A model generated the notes under the pieces. The model worked only from the letters and a program-made list of their open reading frames with translations, was not told the DNA's origin and searched no databases. A stretch of DNA of 63,459 bases, the filler included, from an uncultured bacterium (lineage in GTDB: Bacteria; CAYJOG01): the NCBI GenBank assembly GCA_964371695.1. It is 3 parts of 3 records of this genome, joined end to end, with 100 filler letters (N's around TTAATTAATTAA, not from the genome) between each part and the next. Parts side by side here need not be neighbours in the genome. Positions count along the whole stretch, not along the records: positions 1 to 21,940 come from CAYJOG010000003.1; positions 22,041 to 43,291 come from CAYJOG010000004.1; positions 43,392 to 63,459 come from CAYJOG010000005.1. The stretch is one strand, 5' to 3'. The position numbers and the translations under genes are program-made. Each line of letters starts with the position of its first letter. Within the stretch, counting starts at the first letter, position 1. Below are positions 1-63,459 of the stretch, in pieces.

Positions 1-219
1 GTTTGGCTCAGTGTAAGAAAAGGTGTTCACGCTGGGCAGGGCGCGGTGCTGGAGAATCCATTCTCCGGTTTTGAGGTGCCAGAAAAGGTCGGGGTCGCTC
101 AAAGGCGCGAGGGTGGCCAGAAAGGCCACAACCGCCGCAGGCAGAAACCAGAGCCAGGCCTCTTTTGGTTCAAGGGGACTGGAAGAAGCATCAAAACCCT
201 GGGCAGGCGATTTAAGCAT
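1..219 (-). CDS. Membrane protein, GT-C-like glycosyltransferase family (N-terminal part; runs off the window edge)
   Basis: Not in the ORF track. Manual translation from ATG at 219 gives MLKSPAQ...WLWFLPAAVVAFLATLAPLSDPDLFWHLKTGEWILQHRALPSVNTFSYTEPN: a TM helix followed by the DxDxxWHLxxGxWI...P..nxFS motif typical of this membrane family. Confidence 0.65.
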   Translation of the reverse strand, partial: MLKSPAQGFDASSSPLEPKEAWLWFLPAAVVAFLATLAPLSDPDLFWHLKTGEWILQHRALPSVNTFSYTEPN

Positions 220-294
220 TTTGTGAGGCCGTTGGTGTGTTTTGGACAGCCAGGAATTTGCGCAGTCGCGGCGATGTCCTCGTCATCGTAAATT

Positions 295-322
295 GTAGGC
301 GCGGTGAGAACACCGCGCCTAC
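295..322. repeat. GTAG-type REP palindrome, possibly also acting as ndk terminator
   Basis: GTAGGCGCGGTG-AGAA-CACCGCGCCTAC is a perfect 12-bp stem. The minus-strand reading matches the REP at 2402-2426 at 23/25 nt. Confidence 0.7.
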
Positions 323-346
323 TCTACGGATTCGCCAAAAAATGTT

Positions 347-766
347 TCAAAGAACTTCCTGTTCGCTGAAGAAAAAGGGGATTTCCCGTTCGGCGCTGGG
401 GATGGAGTCGGAGCCGTGGGTGGCGTTTTCGCCCACGCTGTCGCCATAGAGCGCCCGCAGGCTGCCCGCATCGGCCTTGGCGGGATCGGTGGCGCCCATC
501 ACTTCGCGCCCCAGTTTCACGGCGCCATCGCCTTCCAGCACCATGGCCACCACGGGGCCGCTGCAAATGAAATCCACCAGTTCCCGGTAAAACGGGCGTT
601 CCTTGTGTTCGGCATAAAAAGCTTCGGCCACTGCGGGGCGCACCCGGCATTTCTTCACGCCCACCACCTCCAGGCCGCGGTCTTCAAAAGCCTTGATGCA
701 GGCGCCCACCACGTTTTTCTTCACCGCGTTGGGTTTGATCATGATAAAAGTCCGTTCCTTGCTCAT
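347..766 (-). CDS. ndk: Nucleoside diphosphate kinase
   Basis: ERTFIMIKPNAV, FYAEHKERPFY, GATDP and NATHGSDS motifs; 139 aa. Confidence 0.97.
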   Translation of the reverse strand: MSKERTFIMIKPNAVKKNVVGACIKAFEDRGLEVVGVKKCRVRPAVAEAFYAEHKERPFYRELVDFICSGPVVAMVLEGDGAVKLGREVMGATDPAKADAGSLRALYGDSVGENATHGSDSIPSAEREIPFFFSEQEVL

Positions 767-875
767 GCTGATCCTTCCTGGCCGGCGTGGTTGTCCTGGT
801 CCGGTCCGGCCCGCATTTTAGTGCCTGTTTACAAAGTCTGCCCTTGGATTTTTCAGGGTGTTTATCAACACCTAA

Positions 876-1048
876 GAGTCTGTTTGAAAAGTCCGTCGTG
901 GACTTTTCAAACCCAACGCCTTCGGGGGCAAGCCCCCTTGGCGTGGCGAAAACCTCAGTGTTTTTAACACTTCGGCTTTCGGGTGCGGTCATCCATGACC
1001 GCAAGCCCCTGTTTGAAAACAAATCTCCATTCGTTTTCAAACAGGCTC
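876..1048. mobile_element. MITE-like structured element R1 (IS5/IS1031-like ends)
   Basis: TIRs GAGTCTGTTTGAAAA (876-890) and TTTTCAAACAGGCTC (1034-1048), flanked by TAA on both sides. Five internal hairpins. A related remnant lies at 818-872, and 846-872 is the reverse complement of the left end of R5. Confidence 0.75.
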
Positions 1049-2289
1049 TAATACGCCACGCGCCAGTCCAGTTGAATGCTGCGCTCCAGTTCAAGCTGGG
1101 GGCCGTTCAGGGTTTGCCAGATGGGCGCCAGCACCTCCAGCGACACCCGGTGGTGGTCGCTGCGGTCGGGGCCAAGGATGTTCAGGCCCAGCCCCAGGCT
1201 GATGCGCCTGCCCCCCTGGCGTTTGCTGTCCATGGTGGGGTCGGTGGCCGGGTTCAGTGCTTTGTCGTTCCCGGCCAGGTCGCCCCAGCTTTCCCACAAC
1301 AGGCGCGCCCCGGCGCTGGTGCGCTGGGTGAAGTTGTATTGGGCATAGGCGGTGGCGGCCAGTCTCGCGCCGGGTTTGTAATCCCGCTTGTTCGTGCCCA
1401 GACTCACCGCGCCGGTCATCTGCGCGCCCACTGTCCAGGGCACCCCCTGACGTTTGAACGAAAGCCCCGGCAGCAGTTCCATGGTGCCGCTGCCCAGTTG
1501 CATGGAGTAGGGCAGTTGCAGTTTGGCCCCGACGGTGAGGGGGGTGTCGTCTTTTTCGTCCACCGAGCCGGTGGGCAGGCTCAGGCCCAGGTGGGCGTGC
1601 CACGCGCCGCCACGGGTGGGGATTTTCCAGCGGGTGATGACCCGGATGTCCCCGAGGCCCTCGGCTTTGGTGCGGCTGGTGAGGTTGGTGTTGGTGAGGC
1701 TGTCGCGGTTGTGGATGACATAGGGCACACCCACCAGCAGCGCCGTGCGGTCGTTCAGGCCATAAGCGGCCTGCAGGCGGTGGGTGAGGGTGTTCTGGCG
1801 GGTGGGGGTGGTGGTGTAGGTGTACAGGTTGCGTCCCGTCAGGTTCACCACGTCGGGGGCGTTTACGCCACTTTTGCCACTGCGCAGACCCGACTTGCGG
1901 GTGTGACGCCACGCATAACCAAACACCCAGTCGCCGTGGGGGGGCGTGTGATCTGGCCAACGGCCGGGGGGGCCGACGTCGTCGGCGGTGACCTGGGGCA
2001 GTTCGGTTTTCATGCCTTTTTTGGAGGGGGGTTTGGGAATGTAGGCGTTGGGTTTCTTTTTGGGTTCCTCTGGTTTGGTGGGTGAGGCGGTTTTGGTTGT
2101 CTTGGGAGCCGCCTTGGCGGGGTCGGGGGGCGCTTTGATGTGGGCCTCTGGTTTGAACACCGGCTGGTTTTTGTGCTGGATGGTTTTGGGATGGTCGCTG
2201 GCTTGGGCGCTGGCGCTGAGGCACAGGGCGGTCAGGCTGAGGGCCAGTTTTAACAAGGCAGCGGGCAGCAGAGGCGTATGTTTGGCCAT
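1048..2289 (-). CDS. Putative outer-membrane beta-barrel transporter (MetA-pathway/phenol-degradation-like family)
   Basis: AAGGAG RBS before ATG 2289, signal peptide, Pro/Lys-rich linker, GLGDI, GLSLPTGS and LPYSMQLGSGT motifs, C-terminal aromatic residue (WRVAY). Confidence 0.7.
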   Translation of the reverse strand: MAKHTPLLPAALLKLALSLTALCLSASAQASDHPKTIQHKNQPVFKPEAHIKAPPDPAKAAPKTTKTASPTKPEEPKKKPNAYIPKPPSKKGMKTELPQVTADDVGPPGRWPDHTPPHGDWVFGYAWRHTRKSGLRSGKSGVNAPDVVNLTGRNLYTYTTTPTRQNTLTHRLQAAYGLNDRTALLVGVPYVIHNRDSLTNTNLTSRTKAEGLGDIRVITRWKIPTRGGAWHAHLGLSLPTGSVDEKDDTPLTVGAKLQLPYSMQLGSGTMELLPGLSFKRQGVPWTVGAQMTGAVSLGTNKRDYKPGARLAATAYAQYNFTQRTSAGARLLWESWGDLAGNDKALNPATDPTMDSKRQGGRRISLGLGLNILGPDRSDHHRVSLEVLAPIWQTLNGPQLELERSIQLDWRVAY

Positions 2290-2399
2290 GGGTGACTCCT
2301 TTGGGGATGGAACACCGGGACAATACCCATGCTGGTCTGGGGCCTCAAGCCCATAGCTGTTAACTTTCGGCAAGAAATCAAGGCTTTACGCGCTTTACA

Positions 2400-2488
2400 G
2401 GAGTAGGCGCGGTGTCCACACCGCGCAAAAGCTACAAAAAATCAAGAGTTTTCGCCCTCCACGGCGGTGTGGACACCGCTGCTACTCC
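2400..2488. repeat. Inverted REP doublet (REPIN-like)
   Basis: GGAGTAGGCGCGGTGTCCACACCGCGC at 2400-2426 and an inverted copy at 2463-2488 (reverse complement GGAGTAGCAGCGGTGTCCACACCGCC). Confidence 0.75.
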
Positions 2489-2522
2489 GGAATAGTTAGC
2501 ATCTATGGAGGCTCAAGCTTGG

Positions 2523-3575
2523 TTACAATGCACCCGCCCTGGCAGCCAATTGGCCGCAGGCGGCGTTCACCGCCTGGCCCCGCGTGTCGCGGCGGAACAC
2601 GTCCACACCGGCCTGACGCAGAACCGCCATGAAATCACCCACCTGTTTTTCGCCGGGGGGAGACTGGGTGAGCGGCAGGCCCGCCACGGGGTTCACCGGA
2701 ATCAGGTTGACCTTGAAGGGTTTGCCCTGCACCAGACGAGCCAGTTCGTGGGCCTGTTCGGGGGTGTCGTTCAGGTCGCTCAACAGGGTCCATTCCAGTG
2801 TGGTGGGCTGGTTGATTTTTTGGGCATAGGCCGCGCCAAAGTCGAGTAGTTCAATGATGCTGCTGCCCGCACGGGGAACCAGCGTTTGGCGCAGGTCTTC
2901 GGTGGCGGCGTGCAGCGACAGGGCCAGGCCCACGGGCAGCTCAAAGGTCAGCAGCCGGTCAAACCCGCCGCGCATTCCCACCGTGCTGAGGGTGATGTGG
3001 CGCGGCCCAAAGGCCCGGCCCCTGGGGTGGGTGATGAGGTGCAGAAACCGCAGCACGTTGTCCAGGTTCAGCATCGGCTCGCCCATGCCCATCAGCACCA
3101 GATGTTTGAGCGGCCCGGTCTGCGCCTCGGCCAGCGTCACCTGCTCCACCATTTCCCAGGGTTGCAGGTGGCGCAGAAAACCCAGGGTGCCCGTGGCGCA
3201 AAAGGCGCAGCCCACGGCGCAGCCGCATTGTGAACTGAGGCACAGCGTGTTGCGGCCTTCCAGGGGAATATGCACCATTTCAAAAAACTGCGGCCCGTCG
3301 CCCGTGAGCACCCAGCGGGTGGTGTCGTCCGGGGCGGCGTGGGTCTGCTGCACGTTCAGGGGAGTGAGGCGCACGGCCCCGGCCACGGTGTGGCGCAGGG
3401 CCTTGGGCCATGTGCTGAGGGCTTCAAAATCCCGCAGCCCCTGGGCGTGCAGCGCCTCGAACACCTGCATGGCGCGAAAGGCCGGTTGACCAAGCCCGCC
3501 AAGCAGGGCACCCCAGTCGTTGATGTCCAGGTCAAGGCCATGGGGCAGGGCGGCTGGTTTTTCATCGGTGTTCAC
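2523..3575 (-). CDS. rlmN: 23S rRNA (adenine2503-C2)/tRNA methyltransferase RlmN
   Basis: CLSSQCGCAVGCAFCATG (CxxxCxxC), MGMGEP, STVG, SLHA and C-terminal RG..VNAACGQL. Start placed at GTG 3575 to avoid overlap with dcd. Confidence 0.92.
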   Translation of the reverse strand: MNTDEKPAALPHGLDLDINDWGALLGGLGQPAFRAMQVFEALHAQGLRDFEALSTWPKALRHTVAGAVRLTPLNVQQTHAAPDDTTRWVLTGDGPQFFEMVHIPLEGRNTLCLSSQCGCAVGCAFCATGTLGFLRHLQPWEMVEQVTLAEAQTGPLKHLVLMGMGEPMLNLDNVLRFLHLITHPRGRAFGPRHITLSTVGMRGGFDRLLTFELPVGLALSLHAATEDLRQTLVPRAGSSIIELLDFGAAYAQKINQPTTLEWTLLSDLNDTPEQAHELARLVQGKPFKVNLIPVNPVAGLPLTQSPPGEKQVGDFMAVLRQAGVDVFRRDTRGQAVNAACGQLAARAGAL

Positions 3576-3594
3576 GCCGGTATAGTAACTCCCC
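3576..3594. promoter_or_regulatory. Bidirectional promoter with overlapping -10 boxes
   Basis: TATAGT (+, 3581-3586) is 8 nt before the dcd GTG. TACTAT (-, 3587-3582) is 6 nt before the rlmN GTG. Confidence 0.55.
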
Positions 3595-4233
3595 GTGATT
3601 CTCTGCCGCGAAGCCATTCTTGAAGCCTATGAACAGGGGCGCATTGTCATTGATCCTTTTGAGCCCTCACTGGTGAGCATCAACAGCGTGGATGTGCGCC
3701 TGGGCAGCGATATTTTTCGCCTGCGGCATCAGGATTTCCGTGATCTGTATCATGTGAGCGAGGACGCCTGGGAAAAAGTCGAACCGGTGGAAGTGGCCTG
3801 GGTGCGCAAAAAAATGCCCGGTTTTGGCGGCGAGGCGCTCAAGGATGACGACCAGGCGTTTCTGCTCAAAAGCGGCGAGTTTTATCTGGGCACGTCGCTG
3901 GAGCGCATCGGCACCGCCGTGCCCAAAGAGGGGGATGAAGCCCTGGTGGCCGAAATGAAAGCCCGCAGCACGGTGGGGCGTCAGGGACTCACGGTGGCGC
4001 TCTGCGCCGGACTGGGCGACGTGGGTTATCAGAGCCGCTGGGCGCTGGAAATCAGGGTGGTGGACTACGGCGACATTCCCCTGGTGGTGGGCACGCCCAT
4101 TGCCCAGGTGGTGTTTCACACCGCCACGCCCACCGCTCATCACTACATGGGTCAGGATCGTTATCAGGCAGACGCGGGAGAAGCCGCCCCCGCTGTGCGT
4201 TTTTTACCCAAAAACCTGCGGGTGGTGCGGTAA
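3595..4233 (+). CDS. dcd: dCTP deaminase
   Basis: MIL..EAI....I.IDPF, NSVDVRLG, ARSTVGRQG, DVGY...WALEI and IAQVVF motifs. Confidence 0.85.
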   Translation: MILCREAILEAYEQGRIVIDPFEPSLVSINSVDVRLGSDIFRLRHQDFRDLYHVSEDAWEKVEPVEVAWVRKKMPGFGGEALKDDDQAFLLKSGEFYLGTSLERIGTAVPKEGDEALVAEMKARSTVGRQGLTVALCAGLGDVGYQSRWALEIRVVDYGDIPLVVGTPIAQVVFHTATPTAHHYMGQDRYQADAGEAAPAVRFLPKNLRVVR

Positions 4234-4251
4234 CCCGAAAAAGGAAGTTCC

Positions 4252-5622
4252 GTGAAAGACAAAAAGTTTCCCAAGGGTTTCTGGTGGGGCACCGCCACGG
4301 CGGGGCATCAGTTTGAAGGCGGCAACGAACACAGCGACTGGTGGGCCTGGGAGAAAAAGGGCTTGGTGCGCGAGGGCCACGTGAGCGGCCGGGCCTGCGA
4401 CTATTGGCACAAGTGGCGCGAAGACCACCAGTTGATGAAAGACTTTGGCCACACCTGTTTTCGCCTGGGGCTGGAGTGGGCGCGCATCGAACCCCGCGAC
4501 GGCCAGTTCGACGAAAAAGCCATTGGGCAATACCGCGAAATGCTCGAGGATTTGCAGAGCAAGGGCATCCGGGTGTGCCTCACGCTCAACCACTGGGTGG
4601 TGCCCCAGTGGTTCCGCGCCATGGGGGGCTGGGAGCACAAAAAGGCCCTGGCTTATTGGGAGCGGTTCGTGAAAAAAGTCGTGCCTGCCCTGGCCCCCTG
4701 CGTGGACCTGTGGGTGACACTGAACGAACCCATGGTGCCCATCATCGCCGGTTACATCGCCGGATATTTTCCGCCGCAAAAAATCAATCCCCTGGCGGCG
4801 GCCACGGTGTTCCGCGCCCTGCTGCGGGCGCACGCCATCGCCTACCGGGTGATCCACGCCGAGGTGAGCAAAGCCGCCGGGGGCGGGCCGGTGATGGTGG
4901 GTTTTGCCAGCGCCATCCAGCACTTCGAGCCGTGGGACTACGACAACGGCGTGGCGTCGCTTTTGCAGCGGGCGGCGGCGCGGTTCCTCACCCAGACCAG
5001 CTATGCCTGCTGGGACGACAGCGTGACCAGCGGCCACGTCGCCCTGCCTTTTGGCCAGGGCCAGGAAATTCCCGACCTCAAAGACACGGTGGATTTTGTG
5101 GGCGTGAACTATTACACGCGCATCAGTGTGCGGCTGAACCTGGCCACCGTGAGCAACGTGATGACCGAGGGGTATGACATCCCGGAGGGCATCGAGAAAA
5201 CGGACATGGGCTGGCAGATTTTTCCACCGGGTTTTTATCATGTGCTGCGCGACCAGCACACCCGCTACGGCAAACCCATCTACATCACCGAAAACGGCTG
5301 CGGCGACGCGGGCGACGACATGCGGCGGCGTTATCTGCTCACCCACATCGCCCAGATGCACCGGGCCATTCAGGACGGCGTGGATATCCGGGGCTACTTT
5401 CACTGGACCTTTTGCGACAACTTCGAGTGGCGCGAGGGTTACACCAAAAAGCTGGGGCTTTTTGAGTTGGACCACAACGACCCGGACCTCAAACGCGTGC
5501 CCCGCCAAAGCGCCTACATGTTCCAGGAAATCGCCAAACACAACGGCATCACGCAGAAGATCGAAAACACCTACGGCCCCGGCTGCATCGAAAAATGGGA
5601 AAACGCCGTGGGGTTTGTGTAG
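4252..5622 (+). CDS. Glycoside hydrolase family 1 (beta-glucosidase/galactosidase)
   Basis: FPKGFWWGTATAGHQFEG, TLNEP (acid/base), ITENG (nucleophile) and DNFEW. Confidence 0.95.
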   Translation: MKDKKFPKGFWWGTATAGHQFEGGNEHSDWWAWEKKGLVREGHVSGRACDYWHKWREDHQLMKDFGHTCFRLGLEWARIEPRDGQFDEKAIGQYREMLEDLQSKGIRVCLTLNHWVVPQWFRAMGGWEHKKALAYWERFVKKVVPALAPCVDLWVTLNEPMVPIIAGYIAGYFPPQKINPLAAATVFRALLRAHAIAYRVIHAEVSKAAGGGPVMVGFASAIQHFEPWDYDNGVASLLQRAAARFLTQTSYACWDDSVTSGHVALPFGQGQEIPDLKDTVDFVGVNYYTRISVRLNLATVSNVMTEGYDIPEGIEKTDMGWQIFPPGFYHVLRDQHTRYGKPIYITENGCGDAGDDMRRRYLLTHIAQMHRAIQDGVDIRGYFHWTFCDNFEWREGYTKKLGLFELDHNDPDLKRVPRQSAYMFQEIAKHNGITQKIENTYGPGCIEKWENAVGFV

Positions 5623-5642
5623 GCCATCGTGAGGCGGTCGAT

Positions 5643-6416
5643 GTGGGCGATATAGAAAAGATAATCCCCAAAAATGGCGTCGTTGTCATGCTTGACGCTT
5701 TGGGTGTAGGCCAGAAAAGCACAGGAGAGTGCGAAGCGTTTTTAAAAAAAAGGGATGAGTTGATTGATAGGCTTAGCAAATCAATGAATTATATTCCAGA
5801 GGGCGCTGGAGAAGATGTAGAGTTTTTTTTGAAAAGTATATATTCGTCGCGAGAAATAGTCACATTTGGTGATACTATAATACTTATTTTTGATTTTGGC
5901 GGCGCGCACATAGAAAAAGAAGACTTCCTTCTTGGGCAGGTGTATTCAGCGATACAGCATGCAGGCGATGCAGTGTCAATCGGGATCGAAATAGGACTCC
6001 TGTTGAGGGGGGCCATGGCGTCTGGCGAGTATTTGTTTGATAAAAAATCAAACACTCTTCTCGGCCCAGCTCTCTCTGACGTGGCAAGCTGGTATGAAAA
6101 GATGGAAATGGTGGGGGTTTGCCTGACGCCCACCTTTGGAAAACTTGTGGAATTAATGTTTAGATACTCCTCCGAAAAATTTTTGCAAGAAATCTCTCGC
6201 AATTGCACAAAATATGATGTCGCATTAAGGGGATGTGAAAAATTAGAGTTGGCTGTTTGTGGATGGCCTAACTATTATTTAAATATGCATGGCAAAGATG
6301 CGCGACTAAGGTTTTTTCACCATATCGGGCAATATGCGAAGCCAATTTATTCAGGGGGTAAAATGGTTCACACCGTCGAATATTTTGATTGGTATATCAA
6401 TCGTTTTGGTTGTTGA
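5643..6416 (+). CDS. Stand-alone class III nucleotide cyclase-like protein, low GC
   Basis: VVVMLDALG, IVTFGDTIIL, LLRGAMASGE and LLGPAL motifs. Visibly AT-richer than flanking genes. GTG 5643 follows GAGG. Confidence 0.6.
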   Translation: MGDIEKIIPKNGVVVMLDALGVGQKSTGECEAFLKKRDELIDRLSKSMNYIPEGAGEDVEFFLKSIYSSREIVTFGDTIILIFDFGGAHIEKEDFLLGQVYSAIQHAGDAVSIGIEIGLLLRGAMASGEYLFDKKSNTLLGPALSDVASWYEKMEMVGVCLTPTFGKLVELMFRYSSEKFLQEISRNCTKYDVALRGCEKLELAVCGWPNYYLNMHGKDARLRFFHHIGQYAKPIYSGGKMVHTVEYFDWYINRFGC

Positions 6417-6476
6417 ACTTTGAGGCCCCTTAGGAATTTGAAAGTGTGGCTAAAATTGGAGGGATTGTTCTTTAGT

Positions 6477-7595
6477 ATGCGCCGCACGATTCACCTCTGT
6501 CATCCCTTCCTGCCCCGCTCGGAGACGTTTGTGTATGAGCGCGCGCTGCGGGTTGGGCCAGAGCCGGTGGTGCTGAGCGACGAGCCGCGCCAAAACGCCG
6601 ATCTCTTTCCCCATCCCTGCGTGTTTTCGTTGTGTGACCTGCCCTGGGTGAAAGAGCGTTATAACCGGCTGATGGCGCGCCTGCACAGGCCCTATCCCGA
6701 CTATCTGCGGCTCATCCGTCAGCATCAGGCGTTGGCGCTTGTGGCCCACCATGGCCCCGTGGCGGCTTGGGCGGTGCCCCTGTCGCAGGCGGCGGGCGTG
6801 CCGCTTGTGGCCTGTTTTTATGGCATTGACGCCTCGGCTTTTCTCAAGGAACCCCGGTGGCGCGAGCCTTATCGAAAACTGTTTGAACACGCGGCGCTGG
6901 TGGTGGTGCTCTCGCGCCAGATGGGCCAGCGGCTGATGGCGGCGGGTTGCCCGCCAGAAAAGATTTTTGAAAACCACCTGGCCCGAAACCCGGCCGATTT
7001 TGACCCCCAGCCCCGCCCGGCCCACGGCGGGGCGCTGCGTGTGCTGGCGGTGGGGCGGCTGGTGGCCAAAAAAGGTTTTGATGATTTGATAGAAGCTCTG
7101 GGTCAGCTCAAGGCGGGGGGCACGGCTTTTCAACTCACGCTGGTGGGCGAGGGGCCTGAAATTGTCAAACTGGAACAACGCTGGCTGGGGCTGAAAATGC
7201 AGAAGGAAGTGAACTGGCTGGGGGCCTTGGACAGCGCCGGTGTGCGCCGCTGGATGCAGTGGTGCGACGTGTTGGCCGTGCCCAGCAAAATTGGCCCCGA
7301 CGGCGACGAAGAAGGCACCCCCACGGTGATTGTGGAGGGTGGCCTCATGGCCTGCGCCCTGCTCAGCACGCACCATGCGGGAATCCCCGATATGCTGCGC
7401 CACGACATGGACGCCCTGCTGGTGAACGAAGCCGACCCGGCCGCCCTGGCCGCTGCCCTGTCCCGTCTGGCGGGTGACGCGGCGCTGCGCGAACGCCTGG
7501 GGGCCTCGGCCCGCGAGCGCATGTTGGCCGATTACAACGCGCCGGTGGAAGCCGCCCGTTTGCAGACCCGTCTGGAGGCGCTGTGCGGCGGTTGA
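6477..7595 (+). CDS. Glycosyltransferase family 4 (WcaL-like)
   Basis: FLPRSETFV, VGRLVAKKG, DGDEEGTPTVIVE and HAGIPD motifs. Confidence 0.9.
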   Translation: MRRTIHLCHPFLPRSETFVYERALRVGPEPVVLSDEPRQNADLFPHPCVFSLCDLPWVKERYNRLMARLHRPYPDYLRLIRQHQALALVAHHGPVAAWAVPLSQAAGVPLVACFYGIDASAFLKEPRWREPYRKLFEHAALVVVLSRQMGQRLMAAGCPPEKIFENHLARNPADFDPQPRPAHGGALRVLAVGRLVAKKGFDDLIEALGQLKAGGTAFQLTLVGEGPEIVKLEQRWLGLKMQKEVNWLGALDSAGVRRWMQWCDVLAVPSKIGPDGDEEGTPTVIVEGGLMACALLSTHHAGIPDMLRHDMDALLVNEADPAALAAALSRLAGDAALRERLGASARERMLADYNAPVEAARLQTRLEALCGG

Positions 7596-9700
7596 TTGCA
7601 GCGGTTGCGGCGGCCTTGTGCCTGCTCGTGGGGGGGTTTTGGATGGTGCGGGGCCGATTGTCACGGCCACTGCTCTTCACCGGCGCGCTCGCGAACCCCG
7701 GCGGCGGCTGGACAGGCTCCGCCACACAGCGGGCGTGGCTCAAAAAAGTGCAGATGGCGGGGGAAATGCGCCGGGGCTTGGGTTTTGACCTGTCACCTGT
7801 GCCCCAGACGGCGCTGTTCGCCACGCTGCACGCGCACCTGGGTGGGGACTGCGCCACGCCCGCGCCCACAGGAGATGCGCTGAGCGCACTCAGGGCCATG
7901 CGTTGCCGCCACGGCGGCAAAAATCCACCCCCTGTGGCGGCGGGCGGGTCGCTGGACGCATCCGCGCAAAAGGAACTGGAGATTTATTTTGCCGCCCGGC
8001 TGGCCATGGCGGGTTGTGAACCAGCCCGGTGTTTTGTGGGTGTGGTGTCGGCGCTGGAAAAACTCGGCAGTGGTTACACCAAAGAAGACTTGGTGGCCCG
8101 CTGGCTGGCCCGTTATCCCGCCACGCCGCCAGAGCAGTTCGGCCCGGTGCTGGGGGCCATGTTGTCGGGCCGCACGCCCGACCGCCCGCGCCCCGAAATC
8201 GCCCGGCGCATTGAGGCCCTCACGGCGCTGCCGCCCATGCCCCCCATGTCGGCGCTGGGTCTGCTGCGATACGCCGAAAAACAGTTGAGCGCCGAGGTAG
8301 GTGTGTCGGCGGCCCGGCTCGCGTCGCGCCTGAATGTTCTTGCCCTGGCAGATGAAGGCCGCAGTTTTTTTGTGGTGTACGCGCCGGGTGACAGCGAAAC
8401 GGAACTGGCCCTGCGAGCGCTGGCTCAGGGCGGCGCGGTGTCGCGCAAGTGGTTCAGCAAGGCGCTTTATCGCCGGTGCCGGGGCATGATTTACGCCAAG
8501 CGGTTTGAAGACGCCATCGCCTGTTTCAAGGTGGTGGAGGCCCAGAACGAGCCGGACGAGCGCGATCTGTCCATCTGGTTTCAGGGCAAGTCGGCGTTTC
8601 TCATGGGACAGCCCGAACTGGCCCGCAAGTTGTGGACGCCCCTGTGGCAAACAGGCAAGGACGACACCGGCGCAGAGGCCGCGATGTGGATGGGACGATT
8701 TGACATCAACAAAGGCGCGCCCGAAAAAGCCCTGGCTCTGGCCAAGGTGGCAGAGGCGCGGTTTTCTTATGCTCCCCACACCGGCGATTTGCTGGCGATG
8801 CTGGCGCGCAAACCCCAGGGGGCGCGGCGGCTGCAAAATCTGTGGCGGCGTCATCCCCACAGCCTGGGCGTGGCGGGGCTGCTGGAGCGCGAAGGTGTGA
8901 CCGGCCCCAAACCGCTGGACCAGTTGCCGCCCCTTGAGCCGCAATCCGGCGCGGCGCGGGCGGCCCATCTGCTGCTGCTGGCGGGCGAGCCGGCGGCGGC
9001 GGCGGCGCTGCTGCAACTGGCCGAGGGTCAGGACAAAACCCCACTTTGGCGCGACGAACACCGACTGCTGCTGGCGTGGTGTCAGGCGGAGTGGAAGGAC
9101 TATCTGGCCTCGGTGAAAACCCTGGAACTGTTGTGGTGGCAAAAGGGATATTCGCCGCTGGCAGAGACGGTGTTGTTCCAGTCGTTGTTGTATCCGCTTT
9201 ATTTTCTGCCCCAGGCGCGGCAGGCCGCCGCTGACACGGGCATTCCCCCGGCGTTTCTTTATGGCATCGTGCGGCAGGAGAGCCGTTTCATGCATCGCAT
9301 CCGCAGCCGCAGCGGGGCCATTGGTCTGAGCCAGATCATGCCCTCCACGGGTCAGCAGATTGCCGGATGGTTGAACGAAGCGGCGGACTACACACCCGAA
9401 TCACTGGATGACCCCGGCAAGAACCTGCGTTATGGCGGGCGTTATCTGGCCTATCTGAAAGAAAAATTCGGCCCTGATAACCGGCTGATGAGCGCGGGTT
9501 ATAACGGTGGGCCGGGCAACGTGAGCCGGTGGCTGAACGCCAACGGTTATGAGAATCCCTGGAACTGGGTAGAGCAGGTTCCCCTGGAAGAAACACGGGA
9601 CTACGCCAAAAAAGTGGTGCACAACGCCTGGATGTACAACCGGCTTTATCCCCAACTGGGTTGTGGCGACGGGGTGCTGTGCCGCGTGAACTGGCGGTGA
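7583..9700 (+). CDS. Soluble lytic transglycosylase (Slt-like; TPR-like helical region plus GH23 domain)
   Basis: IVRQESRF, GAIGLSQIMP, AGYNGGPG and ETRDYAKKV motifs; N-terminal membrane anchor. Confidence 0.88.
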   Translation: MRRLIAAVAAALCLLVGGFWMVRGRLSRPLLFTGALANPGGGWTGSATQRAWLKKVQMAGEMRRGLGFDLSPVPQTALFATLHAHLGGDCATPAPTGDALSALRAMRCRHGGKNPPPVAAGGSLDASAQKELEIYFAARLAMAGCEPARCFVGVVSALEKLGSGYTKEDLVARWLARYPATPPEQFGPVLGAMLSGRTPDRPRPEIARRIEALTALPPMPPMSALGLLRYAEKQLSAEVGVSAARLASRLNVLALADEGRSFFVVYAPGDSETELALRALAQGGAVSRKWFSKALYRRCRGMIYAKRFEDAIACFKVVEAQNEPDERDLSIWFQGKSAFLMGQPELARKLWTPLWQTGKDDTGAEAAMWMGRFDINKGAPEKALALAKVAEARFSYAPHTGDLLAMLARKPQGARRLQNLWRRHPHSLGVAGLLEREGVTGPKPLDQLPPLEPQSGAARAAHLLLLAGEPAAAAALLQLAEGQDKTPLWRDEHRLLLAWCQAEWKDYLASVKTLELLWWQKGYSPLAETVLFQSLLYPLYFLPQARQAAADTGIPPAFLYGIVRQESRFMHRIRSRSGAIGLSQIMPSTGQQIAGWLNEAADYTPESLDDPGKNLRYGGRYLAYLKEKFGPDNRLMSAGYNGGPGNVSRWLNANGYENPWNWVEQVPLEETRDYAKKVVHNAWMYNRLYPQLGCGDGVLCRVNWR

Positions 9701-9704
9701 GGAT

Positions 9705-10424
9705 TTATTTCTCACCCGTGTGCAGCGCCACGATGCCCAGTGTCATGGGCAGGGCGCTCACCTGCTGAAAACCCGCTGTCTGAATCTGCTGGCTGATGAC
9801 GCCACGGGGCGGGAAATCGCCCACCGTTTTAGCGAGATACCCATAGGCCCCCAGGCCGCTTTTGCTCAGCAGGTTGCCCGCCAGAGGCAGGAGTCTGGAC
9901 AGATAAAGCCGGTAAAAAGGTCCGAACAAAACCCCCTCCGGCTGGCTGAACTCCAATATCCACAGCCGCCCGCCGGGCCTGAGCACGCGGCGGCATTCCG
10001 CCAACCCCGCCGCCCGGTCGGCAAAATTGCGAAAACCAAAACCAATGGTGAGGGCGTCGAACTGGTTGTCTGCAAAGGGCAGATGCAGGGCGTCGGCAGT
10101 GGCAAAAGACGCGCCTGTTTTTCCGTTGAACTTGGCCGGGGCCAGTTGCAGCATGGCGTGGGTGAAATCGCACAGCAACACGTGGGCGCCGGGTGATGCC
10201 TGTTTCACTGCCAGGGCCAGGTCGCCGGTGCCCGCGGCCAGGTCCAGCACCCGCTGGGGCGCGTGCGCGGCCACCCGCGCCGCCGTCTGCCGCCGCCAGG
10301 ATTTGTCCTGGTTGAAGCTGAGCAGGTGGTTGAGCAGGTCATATCGCCGGGCGATGCCGGTGAACATGGCCTGCACGCTTTCGGGGCGTGTGGGGTCGGG
10401 CGTGGAAACAGGGGCGCGGGACAT
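9705..10424 (-). CDS. menG: UbiE/MenG demethylmenaquinone methyltransferase
   Basis: VQAMFTGIARRYDLLNHLLS, VLDLAAGTGD, GFGFRN and RVLRPGG motifs. Confidence 0.9.
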   Translation of the reverse strand: MSRAPVSTPDPTRPESVQAMFTGIARRYDLLNHLLSFNQDKSWRRQTAARVAAHAPQRVLDLAAGTGDLALAVKQASPGAHVLLCDFTHAMLQLAPAKFNGKTGASFATADALHLPFADNQFDALTIGFGFRNFADRAAGLAECRRVLRPGGRLWILEFSQPEGVLFGPFYRLYLSRLLPLAGNLLSKSGLGAYGYLAKTVGDFPPRGVISQQIQTAGFQQVSALPMTLGIVALHTGEK

Positions 10425-10431
10425 GGGTTTT

Positions 10432-11070
10432 TCAAATTGCCGAAGGGCAGTGGGTTTTGACGGGGCATTCGCCGCAGCGGGGTTTGCGGGCGTCGCACAG
10501 GTCACGGCCGTGATGAATCAGGATATGGGCCAGATCGCCCCATTCCTTGCGCGGAAAAAGCGCGCACAGGTCCTGCTCCACCTTCACCGGGTCCTGCTGG
10601 GTGGTCCAGCCCAGCCGCCGGGCGATGCGCCCCACGTGGGTGTCCACCACCACGCCTTCCACAATGCCAAAGCCCGTCTCCAGCACCACATTGGCGGTTT
10701 TTCGGGCCACGCCCGGCAGGCTCAGCAGGTCCTGCATGGTGTTGGGGATTTCGCCGCCGTAGACCTCCGTCACTCGCCGGGCCAGCCCCAACAGGTTTTT
10801 GGCCTTGTTGCGGAAAAAGCCAGTGGAATGAATGAGTTTTTCGATTTCTTCCTGCCGGGCGCTGGCCATGGACTGGGGCGTCGGGAAACGCCGGAACAAT
10901 GCGGGCGTGACCTTGTTCACGCGTTCGTCGGTGCATTGGGCGCTCAGCACGGTGGCGGTCACCAGTTCGTAAGGGTTTTTATGCACCAGGGCGCAGCGCA
11001 CGTCGGGGTAACGTTTTTTGAGCACGCGCAGGACCAGCAGCGCTTTTTTTCGGTCTGCGGGTTGGGGCAT
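10432..11070 (-). CDS. nth: Endonuclease III
   Basis: LSAQCTDERVN, LPGVARKTANVV, VDTHV and the C-X6-C-X2-C-X5-C Fe-S motif. Confidence 0.96.
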   Translation of the reverse strand: MPQPADRKKALLVLRVLKKRYPDVRCALVHKNPYELVTATVLSAQCTDERVNKVTPALFRRFPTPQSMASARQEEIEKLIHSTGFFRNKAKNLLGLARRVTEVYGGEIPNTMQDLLSLPGVARKTANVVLETGFGIVEGVVVDTHVGRIARRLGWTTQQDPVKVEQDLCALFPRKEWGDLAHILIHHGRDLCDARKPRCGECPVKTHCPSAI

Positions 11071-11858
11071 TAAAAATTGTCCTTCAGGGCGCGCAGGGCG
11101 GCGAACACGTCCACCTCGTTTGCACAGTCCTTTTTTGATTTGGCCGCCACGGCCTGGGCCACGGCGGTTTCGTGACAGCGCAAAAACGGATTGTGCCGCC
11201 GTTCAAAATCCAGCGTGGTGGGCACCGTGGGTTCGCCCCGGTTGCGCTGGGCCTTCAGTCCTTCGCCCGCCTTGGCCAGAGTGCCGTCGGCGGGCAAAAG
11301 ATCCGTGGCAAAGACCAGGTTGGAGAGGGTGTATTCGTGGGCACAGTAGACCAGCATGCCGCCAGGCAAATCCCCCAGCACAGTGTTCAGGCTGTGGTGC
11401 ATCTGCTGGGGAGTGCCTTCAAAAAGCCTGCCGCAGCCCAGCGCAAAAAGGGTGTCGCCCACAAAAGCTGCGTCGTGTCCTACCCATGCCATGTGGCCCA
11501 ATGTGTGGCCCGGCACGGCGCGGACCTCAAACTGTAACTGGCCGAGGGCCAGCGTGTCCCCGGTCTTGACGGCGTGGTTGAAGCCCGGCACCCGTTTGCC
11601 ATCGGTGGCGCTGGCGGCCACCTCCAGATCAGGAAAATGTTTCAGGAGTTCCTTGTTGGCCCCCACGTGATCAAAGTGATGATGGGTGTTCCAGATGGCC
11701 TTTAGGGTGAGGCCGTTCTGTTTCAGTGTGTCCAGCACCGGCCCGGCTTCGGGGGCGTCCACCAGGGCCGCGAGGCCGCTGGATTTTTCTACGATCAGGT
11801 AGGCGTAATTGTCCTTCCACATGGGCAACTGAATGACATCCATGGCCGGGGTGTTCAT
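11070..11858 (-). CDS. gloB: Hydroxyacylglutathione hydrolase (glyoxalase II)
   Basis: DNYAY, THHHFDHVG, PGHTLGH, GDTLF..GCGRLFEG, CAHEYT and NPFLR motifs. Confidence 0.94.
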   Translation of the reverse strand: MNTPAMDVIQLPMWKDNYAYLIVEKSSGLAALVDAPEAGPVLDTLKQNGLTLKAIWNTHHHFDHVGANKELLKHFPDLEVAASATDGKRVPGFNHAVKTGDTLALGQLQFEVRAVPGHTLGHMAWVGHDAAFVGDTLFALGCGRLFEGTPQQMHHSLNTVLGDLPGGMLVYCAHEYTLSNLVFATDLLPADGTLAKAGEGLKAQRNRGEPTVPTTLDFERRHNPFLRCHETAVAQAVAAKSKKDCANEVDVFAALRALKDNF

Positions 11859-11895
11859 GGTCTCACGCTACCGGGCCGGGTTTGAAAATGCAAAA

Positions 11896-13299
11896 TCATT
11901 TTGGGAGCCAGACCAGAATCTGACTCCCCGTGGGTTGGGGAATGGGTGTGTAATGACGCCTCAGCACTTTCAGCAAAGGCTGAAATCCCCCCTGGCCATA
12001 GTTTTTGCTGAGCACCACCGCTGCGGGGGGGTCTTCCGTGAGTAGCGTGAGGAGTGTTTCAAAAGATCGGACGGATTGAAAAATCATCAGGTTGGTGTCG
12101 GTGAAGCCATACCACGGTTTGGTTTGGGTACACTGATAAATGGGCCAGCCGATCATGGATTCGGCAAAGACGCTTGAGCCGGGGGCGACGCGGGCTGCGA
12201 TCATTTTGCAGGCGGCCCGGATGCCCGGGGCGTTGCCCTCTGGCGGATAGGGCCTGAGCGCCGTGAGCACCGGATAGGCGCTCACAACAAGAATGGGCGC
12301 AAAACCAAGCCAGAAGCGGCTGCCGCGTGTGGGCTGAATGGTAAAAACCAACAGTACCCAGCAGCCCCACAGGGCAGGAATGAGGTAGTACATGGTGAAA
12401 ACTTTTTGTGTGAACGCCGCGCCCAGGCCCAGAAACACTGCGGCCCAGCCACAAATCAGCATGGGGTTTTTGAAATCTATTTTTTGTGGACCGCGCAGCC
12501 AATATACCCCCCACAAGGCAGGCAGCAGCAAAACGCCGTTGCGCAGATAACTGCTGTAACGGTCGGTAAAAATCACTTCTTTGCGGGCGTGATAAATCAG
12601 CGTCTGGAGCCACCAATACTGAAAACCTCCCAGCGCCCAGGTCCAGCCCACCAGCACCAGCCATGTTCCCATCATGCTCAACACAGTCAACACAAACGTT
12701 CTTCGGTGGATCAGAAAAAGAGTCAGCAACATGGCCGCCACAGGGGGTGCCGCCAGCAGGCGGCAGGCCATGGCCAACCCCAGGCCAAAACCCGCCAGCC
12801 ATGGGTTGGGTTTTTCTTTTCCCATCACGGCCCAGGCGGCCACCATCAGGCCAAACAGCATTTCGCTGGCGCCGATAAAGTTCCACGATTCCCACACGGC
12901 TACCGGAGAAAGAAACAACGCCGCCACGATCAAGGTTCTGGCCAGGGATTGCCTGATCACTCTTGCGGTGATGCCCAGGGCAAGGGCCATGGCGCCGACA
13001 TAAGCCACACAGGCCGACAGCCGAAACACCCAGGCGGTGTCGCCCAGCAGCTTTTGCCACACCGCACCCCACAGCAAAAAAGCCGGGCCCTGGGAGTGCA
13101 GGAAATCCACATAGGGCCGGTAACCCTGGCTCAGCATCCAGGCGGCGGCTTCATAACCGTTGCTGTCGGACCGAAATGGAATGAACACGCCCCGCCGGGC
13201 CATGAGGGCAAACAGAAAAACCAGCAGCAGCCATTCCAGAAAAAGAGCGCGGCGAGAGGCAGGGGTTGGGGTTGATTTTTCTTCCACCGGGCAGTGCAT
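11896..13299 (-). CDS. GT-C (ArnT/PMT-like) multi-pass membrane glycosyltransferase
   Basis: DSNGYEAAAW...GYRPYVDFLHSQGP loop followed by many TM helices and a soluble C-terminal domain; start uncertain. Confidence 0.7.
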   Translation of the reverse strand: MHCPVEEKSTPTPASRRALFLEWLLLVFLFALMARRGVFIPFRSDSNGYEAAAWMLSQGYRPYVDFLHSQGPAFLLWGAVWQKLLGDTAWVFRLSACVAYVGAMALALGITARVIRQSLARTLIVAALFLSPVAVWESWNFIGASEMLFGLMVAAWAVMGKEKPNPWLAGFGLGLAMACRLLAAPPVAAMLLTLFLIHRRTFVLTVLSMMGTWLVLVGWTWALGGFQYWWLQTLIYHARKEVIFTDRYSSYLRNGVLLLPALWGVYWLRGPQKIDFKNPMLICGWAAVFLGLGAAFTQKVFTMYYLIPALWGCWVLLVFTIQPTRGSRFWLGFAPILVVSAYPVLTALRPYPPEGNAPGIRAACKMIAARVAPGSSVFAESMIGWPIYQCTQTKPWYGFTDTNLMIFQSVRSFETLLTLLTEDPPAAVVLSKNYGQGGFQPLLKVLRRHYTPIPQPTGSQILVWLPK

Positions 13300-13354
13300 T
13301 GTATGAGCAGTTGAACGGTTGCCATTTTCAATTCCGTCCTTAGTCTTAGCGCCC

Positions 13355-14545
13355 ATGGTCAGCCGCTTTCCGCAACCCGCGATGTTTGTTGTGTCCACCA
13401 CCGTTTTTCAGGGGCTGGGCGCACTGTCGCAGGTGGCGGTGGAACTGGACCGGCGGGGCCTGAGGCGTGCTCTGGTGGTGAGCGACAAAACCCTGCTGGC
13501 TCTGGGGCACGTGGCGCGACTGGAAGAAGTGCTGGGGCCGCGCTGCGCCGGTGTTTGTGTGGACGTGGTGAGTGATTCCAGCCCCCACAGCGTAGAGGGC
13601 GCGGTGGTGGTGGGTGAGGCTTATGATGCCGATGTGGTGGTGGCCCTGGGGGGCGGCAGTGTGCTGGACACCGCCAAGCTGGCGGCGGCGGTGCTGGGCA
13701 GTGAGGCCCCCTTTGGTGCGCACCTGGGTCTGGACAATGTGCAGGGTCAGCCCTTGCCGCTTTTGGCCATTCCCACCACCACGGGCACCGGCAGCGAAGT
13801 GGCCATCACCGCCATGATCAAAGACGCCGACATGGGCAAGAAACATGTCTTCCGCGACGCCAAACTGGCCCCCGTGGCGGCTTTTCTGGACCCGGCCCTG
13901 GCCATGACACAACCCCCGGACCTGCTGGCCGCCACCGCGATGGACACGCTCTCTCACGCCATGGAGGCCCTTTTCAGCACCTGGGCCAGCCCTGCCAGCG
14001 ACGCTTTGGCGCTGGAGTCTGCCCGCCTTGTGCTGGCCCACCTGCCGGGGGCCTTGGCGGCGGATGAAAAGGAAACGCACGTGACGGCGCTGCAATGGGC
14101 GGCGTCTCTGGCGGGCATGGCTTTCAGCAATGCGGCGGTGGGGCTGGTGCATGCCTTGAGTCACACCATCGGCGCACGCCACAACATTCACCACGGCAAA
14201 ATCAACACCGTGCTGCTTGCGCCGGTGCTGCGGTTCAATCAACCCGCCATCACACCCAAGGCCGCCGCTGTGGCCCGCCGTCTGGGGCTGGCGGCCCACG
14301 CCAAAACAGAAGAAGACGCGGCGGCAAAGTTGATCACCAACATCGAAAAACTGGCCGCCTCGCTGCCATTGCCCCGTTCACTCAAGTTGCTGGGTGTGGA
14401 CCAGAAGGCGGTGCCCAACATGGCGGTGGAAACCCTGAAGGAGCCGTGCCTGTTCACCAATCCCCGCGAAGTGTATGACACCAAGGTGATTGAAGATTTG
14501 CTCCATGGCCTGTTTGACACCAATTCTGAACCGGGAATGCCGTAA
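13355..14545 (+). CDS. Iron-containing alcohol dehydrogenase
   Basis: GGGSVLDTAK, IPTTTGTGSE, DTLSHAME and GLVHALSH...HNIHHG motifs. Confidence 0.93.
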   Translation: MVSRFPQPAMFVVSTTVFQGLGALSQVAVELDRRGLRRALVVSDKTLLALGHVARLEEVLGPRCAGVCVDVVSDSSPHSVEGAVVVGEAYDADVVVALGGGSVLDTAKLAAAVLGSEAPFGAHLGLDNVQGQPLPLLAIPTTTGTGSEVAITAMIKDADMGKKHVFRDAKLAPVAAFLDPALAMTQPPDLLAATAMDTLSHAMEALFSTWASPASDALALESARLVLAHLPGALAADEKETHVTALQWAASLAGMAFSNAAVGLVHALSHTIGARHNIHHGKINTVLLAPVLRFNQPAITPKAAAVARRLGLAAHAKTEEDAAAKLITNIEKLAASLPLPRSLKLLGVDQKAVPNMAVETLKEPCLFTNPREVYDTKVIEDLLHGLFDTNSEPGMP

Positions 14546-14778
14546 GTCACAGGAAGGGATAATGGCCAAGGAACGATGACTGAACCAGTAACGGGCGAGA
14601 AGAATTGGTATGAATTCATGGATGAATTCAGTTCGAATGCCGAGGCGCAATCAGCGCCGAAGGTGTTCGCGGCAGGGAGCTGGCTTTGCCTGCGCCCTGC
14701 CGGGCCGAAGCCATTCAGGACGAATGGCAAGGCCAAGAAAAAGATTCCAATTCATGCTTTTTTGAATTGGAATCGGTA
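14518..14778 (+). mobile_element. Composite MITE-like structured element R6 (candidate CsrB/Rsm-like RNA)
   Basis: TGA-(C)ACCAATTC ... GAATTGGTA-TGA (93-bp module) ... GAATCGGTA-TGA. Homologous to R7 at 60759-61111. Several hairpins have AGGA/ATGGAT loops. Confidence 0.7.
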
Positions 14779-14795
14779 TGAGAGCGTGGCGGAAA

Positions 14796-16163
14796 ATGTC
14801 TGAGCAACCTTTTGTCGTGCCTCCTCTGAATGTCACGGCCCTGTTGCCTGGGGCCGGGCTGGGCGAAAAACTGCGCATTCCGCCAGACAAATCCCTGAGC
14901 CACCGTGCCCTGATGTTTGCAGCACTGGTGAAAAACGGTGGCGAGGTTTTCAATTGCCTGCGCAGCGAAGATTGCCTCAGCACACTGGGCATTTTGCGCG
15001 CGCTGGGAACGGCGGCGGAAGAAATGCCCCTCCTGTCTGGCCAGAGCAGCAGCGCCATGAACCTGCACCTGCGCGGGCCGGGGCTGGCGGCCTGGCCCAG
15101 GTCCGTGGCCGCGCCGCTGGACGCGGGCAACAGCGGCACCACGGCGCGTTTGATGACGGGTCTTTTGGCGGGCGCGGGCATCTGCGCCACCCTCACCGGA
15201 GACGAAAGCCTCAGCCGCCGCCCCATGGAGCGGGTGTGTGACCCACTGCGTGAAATGGGCGCGGTCATCAGCACCACACAGGGTTGCCTGCCCCTGCGCA
15301 TTGAACAGGGCGTGAGCGGGCCTCTCAAAAACTTCACCCTGCCCGTGGCCAGCGCCCAGGTCAAAAGCGCACTGTTGCTGGCGGGGCTGGCGTCTGCTCA
15401 GGCGGTGGAAATCCACGAGCCGGAACTCAGCCGCGACCACACCGAGCGGTGGCTGTCGCGCCTTGTGCCGGGCCACTTCAGCATCTCCCACGACGGCACG
15501 CCCCGGCGCACGCTGCACCTTGGGGCCGGGGCGGTGCTGCCGCTGTCGCTGCCACCCTTCACGGTGCCTGCGGACCCCAGCAGCGCGGCGTTCTGGTGTG
15601 TGCTGGCGGCGCTGGCGCCCGGCGCGGAACTGGTGATCCAAAACGTGTGCCTCAACCCCACCCGCACGGGGTTTCTGAATGTGCTGAAGCGGGCGGGTGT
15701 GGGGGTTGAAGTTCGACTGTCTGATGATGTTGCTGCGCCGGAGCCGGTGGGGGACATCACGGTGCGACATGCCGAAAATCTCAGGCCATTTGTCATTGAA
15801 CCCCACGAAGCGCCGTCACTGATTGATGAAGCGCCCATCCTGATGTCGCTGGCGGCCACGCTGCCGGGCACCAGCACCATGCGCGGCGCGGCGGAATTGC
15901 GGAAAAAAGAAAGCGACCGGATTGCTTGCGTGGTGCAAAACCTGCGCCGGTTGGGGGCCGCCGTGGAGGAATACGAAGACGGCATGGCCGTGACGGGCGC
16001 GCCGGTACTCAAGGCCACCGGTGTGCTCACCACCCACCACGATCACCGCCTGGCCATGTCCTGGTTGGTGCTGGCGGCCACGCGGGGCCCCGGCGCGGAA
16101 ATTGACAACGTGGCCTGCGCGGCGGTGAGTTATCCCACGTTTCTGGAGGAGTTGCCGTTCTGA
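14796..16163 (+). CDS. aroA: 3-phosphoshikimate 1-carboxyvinyltransferase (class II EPSP synthase)
   Basis: DKSLSHRA, LDAGNSGTTARL, GDESLSRRPM, SAQVKSA, RDHTER, KESDRI and DHRLAM motifs. Confidence 0.96.
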   Translation: MSEQPFVVPPLNVTALLPGAGLGEKLRIPPDKSLSHRALMFAALVKNGGEVFNCLRSEDCLSTLGILRALGTAAEEMPLLSGQSSSAMNLHLRGPGLAAWPRSVAAPLDAGNSGTTARLMTGLLAGAGICATLTGDESLSRRPMERVCDPLREMGAVISTTQGCLPLRIEQGVSGPLKNFTLPVASAQVKSALLLAGLASAQAVEIHEPELSRDHTERWLSRLVPGHFSISHDGTPRRTLHLGAGAVLPLSLPPFTVPADPSSAAFWCVLAALAPGAELVIQNVCLNPTRTGFLNVLKRAGVGVEVRLSDDVAAPEPVGDITVRHAENLRPFVIEPHEAPSLIDEAPILMSLAATLPGTSTMRGAAELRKKESDRIACVVQNLRRLGAAVEEYEDGMAVTGAPVLKATGVLTTHHDHRLAMSWLVLAATRGPGAEIDNVACAAVSYPTFLEELPF

Positions 16164-16171
16164 ATACGGGC

Positions 16172-16450
16172 TTAGGCCAGAACGGATTGAGGTGCTTTCA
16201 GGATTTTGACACCGTTCCGTTTGATGGCGTCGTACATGGCGTCGGGGGCGAGATCCAGTTCGCCCGGCCATGTGACAAACCCGTCCTGGCAATGCACGCG
16301 GTTGAAAAATGATTCATCCTTCAAGGGTTCAAAAAGCCCAAAAAGATAAGAAGGGTCAATCAGGACATCCCCTTCCAGTCCGTCCGCAAAAATCACGTGC
16401 AGCTTCAGGTGAGACAGCGGAAGAACCTGTTTGACGTGATAAAAAACCAT
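16172..16450 (-). CDS. DUF2442 domain protein (putative antitoxin)
   Basis: V..L....LHVIFADG, LFEPLKDESFFNRV and VTWPGELDLAPDAMY pattern. Confidence 0.8.
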   Translation of the reverse strand: MVFYHVKQVLPLSHLKLHVIFADGLEGDVLIDPSYLFGLFEPLKDESFFNRVHCQDGFVTWPGELDLAPDAMYDAIKRNGVKILKAPQSVLA

Positions 16451-16464
16451 TTTTCTGAAAAGAA

Positions 16465-16707
16465 TTATACACCACCCGGGCGGCAAAGAGTCCATTTCGC
16501 TAACAGTTCTTCCTTGTTTTCAAAAATCCAGGTTTTCAGAAGGGAGAGTTTTCTGGAAGGGAAATTGTTTATGTTCCGCATGATTTCCCCGCTTTCGATA
16601 CCCAGCACCACCTCGCACTCTCCATAAATGGCGTGAACATGGGCGGGTGGGTGATCGTCGTAATAGACATAGACAACCACCCCGTCAAATGCGCCCACTC
16701 TCGGCAC
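16465..16707 (-). CDS. DUF4160 domain protein (putative toxin)
   Basis: PRVGAFDGVVVYVYYDDHPPAHVHAIYGE...WIFENKEELLAKW signature; start GTG 16707. Confidence 0.82.
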   Translation of the reverse strand: MPRVGAFDGVVVYVYYDDHPPAHVHAIYGECEVVLGIESGEIMRNINNFPSRKLSLLKTWIFENKEELLAKWTLCRPGGV

Positions 16708-16714
16708 AGGCTTT

Positions 16715-17968
16715 TCACCAACTGCTGGGGCGTTTGATGGGTGCGCCGCCACCGGGAGGTGGGGGTGGTCCGCCGCCCGGTGGGCGCGGTGGTGGTGGGG
16801 GTGCGCCCGGCGGGCGCGGTGGCCCGCCGGGGCCGCCGTGGGATTGAGGGGGCGGGGCCGCCGCTGCTGACGCAGCGCCGCCAGCTGTTTCCTGCTCCAT
16901 GCGCAGGGCCTGCAATTTGATGCGCAGGTCGCCGGGGTTGTTGGAATAAGTCAGGGCGTCATCTGCGGTGATGGCCCCGTCGCGCACTTTGTCCAGCAGC
17001 GCCTGATTGAACGACTGCATTTTGTAGGTGGTGCGGCTGCCTTCGATCATCTTGAGCATCTCGTTGGTTTTTTCTTCGCAGATGAGTTTTTTGATGCTGG
17101 GGCTGCCCACCATCACCTCCTGCACCGCCACGCGTCCGCCGCCGCTTTTGGGCAACAGCCGCTGGCTCACCACGCCCACAATCACGCTGGCGAGTTGCAG
17201 GCGAATCTGGTGTTGCTGGCCCGGCTCGAAGGTGTCGATGATGCGGTCAATGGTCTGGGCGGCGTCGTTGGTGTGCAAGGTGCTGAACACCAGGTGGCCC
17301 GTTTCGGCGGCGGTGATGGCGGTGGTGATGGTGTCGGGGTCGCGCATTTCGCCGATGAGAATCACGTCGGGGTCTTGCCGCAGGGCGCGCTTGAGCGCCT
17401 GCTGAAAGCTTTTGGTGTCCTGGCCGATTTCCCGCTGGTTGATGATGGATTTTTTGTCCTGATACACAAACTCCACGGGGTCTTCGATGGTGATGATGTG
17501 TTCCTCGCGGTGTTCGTTGATGTATTCGATCATGGCGGCCAGGGTGGTGGACTTGCCGCTGCCCGTGGGGCCGGTGACGCAGATCAGTCCCTGCTTGGTG
17601 TGGGTGATTTCCTCAAGCACTTCGGGCAGGTTCAGGTCTTTGGTGGTGCGGATTTTGGTGGGAATCACCCGCAGCACGCCCCCCACCTTGCCCTGCTGGT
17701 GCAGGGCGTTCACGCGGAACCGGGCGATGTTGCCCAGGGGATAACTGAAGTCCAGTTCCCGCTCTATCTGAAAGGTCTCCACCTGATCAGCGCGCATCAT
17801 GCTCTGCATGAGAGCCTTGGTGTCGTCGGCGCTTAAGGTGGGGAACTCGGTGGCGCGGGTGAGTTTGCCGCTGAGGCGGAAGATGGGGGGATTGCCGGCC
17901 TTCAGGTGCAGGTCCGACCCGCCCATCTCCACCATTTTGGTGAGGATGTCGTCAATGGTGGGCAGCAT
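16715..17968 (-). CDS. pilT: PilT/PilU type IV pilus retraction ATPase with Pro/Gly-rich tail
   Basis: SDLHL, RFRVN, GPTGSGKSTT, TIEDPVE, LRQDPDVILIGEMRD and AETGHLVFSTLHT motifs; AAGGAG RBS. Confidence 0.9.
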   Translation of the reverse strand: MLPTIDDILTKMVEMGGSDLHLKAGNPPIFRLSGKLTRATEFPTLSADDTKALMQSMMRADQVETFQIERELDFSYPLGNIARFRVNALHQQGKVGGVLRVIPTKIRTTKDLNLPEVLEEITHTKQGLICVTGPTGSGKSTTLAAMIEYINEHREEHIITIEDPVEFVYQDKKSIINQREIGQDTKSFQQALKRALRQDPDVILIGEMRDPDTITTAITAAETGHLVFSTLHTNDAAQTIDRIIDTFEPGQQHQIRLQLASVIVGVVSQRLLPKSGGGRVAVQEVMVGSPSIKKLICEEKTNEMLKMIEGSRTTYKMQSFNQALLDKVRDGAITADDALTYSNNPGDLRIKLQALRMEQETAGGAASAAAAPPPQSHGGPGGPPRPPGAPPPPPRPPGGGPPPPPGGGAPIKRPSSW

Positions 17969-18007
17969 GGTGTCTCCTTAAATGAGAAACCTCAGTATAA
18001 CCCGGCG

Positions 18008-19264
18008 CTACCCCAAAACTTCCCTGGCGTCGCGCATGTGCTGGTTGACGGAATCCCTCAGTTCCTTTTCCATGGCGCCGTCTTCGGGCAGGGTGCGGTT
18101 TTTGAGCAGCATCTTCATGCCCTTGGTGATGCCCGAAACCGTGAGCGGCATCATGGGGAACACGTTGGCGATCATGCGCGTGGTGTAGGTGTGCCGCCAG
18201 TAAACCTCTTCGTCTGGGTTCAGCCACAGCGCCGCCGGAAAAGCCTTTTTCAGCCGCAGCAGCCAGTGAATGCCTGAAATGCTGTTGTTGGACCAGTAAT
18301 CAATGCGGCCGTTGACTTCCATGAGTTCGCTGGGAGCCATGGCGGCGTCGCCCACCAGAATCAGCTTGTGTTTGTGGGTGGATTCCCGCAGCAATTTGTA
18401 AGTGGGAATGCGTTTGCCGCGCTCCATGTCTTCCCACATTTCCTGATAGGGAGAGTTGTGGAAATAGTAATAACTCACCTTTTTGAAACGGTCCTTGATG
18501 GCGCTGAAAAGCCGGTTCATGGTTTCGTGATAGGGGGCCATGCTGCCGCCGGTGTCCATGAGCAGCACCACGTGCAGGTCGTTGCGCATTTCGCGGTCAA
18601 ACACCAGTTCCAGTTCACCGGCGTTATCACCGGTGGCGGTGATGGTCTTGTCCACGTTCAGCACGTCTTCTGGCCCCGTGGGCAACAGCGCCCGCAGGCC
18701 CGACAGGGCCACCTTGATCTGGCGGGTGTCCAACTGGCGGTCGGCGCTGTAATTGCGGAACTGCCGGGCCTCGGCAATTTTCACCGCACTGCCGTGGCGT
18801 CCGCCCCCCTGGCCAATGCGCACCCCCGCCGGGTTATAACCAAAGGCCCCCTGGGTGCTGGTGCCGCCGGTGCCGATGGCCTGGTTGCCGCCCACGTGGG
18901 CGTGAAAGCCCCCCTGTTCCCACTGCTTGCGAAAGTTTTCCAGCACCTCGCGCAGGTTCAGTTTCTGGATGGCGTCTTTTTCTTCTTGGGTGAACTGGCG
19001 GGGCGGCACCTTCTTCATTTCGGCGATCACTTGATCCACCACTCGGTCGCCCAGTTCCAGGCCTTTGAAAAAATGGGCGAAGCATTGGTCGAAACGGTCA
19101 AACAGCGTTTCGTTTTTTACCAGCAGCGAGCGGGAGAGGTAATAAAACTGCACCAGACTGTCCGCCGCCAAGCCGCTTTCCAGCGCCTCTTGCAGCGCCA
19201 TGAACTCATGCACGCTCACGGGAATGTCCTGTTCGCGCAAGAGATAAAAGAAGTCCGTGAACAT
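18008..19264 (-). CDS. VWA domain protein (CoxE-like), partner of the MoxR ATPase
   Basis: FYYLSRSLLVK, IGTGGTS..G..G, MIDAS-like DTGGSM, YFHN, VGDAAMAP and WLNP motifs. Confidence 0.85.
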   Translation of the reverse strand: MFTDFFYLLREQDIPVSVHEFMALQEALESGLAADSLVQFYYLSRSLLVKNETLFDRFDQCFAHFFKGLELGDRVVDQVIAEMKKVPPRQFTQEEKDAIQKLNLREVLENFRKQWEQGGFHAHVGGNQAIGTGGTSTQGAFGYNPAGVRIGQGGGRHGSAVKIAEARQFRNYSADRQLDTRQIKVALSGLRALLPTGPEDVLNVDKTITATGDNAGELELVFDREMRNDLHVVLLMDTGGSMAPYHETMNRLFSAIKDRFKKVSYYYFHNSPYQEMWEDMERGKRIPTYKLLRESTHKHKLILVGDAAMAPSELMEVNGRIDYWSNNSISGIHWLLRLKKAFPAALWLNPDEEVYWRHTYTTRMIANVFPMMPLTVSGITKGMKMLLKNRTLPEDGAMEKELRDSVNQHMRDAREVLG

Positions 19265-19266
19265 GG

Positions 19267-20112
19267 TTACCAGCTCAGGGGCCGGGCGTGTTGCACCTTG
19301 GGACCAGCCTTTTTGCGCGCCACCACGTCCAGGTCCTGTTCCTTTTTGATGAGTGCCCCCAGATAGGGGATTTCCTCTTCGATTCTGGAAGGGGCAATGC
19401 CCGCGTGCATCAGGGCCTGAATCCAGTCCAGAAACTCGCTGGTGCTGGGTTTTTTGCGCACTTCGTCCAGTTCGCGCAGCCAGTAAAACCGCGTGAGCGC
19501 TGCCTTGAGCAGTTTGTCTTCCACTTCGGGGTGGTGCAGGCGGGTGATTTCCACCATGGCTTCGGGGCTGGGAAAGTTGATGAAATGAAACACGCAGCGG
19601 CGCAAAAAAGCGTCGGGCAGTTCCTTTTCGCTGTTGCTGGTGATGATGACGACGGGGCGGTTTTTGGCCCGCACCACATCATCGGTTTCGGGAATGTGAA
19701 AATACATTTCGTCCAGTTCGTTCAGCAGGTCGTTGGGAAACTCCAGGTCGGCCTTGTCTATTTCATCCACCAGCAACACCACCTGTTCCTCGGTGGAGAA
19801 GGACTGCCCCAGTTTGCCCAGGCGGATGTAGGCGCGGATGTCGGACACGTCGGCATCGGAAAACCGGCTGTCGAACAGGCGCTTGACGGTGTCGTAGTGA
19901 TACAGCCCCTCTTTGGCCTTGGTGGTGGATTTCACGTTCCACACCAGCAGGTCTTTTTCCAGCATCTTGGCAACCGCCTTGGCCAGTTGGGTTTTGCCCG
20001 TGCCCGGCTCGCCCTTCACCAGCAGGGGGCGGCCCAGCGTCACGGCCACCTCGGCGGCGTAGCGCAGTTCGTCAGAAAGGATGTACTCGTCGGTGCTCTG
20101 AAAACGGCTCAT
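19267..20112 (-). CDS. MoxR family AAA+ ATPase
   Basis: RPLLVKGEPGTGKT, LLVDEIDKAD, ITSNSEKELPDAFLRRC and KKPSTSE motifs. Confidence 0.92.
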   Translation of the reverse strand: MSRFQSTDEYILSDELRYAAEVAVTLGRPLLVKGEPGTGKTQLAKAVAKMLEKDLLVWNVKSTTKAKEGLYHYDTVKRLFDSRFSDADVSDIRAYIRLGKLGQSFSTEEQVVLLVDEIDKADLEFPNDLLNELDEMYFHIPETDDVVRAKNRPVVIITSNSEKELPDAFLRRCVFHFINFPSPEAMVEITRLHHPEVEDKLLKAALTRFYWLRELDEVRKKPSTSEFLDWIQALMHAGIAPSRIEEEIPYLGALIKKEQDLDVVARKKAGPKVQHARPLSW

Positions 20113-20151
20113 GCCAGGAATTTACTCCATACGGGTGCGAATGTAAAGTGA

Positions 20152-21732
20152 TTACAAAGCCTGACGGATGGGTGTGGCCGCCTCGCCGGGGCTGAAATCA
20201 GGCGGCGGGGGAATGTCTCCCAGTGTGCGGGTGGCCCGGAACTGCTTGAGGGTGAGCATGCTTTTGAGAATGCGCATGACCTTGCTCTGGGTTCTGCCCT
20301 GGCTCACCACAAACAGTTCCCGCAGCAAACGCCAGGGGCGCAGCAGCCAGCTCACGCTGAAAAAGCTGATGAAGCTGAACAGCACCAGGGCGCGCAGCCC
20401 CCAACTGGGCAGGCGGGGGTTGAAACTGGTGTGGCGGAACAGCGTGAGGTAATCAAACAGGCTGAAATAAAAGTCGTCGTTCAGGGTGATTTTTCCGGCG
20501 GTGCGCAGGCGGTCAAACTCCACCGTGCCGGGCATGGGAAAAAACGCGCTGATGTTCACCTCACTGAACCCCAGCACGGCGCATTTGAGAATGGTGAGCC
20601 AGGTGCGCCACCAGTTCAGCGGGGTCTCGAAGGGAAAGCCATAGATGAACAGGCCCTGCACCCGCAGGCCCTGGGCCATGCTGGCGCGGGCGGCCTTGAA
20701 CATGCGCTCCGGCGTCATGCGTTTCTGGATGCGTTTGAGCACCGCTGGGTCGCCGCTTTCGATGGCGAAGGCGAAGTTCTTGCAGCCGCTTTCGAACATG
20801 GCGTGGGCGATTTCGCCGTCAAAGGCTTCGCTGCGGGTGCCGGTGGGCAGTTGCCACGTGATGTTGAGGCCGCGGGCGAGGATTTTTTCAGAGAAATCCA
20901 GAATCCATTTTTTCTGGATCACCGCCGTGAGGTCTTCAAAGTGGAAATCCGTGACGCCATATCGGTGGATGTAACTTTCCATTTCATCCAGCACACAGTC
21001 CACGTCGCGGGCCTGCCAGGTGGTGGTCCACATGTTGGGGCTGGTGCAGAAGGTGCATTGATAGGGGCAACCCCGGCTGAGAAGCATGGGCATGGAGCGT
21101 CCCATCTGTGCGCCGTGGGGGCTTTTGAGCGCGATGTAGCCTTCCACGTTCACGTCGTGCCAGTCGGGTGGGGGAATGTCGTTGATCTGACGAATACGCC
21201 CCCGGCGGGGATTGTGGTGAATCAGGCCCTGATGGTCGCGGTAACTGATGCCCGCCACCGCCGAGAGGGGCGCGTGGTTTTCCAGCGCCTTTAACAGCGC
21301 CAGCAGGGTTTCTTCGCCTTCACCTTTTATCAGGATGTCAAAGGGGCTTTCTGCCAGCACTTCATCTGGCAGGGCGCTGGCGTGTTCACCCCCCAGTATC
21401 AGGGTGAGATCAGGCCGGGCGGTGTGAATGGCAAAGGAGAGGTCTCGCACAATGGGCCAGGCGCAACTGAACATGCAGGTGAGGCCCACCACGGTGGTTT
21501 CGGGGGGAATGGCAGAGACAATCTGGTGAAAGTCCAGGCCCCGCAGGGTCTTGCCCCGGTAGCGCCAGAACTGGTTCAGTCCTGCGCCGATGGCGTCCAC
21601 CACCTGCACCGTGTGGCCCGCCTCGCGGGCGCTGGCGGTGAGATAACCCAGCCACAGGGGCGGAATGGCGACGTAGCTGAGGTAGTTGGACCGGCGAACC
21701 AGCGACGGCGGTTGAATAAGCGCCAGATGCAC
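20152..21732 (-). CDS. Cobalamin-binding radical SAM protein
   Basis: PPLWLGYL, GGEHAS, GEGE, SRGCPYQCTFC and IESG motifs. Start moved to GTG 21732 because the longer ORF runs into repeat R2. Confidence 0.88.
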   Translation of the reverse strand: MHLALIQPPSLVRRSNYLSYVAIPPLWLGYLTASAREAGHTVQVVDAIGAGLNQFWRYRGKTLRGLDFHQIVSAIPPETTVVGLTCMFSCAWPIVRDLSFAIHTARPDLTLILGGEHASALPDEVLAESPFDILIKGEGEETLLALLKALENHAPLSAVAGISYRDHQGLIHHNPRRGRIRQINDIPPPDWHDVNVEGYIALKSPHGAQMGRSMPMLLSRGCPYQCTFCTSPNMWTTTWQARDVDCVLDEMESYIHRYGVTDFHFEDLTAVIQKKWILDFSEKILARGLNITWQLPTGTRSEAFDGEIAHAMFESGCKNFAFAIESGDPAVLKRIQKRMTPERMFKAARASMAQGLRVQGLFIYGFPFETPLNWWRTWLTILKCAVLGFSEVNISAFFPMPGTVEFDRLRTAGKITLNDDFYFSLFDYLTLFRHTSFNPRLPSWGLRALVLFSFISFFSVSWLLRPWRLLRELFVVSQGRTQSKVMRILKSMLTLKQFRATRTLGDIPPPPDFSPGEAATPIRQAL

Positions 21733-21757
21733 GTGATTACTATACCCCCAAGGCTTT

Positions 21758-21940
21758 GAAAACCTGTTTATAAAGTCAGCTGTGGACTTTAAAACCCATA
21801 ACAAAACTCCCTCCGTGGAGTTTTGTTATCGCCGAGACGGGGAATGAATCCCCGTCTCGAGCGCGAAACCCTACAGGTTTTTAACCCTCCGGGTTTCGGA
21901 TGCGGACCATCCAGGTCCGCAGATCCCCCAACAAAACCAG
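21758..21940 (-). mobile_element. MITE-like structured element R2 (cut by contig end)
   Basis: End GAAAACCTGTTT followed by five hairpins. 21864-21921 is homologous to R1 947-1003, and 21798-21899 is the reverse-complement homolog of R4 47242-47338. Confidence 0.7.
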
Positions 21941-22040
21941 NNNNNNNNNNNNNNNNNNNNNNNNNNNNNNNNNNNNNNNNNNNNTTAATTAATTAANNNN
22001 NNNNNNNNNNNNNNNNNNNNNNNNNNNNNNNNNNNNNNNN
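21941..22040. other. Artificial contig spacer (N run containing TTAATTAATTAA)
   Basis: 100-nt block with a six-frame stop linker at 21985-21996. Confidence 0.95.
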
Positions 22041-22041
22041 C

Positions 22042-25000
22042 TGCCATCGCCGGTTGCTCTCGGCCTCGAGGTCCAGCAGCGCCGTGGCAGCCTCCAGCAT
22101 CGGCGGGGCCATGAACGTGTCCGGCTCCCTTGAGTTGAACAGCAACAGCTTTACGGTGGCGGGCAATTTCGACGCCACTGGCGGCGGTGTGAACCTTGCG
22201 GCGGGCAGCCTGCTCACCCTGCAAGGCGCGAGCAACCCCTCATTCGGAACCCTCAACATGCACCCCGCCGCCACGGTGAAATACAACTGCTCGGCGGCCT
22301 GCACCGTGGCCCCCGGCACTTTCAGCAGCATCACGGTGGCGGGCACTGGACAAACCCACACATTGCTGGGCAACGTCACGGTTACCAGCGCCTCCACGGC
22401 CCTGCAACTCGAAAACAACGGCACGGTGCTGGACCTGAACGGCTTTGCCCTGAGCGCCTCGGCGGGCTCCATCACATTGGGGCAAAACGGCGCGGTCACC
22501 CCCGCGCTGCGCACCAGCGGCGGCACGTTGCAGGTGGCGGGCGACGTCAACCTTTATGACGTCAGCACGCTGGAGACGAACGGCGGCATCGTGCAGATCG
22601 CCGGGTCGCTGCAATCCGCGGCGGGCACCTTCGGCACCATCAGCATCAGCACCGGCACCGTCACGGTTTATGGCGCGATGAACGCCTCCCTCGGCTCCAC
22701 CCGCTTCACCGGCGCGGGCATGTTGAGCCTTGCGGGGCCGCTCACCAGCCTGGGCACGGTGGACATCGGCGCGGGTTACGGCACCCTCTCGCTGGGTTAT
22801 ATCGGGGGCGACACCACCCTGCCCAACACACAGTTCAACGACATTTACATCGCCACCCCCGGCCGCACGGTGTTTGCGGGCGGCGCTGGCACCGGCATGC
22901 GCAGCATGGCCCTGGCGGCGGGCACGCTGGACCAGACCGGCAACATCACCGTGAGCGGGAGCTGGAACGCCAGCGGCGGTGTCTATCAGCCTTCCCTGGC
23001 CTACAACCTCACCTTCCTGGGCATCAACTCCCAGAACATCAGCATGTCGGTGGCAAGCTGGTTCCCTAACCTTATATTTAACAAAACGGCTGGCTTGGCC
23101 ACCCTGATGACCGACGCCACCGTCAGCGGCTCCACCACCATCACCAACACGGGCAACTTCCTGGACATCGCAGGCGGCAACACCCTGTTGGCCAAGGGCG
23201 ATTTCATCGCCAGCGGCGGCACCTTTTCCCCCGCAGGCGGCAACGTGGTGATCAGTCCCAGCGTCTCGTCGGTGGGGGTGGACCTGGGGGCCGCCAACAG
23301 TTTCAACAACCTCACGGTGGACAACGGCGTGGGCAAGACCGTGAACCTCTCCAGCGACGTGGAAGTGGTGCAGGCTTTCCAAAAAACCGGCGCTGGCTCC
23401 ATGCGCACACAAACCTATCTGCTGGCGGTGAGCGGCAGCGCCACCCTGGCGGCGGGCACCCTGCGGGTGAACGACGTGACCAGCACCGGCGGTGTGCTGG
23501 CCGTGAGCGGCGTCTTCACCCAAACCGGCGGCAACCTGCATCTGGACTTTGGCGGCGACCTGTGGCTGGGAACCGGTTATGACCAGCAAAGCGGCCTTTT
23601 GGCCAACGAAACAGCCGGGGGCATACCGGCGCAGATTGGCTCGGTGAACCCCGGCGTGGTATTCCCCACCGTGGCGCTGAACGGTCAGCTCAGCAACAGT
23701 GTGGCGTTGTCCTTCAGCAGCATTGCCGCGAGCGGCGTACACATCAGCCCCAGTGCTAACGTCATTGTTTTTGACAATGTGGGTTACAGCGCCTTCCAGG
23801 GTGGGGCCACGTGTCTGGACCTGGATCGCAGCGGCCCCTCTACCGTGGCCTTTGCGGGACATGATTTTGCGGCGGCCTGCACGGTGAATGTGGACGCCAA
23901 CGGCGTGACGGCGGCGGTGGATGTCAACATGGTCAACGCCACCGGCGCGCAGGCGGGCGAAGGCTTTGACGTAGAAACCGGCACGGCCATCGTGGCCTGG
24001 GGCACACAGTTCAACGTGTCGGGCACCTGTGTGGGAGCCGCCACCCTCAAGCTGGCCCGCAATGGCGCGGTGGTGGGTACCCAGGGTTGTGGCGGCGGCG
24101 TGTTCGCCTTCAACAACACCTTTGGCGTGGCGGGCGATGTCTACACCATCTTTGACGACAACAACCTGGACGGCACCGATGACCGGGCCGTGATGTTCAA
24201 GGCCAGCGGCAGCAACGTGGCCGCCCTGGCCATGACGGGGGCCACCGAGACCCTCAAGATTTACACCGTCGGCGGCCCGCTCACCAGCGAGGAAATCGCC
24301 GTGAACCGCCCCGCCGACACCGATATGCCCTTTACCCTGGCGGGCAACACGGTGGTGGTGGACAGCTTGGCCGAACTGGAAGTGGCCACGGGGGGCACGT
24401 TCATCGTGAGCGCCTCTCACCCGGTGTCCGTCTCGGCCACGTTGCGGTCTTTTGGCGCCACGGTGGTGAACGGCGCGCTGGAAGTGGATGGGGACATCGA
24501 CGCCACCGGCGGCGGCATCACCCTGGCGAACAACGCCCAGTTGTTGGTGGGCGGGGCCATGACCTCCTTCGGCGCCTTCAACTTCAGTGACAGCGCCACC
24601 GTGGTGCTGGACAGCACGGGCGCGGGCCAGACACTGCCCGCGGCCACAGGCATCTATCCCAACCTCACCATTGATAAAGGTAGCCAGATTGCCCTGCTGG
24701 GGGCGGCCACCGTCATCAGCAGCAGCCTCACCGTGCAAAGCGGCGTGCTGGACACCAGCGGTCTGAACCTTTTCGTGAGCGGCAGCACCACCATTGCCAA
24801 CGCCGCCACCAGCCGCCTGCGCACCGCCGGCGGCACGGTGACGTTTGTCGGCAGCGTCACCAACAACAAACAGATTTGGGCCGACTTTGCCGGAGATGTC
24901 CGGTTGCTGGGCAACTACGCCAGTGCCGGCGGTTCGGAACTGGCCATTCTGGCGGCCGGGGCCACGGTGAGCGTGAGCGGCAGCTACAACAATGCGGGCA

Positions 25001-28000
25001 CCACCCGCTTTGCGGGCATGGGCGCGCTGTGGCTGGATGGTCCCCTGACTTCCCTGGGCGCCTACGACATCGGCGCGGGCACGGGCATCCTTTCCCTCAG
25101 CTACGTCGGCGGCGGCACATCGTTGCCCGCCACCACCTATCACCGGGTGTTCGTCAACACGCCGGGGCAAACGGTGAGCCTGGGGGCGGGCGCGGGCCTG
25201 AAAGATCTGAGCCTGTCTGGCGGCACACTGGCGCTGGCGGGGGCCCTGGCGGTGAGCGGCAGTTGGGACGACGTGGGCGGTGTCTTCCAGGACAACGCGA
25301 ATACGGTGACTTTCAGTGGCAGCGGTGCTCGCACCATCACGCAGGGCGCGGCCAACTTCTTTAACAATGTGGCCGTCACCATGACCGGCGGCTCCCTCAC
25401 ACTTGGCAGCAATGGCACCATCACGGGGTCGTTCACCATCAGCACACCGGGCAACGTCTTCAGCCTGGGGGGCCAGACCCTGGCGGTGGGCGGCAACCTG
25501 GATGCTTCGGGTGGTGTCTTCCAGCCCGCAGCGGGCACGGTGCTGCTCAGCCCCTCGGCGGGCAACATCAACGTGGACCTGGGGGCCACGGGCCGCGTGC
25601 CCGACCTGACGGTGGACAACGTCATTGGCCGCATGGTGCTGCTCACCAACAATCTGCACGTGGCGGGCAACTTCACCAAAGACGGCGCGGGCAACATGGG
25701 TGTGAACCAGAACGTCATGAGTGTGTCCGGCAGTGTGGCGCTGAACGCCGGTGGGTTTGCCGTGAGAGATGGGGCCGGACCCGGCACCTTTGCGGTGAGC
25801 GGCGCGCTGACACACAACGGCGGTGTGCTGGACCTGGGCAAGGGCGCGCTCCTCAAGCTGGGGGCCTCTTATGAACAAGGGGTCAGCGGCCAACTGGACA
25901 ACACCATCGTGGGAGCCACGCCCGCCCGGATTTCTTCGCTGGATCCCGGCAGCGTCTGGCCCACCGTGGGTATGAACGGGATTGTCAACAACGCCCAGCC
26001 CCTTTCCTTTACTTATGTCGCCACCAGCGGTGTGCGCATCAGCCCCTCGGCCATCCTCAGCAACTACAACACCGTGGCTTATGAAAACTTCCAGGCGGGG
26101 GCCACGTGTCTGGACATCAACCGCAGTGGTGTGGAAACCCAGAACTTCGCCAACCACTACTTCGGCACGGCCTGCACGGTGAACGTGGACGGCGACGGCG
26201 GCGCGGGCACGGTGACCATCAACATGACGGGCAGCACCGGCCCTCGCAAGGGTGAGGCCTATGACGCCGAAGCCAATGGGGCCGCCGTGGTGTGGGGTGT
26301 GCCCATCAACTTTGCCGCCGCCCATTTCTTTGACCTGAACGCCAACGGCAAGGTGGACCGCATGGTGGTGCAGTTCACCCAGCCCCTGAGCGACTCCACC
26401 GTGAGCCTCGCGGGCAGTCAGGCGGCTTTCTCGGTGCAGGCGGTGGTGGGGGCCACGGCGATTACGGATATTGATGCCGTAACCGCAGGCGGCAGTTGTT
26501 CCCGTCCGGCGCTGGACTCCGGCGCGGCCAACGATGCCTACATGACCCTGTGTCTGAACGAAGCCAGTTTTCCAAACACCCAGTCGCAGTCGGTGGCCTT
26601 CACCCAGGGCGGCGGCGTGTTCCGCGACGCCGACGACAACGAAGTCCCCACCAGCGGCTCGGTGAACGCCATTGACGCCGCCGAGCCGATCCTGCTTTAT
26701 GTCCAGAGTTTTGTGGACACCAACGTGTTGCTGGTGAGCTTCAGCGAGCCGGTTTACACCAGTGCGGGCGGTGTGGGCGGCTTGGTGGGCGGCGACTTCA
26801 CCGTGACCGACGTGGACAATGGCCGCACGGTGAGCGGTGCGACGCACACAGCAGGGAACCCCTCTGGCGCGGTGAACCTGAGCGCTGCGCTGGACGCCGC
26901 CAACGACCTGACGGTGGACAGTCTGACGCCTGTGGCTTCTCAGATTTATGACCTTGCAGGCAACACGGTTTCGGCCTCTGCCGTCACCCTCACCGAGCGG
27001 GTGCTGACCTGGACAGGCGCGGCCAACACCAACATGAACAACGCCGCCAACTGGGATTTCAATCGCACCCCCACCAACAGCGACCGCTTGGTCATCACCA
27101 ACGCCGGTTCAGTGCCCGCCACGGTCAACGCACTCATCAATGCGCGGGGCGTGACGGTTGATCCGGGCGCCACGCTGGATGGCGGCGGCAGCATTCTCCA
27201 GATTTCCGGCGACTTCATCGTGAACGGAACCTTCACGCCCAGCACAGGCAACATCACCGTGGCAGGGGCTGGGGTTTACAACCTCAGTGCTTCTTCGTTC
27301 AACAACCTCGACACCTCGCTGGGCACTGGTGTGCTGACGGTGGACGCCGCCATCAACGGTTCTTCCAACACCGGCACCCTCAGCCTTGGGCCGGGCATTG
27401 ATCTCACGGTTTCGGGCAACGTCACCAACACCGGCACCCTCCAGCTCAACGGCAACGCCACGCTGGACGTGAACGGCTCCCTCAACAGCACCACCAACCT
27501 GACCTGCGCGGCCAACTGCACCATTTATCTGGGCGGCACGGTACTGGACCTGGGCACCTTCACACGAGGCACGGGCACGGTGGTGTATGACAGCACCACC
27601 GCCGCACAAACGGTGGACAACGTGGCCTATCACCACCTCACCTTTGCCAACAACGGCCAGACCGCCACACTGGGCGGGGCCATCACGGTGAGCGGTGACG
27701 TGAGTGTGACGGGCGCGACAGCCAACCTGAACGGCTCCGGCCTGACCATGAGCGTGGAGGGCAGCCTGCTGGTGCTGGCGAACAACACGGCGGCCTTCAC
27801 CAACGCGCCGGTTACCTTTGTCGGCTCGGCGGTGCAGAACCTGAGCGCCGACGCCACGCTGGGTGCGGTGGCGGTGAACAAAACCGGCGGCAAACTGGTG
27901 CTGAACCAGGCCACCGGCGCACCCATCCTGGGGGGCCTGAGCCTCAACCTGGGTGAGGTGGACCTGAACGGCAAAACCCTCCGCATGGGCAACGCCTCCA

Positions 28001-31000
28001 TCCTGGACGTAACGGGCGGCACCCTCACGGCAGATCTCACCAACAGCAAAATCACCTCAGACAACCCCGGCGTGAACCGCTTTGCCTTCAACCTGAACAG
28101 CGGCGCGCTCAGCGTGAGCAACCTCATCATCGAGAGCACCGACAACAACGGCCTCACCTACGGCGGCGGCTCCTTCACCGCCTTCAAGGGTGTGGTGTGG
28201 AGCCAGCCGGGCAACACCTATCTGCGGGTCAACGCCGCCATCGGCACACAAAACTTCTCCGGCCACTATTTCAACACGGTGGCGCTCAACAACGTGACCA
28301 CCACCGGCATCAGTTCCGGCACGGTCAACTTTATTGACGCCTCCGGCGCGGGCGCAGGGTCCGGGTTCACCAGCATTGCCGGTGCGGCGGTGAACTGGTT
28401 CAACGCCTTCAGCATCAGCGGCACCTGCCCCAACAACGGCGCCACGCTCACCTGGGCGCGGGATGGCGCCATTCAGGCCAGCGCCACCTGCACGGCGGGG
28501 GTCTACAGCATCAGCGCCACCGCCGCGCCGGGGCAAATCCTCACAGAGTTTGAAGACGACGGCACGCCGCTGGTGGATGACCGGGCCATCCTGGTCAAGG
28601 CCACCGGCAGCAACCTGTCGGGCATGGTGATTCCCGTTGGTGTTGCCCCCAGGCTGAGGGTGTCGAGCGTGGGCGGCGTGCTCACCACGGCGGACCTCAT
28701 CACGGGCCTGCCCGCCGACACCGACATGCCTTATTCCAACAACGGCGGCCATGTGGAACTGGACATCGGAACGAACTTCACCATTCCTGCGGCCAGCACT
28801 TTTGAAGTCACCCCCTCGGTAAACCTCACCTGGAACAGCGGCGGCGACCTGACCCTGACGGGTACGCTGGTGGTGAGCACCAGCGCGGTGGCTGCGATTT
28901 CCGGCGACGTGAGCATCACCGGCACACTGGCGAACAACGGTCTGGTGGACGTGGATGGTTTCATCGACGCCACCGGCGGCATTCTCTCGCTGGGCAACAA
29001 CGCCCAGCTTTATGTGGGTGGGGCCATCACCAGCCTGGGCACGTTCAGTTTCAGCAACTCGGCCCTGCTGGCCGCCGACGGGGCAGGGCTCCAGTCGCTG
29101 CCCGCGGTGGGCACCGTGCCCAACCTGTTGGTGAACAAACCCGGCCAGCTTCTGGCGCTCTCTGCGCCGGTTACGGTTTCCGGAAATCTGAACGTGGCGG
29201 CGGGTGTGTTCAGCACGGCGGCCAACGGCCTGACGGTGTCGGGCGCCACCGACATCGGTGCGGGTGTGGGCACGGGGCTGGATGTCGCCGCCAACACCGC
29301 ACTGGCGGGGGCCGTGACCAACCAGCGGGATCTGAGTGTGAGCGGCCCGGCGGTGGTGAACATGCTGGGCAACTACACGGGCAACGGTTCGTCGGCGCTC
29401 AACATCAACAACGCAGGCGCACAGGTGACAGTGAACGGAACCTACAACGTCACCGGCAACTTCACCCGGTTTAACGCGGATGGCTTGCTGGTGCTGGCCG
29501 GGCCGCTCACCAACCTGGGCTCGCTGCAAACCAACGGCATGGGCACCATCGAAGTGGCTTATACCGGCGGCGGCACCACCCTGCCCAACGTTTCCTTCAA
29601 CAATCTGCACCTCAACGCCCCGGCGCAGACGGTGGCCCTGGGTGGCGCGGCCACCAACGTGGCCAGCCTGACCATTTCGGTGGGCACCATCCTCAACGCC
29701 ACCGGTGCGATCACAGTGAGCGGAAGCTGGGATGATTCCGGCGGCACCTTCACGCCCGTGGCGGGCACGGTCACTTTTGTGGGGACAGGTGTGCAGACCA
29801 TCGATCAGGCGGCGGCCAACTTCTTCTACGACCTTTCCAGCAGCAAAACCGGTGGCAGCCTCACGCTCAACGTCAACACCAAGGTGAACAACGATTTCGC
29901 CGTGACCGACGGCGGGGCCTTCTTCAACCTGGGCACGCGCACCCTCACGGTGCATGGTGACGTGGACACCTCCATTGGTGTCTTCCAACCCGCCAGCGGC
30001 ACAGTGCTGCTCAGCCCCAGCGCGGCAAACGTGACCGTGAACATGGGGCTGGGCGCCAACCGCTTCAACCACCTCACGGTAGACAACACCGGCTTTGTGG
30101 TGCAGCAATCCAACAACGTGCATGTGATGGGTAACTTCACCAAACAGGGCACGGGCACTTACAGCACGGCGAATAACCTGCTGTCGGTGAGTGGCAGCGC
30201 CACCCTGGCGGCGGGGGCCACCAACCTCAACAATGGCGCGGGCGCTAACGCCATGGCAGTGAGCGGGGCGTTGAGCCAGACCGGCGGCGATCTGGATCTG
30301 GCCTATGGCGGCAAGGTGTGGCTGGGCAGCAGTTATGCCCAAACGGCAGGCAGCTTCCTGAACACCGCCGCTGCAGGTGGCGCGGTGATCGGTTCCACCA
30401 ACCCTGGTGTGGTGTGGCCCACGGTGGTGTTTGACGGCCCGGTGAACAACACTCAGCCGTTGTCGTTCACCAACATTGCCGCCAGTGGGGTGCGCATCAG
30501 TCCTTCGGCCACCCTCACCAGTTTCAACAACGTGGAGTTCCAGAACTTTGACACCTCGGCCACCTGTCTGCGCATTGACCGTTCCGGGCCAGAAACCCTC
30601 AACTTCAACAGCCACAACTTTGGCGCGGCCTGCACCACCAACGTCAACGGCAGTGGCTCTGGCGCGGCGGTGACGCTGAACATGCTGGGCAGCACCGGCC
30701 CCCGCAAGGGCGAACCGTTTGACGCCGAAAGCGGCACTGTCACGGTGGTGTGGGGCACACCCATCCAGTTGGCTGAGGTTCACTTCTTTGATCAGGACGA
30801 CAACGGCTCTCTGGACCGCGCCGTGCTGAGTTTCAGCGCACCGTTGAGCGACAGCAGCGTGTCCCTGGGTATTGCCGAGGCAGCTTTTGTGATTGGCGGC
30901 GTGGCTGGGGCCACGGCCATTCTGGACATCGACAGCACCACCGGCGGCGGCTGCGCCACCAACATTCCGGCCATTGACCCGCAGGCGGTCAACGACAAAT

Positions 31001-34000
31001 ACATGACCCTGTGCCTGGATGAAGCCCAGTTCGGCGACACGCTTTCGCGCTCGGTGGCCTTTACACAGGCGGGGGGCACGTTCCAGGATGCGGACCTCAA
31101 CGAGGCCCCCACCAACGCTGCGGTCACCAGCATCGACGCCGCCAAACCCCACATGATTTATGTGCAGGGGTATGTGAACAGCGCCGACCTCATCGTGGCC
31201 TTCACCGAGCCGGTTTACTCCGCGCCGGGCGGGGCCACGCCCCTGGTGGGCACGGACTTTGCCATCACCGACGTGGACAACGGCCGCACGGTGTTCTCGG
31301 CCACCCACAGCGCGGGTGATCTCACCGCCACCGTCACCCTCTCCTCGCCGGTGGATACCGCCGCCGACATCGGCACCGATGCCTTGGCTCCCACTGCCGC
31401 CAATATTTATGACGCCGCGGGCAACGCCGCATTGGTGGGCAACATACTGAGCATTTCCGAACGTATCCTGACCTGGACCGGNNNNNNNNNNGCCGACGAC
31501 AAACTGGTGATTTCCTCTGTGGGCATTCAGCCCGCCACGGTGAACGTGGCCCTGAGCGCCCGCGACGTGGAGATTCTTGCAGGGGCAACCCTGAATGGCG
31601 GTGCGAACGTCCTGACGGTTTCGGGTGACTTTGTGGTGCAGGGTGGCGGCGCGTTTACACCGTCCACCGGCACGGTGGCGTTCAACAATCTGGTGGAAGT
31701 CTCCACCAACGCCACGAGCTTCAACAACCTGAGCACCAACAGCGCTGCCGCAGACCTGGTGCTTTCCACCAGTGTGACGGTGGGGGGCAACCTCACCAAC
31801 GCCGGTTCCGTCAGTCAGAGCGGCGCGCTCACGCTGGCGGTGACGGGCAACGTGTCTGGCGCGGGCGACATTCTGCGCAACGGCACGGGGGCCCTCACGG
31901 TGGGCGGCGACATGAACACAACGGGCAACCTCACCTGCGCTGCGGGTGTGAACTGCCGCATTGTGCTGGGCGGCACGGTCACCAGCCTGGGCACCTTCAC
32001 GGCGGCCCTGGGTGAAGTGGAATATGCCAGCAACACCGTGGGGCAAAACATTCCGGCGGCCACCTTCAACCGGCTCATCCTCAACAACCCCGGTCAGGTG
32101 GCCACGCTTGCGGGCAACATCGTGGTGAGCGAAAGCCTGCGGGTGATGAGCGCCACGGGCCAGCTCAACGGCGGGGCCTCCAGCATTGACCTGAAGGGTG
32201 ACCTCATCACCGACGGCGACTACGCCACGCCTTTTGCCAGCGTGGCGCTGGGCATGACAGGCGCGGGCAATACGCAGCTCATCAGCGCCAGCGGCATCAT
32301 CACCACGTTCACCGTCAACAAGGCCACCGGCACGGCGCGCATCAACACCGTGTCGCCGGGTGTGTTCAAAGCCAGCACGGCCACCCTTACCAGCGGCGTG
32401 CTGGACCTCAATGGCAAATCACTCACCATGGGCACGGGCGGCACCCTGGCGCTGAACGGCGGCACGCTGCTGAGCACGCTCACCGGCAGCAAAATCACCA
32501 GCACCACCCCCGGCGTGGCCACCTATGCCTTTAACGTCAACGGGGCCACGCTGAGTGTGAGCAACCTCATCATCGAGAGCACCAACGCCTCTGGCTTCAA
32601 CTTCCAGGCGGGTGTCATCACTGCGTTTGACAACGTGGTCTGGCAAACGGGCAACACCATTTACGCCATCTTTGACAGCGCGCTGGGCACACAGAACTTC
32701 TACAACCACTACTTCAACGCCGGTGTGGCCACCAACGTGCGCACACTGGGCACCAGCACGGGCACACTGAACTTCATCGACAGCACGGGGCCGGGTGCGG
32801 GGCCAGCCACCGATGACCCCCAGGGCGCGGCCATCAACTGGCAGAACACCTTTAACCTCGCGGGCTTCTGCGCCAACAACGGTGTGAACATCCGCTGGAC
32901 CCGCAACGGTGCGTTGCAGGCTGGCCCCTATGTCTGTGCGGGCAACGCCTATGCCTTCACGGCACTGCCCGCCGCCACTGCGGATGTGGTCACAGTGTTT
33001 GAAGACGACGGCGGTGATGGTGCGAACGACAACCTGCTCATCTTCAAGGTGCCGGGTGGCAACATCAGCACTGCTGATTTGCCCAATCACCCCAATGGTC
33101 AGGCGAATGTCTACAACTTTGGCGGCGGTGCCGTGAACATCGCCGATTTGGCCACGTCACTCATCGGTGACACCGATTATCCCTACACCATGGCCGCCAA
33201 TGTGGTGATGGATGCCGGGGCGGATATACAGGTCATGTCTGGCGCGGACTTCCGCATCACTGCTGCGCCTGTCATGGGGCTGGGCACGGGCGCTTTGCTG
33301 GTGAGCGGCAGCGCTACGGTGAGCGCCGGGGCCACCCTCACACTGGGGGGCGACCTGATGGTGAGCGGCCTGTTCCGCAACGTAGGCAGCTTCACGGTGG
33401 TCGGCCAGATGGACGCCACGGGCGGCGCGCTGGAACTGGTCAGCGGCGCAACGCTGAACCTGGACGGCCCCATCGTCAGCCTGGGCGCATTCACCTTCAG
33501 TCCTTCTTCCACGGTGGCGTTGAATGACACGGTTTCGCCGCAAACCCTTCCCAGTGGCGACTATCCCGATCTGGTCATCAACAAAACAGCCCAGACCGCC
33601 ACGCTGGGGGGCAACCTGAGTGTGTCGGGCAACCTCACCATCACCAACGGTGTGCTGAGCAACGGCGGCTTTAATCTGATCGTGTCGGGCAGCACCACTG
33701 TTTCGCCTGCGGCCACCAGCCAACTCGTGCATAGCGGCGGCAACACCACCCTCACGGGCAACGTGAACAACAGCAAAGACATCACGCTGTCTGGTGTGGG
33801 CCTGTTGCGCATGCTGGGCAACTACGCCGGAGGCGGCACGGCCATACTGGCCATCAACAACGCGGCGGCCACCGCCGTGGTGAGTGGTTCCTACAACGCC
33901 CTGGGCGGCCTGCTCACCTTTGGCGCAGCGGGCGTGCTGGAACTGAACGGCCCGCTCACCGACATCGGCACCGCCGCTTGGGGCACGGGCCTGTTGCGCC

Positions 34001-37000
34001 TCACCTACACCGGCGGGCCCGCCACGCTGCCCGACATCGCCTATAACAGCCTCCACATCAACACACCGGGCCAGACGGTGAACCTGGGCGGCCCCTCCAC
34101 CACCCTCAACACCCTCTCGCTCTCGGCGGGTACGCTGTCGCAGGCGGGCACCATCACCGTGAGCGGCAACTGGGACGACACCGGCGGCGCCTTTGCGGGC
34201 ACCGGTTTGGTGAATATCGGCGGCGGCAACGCCCAGAGCATCAATCAGGGGGCCGCCAACTCCTTTGCCCAGGTGGACTTCAACAAGTCCGCCTCCACGG
34301 TCACCCTGCTCAGCACCGTGCGGGCCACCGGCAACGTGGGGGTGCTGCACGCCGCAGACCGAATCAACCTGAACAGCCAGATTCTGGAAGTGGGCGGCAA
34401 CTTTGACACTTCCGCAGGTGTGTTCACGCCGGCCAGCGGCACGGTCACCCTCAAGCCCACGGGCGCGGTCACGCTGAACATGGGGGCCGGTTTCACCAAC
34501 TACTTCAACCACCTCATCACCGACCTCACCGCCGGCAACGTTACGCTGGCCAGCGTGGTGAAAGCGGCGGGCAACTACACGCAAACCGGCGGCGGCGGCA
34601 TTGTTGAGATCGGCCTGAACACCCTGGCCGTGAGCGGCAGCGCCACACTCAACAACGGCACCTTGCGGGTGAACAACAGCGCGAACGGCGGCCTGCTGGC
34701 GGTGACCGGCGCGCTGGCGCAGAACAGCGGCAATCTGGACCTGCAATATGGCGGCGAGTTGCGCATGGGCACGGGTTATACCAAAACCGCCGGCACCTTC
34801 CTGAACACGGCCCCCACGGCCAACGTGGCCAAGGTCGGCTCTCTGCAGCCGGGCGTGGTGTTTCCCACCGTCCAGTTCGGCGGCGTGCTGAACAACACCC
34901 AGGTCCTCAGCTTCAGCTCCATCGCAAACACCGGTGTGGTTATCAGCACCTCTGCCAGCGTGACGGCGGTGAACCAACTGAAGTTCTCCAGCTTCCAGGC
35001 CGGGGCCACCTGTCTGGAGGTCAACCGCAGCGCTGGTGTGAGCATCAGCTTTGATCAACACGATTTCGACGCCAACTGCACCACCAACGTCAGCGCCATC
35101 GGCGGAGCGCCCACCTTCACGCTCACCATGACCAACAGCACCGGCGCGCGCAAAGGCGAGCCGTTTGACAACGACGGGGCCAACGCCCAAGTGGTGTGGG
35201 GCACGCCCATTGTGCTGAGCGCCGTCACCTATTACGACATCAGCGGCAACGGCCGCCACGACAAAGCCAAGCTTCAGTTCAGCACCAACCTGGTTGACGC
35301 CACCGTGACACTGACCGATGCCCAGGCGGCGCTGGCCATCAACGGCGTGCCGGGGGCCACGGGCATCACCGACGTGGACACCACCCTGGGCGGCGGCTGC
35401 GCCGTGGCTCCCGGAGACCCGGCTTCGGCCAACGACAATCTCATCACCCTGTGCCTGAACGAACCCTCGTTCCAGACCACCCGCGACCTGTCGGTGTCCT
35501 TCACTACCCAGGCAGGCAAGTTCCGCGACGCGGACCTCAACGACACACCCACCAGCGGCTCGGCGCCCACGGCGGATGCCGCCGCGCCGGTGCTCCTGGG
35601 GGCCTTTGGCACCGTGGGCAGCGACGTGGTGTTCCTGCAATTCAGCGAGCCGGTCTGGACCAACGCGGGCCAGTCTGGCGCGCTGGGTGTGGCTGACTTG
35701 AGCGTGACGGACATTGATGATGGCCGCACTCCCTTCAGCGTGGGCTTCGGGGCCGGACTCACCGAGGGCACCGTCACCCTCACCTCGGCGCTGGATGGCG
35801 CAAACGACCTGAACACCGACAGCGTGGCCCCCGTGGGCGGCGGAATTTTTGACGCGGCGGGCAACACCGCCGCCACCACGCCGCAAACCGTGCAGGAAGG
35901 CCTCGTGACCTGGACCGGTGCTTTTGACGGCGACTGGAACAACGCCGCCAACTGGAGCCCCAGCCGTGTGCCCCAGGTGTTTGACAACGTGACCATCACC
36001 GCCGCCGGGGCGCAGCCCGTGCTGCTCAGCATCAGCACGCGGGTGGTGGGCATCACGCTGTCGGCGGGCACGCTGGATGTCGGGGCCACGGCGGTGCTCA
36101 GCATGTCGGGCAACCTCACTGGCAGCGCCGCAGTGCTGAGCACCAACGCCGCCGCCACCATCGCCTTTGATGGCCAGATCAACCAGACGGTAGACAAACT
36201 CAGCCTGGGCAACGTGGTGGTGGACAAACCCGGCGGCACGCTGCTGGTGAGCAACAACGGCGCAGCCCAGGTCAATGCGGTGACCTTTACGGTGAACAAC
36301 GGCGCGGTGGATTTCCAGACCCGCCCCATGCAACTCACGGGCAATCTGGCGCTGAACAACGCCAGCCAGTTGCTGAACGTGGCGCTGGACGCCACCACCG
36401 CAGCGGGCAAAAGTTATGTCTTTAACGGCACCAGCGTCATCAGCATGAGCAGTTTTGTGCAGAGCGGCGCGGCGGCCACCAGCATCACCGACAACCGCAC
36501 CGGCGGTCTGGTGCAGGTGGGCGGGGCGTTTAACGTGTCGGCGGGCACCGTCACCGGCCCCGCCAGTGTGCTCAACATCGAGGGCAACGCCACGCTGGCG
36601 GGTGACTTCAGCGCCACCACCGTGCGTCTGGCGGGCGGCGTGGCCACCTTCACGCCTCCGGCGGGCGGCCTGAACGAACTGCAACTGGCCAGTGCAGGCG
36701 CGGTTACGCTGGCGGGCGCGCTGCACGTGAGCGGCAGTGTGGTGCTCAGCGCGGGAACCACGCTGAACGCCGCCAGCAACCTCATCGCCTTTGACGAAAA
36801 TCTCGACGCCGCAGGCCAGGGTGTCTTTGCCGCCCTGGGTCTGGTGCATAAGGCGGGCACAGTGGCGGGCTCTCTCAGCAGCAGCGCCGCGCCCACGCTG
36901 GCCAGTCTGGTAGTGGAGGGTACAGGTGGCCTGACACTGCTCACCAACACCACGGTGTCGGGCCAGACCTATGTCACCGGCCAGGGCCTTGGGTTTGCCA

Positions 37001-40000
37001 CCACGGTGCTGAACGCACAGGGTGACTTCCTGCATCTGGGCGCGGCCAGCGCCGGTGGGGCAGGGGCCGTGCTGAACCTGACCGGCGGCACGGGCAGCGT
37101 GTTGTCCCTGAGCCAGCCCCTGACGGCCAATCTCAACATCAACAAAACGGCAGCCATTGTCACCACCGGTGGCCCGGCCACCGTGACAGGCAATCTGCAC
37201 CTGCTGAGTGGCACACTGGCCAGCAGCAGCAACCTGTTTGTGCAAGGCAACGTGGATCAGAACACCGGCACCACCTTCAACTTCTCCGGTGCGGCGGCGC
37301 TCAACCTCACCGGCACCTCGGCGGCCACCGTGGGGGCGGCCAGCACGGCGGCGGCGATTTCCCTCAGCCGTCTGGTCATCAACAAATCCGGGGGCGGCTC
37401 GGCGCAACTCTCGCTGCCGCTCGCGCTGTCGGCGGACTTCACCCTATCGGCGGGCACGTTCAACCAGAACGGCCAGAGCTTCATCACCCAGACCTTCACC
37501 AGCAGCCCTGGGGCCACCTATGTGCATGGCGGCGGCCCGGTGGTGGTGGATGGCGCAAACGGCGCGCTCACGCATCAGGCCACCGGTTCGTTCAACAACC
37601 TCACCATCAGCTCTTCCGGTACCTTCTCACTGGCGGCGGGCAGCAACCTCACGGTGGACAACACCTTCACCCACCGCTCGCCCGCCATGAGCGCCAACAA
37701 CCTCACGCTCACCACCGTCAACGCGCACCTGCGCAGCAATCTGGACCTGCTGGGCACGGGTGTGCTGGCCTTTAACGACCTGCAGGCCTACAGCGGCCAG
37801 TTGAACCTGAGCGGCAGTGTGGCGCTGCGGGGCCGCACCGGGGCAAACCGCACCATCACGGTGCATCCGGCGGCCACCCTGCGCAGCAGCCAGGGCACGC
37901 TGGAGCACCAGAACGCGGGTGTGGAATATGTGAACGTGGTGGCGGGCGGCACGGTGAACATCACCAACCTCACCGTGAACAATCTGAACACCACCGGCGT
38001 GGTCATCACCCCCAGCGCGGTCATCACCAACCTGAACGGCCTGAACTTCGCCAGCGGCGCGGCGGGCAGCACGTGTCTCACCATCCAGCGCACCGGCGGG
38101 CCAAACACGCTCAGCCCCTCCAGCCTCACCTTTGGGGCGCACTGCACCGTGAACATCAGCGCCGATGGCGGCGGCGGCACCACCACCATCAACGTGCTTT
38201 CCACCGCCGGGGCGCGGGCGGGCGAGAACTACGACGCCGAAGCCAATGGGGCCACCGTGGGCTGGGGTGCTGCGCCGCTGGTGCTGGCGAGTCGCCAGTT
38301 CGACATGGACAACGACGGCTCGGTGGATGAGATCGCCGTGCAGTTTGACAAACCGCTGGTGGACGCCAGCGTGGCCAACGGCGATGCGGCGCGGTTCACC
38401 TGGGGCGGCGCGGCGCTGGTGGCGGTGGACAACGTGACCAATGCGGGCGGCACCGCCAGGCTGAACACCTTTGACCCTGGCGTGGCCAACGACGCCTTCA
38501 TCACGTTGTTCACCACCGACGCCGCTGGTCTGGGCACCGGCCTGAAAACACTGGCTTACACCACCGCCGCAGATCGCCTGGAAGACGGTCTGGGCAATGA
38601 CGCCGCCACCAACGCGGGCCTGCCTCTGGCAGACTTCGCCCGCCCCGTGCTGCTGGGCCGTCTTACCCGCGACCTCAACAGCAACGGCTCCCTCGACGCC
38701 GTGCGTCTGAGTTATTCCGAAAACCTGAGCGACGCCACCGTGTCGGCTGCGAACTTTGCCGTGAGTGGTGCGTCGGGCCTCAGCTTCACCGGCACCACCG
38801 GCGGCGACGTGGCCAACAACAACATCCTGTTCATCAGCTTTACCGACGGCGCGCAGAGCAGCGGCGCTGTGCCCACAGTGGCCTACACCGCAGGCACACT
38901 CGCAGACGCCGCCGCGAACACCGCGCTGAGCGCCTCTGCGGTGGCCGCCGCCGACGGGGCCGGGCCGGTGCTGCTGAGCGCTGCCGCCGCCGATGACGGC
39001 ACGGTGCTCACGGGCATTGACAACGATGACACCGTGACGCTGGTGTTCAGCGAAGCCACCACCCAGCCCGCCATCACGGCGGCCAATCTGCCCGGCGCGG
39101 TGCTGCTCAGCGGCGCTCACACCTGGTTGAGCGGCGCGGGCTCCATCACGGCGGCTGCGTGGCTCAGCGCCACCACGCTCAAGATCACGCTCAACATCAC
39201 CAGCGGCGTGCCCACCATTGCCCCGGCAGACACACTCACCATGGCCGGCGTCACGATTGGCGACGCCACCGGCAACGCGGCCCTGGGGGCAGTGGTGCTC
39301 ACCGGCTCCTTTAGCGCCGACACCGCCAGCCCCGCCATTACCAGTGTGCAGACGCTGGACACCACCGCCAACGGCTTTATTGACCACATCCGCGTCACCT
39401 TCAACAAGTCCATCAAGGACACCACCGTGGGCGCGGCCCAGTTCAACCTGGCGGGGGCGGGGGCCCTGACCTTCTCGCCCAGTTTTGGCGGCGACGTGGC
39501 CAACAACAACATCGCCACCTTCAGTTTTGTGGATGGTGTGCTGGGCACGGGTCAGACGCCCTCCCTCACCTACACGGCGGGCACCCTCACCGACCTGCCC
39601 GGCAACCCCATGGCCACGGCCACTGCGCCCAGCACAGACGGTGCCGCACCGGTGCTGCTCTCTGCGGTGGCCAGCGACGAAGCGGTTGTGTTCAACGGTT
39701 ATGACAACGACGACAGCGTGACGCTCACCTTCAGCGAAGCCACCAACCAGACTGCCGTGAACGTGGGCAACATCAACACCGTGCTGGCGCTCTCTGGCGG
39801 CAAAACATGGCTGTCGGGCGGCGGGGCCATTTCTTCGGCGGTGTGGACCAGCCCCAGTGTGCTCAAGGTCACCCTCAGCACCGCGGGCGGCAGCCCCACC
39901 ATTTCGCCTTCGGTCACCATCACTGTGGGCGGGGCTGCCATCAAGGGCGCAACGGATAACCTCAACGCCGCCGGCCCGGCTGTGGCGGTGGCGGGCACCT

Positions 40001-42465
40001 TTGCTGCTGACACCACGCCGCCCACCTTCGCGGGCCTCACCGGCGCGGCCACCAACACATCGGTGGGTCAGACAGTGACCCTCTCGTGGTCTGTGGCCAT
40101 CGACACCACGCCCCCCATCACCTATCACGTTTACATGGGCGCCTCGGCGGGCGGCGAAAACTTCGCCAGCCCGGTGCTCACCCTCACGTCCTCCGGCCCC
40201 GTGGTGAGCGTGGACGTGGGCGGCCTTGTCAACGACACCCCCTACTTCTTTGTGGTGCGCGCCACCGACGGCGCGGGCAACCAGGAGACCGGAACGGTGG
40301 AACTCTCCGCCACGCCGCGCAACCCCGACAGCAACGCCCCCGCCCTGAGCGTGAACGCGCCGCCCGATGGTTTCATCACCAACCTCAACCCCATCACCGT
40401 CACGGGCCAGACCGAGGTCGGGGCCACGGTCTCCGCCAACGGCACGCCGCTTTCGGTGGACGCGGCGGGGGCCTTCACCGGCCCGGTGAATCTGGTGGTG
40501 GGGCCGCAGGCGCTCACCGTCACGGCCACCGACGCCGCAGGCAATCCGGCCAGCATCTCGCGCACCATCACGCTGGATCAAACCTCTCCCACCGTGGTCA
40601 TGGAAGCCCCCGATGCCAACACCGACGCCAACCCCTATGGTGGTTTGCTGGAGGTGCGCGGCACGGTGGCGGACAACATCGGCATCGCCAGCACCGTGGT
40701 GGAATACGGCCCCGGCGCCAGCCCCTCGGCCTGGAAACAGGTGGGCAGCACGGTGAGTGGCGCGCAAACCAGCGCGCTGCTGGCCACGTGGAACACCAGC
40801 ATCCTCAAGGGGGCCTACACCCTGCGCGTCACCACCACCGACCTCGCCGGCAACGCGGCCCAGGTCAGCCGCTTGGTGGTGGTGGCCAACGCCAGCGGCA
40901 CACAGGTCATCATTCCCAAAGACAAATGGCAGATCGTGTCGCTGCCCGGCCTGCCGGTGCCCAACGATCCCAAACAGTTCCTCGGCCCAGGCGCGTATAA
41001 CGTGCGTTGGTGGGATCCCAATTCTTCCGTCACCACCGGCCCGCTTTATAAATACACCACCGAGTTCACAGTGGCCGGCGCGCAGGCATTCTGGGTCAAG
41101 GCCTATGGCGACGACCTCAGCCCCAGCATCAACCTGTCCACCATTGACACCACCACCGATTTTGTGAAATCCATGCCCATGGGCTGGAGCATGATCGGCA
41201 TGCCCTTCAGCCGCTCCATGCCCATCAGCGACCTGCGGTTTGTGGACCCGTCCACCAGCGAAGAACGCAACTTCCAGGCCGCCGTGACGGCAGACTGGGT
41301 GGACGGCAACCTGTGGGCTTTTGACGGCACGGGTTTTGTGGCCAAAGACACCGCTGTGGATCAGATCGAAGCCTTTGGTGGTTGCTTCATCAACCTCAAG
41401 CGCCCGCTGAATGTCGTCTTCAAACCCGGCAGTGGCGACGCCTCTGGTGTGGCGCGTATCGTGCGTCAGCCTATTCCCAGCTTCCAGGTGCGTGTGTCCG
41501 GCGAGTTGCCCGGCGCAGGCGTGGCCGACCGCGAAAACCGCCTGGGCCTGCGTTACACCGCATCGGACACCTATGACGCCACCGACCGCATGGAGCCGCC
41601 GGTGATGGAAGACCAACCCTTCCTGCACATCTACACCGATGGCCAGGACAACCAGGGCCAAGCTGCCCGGTTCGCCGAAAGTTATCAGACAGCGGTGACG
41701 AGCGGCGCCATGGAAAAACAATGGACCGTCACCAGCCGCACCAACGTGTCCGGGCCGGTGAGTCTGGTGATGTCGGTGCTCAACAATGAAAACAACGCCT
41801 ATGTGGCTACGCTGACCGATCCCGAAACCGGCCAGCAGACTACCCTGGCGCCGGGTGACGTGAAGTTCGCCTATATCGCGCCAGGGGGCGTGAGCGAAAA
41901 ACGGTTTATCGTGAAGGTGACGCGCACCGGTGAAAGCCTGAGCAAGGTGGCGCACACCTTCCCGGCTGGCTGGTCGCTGGTGAGCTTCCCCATCGAAGCC
42001 GAACCCAGCAAGGCCTCGGCTCAGTTGGCCGACGACGTGGCCAGCCCTGAGATTTACCAGTATTACGAAAGCGCCTTTACCCAGGTGGGCAAGGGTGAAG
42101 ACGTGGACCTGCAGGCGGGCCTGGGCTTCTGGCTGAGGCTGGACGCCCCGGTGGCGGTGGACGTGGAAGGGGTGCTGGTGACAGAGACCACGCCCATCGA
42201 AGTGCCGCTGAAAAAAGGCTGGAACCTCTTGGGCAATCCCTATCAGCAGCCGCTGCCCTTTGGCCAGAACATCATGGTGAAACTGGCGGATCGCGCAGCG
42301 CCCATCACGCTGCAAGAGGCCTACGCCACCGGCGTGATCACGCCGCCGCTCTTTGGTCAGGCGCAGGCCAACCCCGGTGATTACGAAGCCACCGATCTTT
42401 TGCAGCCCTGGAAGGGCTACTTCATCCAGAGCAAGATGGATGCCACACTTATTCTCAAACCTTGA
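22042..42465 (+). CDS. Giant repetitive surface/secreted protein (>6,800 aa, 5' truncated): beta-strand-rich repeats, DxDxDG loops, Ig-like/FN3 domains
   Basis: Frame is open from the contig edge to TGA 42465. G/T/N/S/A/V-rich with ~4.45-kb repeats. FN3-like DTTPPTF...LSW...YFFVVRATDGAGN. Terminal GWSxxxxP/GWNLLGNPY domains. Small N gap at 31482-31491. Confidence 0.9.
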   Translation, partial: CHRRLLSASRSSSAVAASSIGGAMNVSGSLELNSNSFTVAGNFDATGGGVNLAAGSLLTLQGASNPSFGTLNMHPAATVKYNCSAACTVAPGTFSSITVAGTGQTHTLLGNVTVTSASTALQLENNGTVLDLNGFALSASAGSITLGQNGAVTPALRTSGGTLQVAGDVNLYDVSTLETNGGIVQIAGSLQSAAGTFGTISISTGTVTVYGAMNASLGSTRFTGAGMLSLAGPLTSLGTVDIGAGYGTLSLGYIGGDTTLPNTQFNDIYIATPGRTVFAGGAGTGMRSMALAAGTLDQTGNITVSGSWNASGGVYQPSLAYNLTFLGINSQNISMSVASWFPNLIFNKTAGLATLMTDATVSGSTTITNTGNFLDIAGGNTLLAKGDFIASGGTFSPAGGNVVISPSVSSVGVDLGAANSFNNLTVDNGVGKTVNLSSDVEVVQAFQKTGAGSMRTQTYLLAVSGSATLAAGTLRVNDVTSTGGVLAVSGVFTQTGGNLHLDFGGDLWLGTGYDQQSGLLANETAGGIPAQIGSVNPGVVFPTVALNGQLSNSVALSFSSIAASGVHISPSANVIVFDNVGYSAFQGGATCLDLDRSGPSTVAFAGHDFAAACTVNVDANGVTAAVDVNMVNATGAQAGEGFDVETGTAIVAWGTQFNVSGTCVGAATLKLARNGAVVGTQGCGGGVFAFNNTFGVAGDVYTIFDDNNLDGTDDRAVMFKASGSNVAALAMTGATETLKIYTVGGPLTSEEIAVNRPADTDMPFTLAGNTVVVDSLAELEVATGGTFIVSASHPVSVSATLRSFGATVVNGALEVDGDIDATGGGITLANNAQLLVGGAMTSFGAFNFSDSATVVLDSTGAGQTLPAATGIYPNLTIDKGSQIALLGAATVISSSLTVQSGVLDTSGLNLFVSGSTTIANAATSRLRTAGGTVTFVGSVTNNKQIWADFAGDVRLLGNYASAGGSELAILAAGATVSVSGSYNNAGTTRFAGMGALWLDGPLTSLGAYDIGAGTGILSLSYVGGGTSLPATTYHRVFVNTPGQTVSLGAGAGLKDLSLSGGTLALAGALAVSGSWDDVGGVFQDNANTVTFSGSGARTITQGAANFFNNVAVTMTGGSLTLGSNGTITGSFTISTPGNVFSLGGQTLAVGGNLDASGGVFQPAAGTVLLSPSAGNINVDLGATGRVPDLTVDNVIGRMVLLTNNLHVAGNFTKDGAGNMGVNQNVMSVSGSVALNAGGFAVRDGAGPGTFAVSGALTHNGGVLDLGKGALLKLGASYEQGVSGQLDNTIVGATPARISSLDPGSVWPTVGMNGIVNNAQPLSFTYVATSGVRISPSAILSNYNTVAYENFQAGATCLDINRSGVETQNFANHYFGTACTVNVDGDGGAGTVTINMTGSTGPRKGEAYDAEANGAAVVWGVPINFAAAHFFDLNANGKVDRMVVQFTQPLSDSTVSLAGSQAAFSVQAVVGATAITDIDAVTAGGSCSRPALDSGAANDAYMTLCLNEASFPNTQSQSVAFTQGGGVFRDADDNEVPTSGSVNAIDAAEPILLYVQSFVDTNVLLVSFSEPVYTSAGGVGGLVGGDFTVTDVDNGRTVSGATHTAGNPSGAVNLSAALDAANDLTVDSLTPVASQIYDLAGNTVSASAVTLTERVLTWTGAANTNMNNAANWDFNRTPTNSDRLVITNAGSVPATVNALINARGVTVDPGATLDGGGSILQISGDFIVNGTFTPSTGNITVAGAGVYNLSASSFNNLDTSLGTGVLTVDAAINGSSNTGTLSLGPGIDLTVSGNVTNTGTLQLNGNATLDVNGSLNSTTNLTCAANCTIYLGGTVLDLGTFTRGTGTVVYDSTTAAQTVDNVAYHHLTFANNGQTATLGGAITVSGDVSVTGATANLNGSGLTMSVEGSLLVLANNTAAFTNAPVTFVGSAVQNLSADATLGAVAVNKTGGKLVLNQATGAPILGGLSLNLGEVDLNGKTLRMGNASILDVTGGTLTADLTNSKITSDNPGVNRFAFNLNSGALSVSNLIIESTDNNGLTYGGGSFTAFKGVVWSQPGNTYLRVNAAIGTQNFSGHYFNTVALNNVTTTGISSGTVNFIDASGAGAGSGFTSIAGAAVNWFNAFSISGTCPNNGATLTWARDGAIQASATCTAGVYSISATAAPGQILTEFEDDGTPLVDDRAILVKATGSNLSGMVIPVGVAPRLRVSSVGGVLTTADLITGLPADTDMPYSNNGGHVELDIGTNFTIPAASTFEVTPSVNLTWNSGGDLTLTGTLVVSTSAVAAISGDVSITGTLANNGLVDVDGFIDATGGILSLGNNAQLYVGGAITSLGTFSFSNSALLAADGAGLQSLPAVGTVPNLLVNKPGQLLALSAPVTVSGNLNVAAGVFSTAANGLTVSGATDIGAGVGTGLDVAANTALAGAVTNQRDLSVSGPAVVNMLGNYTGNGSSALNINNAGAQVTVNGTYNVTGNFTRFNADGLLVLAGPLTNLGSLQTNGMGTIEVAYTGGGTTLPNVSFNNLHLNAPAQTVALGGAATNVASLTISVGTILNATGAITVSGSWDDSGGTFTPVAGTVTFVGTGVQTIDQAAANFFYDLSSSKTGGSLTLNVNTKVNNDFAVTDGGAFFNLGTRTLTVHGDVDTSIGVFQPASGTVLLSPSAANVTVNMGLGANRFNHLTVDNTGFVVQQSNNVHVMGNFTKQGTGTYSTANNLLSVSGSATLAAGATNLNNGAGANAMAVSGALSQTGGDLDLAYGGKVWLGSSYAQTAGSFLNTAAAGGAVIGSTNPGVVWPTVVFDGPVNNTQPLSFTNIAASGVRISPSATLTSFNNVEFQNFDTSATCLRIDRSGPETLNFNSHNFGAACTTNVNGSGSGAAVTLNMLGSTGPRKGEPFDAESGTVTVVWGTPIQLAEVHFFDQDDNGSLDRAVLSFSAPLSDSSVSLGIAEAAFVIGGVAGATAILDIDSTTGGGCATNIPAIDPQAVNDKYMTLCLDEAQFGDTLSRSVAFTQAGGTFQDADLNEAPTNAAVTSIDAAKPHMIYVQGYVNSADLIVAFTEPVYSAPGGATPLVGTDFAITDVDNGRTVFSATHSAGDLTATVTLSSPVDTAADIGTDALAPTAANIYDAAGNAALVGNILSISERILTWTXXXXADDKLVISSVGIQPATVNVALSARDVEILAGATLNGGANVLTVSGDFVVQGGGAFTPSTGTVAFNNLVEVSTNATSFNNLSTNSAAADLVLSTSVTVGGNLTNAGSVSQSGALTLAVTGNVSGAGDILRNGTGALTVGGDMNTTGNLTCAAGVNCRIVLGGTVTSLGTFTAALGEVEYASNTVGQNIPAATFNRLILNNPGQVATLAGNIVVSESLRVMSATGQLNGGASSIDLKGDLITDGDYATPFASVALGMTGAGNTQLISASGIITTFTVNKATGTARINTVSPGVFKASTATLTSGVLDLNGKSLTMGTGGTLALNGGTLLSTLTGSKITSTTPGVATYAFNVNGATLSVSNLIIESTNASGFNFQAGVITAFDNVVWQTGNTIYAIFDSALGTQNFYNHYFNAGVATNVRTLGTSTGTLNFIDSTGPGAGPATDDPQGAAINWQNTFNLAGFCANNGVNIRWTRNGALQAGPYVCAGNAYAFTALPAATADVVTVFEDDGGDGANDNLLIFKVPGGNISTADLPNHPNGQANVYNFGGGAVNIADLATSLIGDTDYPYTMAANVVMDAGADIQVMSGADFRITAAPVMGLGTGALLVSGSATVSAGATLTLGGDLMVSGLFRNVGSFTVVGQMDATGGALELVSGATLNLDGPIVSLGAFTFSPSSTVALNDTVSPQTLPSGDYPDLVINKTAQTATLGGNLSVSGNLTITNGVLSNGGFNLIVSGSTTVSPAATSQLVHSGGNTTLTGNVNNSKDITLSGVGLLRMLGNYAGGGTAILAINNAAATAVVSGSYNALGGLLTFGAAGVLELNGPLTDIGTAAWGTGLLRLTYTGGPATLPDIAYNSLHINTPGQTVNLGGPSTTLNTLSLSAGTLSQAGTITVSGNWDDTGGAFAGTGLVNIGGGNAQSINQGAANSFAQVDFNKSASTVTLLSTVRATGNVGVLHAADRINLNSQILEVGGNFDTSAGVFTPASGTVTLKPTGAVTLNMGAGFTNYFNHLITDLTAGNVTLASVVKAAGNYTQTGGGGIVEIGLNTLAVSGSATLNNGTLRVNNSANGGLLAVTGALAQNSGNLDLQYGGELRMGTGYTKTAGTFLNTAPTANVAKVGSLQPGVVFPTVQFGGVLNNTQVLSFSSIANTGVVISTSASVTAVNQLKFSSFQAGATCLEVNRSAGVSISFDQHDFDANCTTNVSAIGGAPTFTLTMTNSTGARKGEPFDNDGANAQVVWGTPIVLSAVTYYDISGNGRHDKAKLQFSTNLVDATVTLTDAQAALAINGVPGATGITDVDTTLGGGCAVAPGDPASANDNLITLCLNEPSFQTTRDLSVSFTTQAGKFRDADLNDTPTSGSAPTADAAAPVLLGAFGTVGSDVVFLQFSEPVWTNAGQSGALGVADLSVTDIDDGRTPFSVGFGAGLTEGTVTLTSALDGANDLNTDSVAPVGGGIFDAAGNTAATTPQTVQEGLVTWTGAFDGDWNNAANWSPSRVPQVFDNVTITAAGAQPVLLSISTRVVGITLSAGTLDVGATAVLSMSGNLTGSAAVLSTNAAATIAFDGQINQTVDKLSLGNVVVDKPGGTLLVSNNGAAQVNAVTFTVNNGAVDFQTRPMQLTGNLALNNASQLLNVALDATTAAGKSYVFNGTSVISMSSFVQSGAAATSITDNRTGGLVQVGGAFNVSAGTVTGPASVLNIEGNATLAGDFSATTVRLAGGVATFTPPAGGLNELQLASAGAVTLAGALHVSGSVVLSAGTTLNAASNLIAFDENLDAAGQGVFAALGLVHKAGTVAGSLSSSAAPTLASLVVEGTGGLTLLTNTTVSGQTYVTGQGLGFATTVLNAQGDFLHLGAASAGGAGAVLNLTGGTGSVLSLSQPLTANLNINKTAAIVTTGGPATVTGNLHLLSGTLASSSNLFVQGNVDQNTGTTFNFSGAAALNLTGTSAATVGAASTAAAISLSRLVINKSGGGSAQLSLPLALSADFTLSAGTFNQNGQSFITQTFTSSPGATYVHGGGPVVVDGANGALTHQATGSFNNLTISSSGTFSLAAGSNLTVDNTFTHRSPAMSANNLTLTTVNAHLRSNLDLLGTGVLAFNDLQAYSGQLNLSGSVALRGRTGANRTITVHPAATLRSSQGTLEHQNAGVEYVNVVAGGTVNITNLTVNNLNTTGVVITPSAVITNLNGLNFASGAAGSTCLTIQRTGGPNTLSPSSLTFGAHCTVNISADGGGGTTTINVLSTAGARAGENYDAEANGATVGWGAAPLVLASRQFDMDNDGSVDEIAVQFDKPLVDASVANGDAARFTWGGAALVAVDNVTNAGGTARLNTFDPGVANDAFITLFTTDAAGLGTGLKTLAYTTAADRLEDGLGNDAATNAGLPLADFARPVLLGRLTRDLNSNGSLDAVRLSYSENLSDATVSAANFAVSGASGLSFTGTTGGDVANNNILFISFTDGAQSSGAVPTVAYTAGTLADAAANTALSASAVAAADGAGPVLLSAAAADDGTVLTGIDNDDTVTLVFSEATTQPAITAANLPGAVLLSGAHTWLSGAGSITAAAWLSATTLKITLNITSGVPTIAPADTLTMAGVTIGDATGNAALGAVVLTGSFSADTASPAITSVQTLDTTANGFIDHIRVTFNKSIKDTTVGAAQFNLAGAGALTFSPSFGGDVANNNIATFSFVDGVLGTGQTPSLTYTAGTLTDLPGNPMATATAPSTDGAAPVLLSAVASDEAVVFNGYDNDDSVTLTFSEATNQTAVNVGNINTVLALSGGKTWLSGGGAISSAVWTSPSVLKVTLSTAGGSPTISPSVTITVGGAAIKGATDNLNAAGPAVAVAGTFAADTTPPTFAGLTGAATNTSVGQTVTLSWSVAIDTTPPITYHVYMGASAGGENFASPVLTLTSSGPVVSVDVGGLVNDTPYFFVVRATDGAGNQETGTVELSATPRNPDSNAPALSVNAPPDGFITNLNPITVTGQTEVGATVSANGTPLSVDAAGAFTGPVNLVVGPQALTVTATDAAGNPASISRTITLDQTSPTVVMEAPDANTDANPYGGLLEVRGTVADNIGIASTVVEYGPGASPSAWKQVGSTVSGAQTSALLATWNTSILKGAYTLRVTTTDLAGNAAQVSRLVVVANASGTQVIIPKDKWQIVSLPGLPVPNDPKQFLGPGAYNVRWWDPNSSVTTGPLYKYTTEFTVAGAQAFWVKAYGDDLSPSINLSTIDTTTDFVKSMPMGWSMIGMPFSRSMPISDLRFVDPSTSEERNFQAAVTADWVDGNLWAFDGTGFVAKDTAVDQIEAFGGCFINLKRPLNVVFKPGSGDASGVARIVRQPIPSFQVRVSGELPGAGVADRENRLGLRYTASDTYDATDRMEPPVMEDQPFLHIYTDGQDNQGQAARFAESYQTAVTSGAMEKQWTVTSRTNVSGPVSLVMSVLNNENNAYVATLTDPETGQQTTLAPGDVKFAYIAPGGVSEKRFIVKVTRTGESLSKVAHTFPAGWSLVSFPIEAEPSKASAQLADDVASPEIYQYYESAFTQVGKGEDVDLQAGLGFWLRLDAPVAVDVEGVLVTETTPIEVPLKKGWNLLGNPYQQPLPFGQNIMVKLADRAAPITLQEAYATGVITPPLFGQAQANPGDYEATDLLQPWKGYFIQSKMDATLILKP

Positions 42466-42557
42466 TGGGCCGCCAAAGATTGAGCGGGCTGCCGCCGGGC
42501 GGTGGGATAACCGGTTGGTCATAAAGCCTGAGCAGGTTTTTGGTGTAAATTCCCGCC

Positions 42558-43271
42558 ATGTCTTTTCCGCTGCTTGAAGAAGCCCGTCTGTTTCTGGAGA
42601 AGTTCGAGCGCATAGAACAGGTGGAAAACAACGAGCCGATGGTGGCGGTGCCCAAAGCGCGGGAGCTGTTCCGGTTTCAGCAAAGCCCATGGTCGTACAC
42701 GCTTCTATTGGGGCATCACTATCTGCGCGAGACCGTGCTGCAAAAACTGTTGGCGGGCGCGCGGGAGGTCAAAACCACCCTGGGGCGGCATTATCGCGTG
42801 GTGGTGCTGGACACTTACCGCCCACCGCCGGTGCAGCGCATGAACTTCACCCTGGTGTCGGCCTGGCACCGGCGGGCGATCCCCGAACTCACCACTGAGC
42901 GGGACAGCAGGGCCTACACCAACATGTTCACCGCCATTCCCGAATTTGGCGGCCACCCCTGCGGCGCGGCCATTGACCTCACATTGATGGACCTGCGCAC
43001 CGGTCAGGTGCTGGAATTCGGCATGCATCAGGTGAAGACGATTTTTCACGTGTCCCGCGAACTGGGGCCGGTGGAAATGAAACCCGAACTGAAGGAAACC
43101 TACGAGACTCTTTGCGACATCATGAAGGCACAGGGTTTTTACATGACCCCCTGCGAGTGGTGGCACTTCGGTTTTGGAGACATCGAATGGGCGGTGCTCA
43201 CCGGCCAGTCCCGCACGCTTTACACCGCCGTGCCCTGGCGTCCGCAACTCGCCTTTGGGCAGACGGAGTAA
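42558..43271 (+). CDS. M15 family D-Ala-D-Ala dipeptidase (VanX/DdpX-like)
   Basis: YLRE.V, LDTYRP, GHPCGAAIDLTL and EWWHF zinc-peptidase motifs. Confidence 0.85.
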   Translation: MSFPLLEEARLFLEKFERIEQVENNEPMVAVPKARELFRFQQSPWSYTLLLGHHYLRETVLQKLLAGAREVKTTLGRHYRVVVLDTYRPPPVQRMNFTLVSAWHRRAIPELTTERDSRAYTNMFTAIPEFGGHPCGAAIDLTLMDLRTGQVLEFGMHQVKTIFHVSRELGPVEMKPELKETYETLCDIMKAQGFYMTPCEWWHFGFGDIEWAVLTGQSRTLYTAVPWRPQLAFGQTE

Positions 43272-43291
43272 GCCCTTTCTGAAATTGGTGT

Positions 43292-43391
43292 NNNNNNNNN
43301 NNNNNNNNNNNNNNNNNNNNNNNNNNNNNNNNNNNTTAATTAATTAANNNNNNNNNNNNNNNNNNNNNNNNNNNNNNNNNNNNNNNNNNNN
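43292..43391. other. Artificial contig spacer (N run containing TTAATTAATTAA)
   Basis: 100-nt block with linker at 43336-43347. Confidence 0.95.
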
Positions 43392-44185
43392 GTGGTGAAG
43401 GGCAGGTGGATGTTTTCGGAATACAGCGCCGCGAACTGCTGAAACCATTTGTCGTGCAGCATGAAGGCGTCGTCTTCAAAGGTGACATGTCGCAGCCGGT
43501 AACGGGCCTTGAGGAACTTGAGCTCTTCGATGACGTTCTCAGGGCTGCGCCAGCGCACACTTCGGCCCAGGCCCTTGTAGAGATCCATGTAACCGTCGTT
43601 GTAACAGAAGGTGCATTTCAGCGGGCAGCCCCGGCTGGCGATGATGGGGAACATGTGCCGGTAATAACCCAGCACCACCGGGTAGTGGTGGTAGATGGCG
43701 AACTCGGCGAAGGGCAGGTTGTCCAGCGCTTCGGTGCCCAGCAGGGGGCGTTGATCGGGGGGTGGAATGAGTACTCCGTCCTGTTTCTGATACAGGTTTT
43801 GGACAGCCTGGCGGGGCGCGCCGGATTCCAGATTCTGCACCAGTTCCAGCAGGGATTCCTCCCCCTCTCCCCGGCACAGATAGTCCAGTTCGCCCTCCAG
43901 CAAAAAAGGCGGGTGAAAGGTAGGGTGGGGTCCCCCGGCAATTTGTGGTGTTTGAGGAAAATGCCGCCGGACCTGGGCAGCGGTGACCAGTGTCCAGTGT
44001 TTCTGTGTGCTGGTGACGTAGTAGCCAATCAGGTCCGGGCCAAAAGCCCGCAGTTCCGCCATCAGGTCTGGGTGCGCCTGGGCGATGAACGCCTTGCAGG
44101 TGTGGCCATGGGCGCGAAGGTAGTTGGCCACCGCCAGCACCCCCACGCGCACAAAAGGATCTTCCTGTAAAAATGCGATGTTCAA
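43392..44185 (-). CDS. Cobalamin-binding radical SAM protein (3' truncated at the gap)
   Basis: GGPHPTF, RGEGE, ASRGCPLKCTFC, RSPENVIEE and FEDDAF motifs. Confidence 0.85.
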
Positions 44186-44239
44186 GGCAGTGCTAAAACG
44201 CTATCACAGGCTTGGGCAAACCGGCGGGATTTTGGTAAA

Positions 44240-44300
44240 GAGCCTGTTCTGGATCAAAGAACTTGGTTAAAAAGTCCACGACGGACTTTTTAACAGGGGC
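44240..44300. repeat. Short MITE-like remnant R3
   Basis: GAGCCTGTT end plus hairpin GTTAAAAAGTCC-ACGAC-GGACTTTTTAAC (44266-44294), whose 21-nt core is the exact reverse complement of R1 887-907. Confidence 0.65.
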
Positions 44301-44311
44301 AAAGAATAGAG

Positions 44312-46183
44312 CTACGGCGAGTAATAAAGGATGTGGCAGTCCGTGGGCCGATGGGTTTCCACAAACTTCACCACGTCGCCGCGCACCAGCCGCTCGATGC
44401 GCCCACGGGTGGGCAGGCCCATCACCAGGGTTTTGCAGTCCAGGGCGTGAATCAGTTCCACAATGGCAATGCCCGCATTGCTGGCCACCACATGCACCGG
44501 GTGGGGTGAAATGCCATATTCCCTGGCCACCACGCAGGCGTGTTCAATGACTTCTTCGCCCCGTGGGTCGTCGGCGGGGGTCCATTCGTCTTTGCGCCAT
44601 TCCAGCGGTGTTTCGCAAACATAAAGGATGTAAAGCTCAGCGCCCCTCAGCGAGGCCAGTTACGAGGCCATCTTGATGACTTCGTGAGCGCCGCCCCGTG
44701 TGGCCACGATGATGCTGTCGCCAAAAACGTCCAGCTTGTGCTCGTGCAGGTGGCCATAAACCACACGGCTGGCGACGGGGGCCAGCGATCGCGTGATGGC
44801 CACCTCCACCGTTTTGCCATAGCGCCGGTTGGCCCAGGACACCCCCAGGCCAATCACCACCACCAGCGAGCCGAGAACTGCGGCCTCTGGTTTGTAAACC
44901 AGGTTAAAGACAAACACCAGCGCCATGATGAGACTGGCCAGCGCCACCAGAGCGGTGGGCCATTTTTTGGCGTCTTTTTCGTCGAACAACCTGATTTTGA
45001 GAATGGAGACCAGTGTGAGCAACACGCTGCCCACCACGCCAAAGGCATAGAGGTGACCCAGCATTTCCATGTTGCCCTGCACCATCACCAGAATCATCGC
45101 GCTGGTGAGCGCCACAATGCTGATGGCCAGCACCGGTGTGCCCCGTTTGCCGGTTTTGAGCAAACCGCCGGGCAGGTTGCCGGTCTGGGCCAGTTTGAGC
45201 AGAACAGCGTTGTAACCAATCATGCCCGTGTTGGCGGCAAAGGCCAGAATCAGGCCGCCAGCCGCCACAAACACACCCATCACCCATGGCCCACCGGCCA
45301 GCCGGGCCAGTTCCGCCAGCAGATAGTCGCCCTTGGTCTGGAGAATTTTGGGGCTGAGCAGCAGGCTGGCCATCAGGCCCAGCAGGGGGGTGAGGATGAA
45401 GGACAGCCACACGAGAAAAAGGCCCCATTTGGCGTGGCGGGTTTTGGGCTCCCGCACATGGTGGGCAATCTGTGCGCCGCTTTCCAGACCCGTGAGGGCC
45501 AAAAAGGCGCTGGCGAACTTGGCGGTGAATCCCACAAAAAACGCCATGCCGCCAATGCTGCCGATGTTGAACACCTCGCGGACATGTCCCCTGGCCGTCT
45601 CCACGTGGCCCGCATTGAGCTTGAATCCGGCCAGCAGCACCACCAACACATAAATGGCCAGGGTGCCCACGGTGGCCTTCAACGCCACCCCCGCACCTTC
45701 TTTCACCCCCAGTATGTTCAGATACCAGAGTGCGCCAATCAGCATCAGGGTGATGAGCACCACCATGGAGGTGGGAAAACCGGGGAAAAACGCCGTGACG
45801 TAATACACTGCGCTGGCGGCGGAAATGGCCACGGTGAGTGAGTAGTCGGTCACCATCATCCACGAGCCAATCTGCCCCAGCAGCGGGTGAAAAGCAGTCT
45901 CGCCCAGGCTGGCCACACCCCCGCCATGGGGGGCATAACGCGTCATCACCAGAAAATAAAATGGTAACAACAGGCCCAGCAGCGCGCTCAGGGCAGCCAG
46001 ATAAACCCACTGGGTGGGGCCGATGCTGCGGCCCAGCAAACCCACCACATACATGGGGGTGCTCATCAGGTCCGCCGCCACCACGGCGAAGATGAGCAGC
46101 GCAGGCAGGGTTTCGTGGGCCTTGATGCCCAGCCCCGCCTTGCGCATGTCAATGGCGTCGTAGATGGATTCTCTGAGACTCAT
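44312..46183 (-). pseudogene. APC-family (YdaO/KimA-like) transporter with C-terminal USP domain, interrupted by in-frame TAA at 44660-44662
   Basis: TDYSLTVAISA, LTGLES and LYAFGV motifs. The frame continues after the stop: ...IKMAS*LASLRGAELYILYVCE...TLVMGLPTRG...HRPTDCHILYYSP. Confidence 0.75.
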
Positions 46184-46296
46184 GTTGCGTTTTTGGCCGG
46201 GGCCGGGGCGTCCGTGCCGGGCAGTTTATCGCCGCTGGGCAGGGCGGTGGCAAGAGACCGGATCTGTCGGGGTGTGCTGACTTGACAGGAGGGTTT

Positions 46297-47082
46297 TTAC
46301 CGGGTCTGGGGAGGCAGGGTGTCCAACCGCCGGATGAGCCGCGCCACAACGCCCAGCAGGTCTTCTCCCAGCGTGTCTACCCGCACCAGGGTTTTGCCCT
46401 GGTCTTCGGGAAACTTGCTGACGTGGGGGTTCAGGCGGATGCGCTGGCCATAACCCAGTTTTTCCACGGCGGTCTTGAGTTCACCGAGAGAAAGGTAATC
46501 CAGGGCGAAAATCCAGCTCACTTCGGTGGGGGCGATGTCGGCTTGCTCCTTAGCGGTGGATTTCGCCTCAGAGGGTTGGATGTTCGCCGCTGTTCGGGCG
46601 GGCCATTCCGAGGTCGCCGGAGGGGTGCTCCACACCGGGGCGGTGGCAGGTGGGTCGGTCTCCAGTCCGTGGTCCACGTCGGTGGCCAGCAGTTCGTCAA
46701 TCAGGCCGCGCTCTTTGGGCGAGGCCCGGTGCAGCAGGGGGCGGGTGAGGCCCAGTGGCAGGGTGGCCTGCCAGTTCAGGGCGCGCACCTGATCCCCGGC
46801 CTGAAGCAGCGTGAGGGGATTCATCCGCGTGATGTCCATGACAGCCCAGTCTTCTCCCAGGCTGCTGATGCGGCCATAGGCCACCGTCGCGCCGTCGCGC
46901 ACCACGGCCAGTTGCTCACCCAGGCGCAGGTGTTGCAGATGACCGGCGTCAATTTTCACCTGACCGGCTTCGAGGATTTCCCGCACCTCTGGCAGAGCGG
47001 GCACGGTGGCGCAGACAACCCCCGAAAAACACACCAAGGCAGCGGCCAAAACAAAAACCGGGAGGAGTCTGCGAAGAAACAC
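46297..47082 (-). CDS. Exported protein with FlgT-C-like beta domain and C-terminal secretin-N/NolW-like domain
   Basis: Signal peptide from GTG 47082, VKIDAG...LRLGEQLAVVRDG...GDQVR, and terminal WIFALDYL...VARLIRRLDT. Confidence 0.5.
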   Translation of the reverse strand: MFLRRLLPVFVLAAALVCFSGVVCATVPALPEVREILEAGQVKIDAGHLQHLRLGEQLAVVRDGATVAYGRISSLGEDWAVMDITRMNPLTLLQAGDQVRALNWQATLPLGLTRPLLHRASPKERGLIDELLATDVDHGLETDPPATAPVWSTPPATSEWPARTAANIQPSEAKSTAKEQADIAPTEVSWIFALDYLSLGELKTAVEKLGYGQRIRLNPHVSKFPEDQGKTLVRVDTLGEDLLGVVARLIRRLDTLPPQTR

Positions 47083-47131
47083 CAGGGCCAGTTTAGCCTT
47101 TATGGCGATGCAAAACGACACGGCCTGCGTG

Positions 47132-47346
47132 GAACCCATCTCAAAAGAATTTTGAGATGGGTTTGCGGGCCAGAGTTTGCGAGGGATCTTTCCAGATGCC
47201 CATTAGGGCATCTGGCCGAGCAAAGGCGGTAGCGGACCGCCCCGAAAACCGGAGGATAAAAAATCCGTAGGTTTTTGCGCTCGTGGCCGGGATTTACTCT
47301 CGGCCACGGCGGTCGAAAAAGTTCAGGATGGACTTTTGAGGCGAGT
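47132..47346 (+). mobile_element. MITE-like structured element R4
   Basis: End GAACCCATCTCAAAA with degenerate partner TTTTGAGGCGAGTT. 47173-47228 is nearly identical to R5 50835-50890, and 47242-47338 is homologous to R2. Confidence 0.7.
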
Positions 47347-47380
47347 TATGAATGAAAAAATCTCTGCTAGTCTACCGGTC

Positions 47381-48904
47381 ATGATCAAACTGAGCTTCAG
47401 TTCCAAACCCGCCAAAACCCCCGCCCTGCAAGTGGTTTTTGTCAAAGACGACAAAAAGTCGCCAGTGTTGCTGGTGGAGGACAAAACCCTGGCCCCCGTG
47501 CTGCTGCGCTTGCACAAAGAAGGTGTTTTTTCAGGCAGGATGGCCCAGATACATTTCAGCGAAAACCTGAGCGGGGCCTCGGTGTTGTGGGTGGGACTGG
47601 GCACGGGCAAGGAACATCCCGATCATTCCCGCGCCGAAGAAGCCCGCCGGTTGGGCGGCAAGGTGTTCAAGGCGTTGGCGCAGGCCCCTGCAGGCGGCGC
47701 GCAATTTGAAGGGCTGGACAAAGCAGCAGGGCACCTTTCTCTGAAACCCGCCCAACTGGTGGAGAGTCTGGCCCTGGGTATGCGTTTGGCGGATTTCCGT
47801 TTTGACGAATACAAAACCAAACCCAAAGACCGCAAGGAGCGCGCCATCACCCTGCACCTGCCCGCGCCCGGCGCCGAAGCGGCGCTGAAACGGGCAGAGC
47901 AACTGGCCGCCGCCGCCATCAACTGCCGCAGGTTGCAAGCCACGCCGCCCAACGTGGCGTTTCCTGCGTACATGACCAAAACCGCCCGTGATCTGGTGAA
48001 GGGGCGCAACATCAAGCTCAAGGTCTACGGCAAAAAGGAGCTGAAAGACAAAAAGTGCGTGGGTTTGCTCACCGTGGGGGGAGGCAGTCAGCACGACGCC
48101 CAGATGCTGGTGCTGGACTATTCCCCGCCGGGTGCAAAGGCCACCCTGGGGCTGGTGGGCAAGGCCATCACCTTTGACACGGGGGGCATTTCACTCAAAC
48201 CCGGCGCGAAGATGCACGAAATGAAATACGACAAGTCCGGCGGCTGTGCGGTGTTGCACGCCTTGGCGGCGGCGGCGGATCTGAAGCTGCCCTATCGCAT
48301 CGTGGGCATTGTGTGTGCGGCAGAAAACATGCCCAGCGGCCACGCCGCCCGGCCTGGGGACATCATCACCTACCGCAACGGCAAGTCGGTGGAAATATTG
48401 AACACCGACGCAGAAGGCCGGCTGGTGCTGGCCGACGGCCTGATTGAAATGGGGTCGTTCAAACCCGACGTGGTGCTGGACTTGGCCACCCTCACCGGTC
48501 TGTGCGCCATGACGTTTGGCCCCTACGCCGCTGGGGTGATGAGCAACCATCAGCCCCTGGCCGACGCACTTTTGGCATCGGGCCTGCAAAGTGGCGAGCG
48601 GGTGTGGCAGTTGCCGTTGTGGGAGGACTACGCCGAGGCCATCAAGGGAGAACACGCGGACATCCAGAACATCGGCGGTCCCTTTGGCGGCACCATCACG
48701 GCGGCGCACTTCCTCAAGAATTTTGTGCCCAAGGAAACCCCCTGGGCGCATCTGGACATTGCCGGTGTGGCCTGGGGCAACTTCAAGTCGGCTTACATCC
48801 CTAGTGGCCCCAGTGGCTTTGGCGTGCGACTGCTGCTGGATTTTCTGGAACAACACGGCAAAGACCTGCCCGGTTTCAAAAAAGGATTTGGCGGCAATGA
48901 CTGA
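47381..48904 (+). CDS. pepA: Leucyl aminopeptidase (M17)
   Basis: VGKAITFDTGGISLKP, MKYDKSG, NTDAEGRLVLAD, DLATLTG and WAHLDIAG motifs. Confidence 0.95.
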   Translation: MIKLSFSSKPAKTPALQVVFVKDDKKSPVLLVEDKTLAPVLLRLHKEGVFSGRMAQIHFSENLSGASVLWVGLGTGKEHPDHSRAEEARRLGGKVFKALAQAPAGGAQFEGLDKAAGHLSLKPAQLVESLALGMRLADFRFDEYKTKPKDRKERAITLHLPAPGAEAALKRAEQLAAAAINCRRLQATPPNVAFPAYMTKTARDLVKGRNIKLKVYGKKELKDKKCVGLLTVGGGSQHDAQMLVLDYSPPGAKATLGLVGKAITFDTGGISLKPGAKMHEMKYDKSGGCAVLHALAAAADLKLPYRIVGIVCAAENMPSGHAARPGDIITYRNGKSVEILNTDAEGRLVLADGLIEMGSFKPDVVLDLATLTGLCAMTFGPYAAGVMSNHQPLADALLASGLQSGERVWQLPLWEDYAEAIKGEHADIQNIGGPFGGTITAAHFLKNFVPKETPWAHLDIAGVAWGNFKSAYIPSGPSGFGVRLLLDFLEQHGKDLPGFKKGFGGND

Positions 48905-50219
48905 AGGCAGGCGAGGGGCCAAAATCCGATCCTTCAAAAAATCCGGCCAAGCTTTTGAAGCTGCCCAAAAAGTGCTGGTGGGGGGCGTGAACAGCCCAGT
49001 GCGGGCCTTTAAGGGCGTGGGGGGCACCCCTGTTTTTTTGCACAGTGCTCAGGGGCCGGTGGTGCGGGATCTGGACGGGAACGAATACATTGATTTTGTG
49101 CTTTCCTGGGGGCCGATGGTGCTGGGGCACCGCCACCCGGCAGTGATCAAGGCCATCGAAAACCAGTTGCAGCGGGGCTTGGGTTTTGGCGCGCCGGGTG
49201 CAGGCGAGACAGCCCTGGCCGGTGAACTGGTGAGCCGTGTGCCGGGACTGGAAAAAGTGCGACTGGTGGTGAGCGGCACCGAGGCCACCCTGAGTGCTGT
49301 GCGCCTGGCCCGTGCGGCCACGGGGCGGGAACTGATCATCAAGATCGACGGGGGATATCACGGCCACGGTGACAGTTTTCTGGTGTCCGCGGGCAGTGGG
49401 GCGCTCACCTTGGGCACACCCTCCAGCCCCGGTGTGCCTGTGGCGCTGGCGGCCCTCACGCGGGTGGCGCAGTTCAACCGCCTGGACACCTTCGAGGCGA
49501 TTTTCAAAAAAGAAAAAGGCCGTGTGGCGGCGATGATTGTGGAAACCGTGCCCGGCAACTGCGGCGTGCTGCCGCCTCAAAAGGGGTTTTTGAAAGAACT
49601 GAAGAAGTTGTGCCAAGCCCACGGCGCGCTGCTGATTCTGGATGAAGTCATGTGCGGATTTCGCACCGGCGTCACGGCGGCCAGCCGCTTTGGTGTTGTG
49701 CCAGACCTGATGTGCCTGGGCAAGATCATCGGCGGCGGCCTGCCCCTGGCGGCTTATGGGGGCCGGGCGGAGCTGATGGACCAGATCAGCCCCAGCGGCC
49801 CGGTGTATCAGGCTGGCACCCTCAGCGGCAATCCGGTGGCAGTGGCGGCGGGCCTGGCCACCCTCAAGGCGTTGACCTCCAACCAACTGACCCTGCTGGA
49901 AGAACGCAGCCAGCTTTTTGAAAACCGGCTGAAGCAGGAAATCACCGCATCCGGTGCAGCCAAGCGCGTCACGCTCAACCGCGTGGGCAGCATGTTCACG
50001 CTGTTTTTCACGCCGGGCCCGGTCAGAACCTATGAAGACGCCAAGCGGTCTGACACCGCCGCGTTTGCCCGGTTTTTTCACGCGGCGCTGGCCGAGGGCA
50101 TCAATCTGCCGCCTTCGCAGTTTGAAGCGTTTTTTCTGTCACTGGCCCACACCGCTCCCGTCCTGAAACAGGCGGCCCAAAAAATCGGCCTGGCTCTGCG
50201 AAAAACATTTTCGGATTGA
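48897..50219 (+). CDS. hemL: Glutamate-1-semialdehyde 2,1-aminomutase
   Basis: GGVNSPVRAF, SWGP, SGTEAT, YHGH, DEVM, GKIIGGGLP, YQAGTLSGNP and PSQFE motifs; start ATG 48897. Confidence 0.96.
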   Translation: MTEGRRGAKIRSFKKSGQAFEAAQKVLVGGVNSPVRAFKGVGGTPVFLHSAQGPVVRDLDGNEYIDFVLSWGPMVLGHRHPAVIKAIENQLQRGLGFGAPGAGETALAGELVSRVPGLEKVRLVVSGTEATLSAVRLARAATGRELIIKIDGGYHGHGDSFLVSAGSGALTLGTPSSPGVPVALAALTRVAQFNRLDTFEAIFKKEKGRVAAMIVETVPGNCGVLPPQKGFLKELKKLCQAHGALLILDEVMCGFRTGVTAASRFGVVPDLMCLGKIIGGGLPLAAYGGRAELMDQISPSGPVYQAGTLSGNPVAVAAGLATLKALTSNQLTLLEERSQLFENRLKQEITASGAAKRVTLNRVGSMFTLFFTPGPVRTYEDAKRSDTAAFARFFHAALAEGINLPPSQFEAFFLSLAHTAPVLKQAAQKIGLALRKTFSD

Positions 50220-50222
50220 GAC

Positions 50223-50813
50223 ATGAAGCAATGGCCAGAACTAAAGGTGGTTTTGGAGCGTTTTGACCAGTTCGGCTGGTTGTTGGGCACCAGCGGCAAT
50301 TTTTCACTGCGCGAAGGGGACCGGTTTTTCCTGAGCCGATCGGGCGTGCGCAAGGGCGAGATGACGGAACAGGATTTTGTGGCGCTGGCCGTGGAAGGTC
50401 CCTGGCCGCCGCAAAAATCAGCCCATCCCCCCAGCGCCGAAGGCTCGCTGCATCAGGTGATTTATCAGGCTTATCCCGTTATGACCTGTGTGGTGCATGC
50501 CCACACTCCGGCAGCCACGCTGGCTGGGTTAAAGGCGCAGGCGCAACCGGAGGGGCTTGTTTTCAGCGACATCGAAATGCTCAAGGGGCTGGAGGGCATT
50601 GACCCGCTCCTGCCATTTCATTTTCCGGTGTTCACAAATCACCCGGTGGTGGAGCACATTGCGACAGAGCTGCGCACCCATCTGGCGGGGGGTGTCGCGC
50701 CGCCGGTGGTGCTGCTGGCGGGCCACGGCGTCACCGCCTGGGGGAAAACCGTAGACGCCGCCTGTCGGCATTTTGAAATTGCCGAGTTTTTGTGCCGATT
50801 AGCAGGGTGTTGA
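50223..50813 (+). CDS. mtnB: Methylthioribulose-1-phosphate dehydratase (class II aldolase family)
   Basis: GW..GTSGNFS, SGVRKG, PSAE..LH, HAH, EMLKGL and GHG..AWG motifs. Confidence 0.85.
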   Translation: MKQWPELKVVLERFDQFGWLLGTSGNFSLREGDRFFLSRSGVRKGEMTEQDFVALAVEGPWPPQKSAHPPSAEGSLHQVIYQAYPVMTCVVHAHTPAATLAGLKAQAQPEGLVFSDIEMLKGLEGIDPLLPFHFPVFTNHPVVEHIATELRTHLAGGVAPPVVLLAGHGVTAWGKTVDAACRHFEIAEFLCRLAGC

Positions 50814-51008
50814 TAAACACCCTGAAAAATCCATGAGTTTGCGAGGGTTCTTTCCAGATGCCCATTGGGGCATCTGGCCGAGCAAAGGCGATAGCAGATT
50901 TTGCCGCTTGCAGGGGTCAAAAGACCTCTGCAAAAGCGTTGTTTTGCGAGGGCTTTGCCTGAGCAAAACAGGTTGAGAAAGGCCAGGAGGGACTTTCTCA
51001 ACAACCTG
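50803..51008 (+). mobile_element. MITE-like structured element R5 (IS5/IS1182-like ends)
   Basis: TTAG-CAGGGTGTTGATAAA ... TTTCTCAACAACCTG-TTAG: TIRs match 13/15 with a 4-bp TTAG duplication. Internal hairpins are shared with R1 and R4. Confidence 0.78.
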
Positions 51009-51097
51009 TTAGTGGTTCCTCCTCCGGGCGAATAACCGGAAGCAGTAAAATCTCCCCCCTGCCTTGGGATATTCTTCTCAAAGGCTTTTGACGATTC

Positions 51098-52558
51098 ATG
51101 CCCGGAACCCCTCTCATGTTGCTCATTTTGGCTGGTCTGCTGCTGGCGGTGATGCTGCTGCAAGTGGTGGCGCTTTCTCAGGGGCGGGTGAGCGAGCTGA
51201 AAGACACGGTGGAAGACATTCAGCGCGACATGGCCGGGTTGCCGGTGTCTTTGATGGAAAAACAGGGCGCGCTCGCGGAGTCCATGACCCAGCGCGTGAA
51301 CGAACTGAACCGCATGATGCTGGACTCGCTCAAAGAAGTGCGCGAGGCCGAGCGCCAGAACACCGAAAAACTATCCATCGACATGGGGCAGGTGCAGCAG
51401 CAGACCAACGAGCGGCTTGAGAAAGTCACCTTGGCCCTTGGCCAGAACAAGGAAGCCATGGAGGCCTCGCTGAACCAGCGCCTGCATCAACAACAGGTGG
51501 CCAGCGAGGAGCGGCTCAAGGGCCTCACCGACAGCCTGGAAACTCGCTTGGGGCGGCTCACCACCACCATGGAAGAAAAACTGGCCGACGCCAACAAGGC
51601 CCTGCGCGACGGCCTGAAAACGCAGCAGGACACCAACCTCGAACAGATGAAAATCATGCTGGGCCAGATGAACGAACACATCACCAAGGCCCAGGCCGAG
51701 TTTGGCAGCAAGCTGGAGGGCACCAGCAGCGTGGTGGGGCAGGTACACGTTTCACTGGGTGAACTGGCGCAGCAGGCCAAGGCCATGCACGAGCTGGGGC
51801 GCGACATCCATTCGCTTCAGGATGTGCTGATGGCCCCCAAACTGCGGGGCGGCCTGGGCGAAACGCTGCTGGAGGAAATGTTGAGTTCCCAACTCAACCG
51901 GGATTCTTTTGAAATGCAGCACCACTTGGCCGACGGCGCGGTGGTGGATGCCATCGTCAAGATCAAGGACAAAAAAGTGCCGGTGGACAGCAAGTTCCCC
52001 CTGGAAAGTTTCAAGCGGCTGCGGGCGGCGGAATCTGACGCCGAACGGCTCATCGCCCGCAAGGAATTTGAAAAAGCGGTGAAGGAACACGCCGACAGCC
52101 TCGCCCGCAAATACATCCGCCCCGACCGCAACACTTACAACTTCGCCATGATGTATCTGCCCAGCGAGGCCATTTTTTATGAAGTGGTGGGCAATGCCGG
52201 GCGCGACGGAGCGGACCTCAACGCCTATCTCATCAACCAGCGGGTCATCCCCGTCAGCCCCAACAGCTTTTTTGCCTATCTTCAGTGCATCGTGCTGGGC
52301 CTGCGGGGTTTTGAAATTCAGAAAAACGCTGAGGAAATGCTCAAGGGCATCACCCAGTTGCAGAACCAGTTCGAGAAGTTCCTGGGGGGCTTCCAGAAAA
52401 TGGGCAAACATTCGCGCCACCTGTTGAACAGTTATGAAGACAGTTGGCGCACCGCCGAAAAACTGGGCCGCACCATGAGTGCCATCACCCACCGCGAAAT
52501 GAAGGTGCTGGACGAAGTGGAAGGGGCCGACGCGCCCCTGCTGGAAGGGTCGATTTAA
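51098..52558 (+). CDS. rmuC: DNA recombination protein RmuC
   Basis: N-terminal TM helix, long coiled coil, PKLRGGLGE, VDAIV, VDSKFP, KYI and FAMMYLPSE motifs. Confidence 0.92.
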   Translation: MPGTPLMLLILAGLLLAVMLLQVVALSQGRVSELKDTVEDIQRDMAGLPVSLMEKQGALAESMTQRVNELNRMMLDSLKEVREAERQNTEKLSIDMGQVQQQTNERLEKVTLALGQNKEAMEASLNQRLHQQQVASEERLKGLTDSLETRLGRLTTTMEEKLADANKALRDGLKTQQDTNLEQMKIMLGQMNEHITKAQAEFGSKLEGTSSVVGQVHVSLGELAQQAKAMHELGRDIHSLQDVLMAPKLRGGLGETLLEEMLSSQLNRDSFEMQHHLADGAVVDAIVKIKDKKVPVDSKFPLESFKRLRAAESDAERLIARKEFEKAVKEHADSLARKYIRPDRNTYNFAMMYLPSEAIFYEVVGNAGRDGADLNAYLINQRVIPVSPNSFFAYLQCIVLGLRGFEIQKNAEEMLKGITQLQNQFEKFLGGFQKMGKHSRHLLNSYEDSWRTAEKLGRTMSAITHREMKVLDEVEGADAPLLEGSI

Positions 52559-52596
52559 CCAGCCAAAGTTCTTTTACAGACCACTACAATCACCCG

Positions 52597-54681
52597 GTGA
52601 GCGGATTTGATCTCATCAAAACCATGTCGCCCATGGGCGACCAGCCCCGGGCCATTGAGGGGTTGGTGCGGGGTGTGCATGAGGGGCTGATGCGCCAGAC
52701 CATGCTGGGGGCCACCGGCACGGGCAAAACCTTCACCATGGCCAATGTCATTCAGCAGACAGGCAGGCCCGCGCTGGTGATGGCCCACAACAAAACCCTG
52801 GCAGCCCAGTTGTGCAGCGAGTTCCGCGCCCTGTTCCCCAACAATGCGGTGGAGTTTTTCATCAGTTATTACGACTATTACCAGCCCGAAGCCTATCTGC
52901 CCTACACCGACACCTACATCGAAAAAGACGCCAGCATCAACGACGAAATCGAGCGCCTGCGCCACAGCGCCACACAGGCGCTGCTCAGCCGCCGCGACGT
53001 GATTGTGGTGGCCAGCGTGAGCGCCATTTATGGCCTGGGCAGCCCCGATGATTACCTCGCCGAAACCGTGCATTTTGCAGTGGGGCAAGAGTATCCCCGT
53101 GAAAAACTCCTGGCCAAGCTCATCGCCATGCGTTTTGAACGCAACGACACGGCGCTGGACAACGGCCAGTTCACTGTGCGCGGCGAAACCCTCACCATCT
53201 GTCCCATTCATCACGACAACCATCTGCGGCTCCAGTTTTTTGGTGATGAGCTGGAAAAAATCGATCTCTTGGACGCCACCACCGGCGAAATTCTCGAAAG
53301 CCCCAAAAGCGCCTGGATTTATCCCGCCACGCACTACATCGTGCTCAGCCAGCGGCTGGAAGGCGCCATCCGCACCATTGAACAGGAACTGGAAGAACGG
53401 CTGACGTGGTTCAAGGCAAACGGAAAATTGCTGGAAGAAGAACGCCTGCGCCAGCGGGTGCGTTATGACCTGGAAATGCTGCGGTCGCTGGGTTATTGCA
53501 GCGGCATCGAAAACTACTCCCGCCATTTCACGAACAAACAACCGGGCGAAGCGCCCTATACCCTGCTGGATTATTTCCCCAAGGATTTCCTCACTTTTAT
53601 TGACGAAAGCCACGCCACCGTGCCGCAGATCAATGGCATGTACAACGGCGACCGCGCTCGCAAAGAGGTGTTGGTGGAATACGGATTCCGCCTGCCGAGC
53701 GCCTTGGACAACAGGCCCCTGAAATTCGCTGAATTTGAACAAACGGTGGGCCAGCTTATTTTTGTGTCGGCCACGCCGGGGCCTTATGAAAAAAAGGTGA
53801 GCCAGCAGCAGGTGGAGCAGATCATTCGCCCCACCGGCCTGCTGGACCCGGAGGTGATCATCCGCCCGGTGGAGGGGCAGGTGCGGGATCTGCTGGCCGA
53901 AATCCAGGCCTGTGTGCAGAAAAAGGAACGGGTGCTGGTGACCACGCTCACCAAAAAAATGGCCGAAAATCTTGCGGAGTTCCTGAACCAGCAGGGCGTG
54001 AACGTGAAGTGGCTGCACTCGGACATTGACGCGCTGCAGCGGGTGGACATTTTGCAGGAACTGCGCCGGGGTGATTTTGATGTGCTGGTGGGCATCAACC
54101 TGTTGCGCGAGGGCCTGGACCTGCCGGAGGTGGCCCTGGTGGCGATTCTGGACGCGGACAAAGAGGGTTTTCTGCGTTCAGAGACCAGTCTGGTGCAGAC
54201 CATGGGCCGCGCTGCCCGCAACGTGAATGGCCGGGTGATTCTCTATGCCGATCAGATCACCGGCAGCATTCAGCGGGCCGTGAATGAAACAAACAGAAAG
54301 CGAAAAATCCAGGAGGCGCACAATCAGAAACACGGCATCACGCCCCGCAGCATCGAAAAAGAAATCCACCAGACCCTGCGCCTGATGGGGGTGCCCGAAG
54401 CCAAAAGCCCCAGCGGTCTGGTGCCCGGCGGAGACCCCGACGCACTGGGGGGGCAACACCTCAAGGAACTGGTGGATGAGTTGTATACGTCAATGAAACA
54501 GGCCGCCGATGACCTGGATTTTGAGCGGGCGGTGCAATTGCGCGAGGAATGGAAAAGCGTGAAACGCGCACTCAATCGCAAGCTGTATGGCAAAGACACC
54601 GACAGCGCCACGCCCACCGTGATACAGCTCAAGGCCCCCCGCAACGCCCGCCGGGGCACGGCCAAGGGGCCTCGCGGGTAA
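52597..54681 (+). CDS. uvrB: Excinuclease ABC subunit B
   Basis: GDQPRAI, GATGTGKT, HNKTLAAQL, SYYDYYQPEAY, DESH and GINLLREGLD motifs; start GTG 52597. Confidence 0.97.
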   Translation: MSGFDLIKTMSPMGDQPRAIEGLVRGVHEGLMRQTMLGATGTGKTFTMANVIQQTGRPALVMAHNKTLAAQLCSEFRALFPNNAVEFFISYYDYYQPEAYLPYTDTYIEKDASINDEIERLRHSATQALLSRRDVIVVASVSAIYGLGSPDDYLAETVHFAVGQEYPREKLLAKLIAMRFERNDTALDNGQFTVRGETLTICPIHHDNHLRLQFFGDELEKIDLLDATTGEILESPKSAWIYPATHYIVLSQRLEGAIRTIEQELEERLTWFKANGKLLEEERLRQRVRYDLEMLRSLGYCSGIENYSRHFTNKQPGEAPYTLLDYFPKDFLTFIDESHATVPQINGMYNGDRARKEVLVEYGFRLPSALDNRPLKFAEFEQTVGQLIFVSATPGPYEKKVSQQQVEQIIRPTGLLDPEVIIRPVEGQVRDLLAEIQACVQKKERVLVTTLTKKMAENLAEFLNQQGVNVKWLHSDIDALQRVDILQELRRGDFDVLVGINLLREGLDLPEVALVAILDADKEGFLRSETSLVQTMGRAARNVNGRVILYADQITGSIQRAVNETNRKRKIQEAHNQKHGITPRSIEKEIHQTLRLMGVPEAKSPSGLVPGGDPDALGGQHLKELVDELYTSMKQAADDLDFERAVQLREEWKSVKRALNRKLYGKDTDSATPTVIQLKAPRNARRGTAKGPRG

Positions 54682-54740
54682 TTTTCCGGTTGCCGAATTA
54701 TTCCCGGCCATTACACTGGCCCCATGCAAGGAGACGCCGC

Positions 54741-56234
54741 TTGGTCAGGCCGACTTTTCGGGAGTTCACGGCTCTAGCGCGTGATTACACGGTGGTGCCG
54801 GTAGCCCGGCGGCTGGCCTCGGATCTGCTGACGCCGCTGGGTGTTTATCAGCGCCTGCGCGGGCGTTTTCCCTACAGTTTTTTGCTGGAAAGCGTGCCTG
54901 CGCCCAACGAGGCCGGGCGTTACAGTTTCATTGGCGCAGACGCCAGCGCCGTGCTCACCGCACTGGATTATCAGCGCACCCGCGTGGTGGATGAACAGGG
55001 CGTGCGGACTCTGAAAAAACCATTTTTTGAAGTGGAGCGGGATTATCTGGCCCGCTACCGTGCGCCCACGCTGCCCGATCTGCCGCCGCTGAACAGCGGC
55101 TTGGTGGGGTGGTATGGCTATGACTGCGTGGGGTTTTATGAGCGGTTTCGCCGCGAGGCCAAAGATGACCTGGGCCTGCCCCTGGCCCAGGCGCTGCTGT
55201 TGCGTGATCTGGTGGCTTTTGACAACGTCAAGGGGCAGGTGGTGCTCATCAGCAATGTTTTTTTGGAAAAAGGACAGACCGCTTCTCTGAAAGAATCCTA
55301 CGCTGCGGCCCAAAAGCGGCTTCAGGCGCTGGAAGACGCACTGCGTGCGCCCGTTGGCGCACCAGCGAAAAAAATGCACCCCAAGCCGCCGCCTTTGCCC
55401 AAAAGCAACATGACGCCCAAGGCTTTTGAATCCATGGTGAAAAAGGCCAAGGAATACATCCGCATCGGCGATATTTTTCAGGTGGTGCTCAGCCAGCGTT
55501 ACGCCACCACGCTGCATGTTGCACCCCTGGAGGTTTACCGGGCGCTGCGCATGCTCAATCCTTCGCCCTATCTGTTCTTTCTGGATTTCAAGGAAGTGAC
55601 CCTCATCGGTTCGAGTCCTGAAATTCTGGTGACGGTGAATGGCGACACCTGCCGCACGCGCCCGCTGGCTGGCACACGCCCCCGGGGCAGCAACCGCGAA
55701 GAAGACCTGGCCCTGGAAAAAGACCTGCTGGCCGATAAAAAGGAAATCGCCGAGCATGTCATGTTGGTGGACCTGGGCCGCAACGACCTGGGTCGCGTGT
55801 CGCGTTATGGCACGGTGAAGGTGAACGAACTGATGAAGGTGGAGCGATACAGCCATGTCATGCATATCGCCAGTGACGTGACCGGCGAAAAACGGGACGA
55901 CAAAGACGTGCTGGATGTGCTCACCGCCGTGATGCCCGCAGGCACCCTCAGCGGCGCGCCCAAAGTGCGGGCCATGGAAATCATTGACGAACTGGAGCCC
56001 AACCGGCGGGGGGCCTATGGCGGGTGTGTGGGGTACGTGGGCTTCAACGGCGAAATGGACACCTGCATCACCCTGCGCACCATCGTGTGCAAGGGCAAAA
56101 CAGCCTGGCTTCAGGCCGGGGCGGGCATTGTGGCCGACAGTGACCCCGCCACGGAATTCAACGAAACACGCCACAAGTTGGGTGCGCTTTTTCGCGCCAT
56201 CGAACTGGCGCACCAGCGGGAGATGTTCCTTTGA
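54741..56234 (+). CDS. trpE: Anthranilate synthase component I
   Basis: SFLLES, GRYSFIG, GDIFQVVLSQR, NPSPY, GSSPE, EHVMLVDLGRND and GTLSGAPK motifs; AAGGAG before TTG 54741. Confidence 0.93.
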   Translation: MVRPTFREFTALARDYTVVPVARRLASDLLTPLGVYQRLRGRFPYSFLLESVPAPNEAGRYSFIGADASAVLTALDYQRTRVVDEQGVRTLKKPFFEVERDYLARYRAPTLPDLPPLNSGLVGWYGYDCVGFYERFRREAKDDLGLPLAQALLLRDLVAFDNVKGQVVLISNVFLEKGQTASLKESYAAAQKRLQALEDALRAPVGAPAKKMHPKPPPLPKSNMTPKAFESMVKKAKEYIRIGDIFQVVLSQRYATTLHVAPLEVYRALRMLNPSPYLFFLDFKEVTLIGSSPEILVTVNGDTCRTRPLAGTRPRGSNREEDLALEKDLLADKKEIAEHVMLVDLGRNDLGRVSRYGTVKVNELMKVERYSHVMHIASDVTGEKRDDKDVLDVLTAVMPAGTLSGAPKVRAMEIIDELEPNRRGAYGGCVGYVGFNGEMDTCITLRTIVCKGKTAWLQAGAGIVADSDPATEFNETRHKLGALFRAIELAHQREMFL

Positions 56235-57337
56235 CCCATTCTCATTCCAGTGACCACGCCACGTTTCAGGAGGCCCTCAAAAGAAGCCAGGGCATCTGGG
56301 CTGATCTGCCCGTGCATCCTGGCCGTTACCGCGTGCTGACAGGCGACCGGCCCACCGGCTCGCTGCATCTGGGGCATTATTTTGGCTCGCTTCTGAACCG
56401 GGTCAAAATCCAGAACTTCGGCACGCAGGTTTATATCGTCATCGCCGACTATCAGGTGTTGACTGACCGCGACAGCGTGGAGGCCATCGCAGAGAACGTG
56501 CAGGAACTGGTGCTGGATTATCTGGCGGCGGGCCTGGACCCCATTGCCCACAACACCTGCATTTTTCCCCACAGTCACGTGCCCGCGCTCAACCAGATGC
56601 TGCTGCCTTTTCTCACACTGGTGGGCATGGGCGAGCTGGATCGCAATGCCACGGTGAAAGAAGAAATCAGGGCGGCTGGCCTGGAAGTGGTGAACGCCGC
56701 CATGTACACCTATCCGGTGCATCAGGCGGCGGACATACTTTTTTGCCTGGGCAACGTGGTGCCGGTGGGGCGTGATCAGTTGCCGCATCTGGAGCTTTCG
56801 CGGAAAATCGCCCGGCGGTTCAACCAGCGGTTCTGTCCCGAAGGTCAGCCGCTTTTCCCGGAGCCGGACGCCCTGCTCAGCGACGCCCCCAAAATATTGG
56901 GGCTGGACGGCGGCCAGAAAATGAGCAAAAGCCGGGGCAACGCTGTGGCGCTCAAGGCCACCGAAGATGAAACGGCCAAACTCATCAAGGGGGCGAAGAC
57001 CGACACGGAGCGCCATCTTGCCTATGACCCCGCCGCCCGCCCCGAAGTAAGCAACCTGCTGCTGCTGGTTTCTCTTTGCACGGGAGAAAGCCCGGACTTT
57101 GTGGCCGAGGCCATCAACAGTTCGCCCCAGGGCGGCGCGGGAACACTCAAAAAACGCCTCACCGAAGCACTGAACGAAACCCTGCGGCCCCTGCGGGAAC
57201 GCCGCCGGGAATTTGAAAAAGACCCCGGCCTGGTGCAAAGGGTGCTGGAAAAAGGTACGGCCCAGGCCAATGCCGTGGCCCACGACACGCTCAAAAAAAT
57301 GCGCGAGTTCATGAACATGGGGTATGGCCTGAAATGA
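56231..57337 (+). CDS. trpS: Tryptophanyl-tRNA synthetase
   Basis: LTGDRPTGSLHLGH (HIGH-type), YPVHQAADIL, VPVGRDQLPHLE and KMSKS motifs. Confidence 0.96.
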   Translation: MTHSHSSDHATFQEALKRSQGIWADLPVHPGRYRVLTGDRPTGSLHLGHYFGSLLNRVKIQNFGTQVYIVIADYQVLTDRDSVEAIAENVQELVLDYLAAGLDPIAHNTCIFPHSHVPALNQMLLPFLTLVGMGELDRNATVKEEIRAAGLEVVNAAMYTYPVHQAADILFCLGNVVPVGRDQLPHLELSRKIARRFNQRFCPEGQPLFPEPDALLSDAPKILGLDGGQKMSKSRGNAVALKATEDETAKLIKGAKTDTERHLAYDPAARPEVSNLLLLVSLCTGESPDFVAEAINSSPQGGAGTLKKRLTEALNETLRPLRERRREFEKDPGLVQRVLEKGTAQANAVAHDTLKKMREFMNMGYGLK

Positions 57338-57895
57338 GCCGCAAACCCGCCATCAAACTTTCTTCGTGCCGCGTGGTGGTGGTGGACAACTACGATTCCT
57401 TCACCTACAACCTGGTGCAATATTTTGGTGAGTTCACGCCGCATCTCACCGTGGTGAGAAACGATCAGGTGCTGGCCGGGGACATCGAAAATCTGTCTCC
57501 TACCCATCTGGTCATCAGCCCTGGGCCAGGGAATCCCGATGAAGCGGGCATCAGCAAAGAGGTCATTTTGCGTTATTCCGGTGTTTATCCTTTGCTGGGC
57601 GTGTGCCTGGGGCATCAGTGCATTGGCGAGGTTTTCGGGGGAAGGGTGGGGCTGGCCAAAACTCTCATNNNNNNNNNNGTCCAACCCCATGGAGGCCACC
57701 CGTTATCATTCCCTGGCGGTATCCCGCAAAGGTCTACCCAAAGTTCTGCGGGTGACGGCCCACACCGAAGACGGTGAAATCATGGGCCTGCAACACCTGA
57801 GCCATCCTACGTTTGGCGTACAGTTTCACCCCGAAAGCGTTCTGACCCATCACGGCAAAAAACTCATCAAAAACTTTCTGATGCTTTCGGACTGA
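57334..57895 (+). CDS. trpG: Anthranilate synthase component II / glutamine amidotransferase (spans N gap 57669-57678)
   Basis: [16 protein letters not shown] and GVCLGHQ before the gap; RYHSL and GVQFHPES after it. Confidence 0.92.
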
Positions 57896-59719
57896 TTACA
57901 CCGGCCATTCCAGCATCACCATGGCCTGATCATCCCGTGGTGTGCGGGACTGGCTGAAGCGGATGGTGGTTTCGCTGAGCCGCCGCAAGAGCGCCTCTGC
58001 AGGCAGGTGACCTTCCTGCGCCAGCATGTCTCCCAGGCCTTCTTCTCCCCACCACTCGCCCTGGGGTGAGAACACTTCCGTCAGGCCATCGGTGTGCATG
58101 AGCACCTTCATGCCGGGCACAAGGTGTACGTCCACCGTGACGTTCGTGGGAGGGGCTTTGAGGAACTGGTGCAGGTTGAGCGGCGGCAGCGCCGGGCCGG
58201 GAAGCTGCGAGGGCGGCTCTGACTTTTTCCACACCCAGGGGGGCGGATGTCCGGCCCTGGCGAGTTTGAGCGTATGGCTGGGCAGGTGATAAACCGCGCA
58301 GATGGCCGTGACGTAGTGGCGATCCGGGCTCACGGTGTTTTCAGAGAGAAACGTATCGAGTTGCATGAGGATGCGAGAGGGGTCCGGCGTCTGTCCGCCG
58401 GTGCTCTGCTCGCGCACCGCCGAGGGCAAGGCCCCCTTCAGCGCCATGGTCACCATGGCGGCCCCCGCGCCATGACCGCTCACGTCCGCCATGAAAATCA
58501 CCAGGAAATCTTCTTCCATCAATATGTCGAAAAAATCGCCGCACAGTTCCGAGGCGGGCTGGAAATGGCAAAAGATTTTCAGGGGAGGGGCCTCGATGGC
58601 CAGGGGTGGCAACATGGCCCGCTGCACCTCGCGCCCGGCCATGAGTTCCGCCTGTTTTTCTTCAAGCGAGGTGCGGTGCGAATGATTGGAGAGGTCCAGT
58701 TCCTTCACCAGCGTGGACATGCGGAAAGACACAAGGCTGGCCGCCCCAGCCGCAATACCCACCAGCAGCACCGCCAGCAGGCCAATGCGCCAGCGGGCGC
58801 GCTGCTGCTCGCGTTTCAGGGATTCCAGGCCATAACCCAGCCGCAACAGGCCCACGGGTTTTCCCTTGTGCCAGAGCGACACCGCAATGTCCATCACTTC
58901 GCCGTAGCCCTTCTGGCGAACCGGTGTCACGCGCACCGGCAGGTGGTCCATCACGGCAAGGGCTTTCAGGGCCACAGGGTCCTGGGTGCGGCGTCCTTCC
59001 TGGCGTTTGGCGGCCGCCAGACTTTTACCCTGGCTGGCGTTGAACACCACCTGACCATCGGTGAGCAGCAACTGGCTGTAAAGCACGTGGGATTTGTTTC
59101 GCGAAAAATCAGCCAGCACATTGCCCAGCTCAACCCAGCGGCCTTCCTGCATGGCCTGCGCCCCCTGGCGGGCGATGTCCTGGGCGAAGTCCACCATGGC
59201 CTGCACCTGCAGGTTCTGCTGAGGGTCTCCCAGCACCACACCCAGATACAGGTCTCCCAGCCGGACCTTGTTCTTGCGCAGCCCCAGGCTCTGGCCGCCG
59301 GTCCAGTCCAGCGCAGAACGGACGTAGGACAAATCCCCGGACAACATGTCAGGCGAAAACGTCTTGCCCGTTATTTTGCCCATCAGGTCAAACACCACAC
59401 GGTTGTCGCGGCGGCGCACCAGCAGGGCGTCCTGAATATCCGGGTGTGCCCCCAGCACCTGGGTGAGGGCGTGGCTGATGCGGGAACGTTCATCGAAATA
59501 CAACTGTTTGGCCAGGGACTGGGAAAGGCTTTCTCCCAATAACGCGGTGCGGCTGAGTTGTTGCTCATGGAACTGCCGCCGGTTGTCCCTGTCTTTGTAA
59601 AGGCTGGTGACCAGCACGCTGCTGATGACGCACAGCGCGCCAAAAAACGTATAAAAAAGCAGCAGGCCCTGGGCAGGGCGTCTGGCCAGACGAAACAAGC
59701 CGGAGGAGGGGAGTTTCAT
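57896..59719 (-). CDS. Membrane-bound SpoIIE/RsbU-type PP2C phosphatase with extracytoplasmic sensor region
   Basis: Two TM helices; ELMAGREVQRAMLP, CGDFFD, ADVSGHG, RAGHPPP, HTDGLTE and DDQ motifs. Confidence 0.88.
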   Translation of the reverse strand: MKLPSSGLFRLARRPAQGLLLFYTFFGALCVISSVLVTSLYKDRDNRRQFHEQQLSRTALLGESLSQSLAKQLYFDERSRISHALTQVLGAHPDIQDALLVRRRDNRVVFDLMGKITGKTFSPDMLSGDLSYVRSALDWTGGQSLGLRKNKVRLGDLYLGVVLGDPQQNLQVQAMVDFAQDIARQGAQAMQEGRWVELGNVLADFSRNKSHVLYSQLLLTDGQVVFNASQGKSLAAAKRQEGRRTQDPVALKALAVMDHLPVRVTPVRQKGYGEVMDIAVSLWHKGKPVGLLRLGYGLESLKREQQRARWRIGLLAVLLVGIAAGAASLVSFRMSTLVKELDLSNHSHRTSLEEKQAELMAGREVQRAMLPPLAIEAPPLKIFCHFQPASELCGDFFDILMEEDFLVIFMADVSGHGAGAAMVTMALKGALPSAVREQSTGGQTPDPSRILMQLDTFLSENTVSPDRHYVTAICAVYHLPSHTLKLARAGHPPPWVWKKSEPPSQLPGPALPPLNLHQFLKAPPTNVTVDVHLVPGMKVLMHTDGLTEVFSPQGEWWGEEGLGDMLAQEGHLPAEALLRRLSETTIRFSQSRTPRDDQAMVMLEWPV

Positions 59720-59783
59720 GAGAGGGACGCCAGCATAAAAAGGTTTGTGGGTGGTTGGCAAAGCGGCTGGTTAAACTGTAGCG

Positions 59784-60758
59784 GTGCCAAAGGGTAAAAA
59801 AAGGGGATGGATCGGCTTGCCGGGTGTTCTTTGGCGTGCCGCTGGCCTGGGGTGTGTGGTTTTTGGGTTGGTGGCGCTGGGTTTTGTGGCTAGGGCCAAG
59901 GCGGGTGAGGGGAAAAGTCTACGGGTGACCGTGGGGGTGTATTACGGTTTTGGGGCTACGCAGGACACCGACCTGAAAATGCTTCACCTGGAGCTCCTCA
60001 AACGCCTGGGGGGCAAACTGGGGGTTTCTTATACCCTGCGGGTTTATCGGTCTTTGGATCTTTTTGAAACGGCAGTAAAAAACGAAGAGCTGGATTTTGT
60101 GCAGGCCCCTCTGGGGGGTGCGCGCATGGTGCCTGCGGCCATCAAGGCCGGTTATAAACCGGTGCTTTTGGTAAGTGCGCGCAACCGGCGCACCGACCAG
60201 ATGTGTGTGTTCACCCGCAGCGGAAAAACCCTGTCGAAATGGAAAGACCTGAAAGGCAAAAAGCTTCTGGTTGGCCCCGAAAAAATGGCCTATTTTCTTT
60301 TGCACAAGGAGATGGGAAAGGATCCACGGGCTTTTGTGGAGGAGATGATTCCCGTTTCCAGCGCGTTTTCTGGTTTTTATGGTCTGATGCTGGGGCAGGG
60401 GGACGGGGTGTTCAGCCACCGCGTGGTCTATGACAGCCTCAAGGAGATCAACCCCGGCGCGGTGGCGCGCATCCAGCGGGGGGTGTGTGCCGAGCCGCCG
60501 CTTCCCATGCCCATTCTGCTGGTGCATCCGCGGGTTCCCAAAAAACATCTTGCAGACACCGTGAAACTTGCCCGTCAGGCCGAAAAGGAACCCCTCTTCA
60601 AACCCTACCGCCCGCTCATCAAAAAGTTCCACATCAAGGTGGTGGAGCCGGAAAAAGCTGATTACGAGCCCATGCTGCGCCTGTGGAAAAAAGCTCACGA
60701 AGAAGGCTGGGAAAAACACTACAACACGTGGCGCAAGGCTTTGGCAGCCGGGTCTTGA
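59784..60758 (+). CDS. PhnD/SsuA-like periplasmic substrate-binding protein
   Basis: N-terminal signal/TM, ELDFV, GYKPVL, KDLKGKKL and P.PILLVHPRVP pattern. Confidence 0.65.
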   Translation: MPKGKKRGWIGLPGVLWRAAGLGCVVFGLVALGFVARAKAGEGKSLRVTVGVYYGFGATQDTDLKMLHLELLKRLGGKLGVSYTLRVYRSLDLFETAVKNEELDFVQAPLGGARMVPAAIKAGYKPVLLVSARNRRTDQMCVFTRSGKTLSKWKDLKGKKLLVGPEKMAYFLLHKEMGKDPRAFVEEMIPVSSAFSGFYGLMLGQGDGVFSHRVVYDSLKEINPGAVARIQRGVCAEPPLPMPILLVHPRVPKKHLADTVKLARQAEKEPLFKPYRPLIKKFHIKVVEPEKADYEPMLRLWKKAHEEGWEKHYNTWRKALAAGS

Positions 60759-61111
60759 TACCAATTCTGATCCGAGATGTCATTAAACCACCGAAAGGGT
60801 CGGCTGGCAGGAAGCCTGAATGAAATCAGGAAGAGATGAGAAGAATTGGTATGAATTCATGGATGAATTCGCTTCGAACATCAAGGCCCGGACGCACCAG
60901 GAGGGCGCGTGAAGCCCGCCGAGGGGACAATGTCCCAGAAGACGGTGGTTTCAAAAGTTCAGGAAGAACTTTTGAAACAATCCCAAAAGGCCGCCGATGT
61001 TCGCGGCGCAAGCGGGCTTTGCCTGCGCCGCGCCGGGCCGCAGCCATTCACGACGAATGGCAAGGCCAAATAAAAGATTCCAATTCCTGCTGTCTGGAAT
61101 TGGAATCGGTA
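60759..61111 (+). mobile_element. Composite MITE-like structured element R7 (candidate CsrB/Rsm-like RNA)
   Basis: TGA-TACCAATTC ... GAATTGGTA-TGA (93 bp) ... GAATCGGTA. Homolog of R6 with an extra ~90-bp hairpin cassette related to R1. Confidence 0.72.
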
Positions 61112-61118
61112 TCAGGGG

Positions 61119-63296
61119 CTATCGGGTGGGTGGTTTTTCATGCAGCGGTGTTATTTCGATACCCTGCATCTCCACGGCGGCGGCAGACCGGTTTTCGATT
61201 TCAAGAATGGCCCTGCCGGGTTTTGAAATCTCAAAAGTGGTGTCTCTCAGTTCGTGAGAAAGACGCACATCCTGCGCATGGCCATTCAGTGTCACCGACA
61301 AAAGCGCGTGGGTGGGAAAATTCAGACGCCAGAAAAAGTTGTACGAACCGGCTTTGGAAAAATAAAGGCTGTAGGCCACGCGGGTGTGGTGGCCCAGCGT
61401 GAGGGCGGGCCATTCTCCTGCTGAGCGCGGGGGCAACACGGCAACCAGGCTTTCGTGTCCCCTGGCGTAGTTGGGCGGAAAAAGCCTGTCCAGCGGCCAG
61501 AAACGGAGTTCTTTCTGGCGATGAAAGGCCACCCATGGCCCCATGGAAAAACCCGTCCAGTGCAGGTAGTGGTTGAAATAGTGGTGACCAAAGCGGGTGG
61601 GGTCGGTCTGGGCGTGCTGGATGCGCGGACGGTCGTTGCGCAGCAGAAAACAGGCCCTGGGCGGCTCAAACACAGATGCCTCTGGCGCGCTGTGATAAAA
61701 CACGGCCCCCCGCGCCCGGCAGGCATAATTGCCCCCCATCGGCAGCACCGTTTTTTGGGCCTTGAGGGCAGCGCCGTGATAACCCACCGGCTGGTTGAAC
61801 AGATAAAGCGCCAGGGGCGACTGACTGCCGGGCAGCAGGATTTCTTTGGCTCCCAGGCTGCGCAGCCACGGCCTGAGCCAGGGGGTGAACCCCTGTTTGT
61901 CCACGGTTTGCCTGTCGGCAATGTCTGGATAAACCACCACGGCGCGGCGGCCAGCCCCCTGCAACGCCAGGGCCAGTTGCTCTTTGTCATTGGCCCACAG
62001 GGCGGGCAGACGCGGAGCCACAAAACCCATGGGGGTGCGCTCCAGGCCGGTGTAAATCACCCGTTCAATGTCAAAACGCTTCAGCGTTTGTGCGGCCAGA
62101 CGGTAAGGGACTTCTTCGTGTCTGCGCCAGAGCACCAGTGCCCTGAGCGTGGCGGGCGGGGCAACCAGCGAAGCGGCCAGCAGGCCCACGAGCCCCAAGG
62201 CGGCTGCCTGTAAAAAACGGGGCAAGGGGGCCTTTTCGGCTTTACGCCACAGGGTGTCCAGGCCAAAGGCCACCAAGGCCAGATAGGGCCCCAGGGCGCT
62301 GAGGAAATACCGTATCTGATAAAAACTGTTGACCCGGATGAGCATGGCCAGCACGGCGTAAAGCACCACCAGAATGTAGGCCAGCAGCAGGGTGCCGGTG
62401 TCTTTGTGCTCCCTGCGCCACAAAAACAGGCCCGCCACGCCCGCGCCAAACAGGCCCAGGCAACTCGCGGTATACACACCAAACCAGGGGCCAGCGTAAC
62501 CCCTCATGGCGGGGCCGGTGTGCAGCATCAACAGGGTTTGCCACATGGTGAGAAAAATTTCGCCCAGGTCGCCAGAGGGCACCAGAAAAGGGAACCGCCT
62601 GCTGGGCGCATCCAGCATGGGGTGCAGCCACAACAACAAAAGTGGCAACACGGCCAGCAGCAGCGCACCGGTCAAACCCAGCCACCGGCGGCGCACGGGC
62701 AGGTGGGGCGTGCGCAGGGCCACCACCAGCAGCAGCAGCCATTCCACCGAGAGTTCCAGCAGGCCCAGATAATGCACCCACACCAGCACCATGCCGTTCA
62801 GCGCATAGGCCAGCAGGTCGCGGGAGCGGCCTTCCTGAATGTAAGCCAGCAGGCTGGCCAGCGAAAAAGTGGTGAGGGCCAGCAGTAATGTGTACATGCG
62901 GGCGGTTTGGGCGTAATGCAGAAAAAACAGGGAGCCGCTCAAAAGCCCCGCCGCCAGCAGGCCTGTGCGTACGCCCCCAAGCCGACGGCCCAGCAGAAAA
63001 ATCGCCCAGAGGGCCAATAGCCCAAATATCACACTGGGGACACGGGCCGCAAAGGGGCTTACGCCTGCCACAGCGCTCCAGGCTTTCAGCAGCAGGTGAA
63101 AACCGGGGGGGTGCGGATCGTTTCGCGGCAACTGGCGGAGCATGTCCTGCACCGGCAGTTCGGTAAGGCCCACCTGCACGGCTTCATCAATGCGCAACGG
63201 TTGAAAACCCAACCCCGGCATCACCAGCAGCAGATACCACGCCGCCAGCAACATCAAAAACCATCCTGTTTTTGTGGGCTTCAAGGTGCCTATCAT
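61119..63296 (-). CDS. GT-C family 39 (PMT/ArnT-like) membrane glycosyltransferase
   Basis: LRIDEA, NDPHPPGFHLLL, ARVPSV, YAQTARMY and HYLG motifs followed by many TM helices. Confidence 0.85.
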   Translation of the reverse strand: MIGTLKPTKTGWFLMLLAAWYLLLVMPGLGFQPLRIDEAVQVGLTELPVQDMLRQLPRNDPHPPGFHLLLKAWSAVAGVSPFAARVPSVIFGLLALWAIFLLGRRLGGVRTGLLAAGLLSGSLFFLHYAQTARMYTLLLALTTFSLASLLAYIQEGRSRDLLAYALNGMVLVWVHYLGLLELSVEWLLLLVVALRTPHLPVRRRWLGLTGALLLAVLPLLLLWLHPMLDAPSRRFPFLVPSGDLGEIFLTMWQTLLMLHTGPAMRGYAGPWFGVYTASCLGLFGAGVAGLFLWRREHKDTGTLLLAYILVVLYAVLAMLIRVNSFYQIRYFLSALGPYLALVAFGLDTLWRKAEKAPLPRFLQAAALGLVGLLAASLVAPPATLRALVLWRRHEEVPYRLAAQTLKRFDIERVIYTGLERTPMGFVAPRLPALWANDKEQLALALQGAGRRAVVVYPDIADRQTVDKQGFTPWLRPWLRSLGAKEILLPGSQSPLALYLFNQPVGYHGAALKAQKTVLPMGGNYACRARGAVFYHSAPEASVFEPPRACFLLRNDRPRIQHAQTDPTRFGHHYFNHYLHWTGFSMGPWVAFHRQKELRFWPLDRLFPPNYARGHESLVAVLPPRSAGEWPALTLGHHTRVAYSLYFSKAGSYNFFWRLNFPTHALLSVTLNGHAQDVRLSHELRDTTFEISKPGRAILEIENRSAAAVEMQGIEITPLHEKPPTR

Positions 63297-63459
63297 ACGC
63301 CTTGAGAGGTGCGGAGAAGCCCATCTCGCAGCGGCATGGCAGCAAATGAAAACCCCAAAAACCCGCTTGGCCTAAGCGGGGAAGGAATGCCTGAAATATT
63401 TTGGCGGGATTGTGTGTTGTGGGGTGTGCTGGCCTGTTTCGTGCGTCTGCTGGGGGCCT

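Follow-up and report, generated by a model that had tools for sequence, protein, structure and literature searches.

Abundant MITE-like families with a common hairpin plan, and a small element nested in their loops, in a sediment bacterial genome

Introduction

Targets of 3 bp (TNA) or 4 bp (YTAR-like) typify the IS1031, IS427, ISL2 and IS5 groups, TNA being used by IS1031-type elements and a YTAR-like site by IS5 itself. The repeats described here resemble the MITEs of the IS5 and PIF-Harbinger families (Tourist-like elements; Chunjie) in being small, gene-less, high in copy number and mostly intergenic, with short TIRs, and also in their target duplications (3-bp TNA, 4 bp or TA). They differ in that no cognate transposase was found, in that the TIR itself forms a palindrome at one end, and in an interior made of a chain of covarying hairpins with fixed loops that is common to families with different TIRs. 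Canonical Harbinger elements, kin of the IS5 family, are described with 3-bp target duplications in PMC12730594, and PMC10969869 gives general MITE features together with Chunjie of Geobacter uraniireducens.

Repeats of the REP, REPIN and BIME kinds, with their RAYT genes, form another system for comparison. BIMEs are reported as mosaics of hairpin units (PMC2817692, PMC3333891), REPs as targets of IS (PMC1525189; ISPpu9, PMC12288879), and REP dimers within longer palindromes are described for Anabaena, Thermomicrobium and Halothiobacillus by Di Nocera et al. 2013 (PMC3733652). The present genome has GTAG-tagged, GC-rich REPs, inverted doublets of them and three RAYT genes, but the seven elements studied here have TIRs, true duplications and no GTAG, and the REPs act instead as hosts of a further element, H. 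Like the REP-targeting IS, H inserts into REPs and palindromes; unlike them, it is only 60 nt long and gene-less, lacks TIR, tag and duplication, and enters the loops of at least six unrelated kinds of hairpin, of MITEs as well as REPs, in one polarity.

Two systems are alike at the level of RNA. In the Bacillus cereus group, bcr1 is described as a transcribed small repeat with direct repeats and an RNA structure kept by compensatory changes (PMC3184786); here, in contrast, several families with different ends share an architecture and loop motifs, and sense orientation is seen only in the R6 type. RNAs of the CsrB/RsmZ type are a candidate lead, as they too have several GGA-loop hairpins per element and csrA is present in this genome, whereas the copies found here are dispersed and mobile rather than one sRNA gene and have no overall sense bias.

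Results

The window and its repeats

The window, that is, the whole stretch of 63,459 nt that was analysed, comes from a fragmented sediment MAG of 672 contigs that is 83% complete. It consists of three unlinked contigs (1-21940, about 22041-43291 and 43392-63459) with spacers (N/TTAATTAATTAA) between them, so the span 818-61111 over which the elements are spread is not a single locus. The seven elements R1-R7 of the original prediction were all found in place and are all high-copy repeats. Each gave 47-192 BLAST HSPs when used as a query against the genome, and these matches are far above chance. Copies of the R1, R5 and R6 types number from dozens to over 100. Regions with at least five repeat hits number 1328 and take up 198,707 of the 3,425,294 assembled bases (5.8%); of the repeat bases, 83% fall outside genes as crudely called. 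Solo or truncated modules are common (53 solo H, 43 solo end palindromes and 32 solo copies of the cassette D described below).

Family 1

R1 (876-1048, plus strand) is a full copy of MITE family 1 within a TAA duplication (873-875 and 1049-1051). Its TIR, GAGYCTGTTT, is followed by hairpin B (882-912), hairpin C (913-946), cassette D (947-1007), which is itself two hairpins, and palindrome E (1008-1048), which combines the inverted TIR with a direct, internal TIR copy. Such TIRs (GAGYCTGTTT../..AAACAGGCTC) recur across many copies, in elements of 147-265 nt. TNA stands on both sides of 28 of the 48 full copies, its middle base being equal in 22 of these 28 (0 in a shifted control), and the 3-nt flanks are identical in 25 of the 48 (control 0).

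R1 is adjoined by a degenerate mini-element (820-872, minus strand) in which a family-1-like end, GTGCCTGTTTACAAAGTC, is combined with an R5-type end palindrome (845-872). All 28 positions of the latter are complementary to 50806-50833, the left part of R5, and this palindrome occurs on its own 43 times in the genome. R3 (44240-44300, plus strand) is short and family-1-like, with GAGCCTGTT, a B-type hairpin and a terminal CAGGGGC; 27 nt of it are complementary at 93% to R1 884-910. In comparison X6, a contig tracks the window to 44232, continues with 30 other letters and resumes at 50800, at the left end of R5.

The R2 and R4 types and cassette D

The left part of R2 (21761-21795, plus strand) is a solo B-type hairpin, AAAGTCA..GGACTTT. 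Its main part (21796-21940, plus strand) is a family-3 MITE with a GAACCCCTRACAAAA-type TIR, a first hairpin, hairpin G and cassette D, and is cut off by the contig end at 21940; complete relatives (C564, C187, C114, C393, C410) have a palindrome of this TIR at their end. R4 (47132-47347, minus strand) is a family-2-type MITE made up of an end palindrome (47132-47164), cassette D, hairpin G and a B-type hairpin, the loop of its D hairpin being interrupted by H. The target duplication of the R2/R4 types is TA or TNA. An empty site for R4 was found in a relative about 91% identical, in which 47132 is joined to 47355 with only GGC between (comparison X6); in comparison X5 the aligned blocks are 126 nt apart, compared with 343 nt in the window.

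Cassette D occurs with three end types, but both ends match in 51 of the 56 classifiable copies and the remaining five are hybrids, a distribution that fits diverged sister families with rare hybrids. The proposal that the cargo is independent of its vehicle is therefore upheld for the association of D with three end types and weakened by the matching of the ends. It does not extend to the mosaics R4/R5 and R6/R7, which are nested loop insertions rather than borrowed cassettes, the module common to R4 and R5 being a separate mobile element without a TIR of its own.

The R5 family

R5 (50803-51008, plus strand) is a copy of the R5 MITE family within a TTAG duplication (50799-50802 and 51009-51012). 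It runs from the end palindrome CAGGGTGTTGATAAACACCCTG through hairpin 2 and hairpins I and J to a K hairpin plus TIR. The TIRs of this type (CAGGGTGTTGA../..TCAACACCCTG) are found across many copies of about 150 nt, and the TTAG-like 4-nt flanks are identical in 16 of 38 (control 0). The R5 region measures 472 nt in the relative about 91% identical and 691 nt in the window, the lengths alone suggesting an empty site. R5-like MITEs with five hairpins are present in many metagenome contigs.

Element H

H is a 60-nt imperfect hairpin, present in about 75 nearly identical copies, with no gene, TIR or GTAG tag. In R4 it is nested in a hairpin loop at 47174-47233 (plus strand; DNA fold -15.5 kcal/mol, z -4.4), and in R5 it lies at 50836-50895 (plus strand) in the loop of hairpin 2, between its arms AAAATCCATG and AGATTTT. 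This is the region in which R4 (47173-47236) and R5 (50835-50898) are 93.75% identical over 64 nt, and only 3-4 of the about 38 R5-family copies carry it.

Across the genome, H occupies apical loops both in MITE hairpins and in REPs with a GTAG tag, at least six unrelated kinds of hairpin in all. It always inserts in one polarity, takes the place of 3-4 loop bases and leaves no duplication; empty and filled loops were compared for four REP types. Arms of at least 5 bp within 5 nt of the junction flank 33 of 51 complete copies, compared with 80 of 1993 random controls, whilst clear arms are absent at the other 18 and the flanks of some copies are chimeric. The median identity of H is 96.7% and that of its nine family-1 hosts 79%, H exceeding its hosts in identity in 35 of 36 pairs, and in these hosts it entered the same loop position. 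The junctions vary by host (GGG|H|TG, |H|AC, TGTG|H|, CATG|H|G), with CATG, GGG, GGC, GGT or GTG on the 5' side, and no single cut rule was found for them. Tags were also seen beside H, of the CTAC type on its 3' side in 26 copies and of the GTAG type on its 5' side in two. Polarity extends beyond H itself: adjoining modules of different families have the same polarity by 30 to 2, an effect that is gone past 1 kb. The miniature elements of IS200/IS605 (PATE) make no target duplication, have a hairpin near their ends and insert 3' of a fixed tetra- or pentanucleotide. H, as a possible element of this kind, makes no duplication and has a fixed polarity, but its hairpin is single and central and the bases on its 5' side vary by host.

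R6 and R7

R6 (14518-14778, plus strand) is a full copy of its family, with the TIRs TACCAATTC / GAATCGGTA and a TGA duplication (14515-14517 and 14779-14781), and adjoins the end of an upstream co-oriented gene. Elements of this type are about 260 nt long. The 3-nt flanks are identical in 10 of 18 full copies (control 2), and N is equal in 10 of the 11 copies with TNA on both sides. R7 (60759-61111, plus strand) is an R6-family copy with TGA and TCA as flanks, 89% like R6 over 105 nt, and has been enlarged by an insertion. The insert, about 100 nt (60889-60988, plus strand), lies in the loop of the Q hairpin (AAGGCC / insert / GGCC), as read by comparison with uninterrupted Q hairpins. It contains several hairpins, one of which is B-like, akin to the first of R1, and reversed relative to family 1. 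Six further copies (C599, C479, C536, C569, C577, C177) also diverge from the Q hairpin past AAGGCC.

Hairpin plan and covariation

The R1, R2/R4 and R5 types have a common plan, in which the TIR leads into a first hairpin, AAAGTCC-N5-GGACTTT, two or three internal hairpins follow, the last of them capped by a TCCA/TGGA loop, and the far end is a palindrome of an internal TIR copy and the inverted TIR. In the metagenome, 28 of 50 oriented loci have the end palindrome, so placed that the element stops 145-186 nt away from the B hairpin's first base, and TCC is present in 58 of 62 B-loops.

The stems are nearly perfect in all families, and the compensatory pairs quoted in the original prediction are present in the sequence. 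Standard pairs make up 97.1% in the R1 family, compared with 89.8% after shuffling, with 18 of 46 pairs changed on both sides, and 99.1% compared with 96.7% in the R6 family; none of 500 shuffles was as high in either case, which bears out the view that the structure is kept by compensatory change. The 214 double-compensated cells of family 1, against 71 single-sided departures, overstate the number of independent compensatory events because the copies are related by descent, a count of about 23 additional pair types being safer. The strand asymmetry of family 1 is not robust: 8 G.U and 22 A.C sites were counted in one structure, and another alifold structure adds G.U on the opposite strand. 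The loops are conserved: NGGA occupies all 23 P hairpins of the R6 family and 24 of 25 hairpin-2 loops of the R5 family, and TCC, on the opposite strand, is present in 57 of 63 hp4 loops of family 1. Since stems are kept by compensatory change whilst loops stay fixed, what is preserved would be a folded single strand, either ssDNA or RNA. No Rfam family was matched at gathering scores; the four matches up to E=5 were all far below the cut-offs and none was plausible, one of them being TLS-PK4 over the left end of R1 (834-916, minus strand; 23.5 bits compared with 80, E 0.75).

Transposases and REPs

The window contains no transposase, as had been noted, and the DDE transposase families PF01609, PF13586, PF13358 (IS630-type) and PF13359 gave no match in the MAG (83% complete, 672 contigs); neither the MAG nor plasmid records yielded a full-length IS with such ends. 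IS copies are often lost from MAGs. The only transposases found in this one are three RAYT-like genes (NF047646, 79.7-80.1 bits; cut-off 80), on C29, C53 and C11, each flanked by its own GC-rich REP with hairpins shorter than those of the MITEs. MITE modules and an H copy stand near the C53 gene alone, within about 400 nt downstream. The hallmarks of REPs are a GC-rich palindrome of 20-40 nt, a GTAG/CTAC tag and no target duplication. These are seen in REP1-4 and in a doublet at 2400-2490, whereas the seven elements have TIRs and target duplications and no tag. The doublet, a REPIN-like inverted pair of GTAG-tagged REP hairpins that the original prediction did not list, lies in a repeat region (2349-2508) with up to 57 hits. 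The REP2 regex gives 99 hits, and the REP type of the doublet is one of those that host H elsewhere in the genome.

Discussion

R1-R7 probably belong to several highly abundant families of MITEs, non-autonomous DNA transposons, in an uncultured sediment bacterium, mobilized in trans by a DDE transposase, with the R1, R2/R4 and R5 types sharing one hairpin plan and the mosaics arising mostly by nesting; we put the probability of this reading at about 0.65. That the elements are MITE-like, as predicted, is confirmed by real TIRs and target duplications. The duplications (TNA; TA or TNA; 4 bp TTAG-like) agree with IS5-type targets and would point to cut-and-paste by an enzyme of the IS5/Harbinger kind, a step that we infer, as the assembly holds no such gene. 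The mosaics probably have three sources. The main one is nested insertion into hairpin loops, with H entering loops of MITEs and of RAYT-type REPs; R4 and R5 both contain H, and R7 is an R6 copy with a loop insert. Other mosaics reflect elements inserted side by side within the same spacers and, rarely, families joined at the D cassette that they have in common. Neighbouring and nested elements keep to one polarity, which would not be expected of DDE insertion at a TNA site that is nearly palindromic and counts against the DDE step. MITEs built as chains of hairpins, with other elements inserted in their loops, are a variant of known bacterial repeat biology.

That polarity, like the oriented, duplication-free insertion of H, would suit single-strand chemistry, and it is conceivable that all the repeats, R1-R7 included, are of the REP/BIME type and were moved single-stranded by RAYT (Y1 HUH), what look like TIRs and duplications being a target or cleavage motif. 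Hairpins predominate in every family, and the RAYT-like genes, each beside its REP, are the sole transposases found. We nevertheless consider this distinctly unlikely. To our knowledge, HUH transposition makes no true target duplications, and the equal middle bases of TNA in family 1 (22/28) and the R6 family (10/11) and the identical 4-nt flanks in the R5 family (16/38) are true duplications; moreover, the hairpins that flank the RAYT genes are other, shorter ones, and the seven elements lack the GTAG tag of this genome's REPs. Very unlikely, in our estimate, is an origin of the compensatory changes without selection, by intrastrand template switching (quasi-palindrome correction), with the mosaics as random debris of old insertions. 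Nearly perfect stems, the many solo or truncated modules of H, end palindromes and D, and the existence of hybrid and chimeric flanks speak for it. Such correction is strand-symmetric, however, yet in the R6 family stems G.U occurs at 13 sites and A.C at one, G.U being tolerated on one strand only, the sense strand. Nor does it account for asymmetric loops conserved across families and metagenome lineages, for a fixed polarity of nesting, or for the entry of H at one and the same loop position in hosts of no more than 79% identity.

The same bias in the R6 family, together with conserved loops on varying stems, would also be expected if the hairpin chains were kept by the host as functional RNAs, candidate 3'-UTR stabilizers or terminators or multi-site CsrA binders, with mobility secondary. 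Known CsrA sites have GGA in hairpin loops, and we take CAUGGAUG and CAGGA to resemble them; GGA or TCC loops cap 788 of the genome's 3750 perfect hairpins, which also has a csrA gene. We consider this reading unlikely, since orientation to genes is balanced for family 1 (16 sense, 15 antisense) and for H (7 and 6), GGA-loop hairpins overall are 125 sense and 102 antisense (p 0.14), and the intergenic types occupied by repeats are distributed much as the background. The elements are themselves recent insertions that have duplications, and one of them, R4, is absent from a relative. The R6 type stands apart. In tandem contexts, 13 of 15 copies are co-oriented with the genes, and many begin within about 10 nt of where the upstream co-oriented gene stops, or else share about 20 nt with the called ORF. 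Being sense, behind stop codons and G.U-tolerant, this type probably provides structured 3' ends of mRNAs besides being mobile, which makes it a promising candidate mobile 3'-UTR module.

Tentatively, and as a possibility that we ourselves doubt, H could be the first tiny gene-less element to integrate directionally into apical loops of DNA hairpins of any stem sequence, probably on ssDNA and by means of a RAYT-type HUH enzyme. The whole repeat set might then share one loop code, specific to the strand (NGGA / ACGAC), and a single factor might read it, either a transposase on ssDNA or CsrA on RNA. Such a common code would account for the retention of one hairpin plan by families that differ in their ends. 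That a 60-nt element lands on the hairpin tips of other repeats, always in one polarity, provides a concrete and testable case for integration that is directed by structure rather than by sequence. The retention of one folded architecture and its loop motifs by MITE families with different ends likewise bears on whether the hairpins of MITEs are retained for transposition or for RNA function. Hairpin repeats that are built one upon another can evidently come to occupy about 6% of the DNA of a bacterial genome. A practical consequence is that the repeats break this assembly, 414 of its 1344 contig ends touching one.

Repeat elements of the window and the genome

The seven intergenic elements of the original prediction (R1 876-1048, R2 21758-21940, R3 44240-44300, R4 47132-47346, R5 50803-51008, R6 14518-14778 and R7 60759-61111) are present at these positions, and the similarities quoted for them hold. 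R4 and R5 are 93.75% identical over 64 nt, R6 and R7 are 89% identical over 105 nt, and the flank of R1 at 845-872 is complementary to the left end of R5 at 28/28 positions. R1, R6 and R2 lie on one contig (C3), R2 stopping at a contig end, and R3, R4, R5 and R7 lie on another (C5). The window is three separate contigs with artificial spacers (N runs around TTAATTAATTAA) at 21941-22040 and 43292-43391, and distances or neighbourhoods across the spacers are thus meaningless; scaffold gaps of 10 N each are at 31482-31491 and 57669-57678. A single open frame of 6803 aa (22054-42465, + strand) nearly fills the middle contig, and its internal repeats, recurring every ~4.44-4.47 kb (families D2, D3 and D9-D16), mark its product as a giant repetitive protein.

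The seven elements gave 47-192 HSPs per query when compared with their own genome by BLAST. Self-comparison of the assembly (672 contigs totalling 3,425,294 bases, with 83% completeness and 2.2% contamination) gave 1328 repeat regions with at least five hits, occupying 198,707 bases or 5.8% of the total; 83% of the repeat bases lie outside genes as crudely called, and such regions are met at 414 of the 1344 contig ends. The window sequence is contained in sediment metagenome runs, and a relative ~91% identical is found in groundwater runs. The genome is the sole member of its phylum among the genomes searched, and 40 genomes sharing only its domain gave a single match, at chance level. Identity with a catalogued RNA family had been named as a result that would count against the original reading, and scans of the whole window against Rfam, by gathering threshold and by E-value, returned nothing credible.

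MITEs, REP/RAYT systems and the insertion of ISs into REPs are, in the literature as available, already established. No description of the R1-R7 families or of an element like H (below) was found in the literature searched, and the words ‘nested’, ‘mosaic’ and ‘compensatory’ are absent from the available text of a 2024 MITE review (PMC10969869). The elements and their mosaics are a variation on known kinds of repeat and are not wholly new.

MITE families and their shared plan

Dividing the elements into modules, building nhmmer profiles and annotating the genome with them gave discrete families. Family 1 (R1) is laid out as TNA, the GAGCCTGTTT-hairpin B, hairpin C, the two-hairpin cassette D, GAGCCTGTTT-variable-AAACAGGCTC and TNA. 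The R5 family is ~150 nt long with ends CAGGGTGTTGA and TCAACACCCTG, and the R6 family ~260 nt with ends TACCAATTC and GAATCGGTA. Families 2 (R4) and 3 (R2) have the ends GAACYCATCTC and GAACCCCTRACAAAA, respectively, with TA or TNA flanks in the few copies that are complete.

The R1, R5 and R6 elements represent genuine MITEs. Identical 3-nt flanks are found in 25/48 full copies of family 1 (none in a shifted control), and 28 of the 48 have TNA on both sides, with the same middle base in 22. Sixteen of 38 R5-family copies have identical 4-nt flanks (TTAG, ATAG, CTAA and others; control 0), and in the R6 family the two 3-nt flanks, mostly TGA, are the same in 10/18 copies (control 2), the N agreeing in 10/11 TNA pairs. 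Such matching duplications imply staggered cuts, that is, a transposase of the DDE type, and in the light of the target sites of the IS5 subgroups those of the MITE families fit the IS5/Harbinger kind. Searches of the fragmented, 83%-complete MAG gave 0 matches each to PF01609, PF13586, PF13358 and PF13359, and a TIR-anchored search of it for a full-length IS gave mini-palindromes and chance matches only. Harbinger elements, which are kin of IS5, make 3-bp target duplications according to the available text of PMC12730594. R5 and R1 were without match among plasmid records.

One plan is common to families 1, 2 and 3 and the R5 family. From the TIR an element passes into its first hairpin (AAAGTCC-N5-GGACTTT type) and then into two or three internal ones, the last of which has a TCCA cap (TGGA when read on the opposite strand). 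The other end is palindromic and joins an internal copy of the TIR, in direct orientation, to the inverted TIR. Such end palindromes are also found solo, the R5-type one in 43 copies, among them a degenerate one that is the left neighbour of R1.

The plan extends beyond the genome. Scanning metagenome contigs for the first-hairpin motif gave 77 loci, at least nine of the copies being on one 1.55-Mb contig. TCC lies on the same strand in 58/62 orientable first-hairpin loops. Of 50 loci both orientable and of sufficient length, 31 contain an internal hairpin whose loop has TCC, and in 28 an end palindrome puts the end of the element at 145-186 nt, counted from the first base of hairpin B. These matches show that an R5-like superfamily is widespread in environmental bacteria. 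Exact patterns for H (in 185,579 species genomes and in metagenome contigs) and for the R6 P hairpin (in the same species genomes) gave 0 matches, a kind of search that diverged copies would escape.

Conservation of structure

Fold prediction gives a chain of hairpins for each of the seven elements, whichever strand is used. The claim that the stems covary is upheld for family 1 and the R6 family, in which pairing exceeds that of shuffled alignments. In 40 of the 63 copies of family 1, 97.1% of pairs are standard against 89.8 ± 0.3% after shuffling (reached in 0/500 shuffles), with slid controls at 28-52%, and both sides have changed in 18/46 pairs against a shuffle mean of 9.2 (0/500). When all 63 copies are counted, a double change replaces the consensus pair by another Watson-Crick pair in 214 cases, and the one-sided departures comprise 36 A.C, 12 G.U and 23 others. 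Since the copies share descent, it is safer to count extra Watson-Crick pair types, ~23 in total over 38 pairs. In the core of the R6 family (23 copies), 99.1% of cells pair against 96.7% after shuffling (0/500), with both-sided change in 7/44 pairs. Compensatory changes of this kind are reported for the bcr1 repeat in the available text of Delihas 2011 (PMC3184786), and the stems of family 1 and the R6 family resemble it in this respect.

G.U is found at 13 pair positions of the R6 family and A.C at one. Two fixed-G.U positions supply 33/45 of the G.U cells, and the unpaired columns gave no mutation bias able to yield this asymmetry. Strand asymmetry is weak in the R5 family (14 versus 9 sites), and in family 1 it varies with the structure chosen. 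Loops are conserved and stems variable: NGGA occurs in 23/23 R6 P hairpins and 24/25 R5 hairpin-2 loops, AGGAN in 23/25 K loops and TCC in 57/63 family-1 hp4 loops.

Element H and the source of the mosaics

What R4 and R5 have in common is the 60-nt H, an element in its own right with ~75 nhmmer hits in the genome and 51 complete copies. It is predicted to fold into an imperfect hairpin (z -4.4), and its two subtypes are distinguished by compensatory stem changes. H is nearly always within the loop of another hairpin: perfect arms of at least 5 bp, no more than 5 nt from the junction, flank 33/51 complete copies as against 80/1993 random controls. It is hosted by cassette D, in the last hairpin, by hairpin 2 of the R5 family and by at least four kinds of GTAG-tagged REP, among others. 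Comparison of empty and filled REPs shows H substituting for 3-4 loop bases without duplication (CCCGGC-GGG-AC versus CCCGGC-H-AC; TGTG-GACA versus TGTG-H). In nine H-bearing copies of family 1 the median identity is 79% for the hosts and 96.7% for H, and H is more alike than its host in 35/36 pairs; H therefore entered hosts that had already diverged, at the same loop position. Insertion of REPs into palindromes was reported earlier, in the available text of Di Nocera et al. 2013 (PMC3733652).

Some H copies have chimeric flanks, the left arm coming from one type of host and the right arm from a different one (for example on contigs C381, C23, C98, C292, C306 and C538), which suggests recombination or conversion between H copies. 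Window 2400-2490, absent from the original list, is an inverted pair of GTAG-tagged REP hairpins, a REPIN-like doublet, of a REP type that hosts H at other loci.

H has a fixed orientation: 26 copies have a CTAC-type tag on their 3' side and two have a GTAG-type tag on their 5' side. Adjacent modules of different families share polarity in 30 cases and oppose it in 2. A replication-strand cause of this polarity is ruled out by its range, since concordance falls to 13 to 11 at 300-1000 nt and to 38 to 38 beyond 3 kb; the rule thus acts locally, at the target, and is independent of replication. In R7, an R6-type copy, ~100 nt that include a reversed B-like hairpin lie in the loop of the Q hairpin, and six other copies likewise leave this hairpin after AAGGCC. 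The mosaics arise mostly by nested, polar insertion into hairpin loops.

The original reading, that cargo is shuffled between vehicles, stands in part. Cassette D occurs with three end types, but the ends match in 51/56 classifiable D-bearing copies (40 of family 1, 6 of family 2 and 5 of family 3) and only five are hybrids. Real shuffling between end types thus exists as a minor route, beside the nested loop insertion that accounts for most mosaics.

Mobility and enzymes

Contigs of the groundwater relative join window position 47132 to 47355 with three letters between, and in a second groundwater run 126 nt separate the aligned blocks at R4, against 343 nt in the window. R4 is thus absent in the relative. 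Between 50317 and 51009 the window has 691 nt and the relative 472, and the difference of 219, by length alone, is about the size of R5. A contig of run X6 follows the window to 44232, just before R3, and after 30 other letters resumes at 50800, the left end of R5. Comparison with the contig of the relative suggests that R4 inserted within the final codons of the upstream member of two closely packed genes, the stop and start of which overlap as ATGA (~47379-47382); such an apparent landing (47132-47382) would extend the upstream open frame into the element.

The only transposases found in the genome are three REP-associated tyrosine transposase (RAYT) genes (NF047646, 79.7-80.1 bits, cut-off 80). 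Each adjoins its own GC-rich REP, one with an H-filled REP ~200 nt downstream, and the RAYTs account for the REPs. They are also candidate movers of H, because H inserts without duplication, with fixed polarity and into hairpins; the junctions of H differ by host. The RAYT-flanking REP hairpins are followed by short tandem tails of the CCCCACTAAAGGA and GCCACCAGAAC types (locus L001 1940-2030; locus L003 1209-1300 and 1877-1912). A homopolymer-run repeat, with G12C11-type palindromes between A, T and C runs and up to 44 genome hits, adjoins a RAYT gene and is itself just downstream of a glutamine-synthetase-like gene (L001 1283-1397, contig C29); it could be real or an artefact of sequencing or assembly.

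Gene context and possible function

Orientation relative to flanking genes is unbiased for family 1 (16 to 15) and for H (7 to 6). A role for family 1 as terminators, or a preference for 3' ends, is ruled out by that balance and by its contexts (31 tandem, 8 convergent and 10 divergent), which are as background. It is thus more likely that family 1 and H keep their structure because folding is needed for the copies to propagate.

The R6 family is co-oriented with genes in 13/15 tandem contexts. Many copies start within ~10 nt of the end of an upstream co-oriented gene or overlap a called ORF by ~20 nt, and they often begin at, or a few bases from, its stop codon. Given the mostly TGA duplication (14515-14517 at R6), insertion can thus regenerate or supply a stop codon. 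Co-orientation, position at gene ends, TGA duplication and tolerance of G.U on one strand together make transcription of this family, as a structured 3' end, probable.

A bolder reading concerns the loops: GGA-type loops in the elements and a csrA gene in the genome suggest candidate binding of CsrA. Genome-wide, the sense bias of GGA-loop hairpins is not significant (125 sense versus 102 antisense). The csrA gene (86 bits, NCBIfam) lies on contig C181 (locus L095 1367-1522), where a longer stretch that includes a truncated D module is also present twice, in identical form (3059-3093 and 4330-4364).

Follow-up and report, generated by a model that had tools for sequence, protein, structure and literature searches.

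The window analysed here is a stretch of DNA of 63,459 nucleotides from an uncultured bacterium, made up of three contigs chained by linkers with stops in all six frames (N...TTAATTAATTAA...N) at 21938-22043 and 43292-43391. It contains two copies of a repeated element, R7 and R6, each of which lies directly at the 3' end of a plus-strand gene and is sense to that gene. The copies, together with the genes on either side of R7, are as follows.

60755-61115, plus strand: R7, whole repeat copy, 361 bp (limits set from the R6/R7 alignment)
14514-14783, plus strand: R6, short repeat copy, 270 bp (limits set from the R6/R7 alignment)
59784-60758, plus strand: gene 5' of R7, a phosphonate-type periplasmic binding protein (phnD-like)
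61119-63296, minus strand: gene 3' of R7, a PMT_2 glycosyltransferase, converging, with its stop facing R7

The left end of R7 includes the TGA stop (60756-60758) of the phosphonate-binding-protein gene. R6 is situated between an Fe-alcohol-dehydrogenase (ADH) gene and aroA, and the ADH frame extends 31 nt inside the element to a TAA stop at 14543-45; the Pfam domain match of the ADH finishes at residue 392 of 408, and R6 starts at about residue 399. The two copies align over their full length with 77% column identity and are separated by one indel of about 95 nt, which represents the extra middle of R7. They share two identical blocks, ACCAATTCTGA and the 33-nt GAGAAGAATTGGTATGAATTCATGGATGAATTC, and a 3' module of roughly 100 nt that is 90% identical. 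We also note that a further repeat of the window, R2 (21798-21937), sits at a contig end beside the linker at 21938-22043, and that repeats are probably the cause of the assembly breaks at the contig ends of the window.

Anatomy and folding of the element

Alignment and folding of the two copies resolve the element into six stem-loops, P1 to P6, set between short inverted ends.

60755-60767, no strand assigned: left inverted end of R7, TTGATACCAATTC (read from the sequence)
61103-61115, no strand assigned: right inverted end of R7, GAATCGGTATCAG (read from the sequence)
60760-60850, plus strand: P1 domain, with the long-range stem ACCAATTCT/AGAATTGGT (60760-68 with 60842-50), from the alignment fold
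60852-60871, plus strand: P2 hairpin GAAUUC-AUGGAU-GAAUUC, with a UGGA tetraloop in the fold, the same in R6
14611-14630, plus strand: P2 in R6, UGGA loop
60875-61003, plus strand: P3, conserved basal stems (60875-82/60996-61003 and 60885-88/60989-92) around a variable middle, with two compensatory pairs
60889-60988, plus strand: middle insert in the tip of P3, carried by R7 but not by R6
61004-61035, plus strand: P4 hairpin, UUU loop
61036-61067, plus strand: P5 hairpin GGCC..GCCAUUC-ACGAC-GAAUGGC..GGCC
14710-14728, plus strand: P5 core in R6, AGGAC loop
61066-61107, minus strand: region of P6, a 12-bp terminal hairpin (61076-61107), terminator-like, with the minus-strand tail TTTTATTT
14735-14774, minus strand: region of P6 in R6 (hairpin 14743-14774), terminator-like, with the tail TTTTTCTT

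The inverted ends are short, imperfect and of the ATACCAAT type: TTGATACCAATTC and the reverse-complemented GAATCGGTATCAG agree at 11 of 13 positions in R7, and the figure for R6 is 9 of 13. Further copies of the element, seen in the loose ends of metagenome contigs, have left starts of the form ...TTCATACCAATTC and an alternative right end, which gives ATACCAAT at both ends, and positions 61112-61116 are the point at which many metagenome contigs cease to match R7. Within these limits the interior of P1 is purine-rich and about half conserved between R6 and R7, and nowhere is the family less conserved (depth 5-20); this interior holds two of the three CAGGAAG motifs of R7 (60808 and 60827). 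The middle insert of R7 contains hairpins of its own: an imperfect one with AGGAG (60892-60910), one formed by GGGGAC and GTCCC, and a 13-bp hairpin with an AGGAA loop (60948-60978) that recurs elsewhere in the window as a cassette. R7 and R6 differ in P4 at two pairs, one with a compensatory change (C-G to G-C) and the other altered on one side (G-C to G-U), and in P6 by one compensatory change (C-G to A-U).

Both copies fold far more stably than shuffled sequence on either strand, with z-scores of -7.2 (plus) and -8.6 (minus) for R7 and -6.6 (plus) and -6.4 (minus) for R6, and none of the shuffles was as stable. As the folding is equally strong on both strands, the structure tells neither which strand is relevant nor whether RNA matters at all. 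Transcription signals were also sought in the sequence. No promoter-like site was found in R6 or R7 by a scan with the sigma-70 consensus only, which may not be that of the host, and neither copy has a plus-strand terminator-like site, P6 having no plus-strand T-run. On the minus strand P6 and its T-run are terminator-like in both copies, and in R7 this site sits 11 nt past the stop of the converging PMT_2 gene.

These results bear on the idea that the element is a multi-copy structured non-coding RNA with signals of its own and a plus-strand product. In its favour, RNAalifold on the two copies gave 78 common pairs, 8 of which carry compensatory changes, several G-U pairs occur on the plus strand in the alignment fold, and the plus strand of R6 folds 12 kcal/mol better than its minus strand. 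However, the two strands of R7 fold equally well, promoter-like site and plus-strand terminator are both absent, each copy starts on or inside the end of the upstream ORF, and the variable modules and ends are of the sort typical of mobile repeats, and we regard an independent RNA gene as very improbable.

Copies in sediment metagenomes

Evidence for further copies came from the contigs of four DNA runs of one sediment-metagenome study, matched to 60300-61500 (1.2 kb), which yielded 61, 77, 19 and 62 matching contig records per run; no RNA run is listed as containing this stretch. Summed depth reached 186, 409, 27 and 275 over block B and P2 (60833-73), and 330, 486, 89 and 272 over the 3' module (60997-61037), as compared to a depth of about 2-5 in the unique flanks of R7 in the same runs. 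The individual matching contigs mostly have depths of 2.5-6.6, as in the flanks. Summed contig depth is not a copy number, and other organisms may contribute to it; the pattern nevertheless suggests tens of copies or more, probably within this population. The further copies have different flanks and different middles within the same sediment metagenomes, and thus the proposal of the sequence-only reading that R6 and R7 are copies of one repeated element with inverted ends is borne out, by two aligned copies and by many more in the metagenomes.

The way in which these copies differ from R7 is modular. At thirteen listed joints, which run from about 60870-60893 to 60985-61034, the middle is shortened by 93-164 nt, and several of these joints carry different letters in between, the R6-type middle among these; among the loose contig ends are 5' interiors of other kinds, as well as a second variant of P6 (CCAATGAACATTC...). 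The whole element is excised at none of the 13 joints, so no empty site was seen among them. The P2 region (60842-60873) is the opposite extreme: even where depth rises to 409, no listed variant there reaches 10%.

A 29-nt block B pattern had no match among JGI metagenome contigs, and a scan of genome contigs with a pattern for P6, which is a variable module, had as its sole match a hairpin in the Ca. Villigracilis affinis metagenome-assembled genome (MAG). This hairpin has the same 14-bp stem as P6 of R7, CCGATTCCAATTCC...GGAATTGGAATCGG (L001 3183-3219, equal to G001:C21:163185-163217), but it is single-copy and lies between two genes; it was rejected as a member of the family and is probably a coincidence or an ordinary terminator.

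A protein search with the frame of the 3' module found four unnamed ORFs (P0121-P0124) of 57-113 aa in NCBI and ENA, on contigs of up to 75.6 kb, all of which traverse block B and the 3' module of further copies. A small protein of the form EKNW(Y/H)EFMDEF...FAAQAGFACAAP, its first part being the reading of block B, was considered and rejected, given that R7 has two in-frame stops and that R6 shifts frame past VFAA. The ORF calls of 57-113 aa are thus likely spurious annotations due to the repeat. One protein cluster also contained an unrelated 902-aa kinase, which has no likeness to the element by eye and was set aside.

GGA loops and their bearing on CsrA

The sequence-only reading had gone further and likened R7 and R6 to CsrB/RsmZ-type sponge RNAs packaged inside mobile ends, on the strength of A(N)GGA motifs in hairpin loops. 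Every string it quoted for the two copies lies where it was placed: in R7 GGCAGGAAGCC at 60806-60816, TCAGGAAGA at 60826-60834, GAATTC-ATGGAT-GAATTC at 60853-70, ACGCACC-AGGAG-GGCGCGT at 60892-60910, the 13-bp AGGAA hairpin at 60948-78 and the strong terminal hairpin, of 12 bp, at 61076-61107; and in R6 CAGGAAG at 14550, the hairpin at 14611-30 and GCCATTC-AGGAC-GAATGGC at 14710-28. The hairpins quoted for R1 and R2 are likewise present, on the minus strand.

The plus strand of R7 has nine GGA, of which only those at 60861 (P2) and 60962 (the cassette) have an unpaired probability of about 1; the one at 60900 is unpaired at about 0.42. At 60810 and 60829 the G's are mostly paired, the minimum free energy (MFE) structure at 60810 pairing CAGG with CCUG, and the 2-bp and 3-bp stems that had been drawn around AGGAA at these two positions are lost, including the stem of TC-AGGAA-GA, which does not form. 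Of eight GGA on the plus strand of R6, those at 14620 and 14718 are in hairpin loops and three are in the open 5' interior, while the AGGGA that had been read as a GC-AGGGA-GC loop is paired. The placing of GGA in hairpin loops therefore holds in part, for two robust sites per copy.

We counted GGA in the hairpin loops of MFE structures (stem of at least 4, loop of at most 8) and compared each copy with 200 shuffles. Two per copy stand against shuffle averages of 0.28 and 0.23 (about 0.25 overall), and 5 of 200 shuffles reached two for each copy. No loop GGA occurs on the minus strand of either copy, which supports the claim that the GGA-bearing loops keep to a single strand, the one that is sense to the gene upstream. 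The sponge-type motif CAGGA[ACT]G occurs 13 times on the plus and 28 times on the minus strand of the whole window, including three times in R7 and twice in R6. Taken together, the enrichment of this motif and of loop GGA is real but modest, and post hoc.

Variation among the copies weakens the GGA pattern further. As had been remarked, some loops read ACGAC, and this is the P5 loop of most copies; in the four runs the share of depth taken by AGGAC at P5 (C61051>G) is 6%, 4%, 16% and 3%, and that of ACGAT is 16-20% in three of them. The common short form of the element has UGGA in P2, AAUCA or AACAA in P3, UUU in P4, ACGAC in P5 and an 8-nt loop free of GGA in P6. With P2 as its sole GGA loop, the short form implies one GGA loop in the commonest copies.

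Nor do covariance models lend support. Rfam gave no match over the whole window at the gathering score; in a permissive search the best Csr/Rsm model was RsmY at 10.4 bits (cut-off 57; E = 4.1; 60796-60872), amid miRNA-type noise, and R6 had no Csr/Rsm match. CsrB and CsrC are reported to have 18 and 9 CsrA sites; in the SELEX consensus for CsrA, RUACARGGAUGU, both ACA and GGA are invariant, the GGA being placed in the loop of a hairpin (PMC4347634). R6 and R7 share with CsrB, CsrC and RsmX/Y/Z (Rfam clan CL00106) their one-strand GGA loops, a P2 near the consensus and the CAGGAAG motif, but they differ in having one to two robust GGA loops per copy as compared to those 18 and 9 sites (PMC4347634), no model match, no promoter or terminator of their own, and many dispersed copies. 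The sponge claim thus failed: R6 and R7 are not of the CsrB/RsmZ class, having no model match, too few sites, none of the signals of a stand-alone gene, and too many copies.

A weaker form of the idea deserves separate weighing, namely that the repeat carries CsrA/RsmA-type hairpins (P2 and AGGAN) into many UTRs, with the copies forming a dispersed, mRNA-embedded CsrA sink or regulon. P2 (AUUCAUGGAUGA) matches the consensus at 9 of 12 positions with its GGA in the loop (consensus from PMC4347634), and has no variant at 10% or more even at the highest depth; invariance and near-consensus together make one point in favour of CsrA, if a small chance. To this may be added the three CAGGAAG of R7 and the two CAGGA[AC]G of R6, out of 41 on the two strands of the window, GGA loops on the plus strand only with both copies sense to the upstream gene, and loop GGA that persists despite changes at position 5 (60965 A>G, 60903 G>T). 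Against it, the ACA that is said to be invariant in SELEX (PMC4347634) is UCA in P2; P5 mostly reads ACGAC, with AGGAC at 3-16% of depth; the 5' module with CAGGAAG is the least conserved of the family; two robust GGA loops per copy dwindle to P2 alone in the commonest short form; the hairpin cassettes interchange ACGAC and AGGAN, one of them (44266-94) being antisense to its genes; and the RsmY score is as poor as noted. No csrA was found in the window, as had been stated, either among the 35 ORFs scanned or by a six-frame scan with a short motif. In the MITE and REP literature outside subscription journals we found no report of CsrA sites on mobile repeats. The resemblance to a CsrA site stands for one hairpin, P2; scattered CsrA sites seem to us very unlikely.

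A wider view of the loops comes from hairpin cassettes elsewhere in the window. Over 23 nt the 13-bp AGGAA hairpin of R7 has 91% identity with a hairpin in a different repeat, R4 (47317-47339), and both belong to a cassette, AAAAGTYC-A(C/G)GAN-GRACTTTT, found at five places.

882-912: cassette
44266-44294: cassette, antisense to both neighbouring genes
47315-47340: cassette
50970-51000: cassette
60948-60978: cassette in the middle insert of R7

The cassette occurs in several repeat families and once alone, its loop being ACGAC or AGGAN, which makes the repeats of the genome mosaics of common hairpin cassettes. All of the pentaloops are of the form A-(C/G)-G-A-N (AGGAA, AGGAG, AGGAT, AGGAC and ACGAC), with copies differing in the fifth letter (60965 A>G, 60903 G>T, 61054 C>T) or in having C or G as the second. 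A UGGA tetraloop sits on differing stems in at least three repeat families: R1/R2 (984-1003 and 21901-21), the GTAG palindromes (2407-26 and 2464-79), and P2 of R6/R7. The A-S-G-A pattern looks like a constraint on the loops, albeit in a small sample and spotted post hoc. However, C at position 2 abolishes GGA, and the cassette at 44266-94 is antisense; the loop pattern is better explained by recognition through the mobilising enzyme or through some protein that is not CsrA, or by common ancestry of the cassettes, than by CsrA. The alternative that the sequence-only reading itself had offered, in which a transposase or nuclease recognises the loops, is at least as good a fit as scattered CsrA sites.

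R1 (870-1047) and R2 have a common module, ...GTTTTTAAC..CGG.TTTCGG.TGCGG..CATCCA..CCGCA, and R4 (47165-47240) and R5 (50838-50900) have in common GTTTGCGAGGG.TCTTTCCAGATGCCCATT.GGGCATCTGGCCGAGCAAAGGCG; these modules imply at least three further repeat families within 63 kb. Palindromes headed GTAGGCGCGGTG lie at 295-322, 2393-2424 and 2464-2495, the latter two being an inverted pair with 39 nt between them and with loops of TCCA and TGGA; those at 295-322 and 2393-2495, which start with GTAG, are presumably REP/REPIN-like, to judge by their look.

Kinship with known elements and interpretation

REP/REPIN elements, which are associated with RAYTs, are GTAG-headed imperfect palindromes of 20-40 nt, often in inverted pairs; R6 and R7 do not have this GTAG-headed palindrome form. 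At a more general level the element resembles MITE, ERIC, Correia and BIME/REP elements in being short, non-coding, multi-copy, hairpin-forming and sited in UTRs, with inverted ends, as those families are outlined in PMC3049150. The MITE features found are a non-coding length of 361 or 270 bp, inverted ends (11/13 and 9/13) and many dispersed copies. It differs from MITEs in that there is no clear target-site duplication and no empty site among the 13 listed joints; the bases around CCAATTC...GAATCGG are TA/TA in R7 and CA/TA in R6, and in these two copies they could belong to the ends.

The BOX elements of Streptococcus pneumoniae (boxA-boxB(n)-boxC), which with RUP and SPRITE are small interspersed repeats, provide a close parallel in layout. 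Like BOX as described in PMC3049150, the element is composite, with conserved end modules, a variable, separately folding middle and many stem-loops; it lies close behind genes, extends or modifies ORFs, and has some terminator-like members. There is, however, no sequence relation, the middle of R7 is an insert in the tip of P3 rather than a tandem boxB array, and the host is unrelated, and we therefore call the element BOX-like by analogy of architecture only, implying no homology.

Alternatively, the element might be a gene-less derivative of the IS200/IS605 type, mobile as single-stranded DNA via subterminal hairpins and possibly with a guide-RNA-like 3' scaffold. IS200/IS605-derived PATE elements have subterminal hairpins and insert 3' of a fixed tetra- or pentanucleotide, and ISDra2 inserts 3' of TTGAT. 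The likeness lies in a strong subterminal hairpin at the right end (P6), a strand-specific orientation, a conserved and structured 3' module of about 115 nt, and, at the left junction, a similar pentanucleotide 5' of ACCAATTC in three copies (TTGAT, TTGAC and TTCAT), which may yet be mere part of the inverted end. The IS200/IS605 family is typically without inverted ends, however, and those of R7 match at 11 of 13 positions; the HEARO and IS605-associated RNA families of Rfam are unmatched at E up to 10; and no Y1 transposase (tnpA), tnpB or iscB was seen in the window. We consider such a derivation quite unlikely.

On balance R7 and R6 are probably copies of a lineage-specific, non-autonomous, non-coding modular interspersed repeat, which resembles MITEs in ends and copy number and BOX in its modular build. 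ORF scans found no transposase gene in the window, and the copies may owe their spread to a transposase, supplied in trans, for which the ends, or the invariant P2 and the 3' block, or both, serve as recognition sites. Placed behind a stop codon, the element would be co-transcribed as a 3' UTR, where its stacked hairpins could slow 3' exonucleases and shield the 3' end of the transcript, and P6 with its T-run could halt transcription from the opposite strand. UTR repeats of the ERIC, Correia and BIME kind are reported to affect mRNA decay or attenuation (PMC3049150). The GGA, UGGA and ASGAN loops would then be inherited features of the cassettes and possibly marks for the mobilising protein, as opposed to a CsrA-titrating array. 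Against a plain mobile repeat, that P2 is invariant, A-S-G-A kept and GGA confined to one strand suggests some constraint on the loops beyond purely selfish spread.

There is also a more speculative reading, in which the mobile repeat has put P2 and optional AGGAN cassettes behind dozens of genes and the resulting mRNA pool acts as a dispersed sink or regulon for CsrA or another loop-reading protein. We hold this to be highly unlikely. Were it true, the UGGA and ASGAN loops on different stems in unrelated repeat families would point to one trans-acting loop reader, and an RNA sink carried on repeats would amount to a novel regulatory arrangement, as CsrA antagonists beyond the Gammaproteobacteria are mostly proteins (FliW).

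As it stands, the element is an ordinary lineage-specific small interspersed repeat, useful mainly for annotation: it explains, for this MAG, the ORF extension at the ADH tail, the spurious small ORFs and the breaks between contigs. Its importance would grow should some protein prove to read the shared loops, P2 being invariant and the UGGA and ASGAN loops recurring in at least three repeat families of the window.

The nearest match to the UvrB encoded at 52606-54678 among 5.8 billion proteins is 61% identical, and the best matches are scattered over Bacillota, Armatimonadota and others, with the Villigracilis genome at 57%; such identities of at most 61%, spread across phyla, place the host in a deep, poorly sampled lineage. 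R6, R7 and the neighbouring repeats thus provide a first look at genome architecture in this branch. As a separate observation, 22054-42465 on the plus strand is a single open frame of 6803 aa that fills nearly a contig and has internal repeats of about 4.45 kb with 60-78% identity; its sequence has the look of a very large repetitive protein of the surface or adhesin-like kind.
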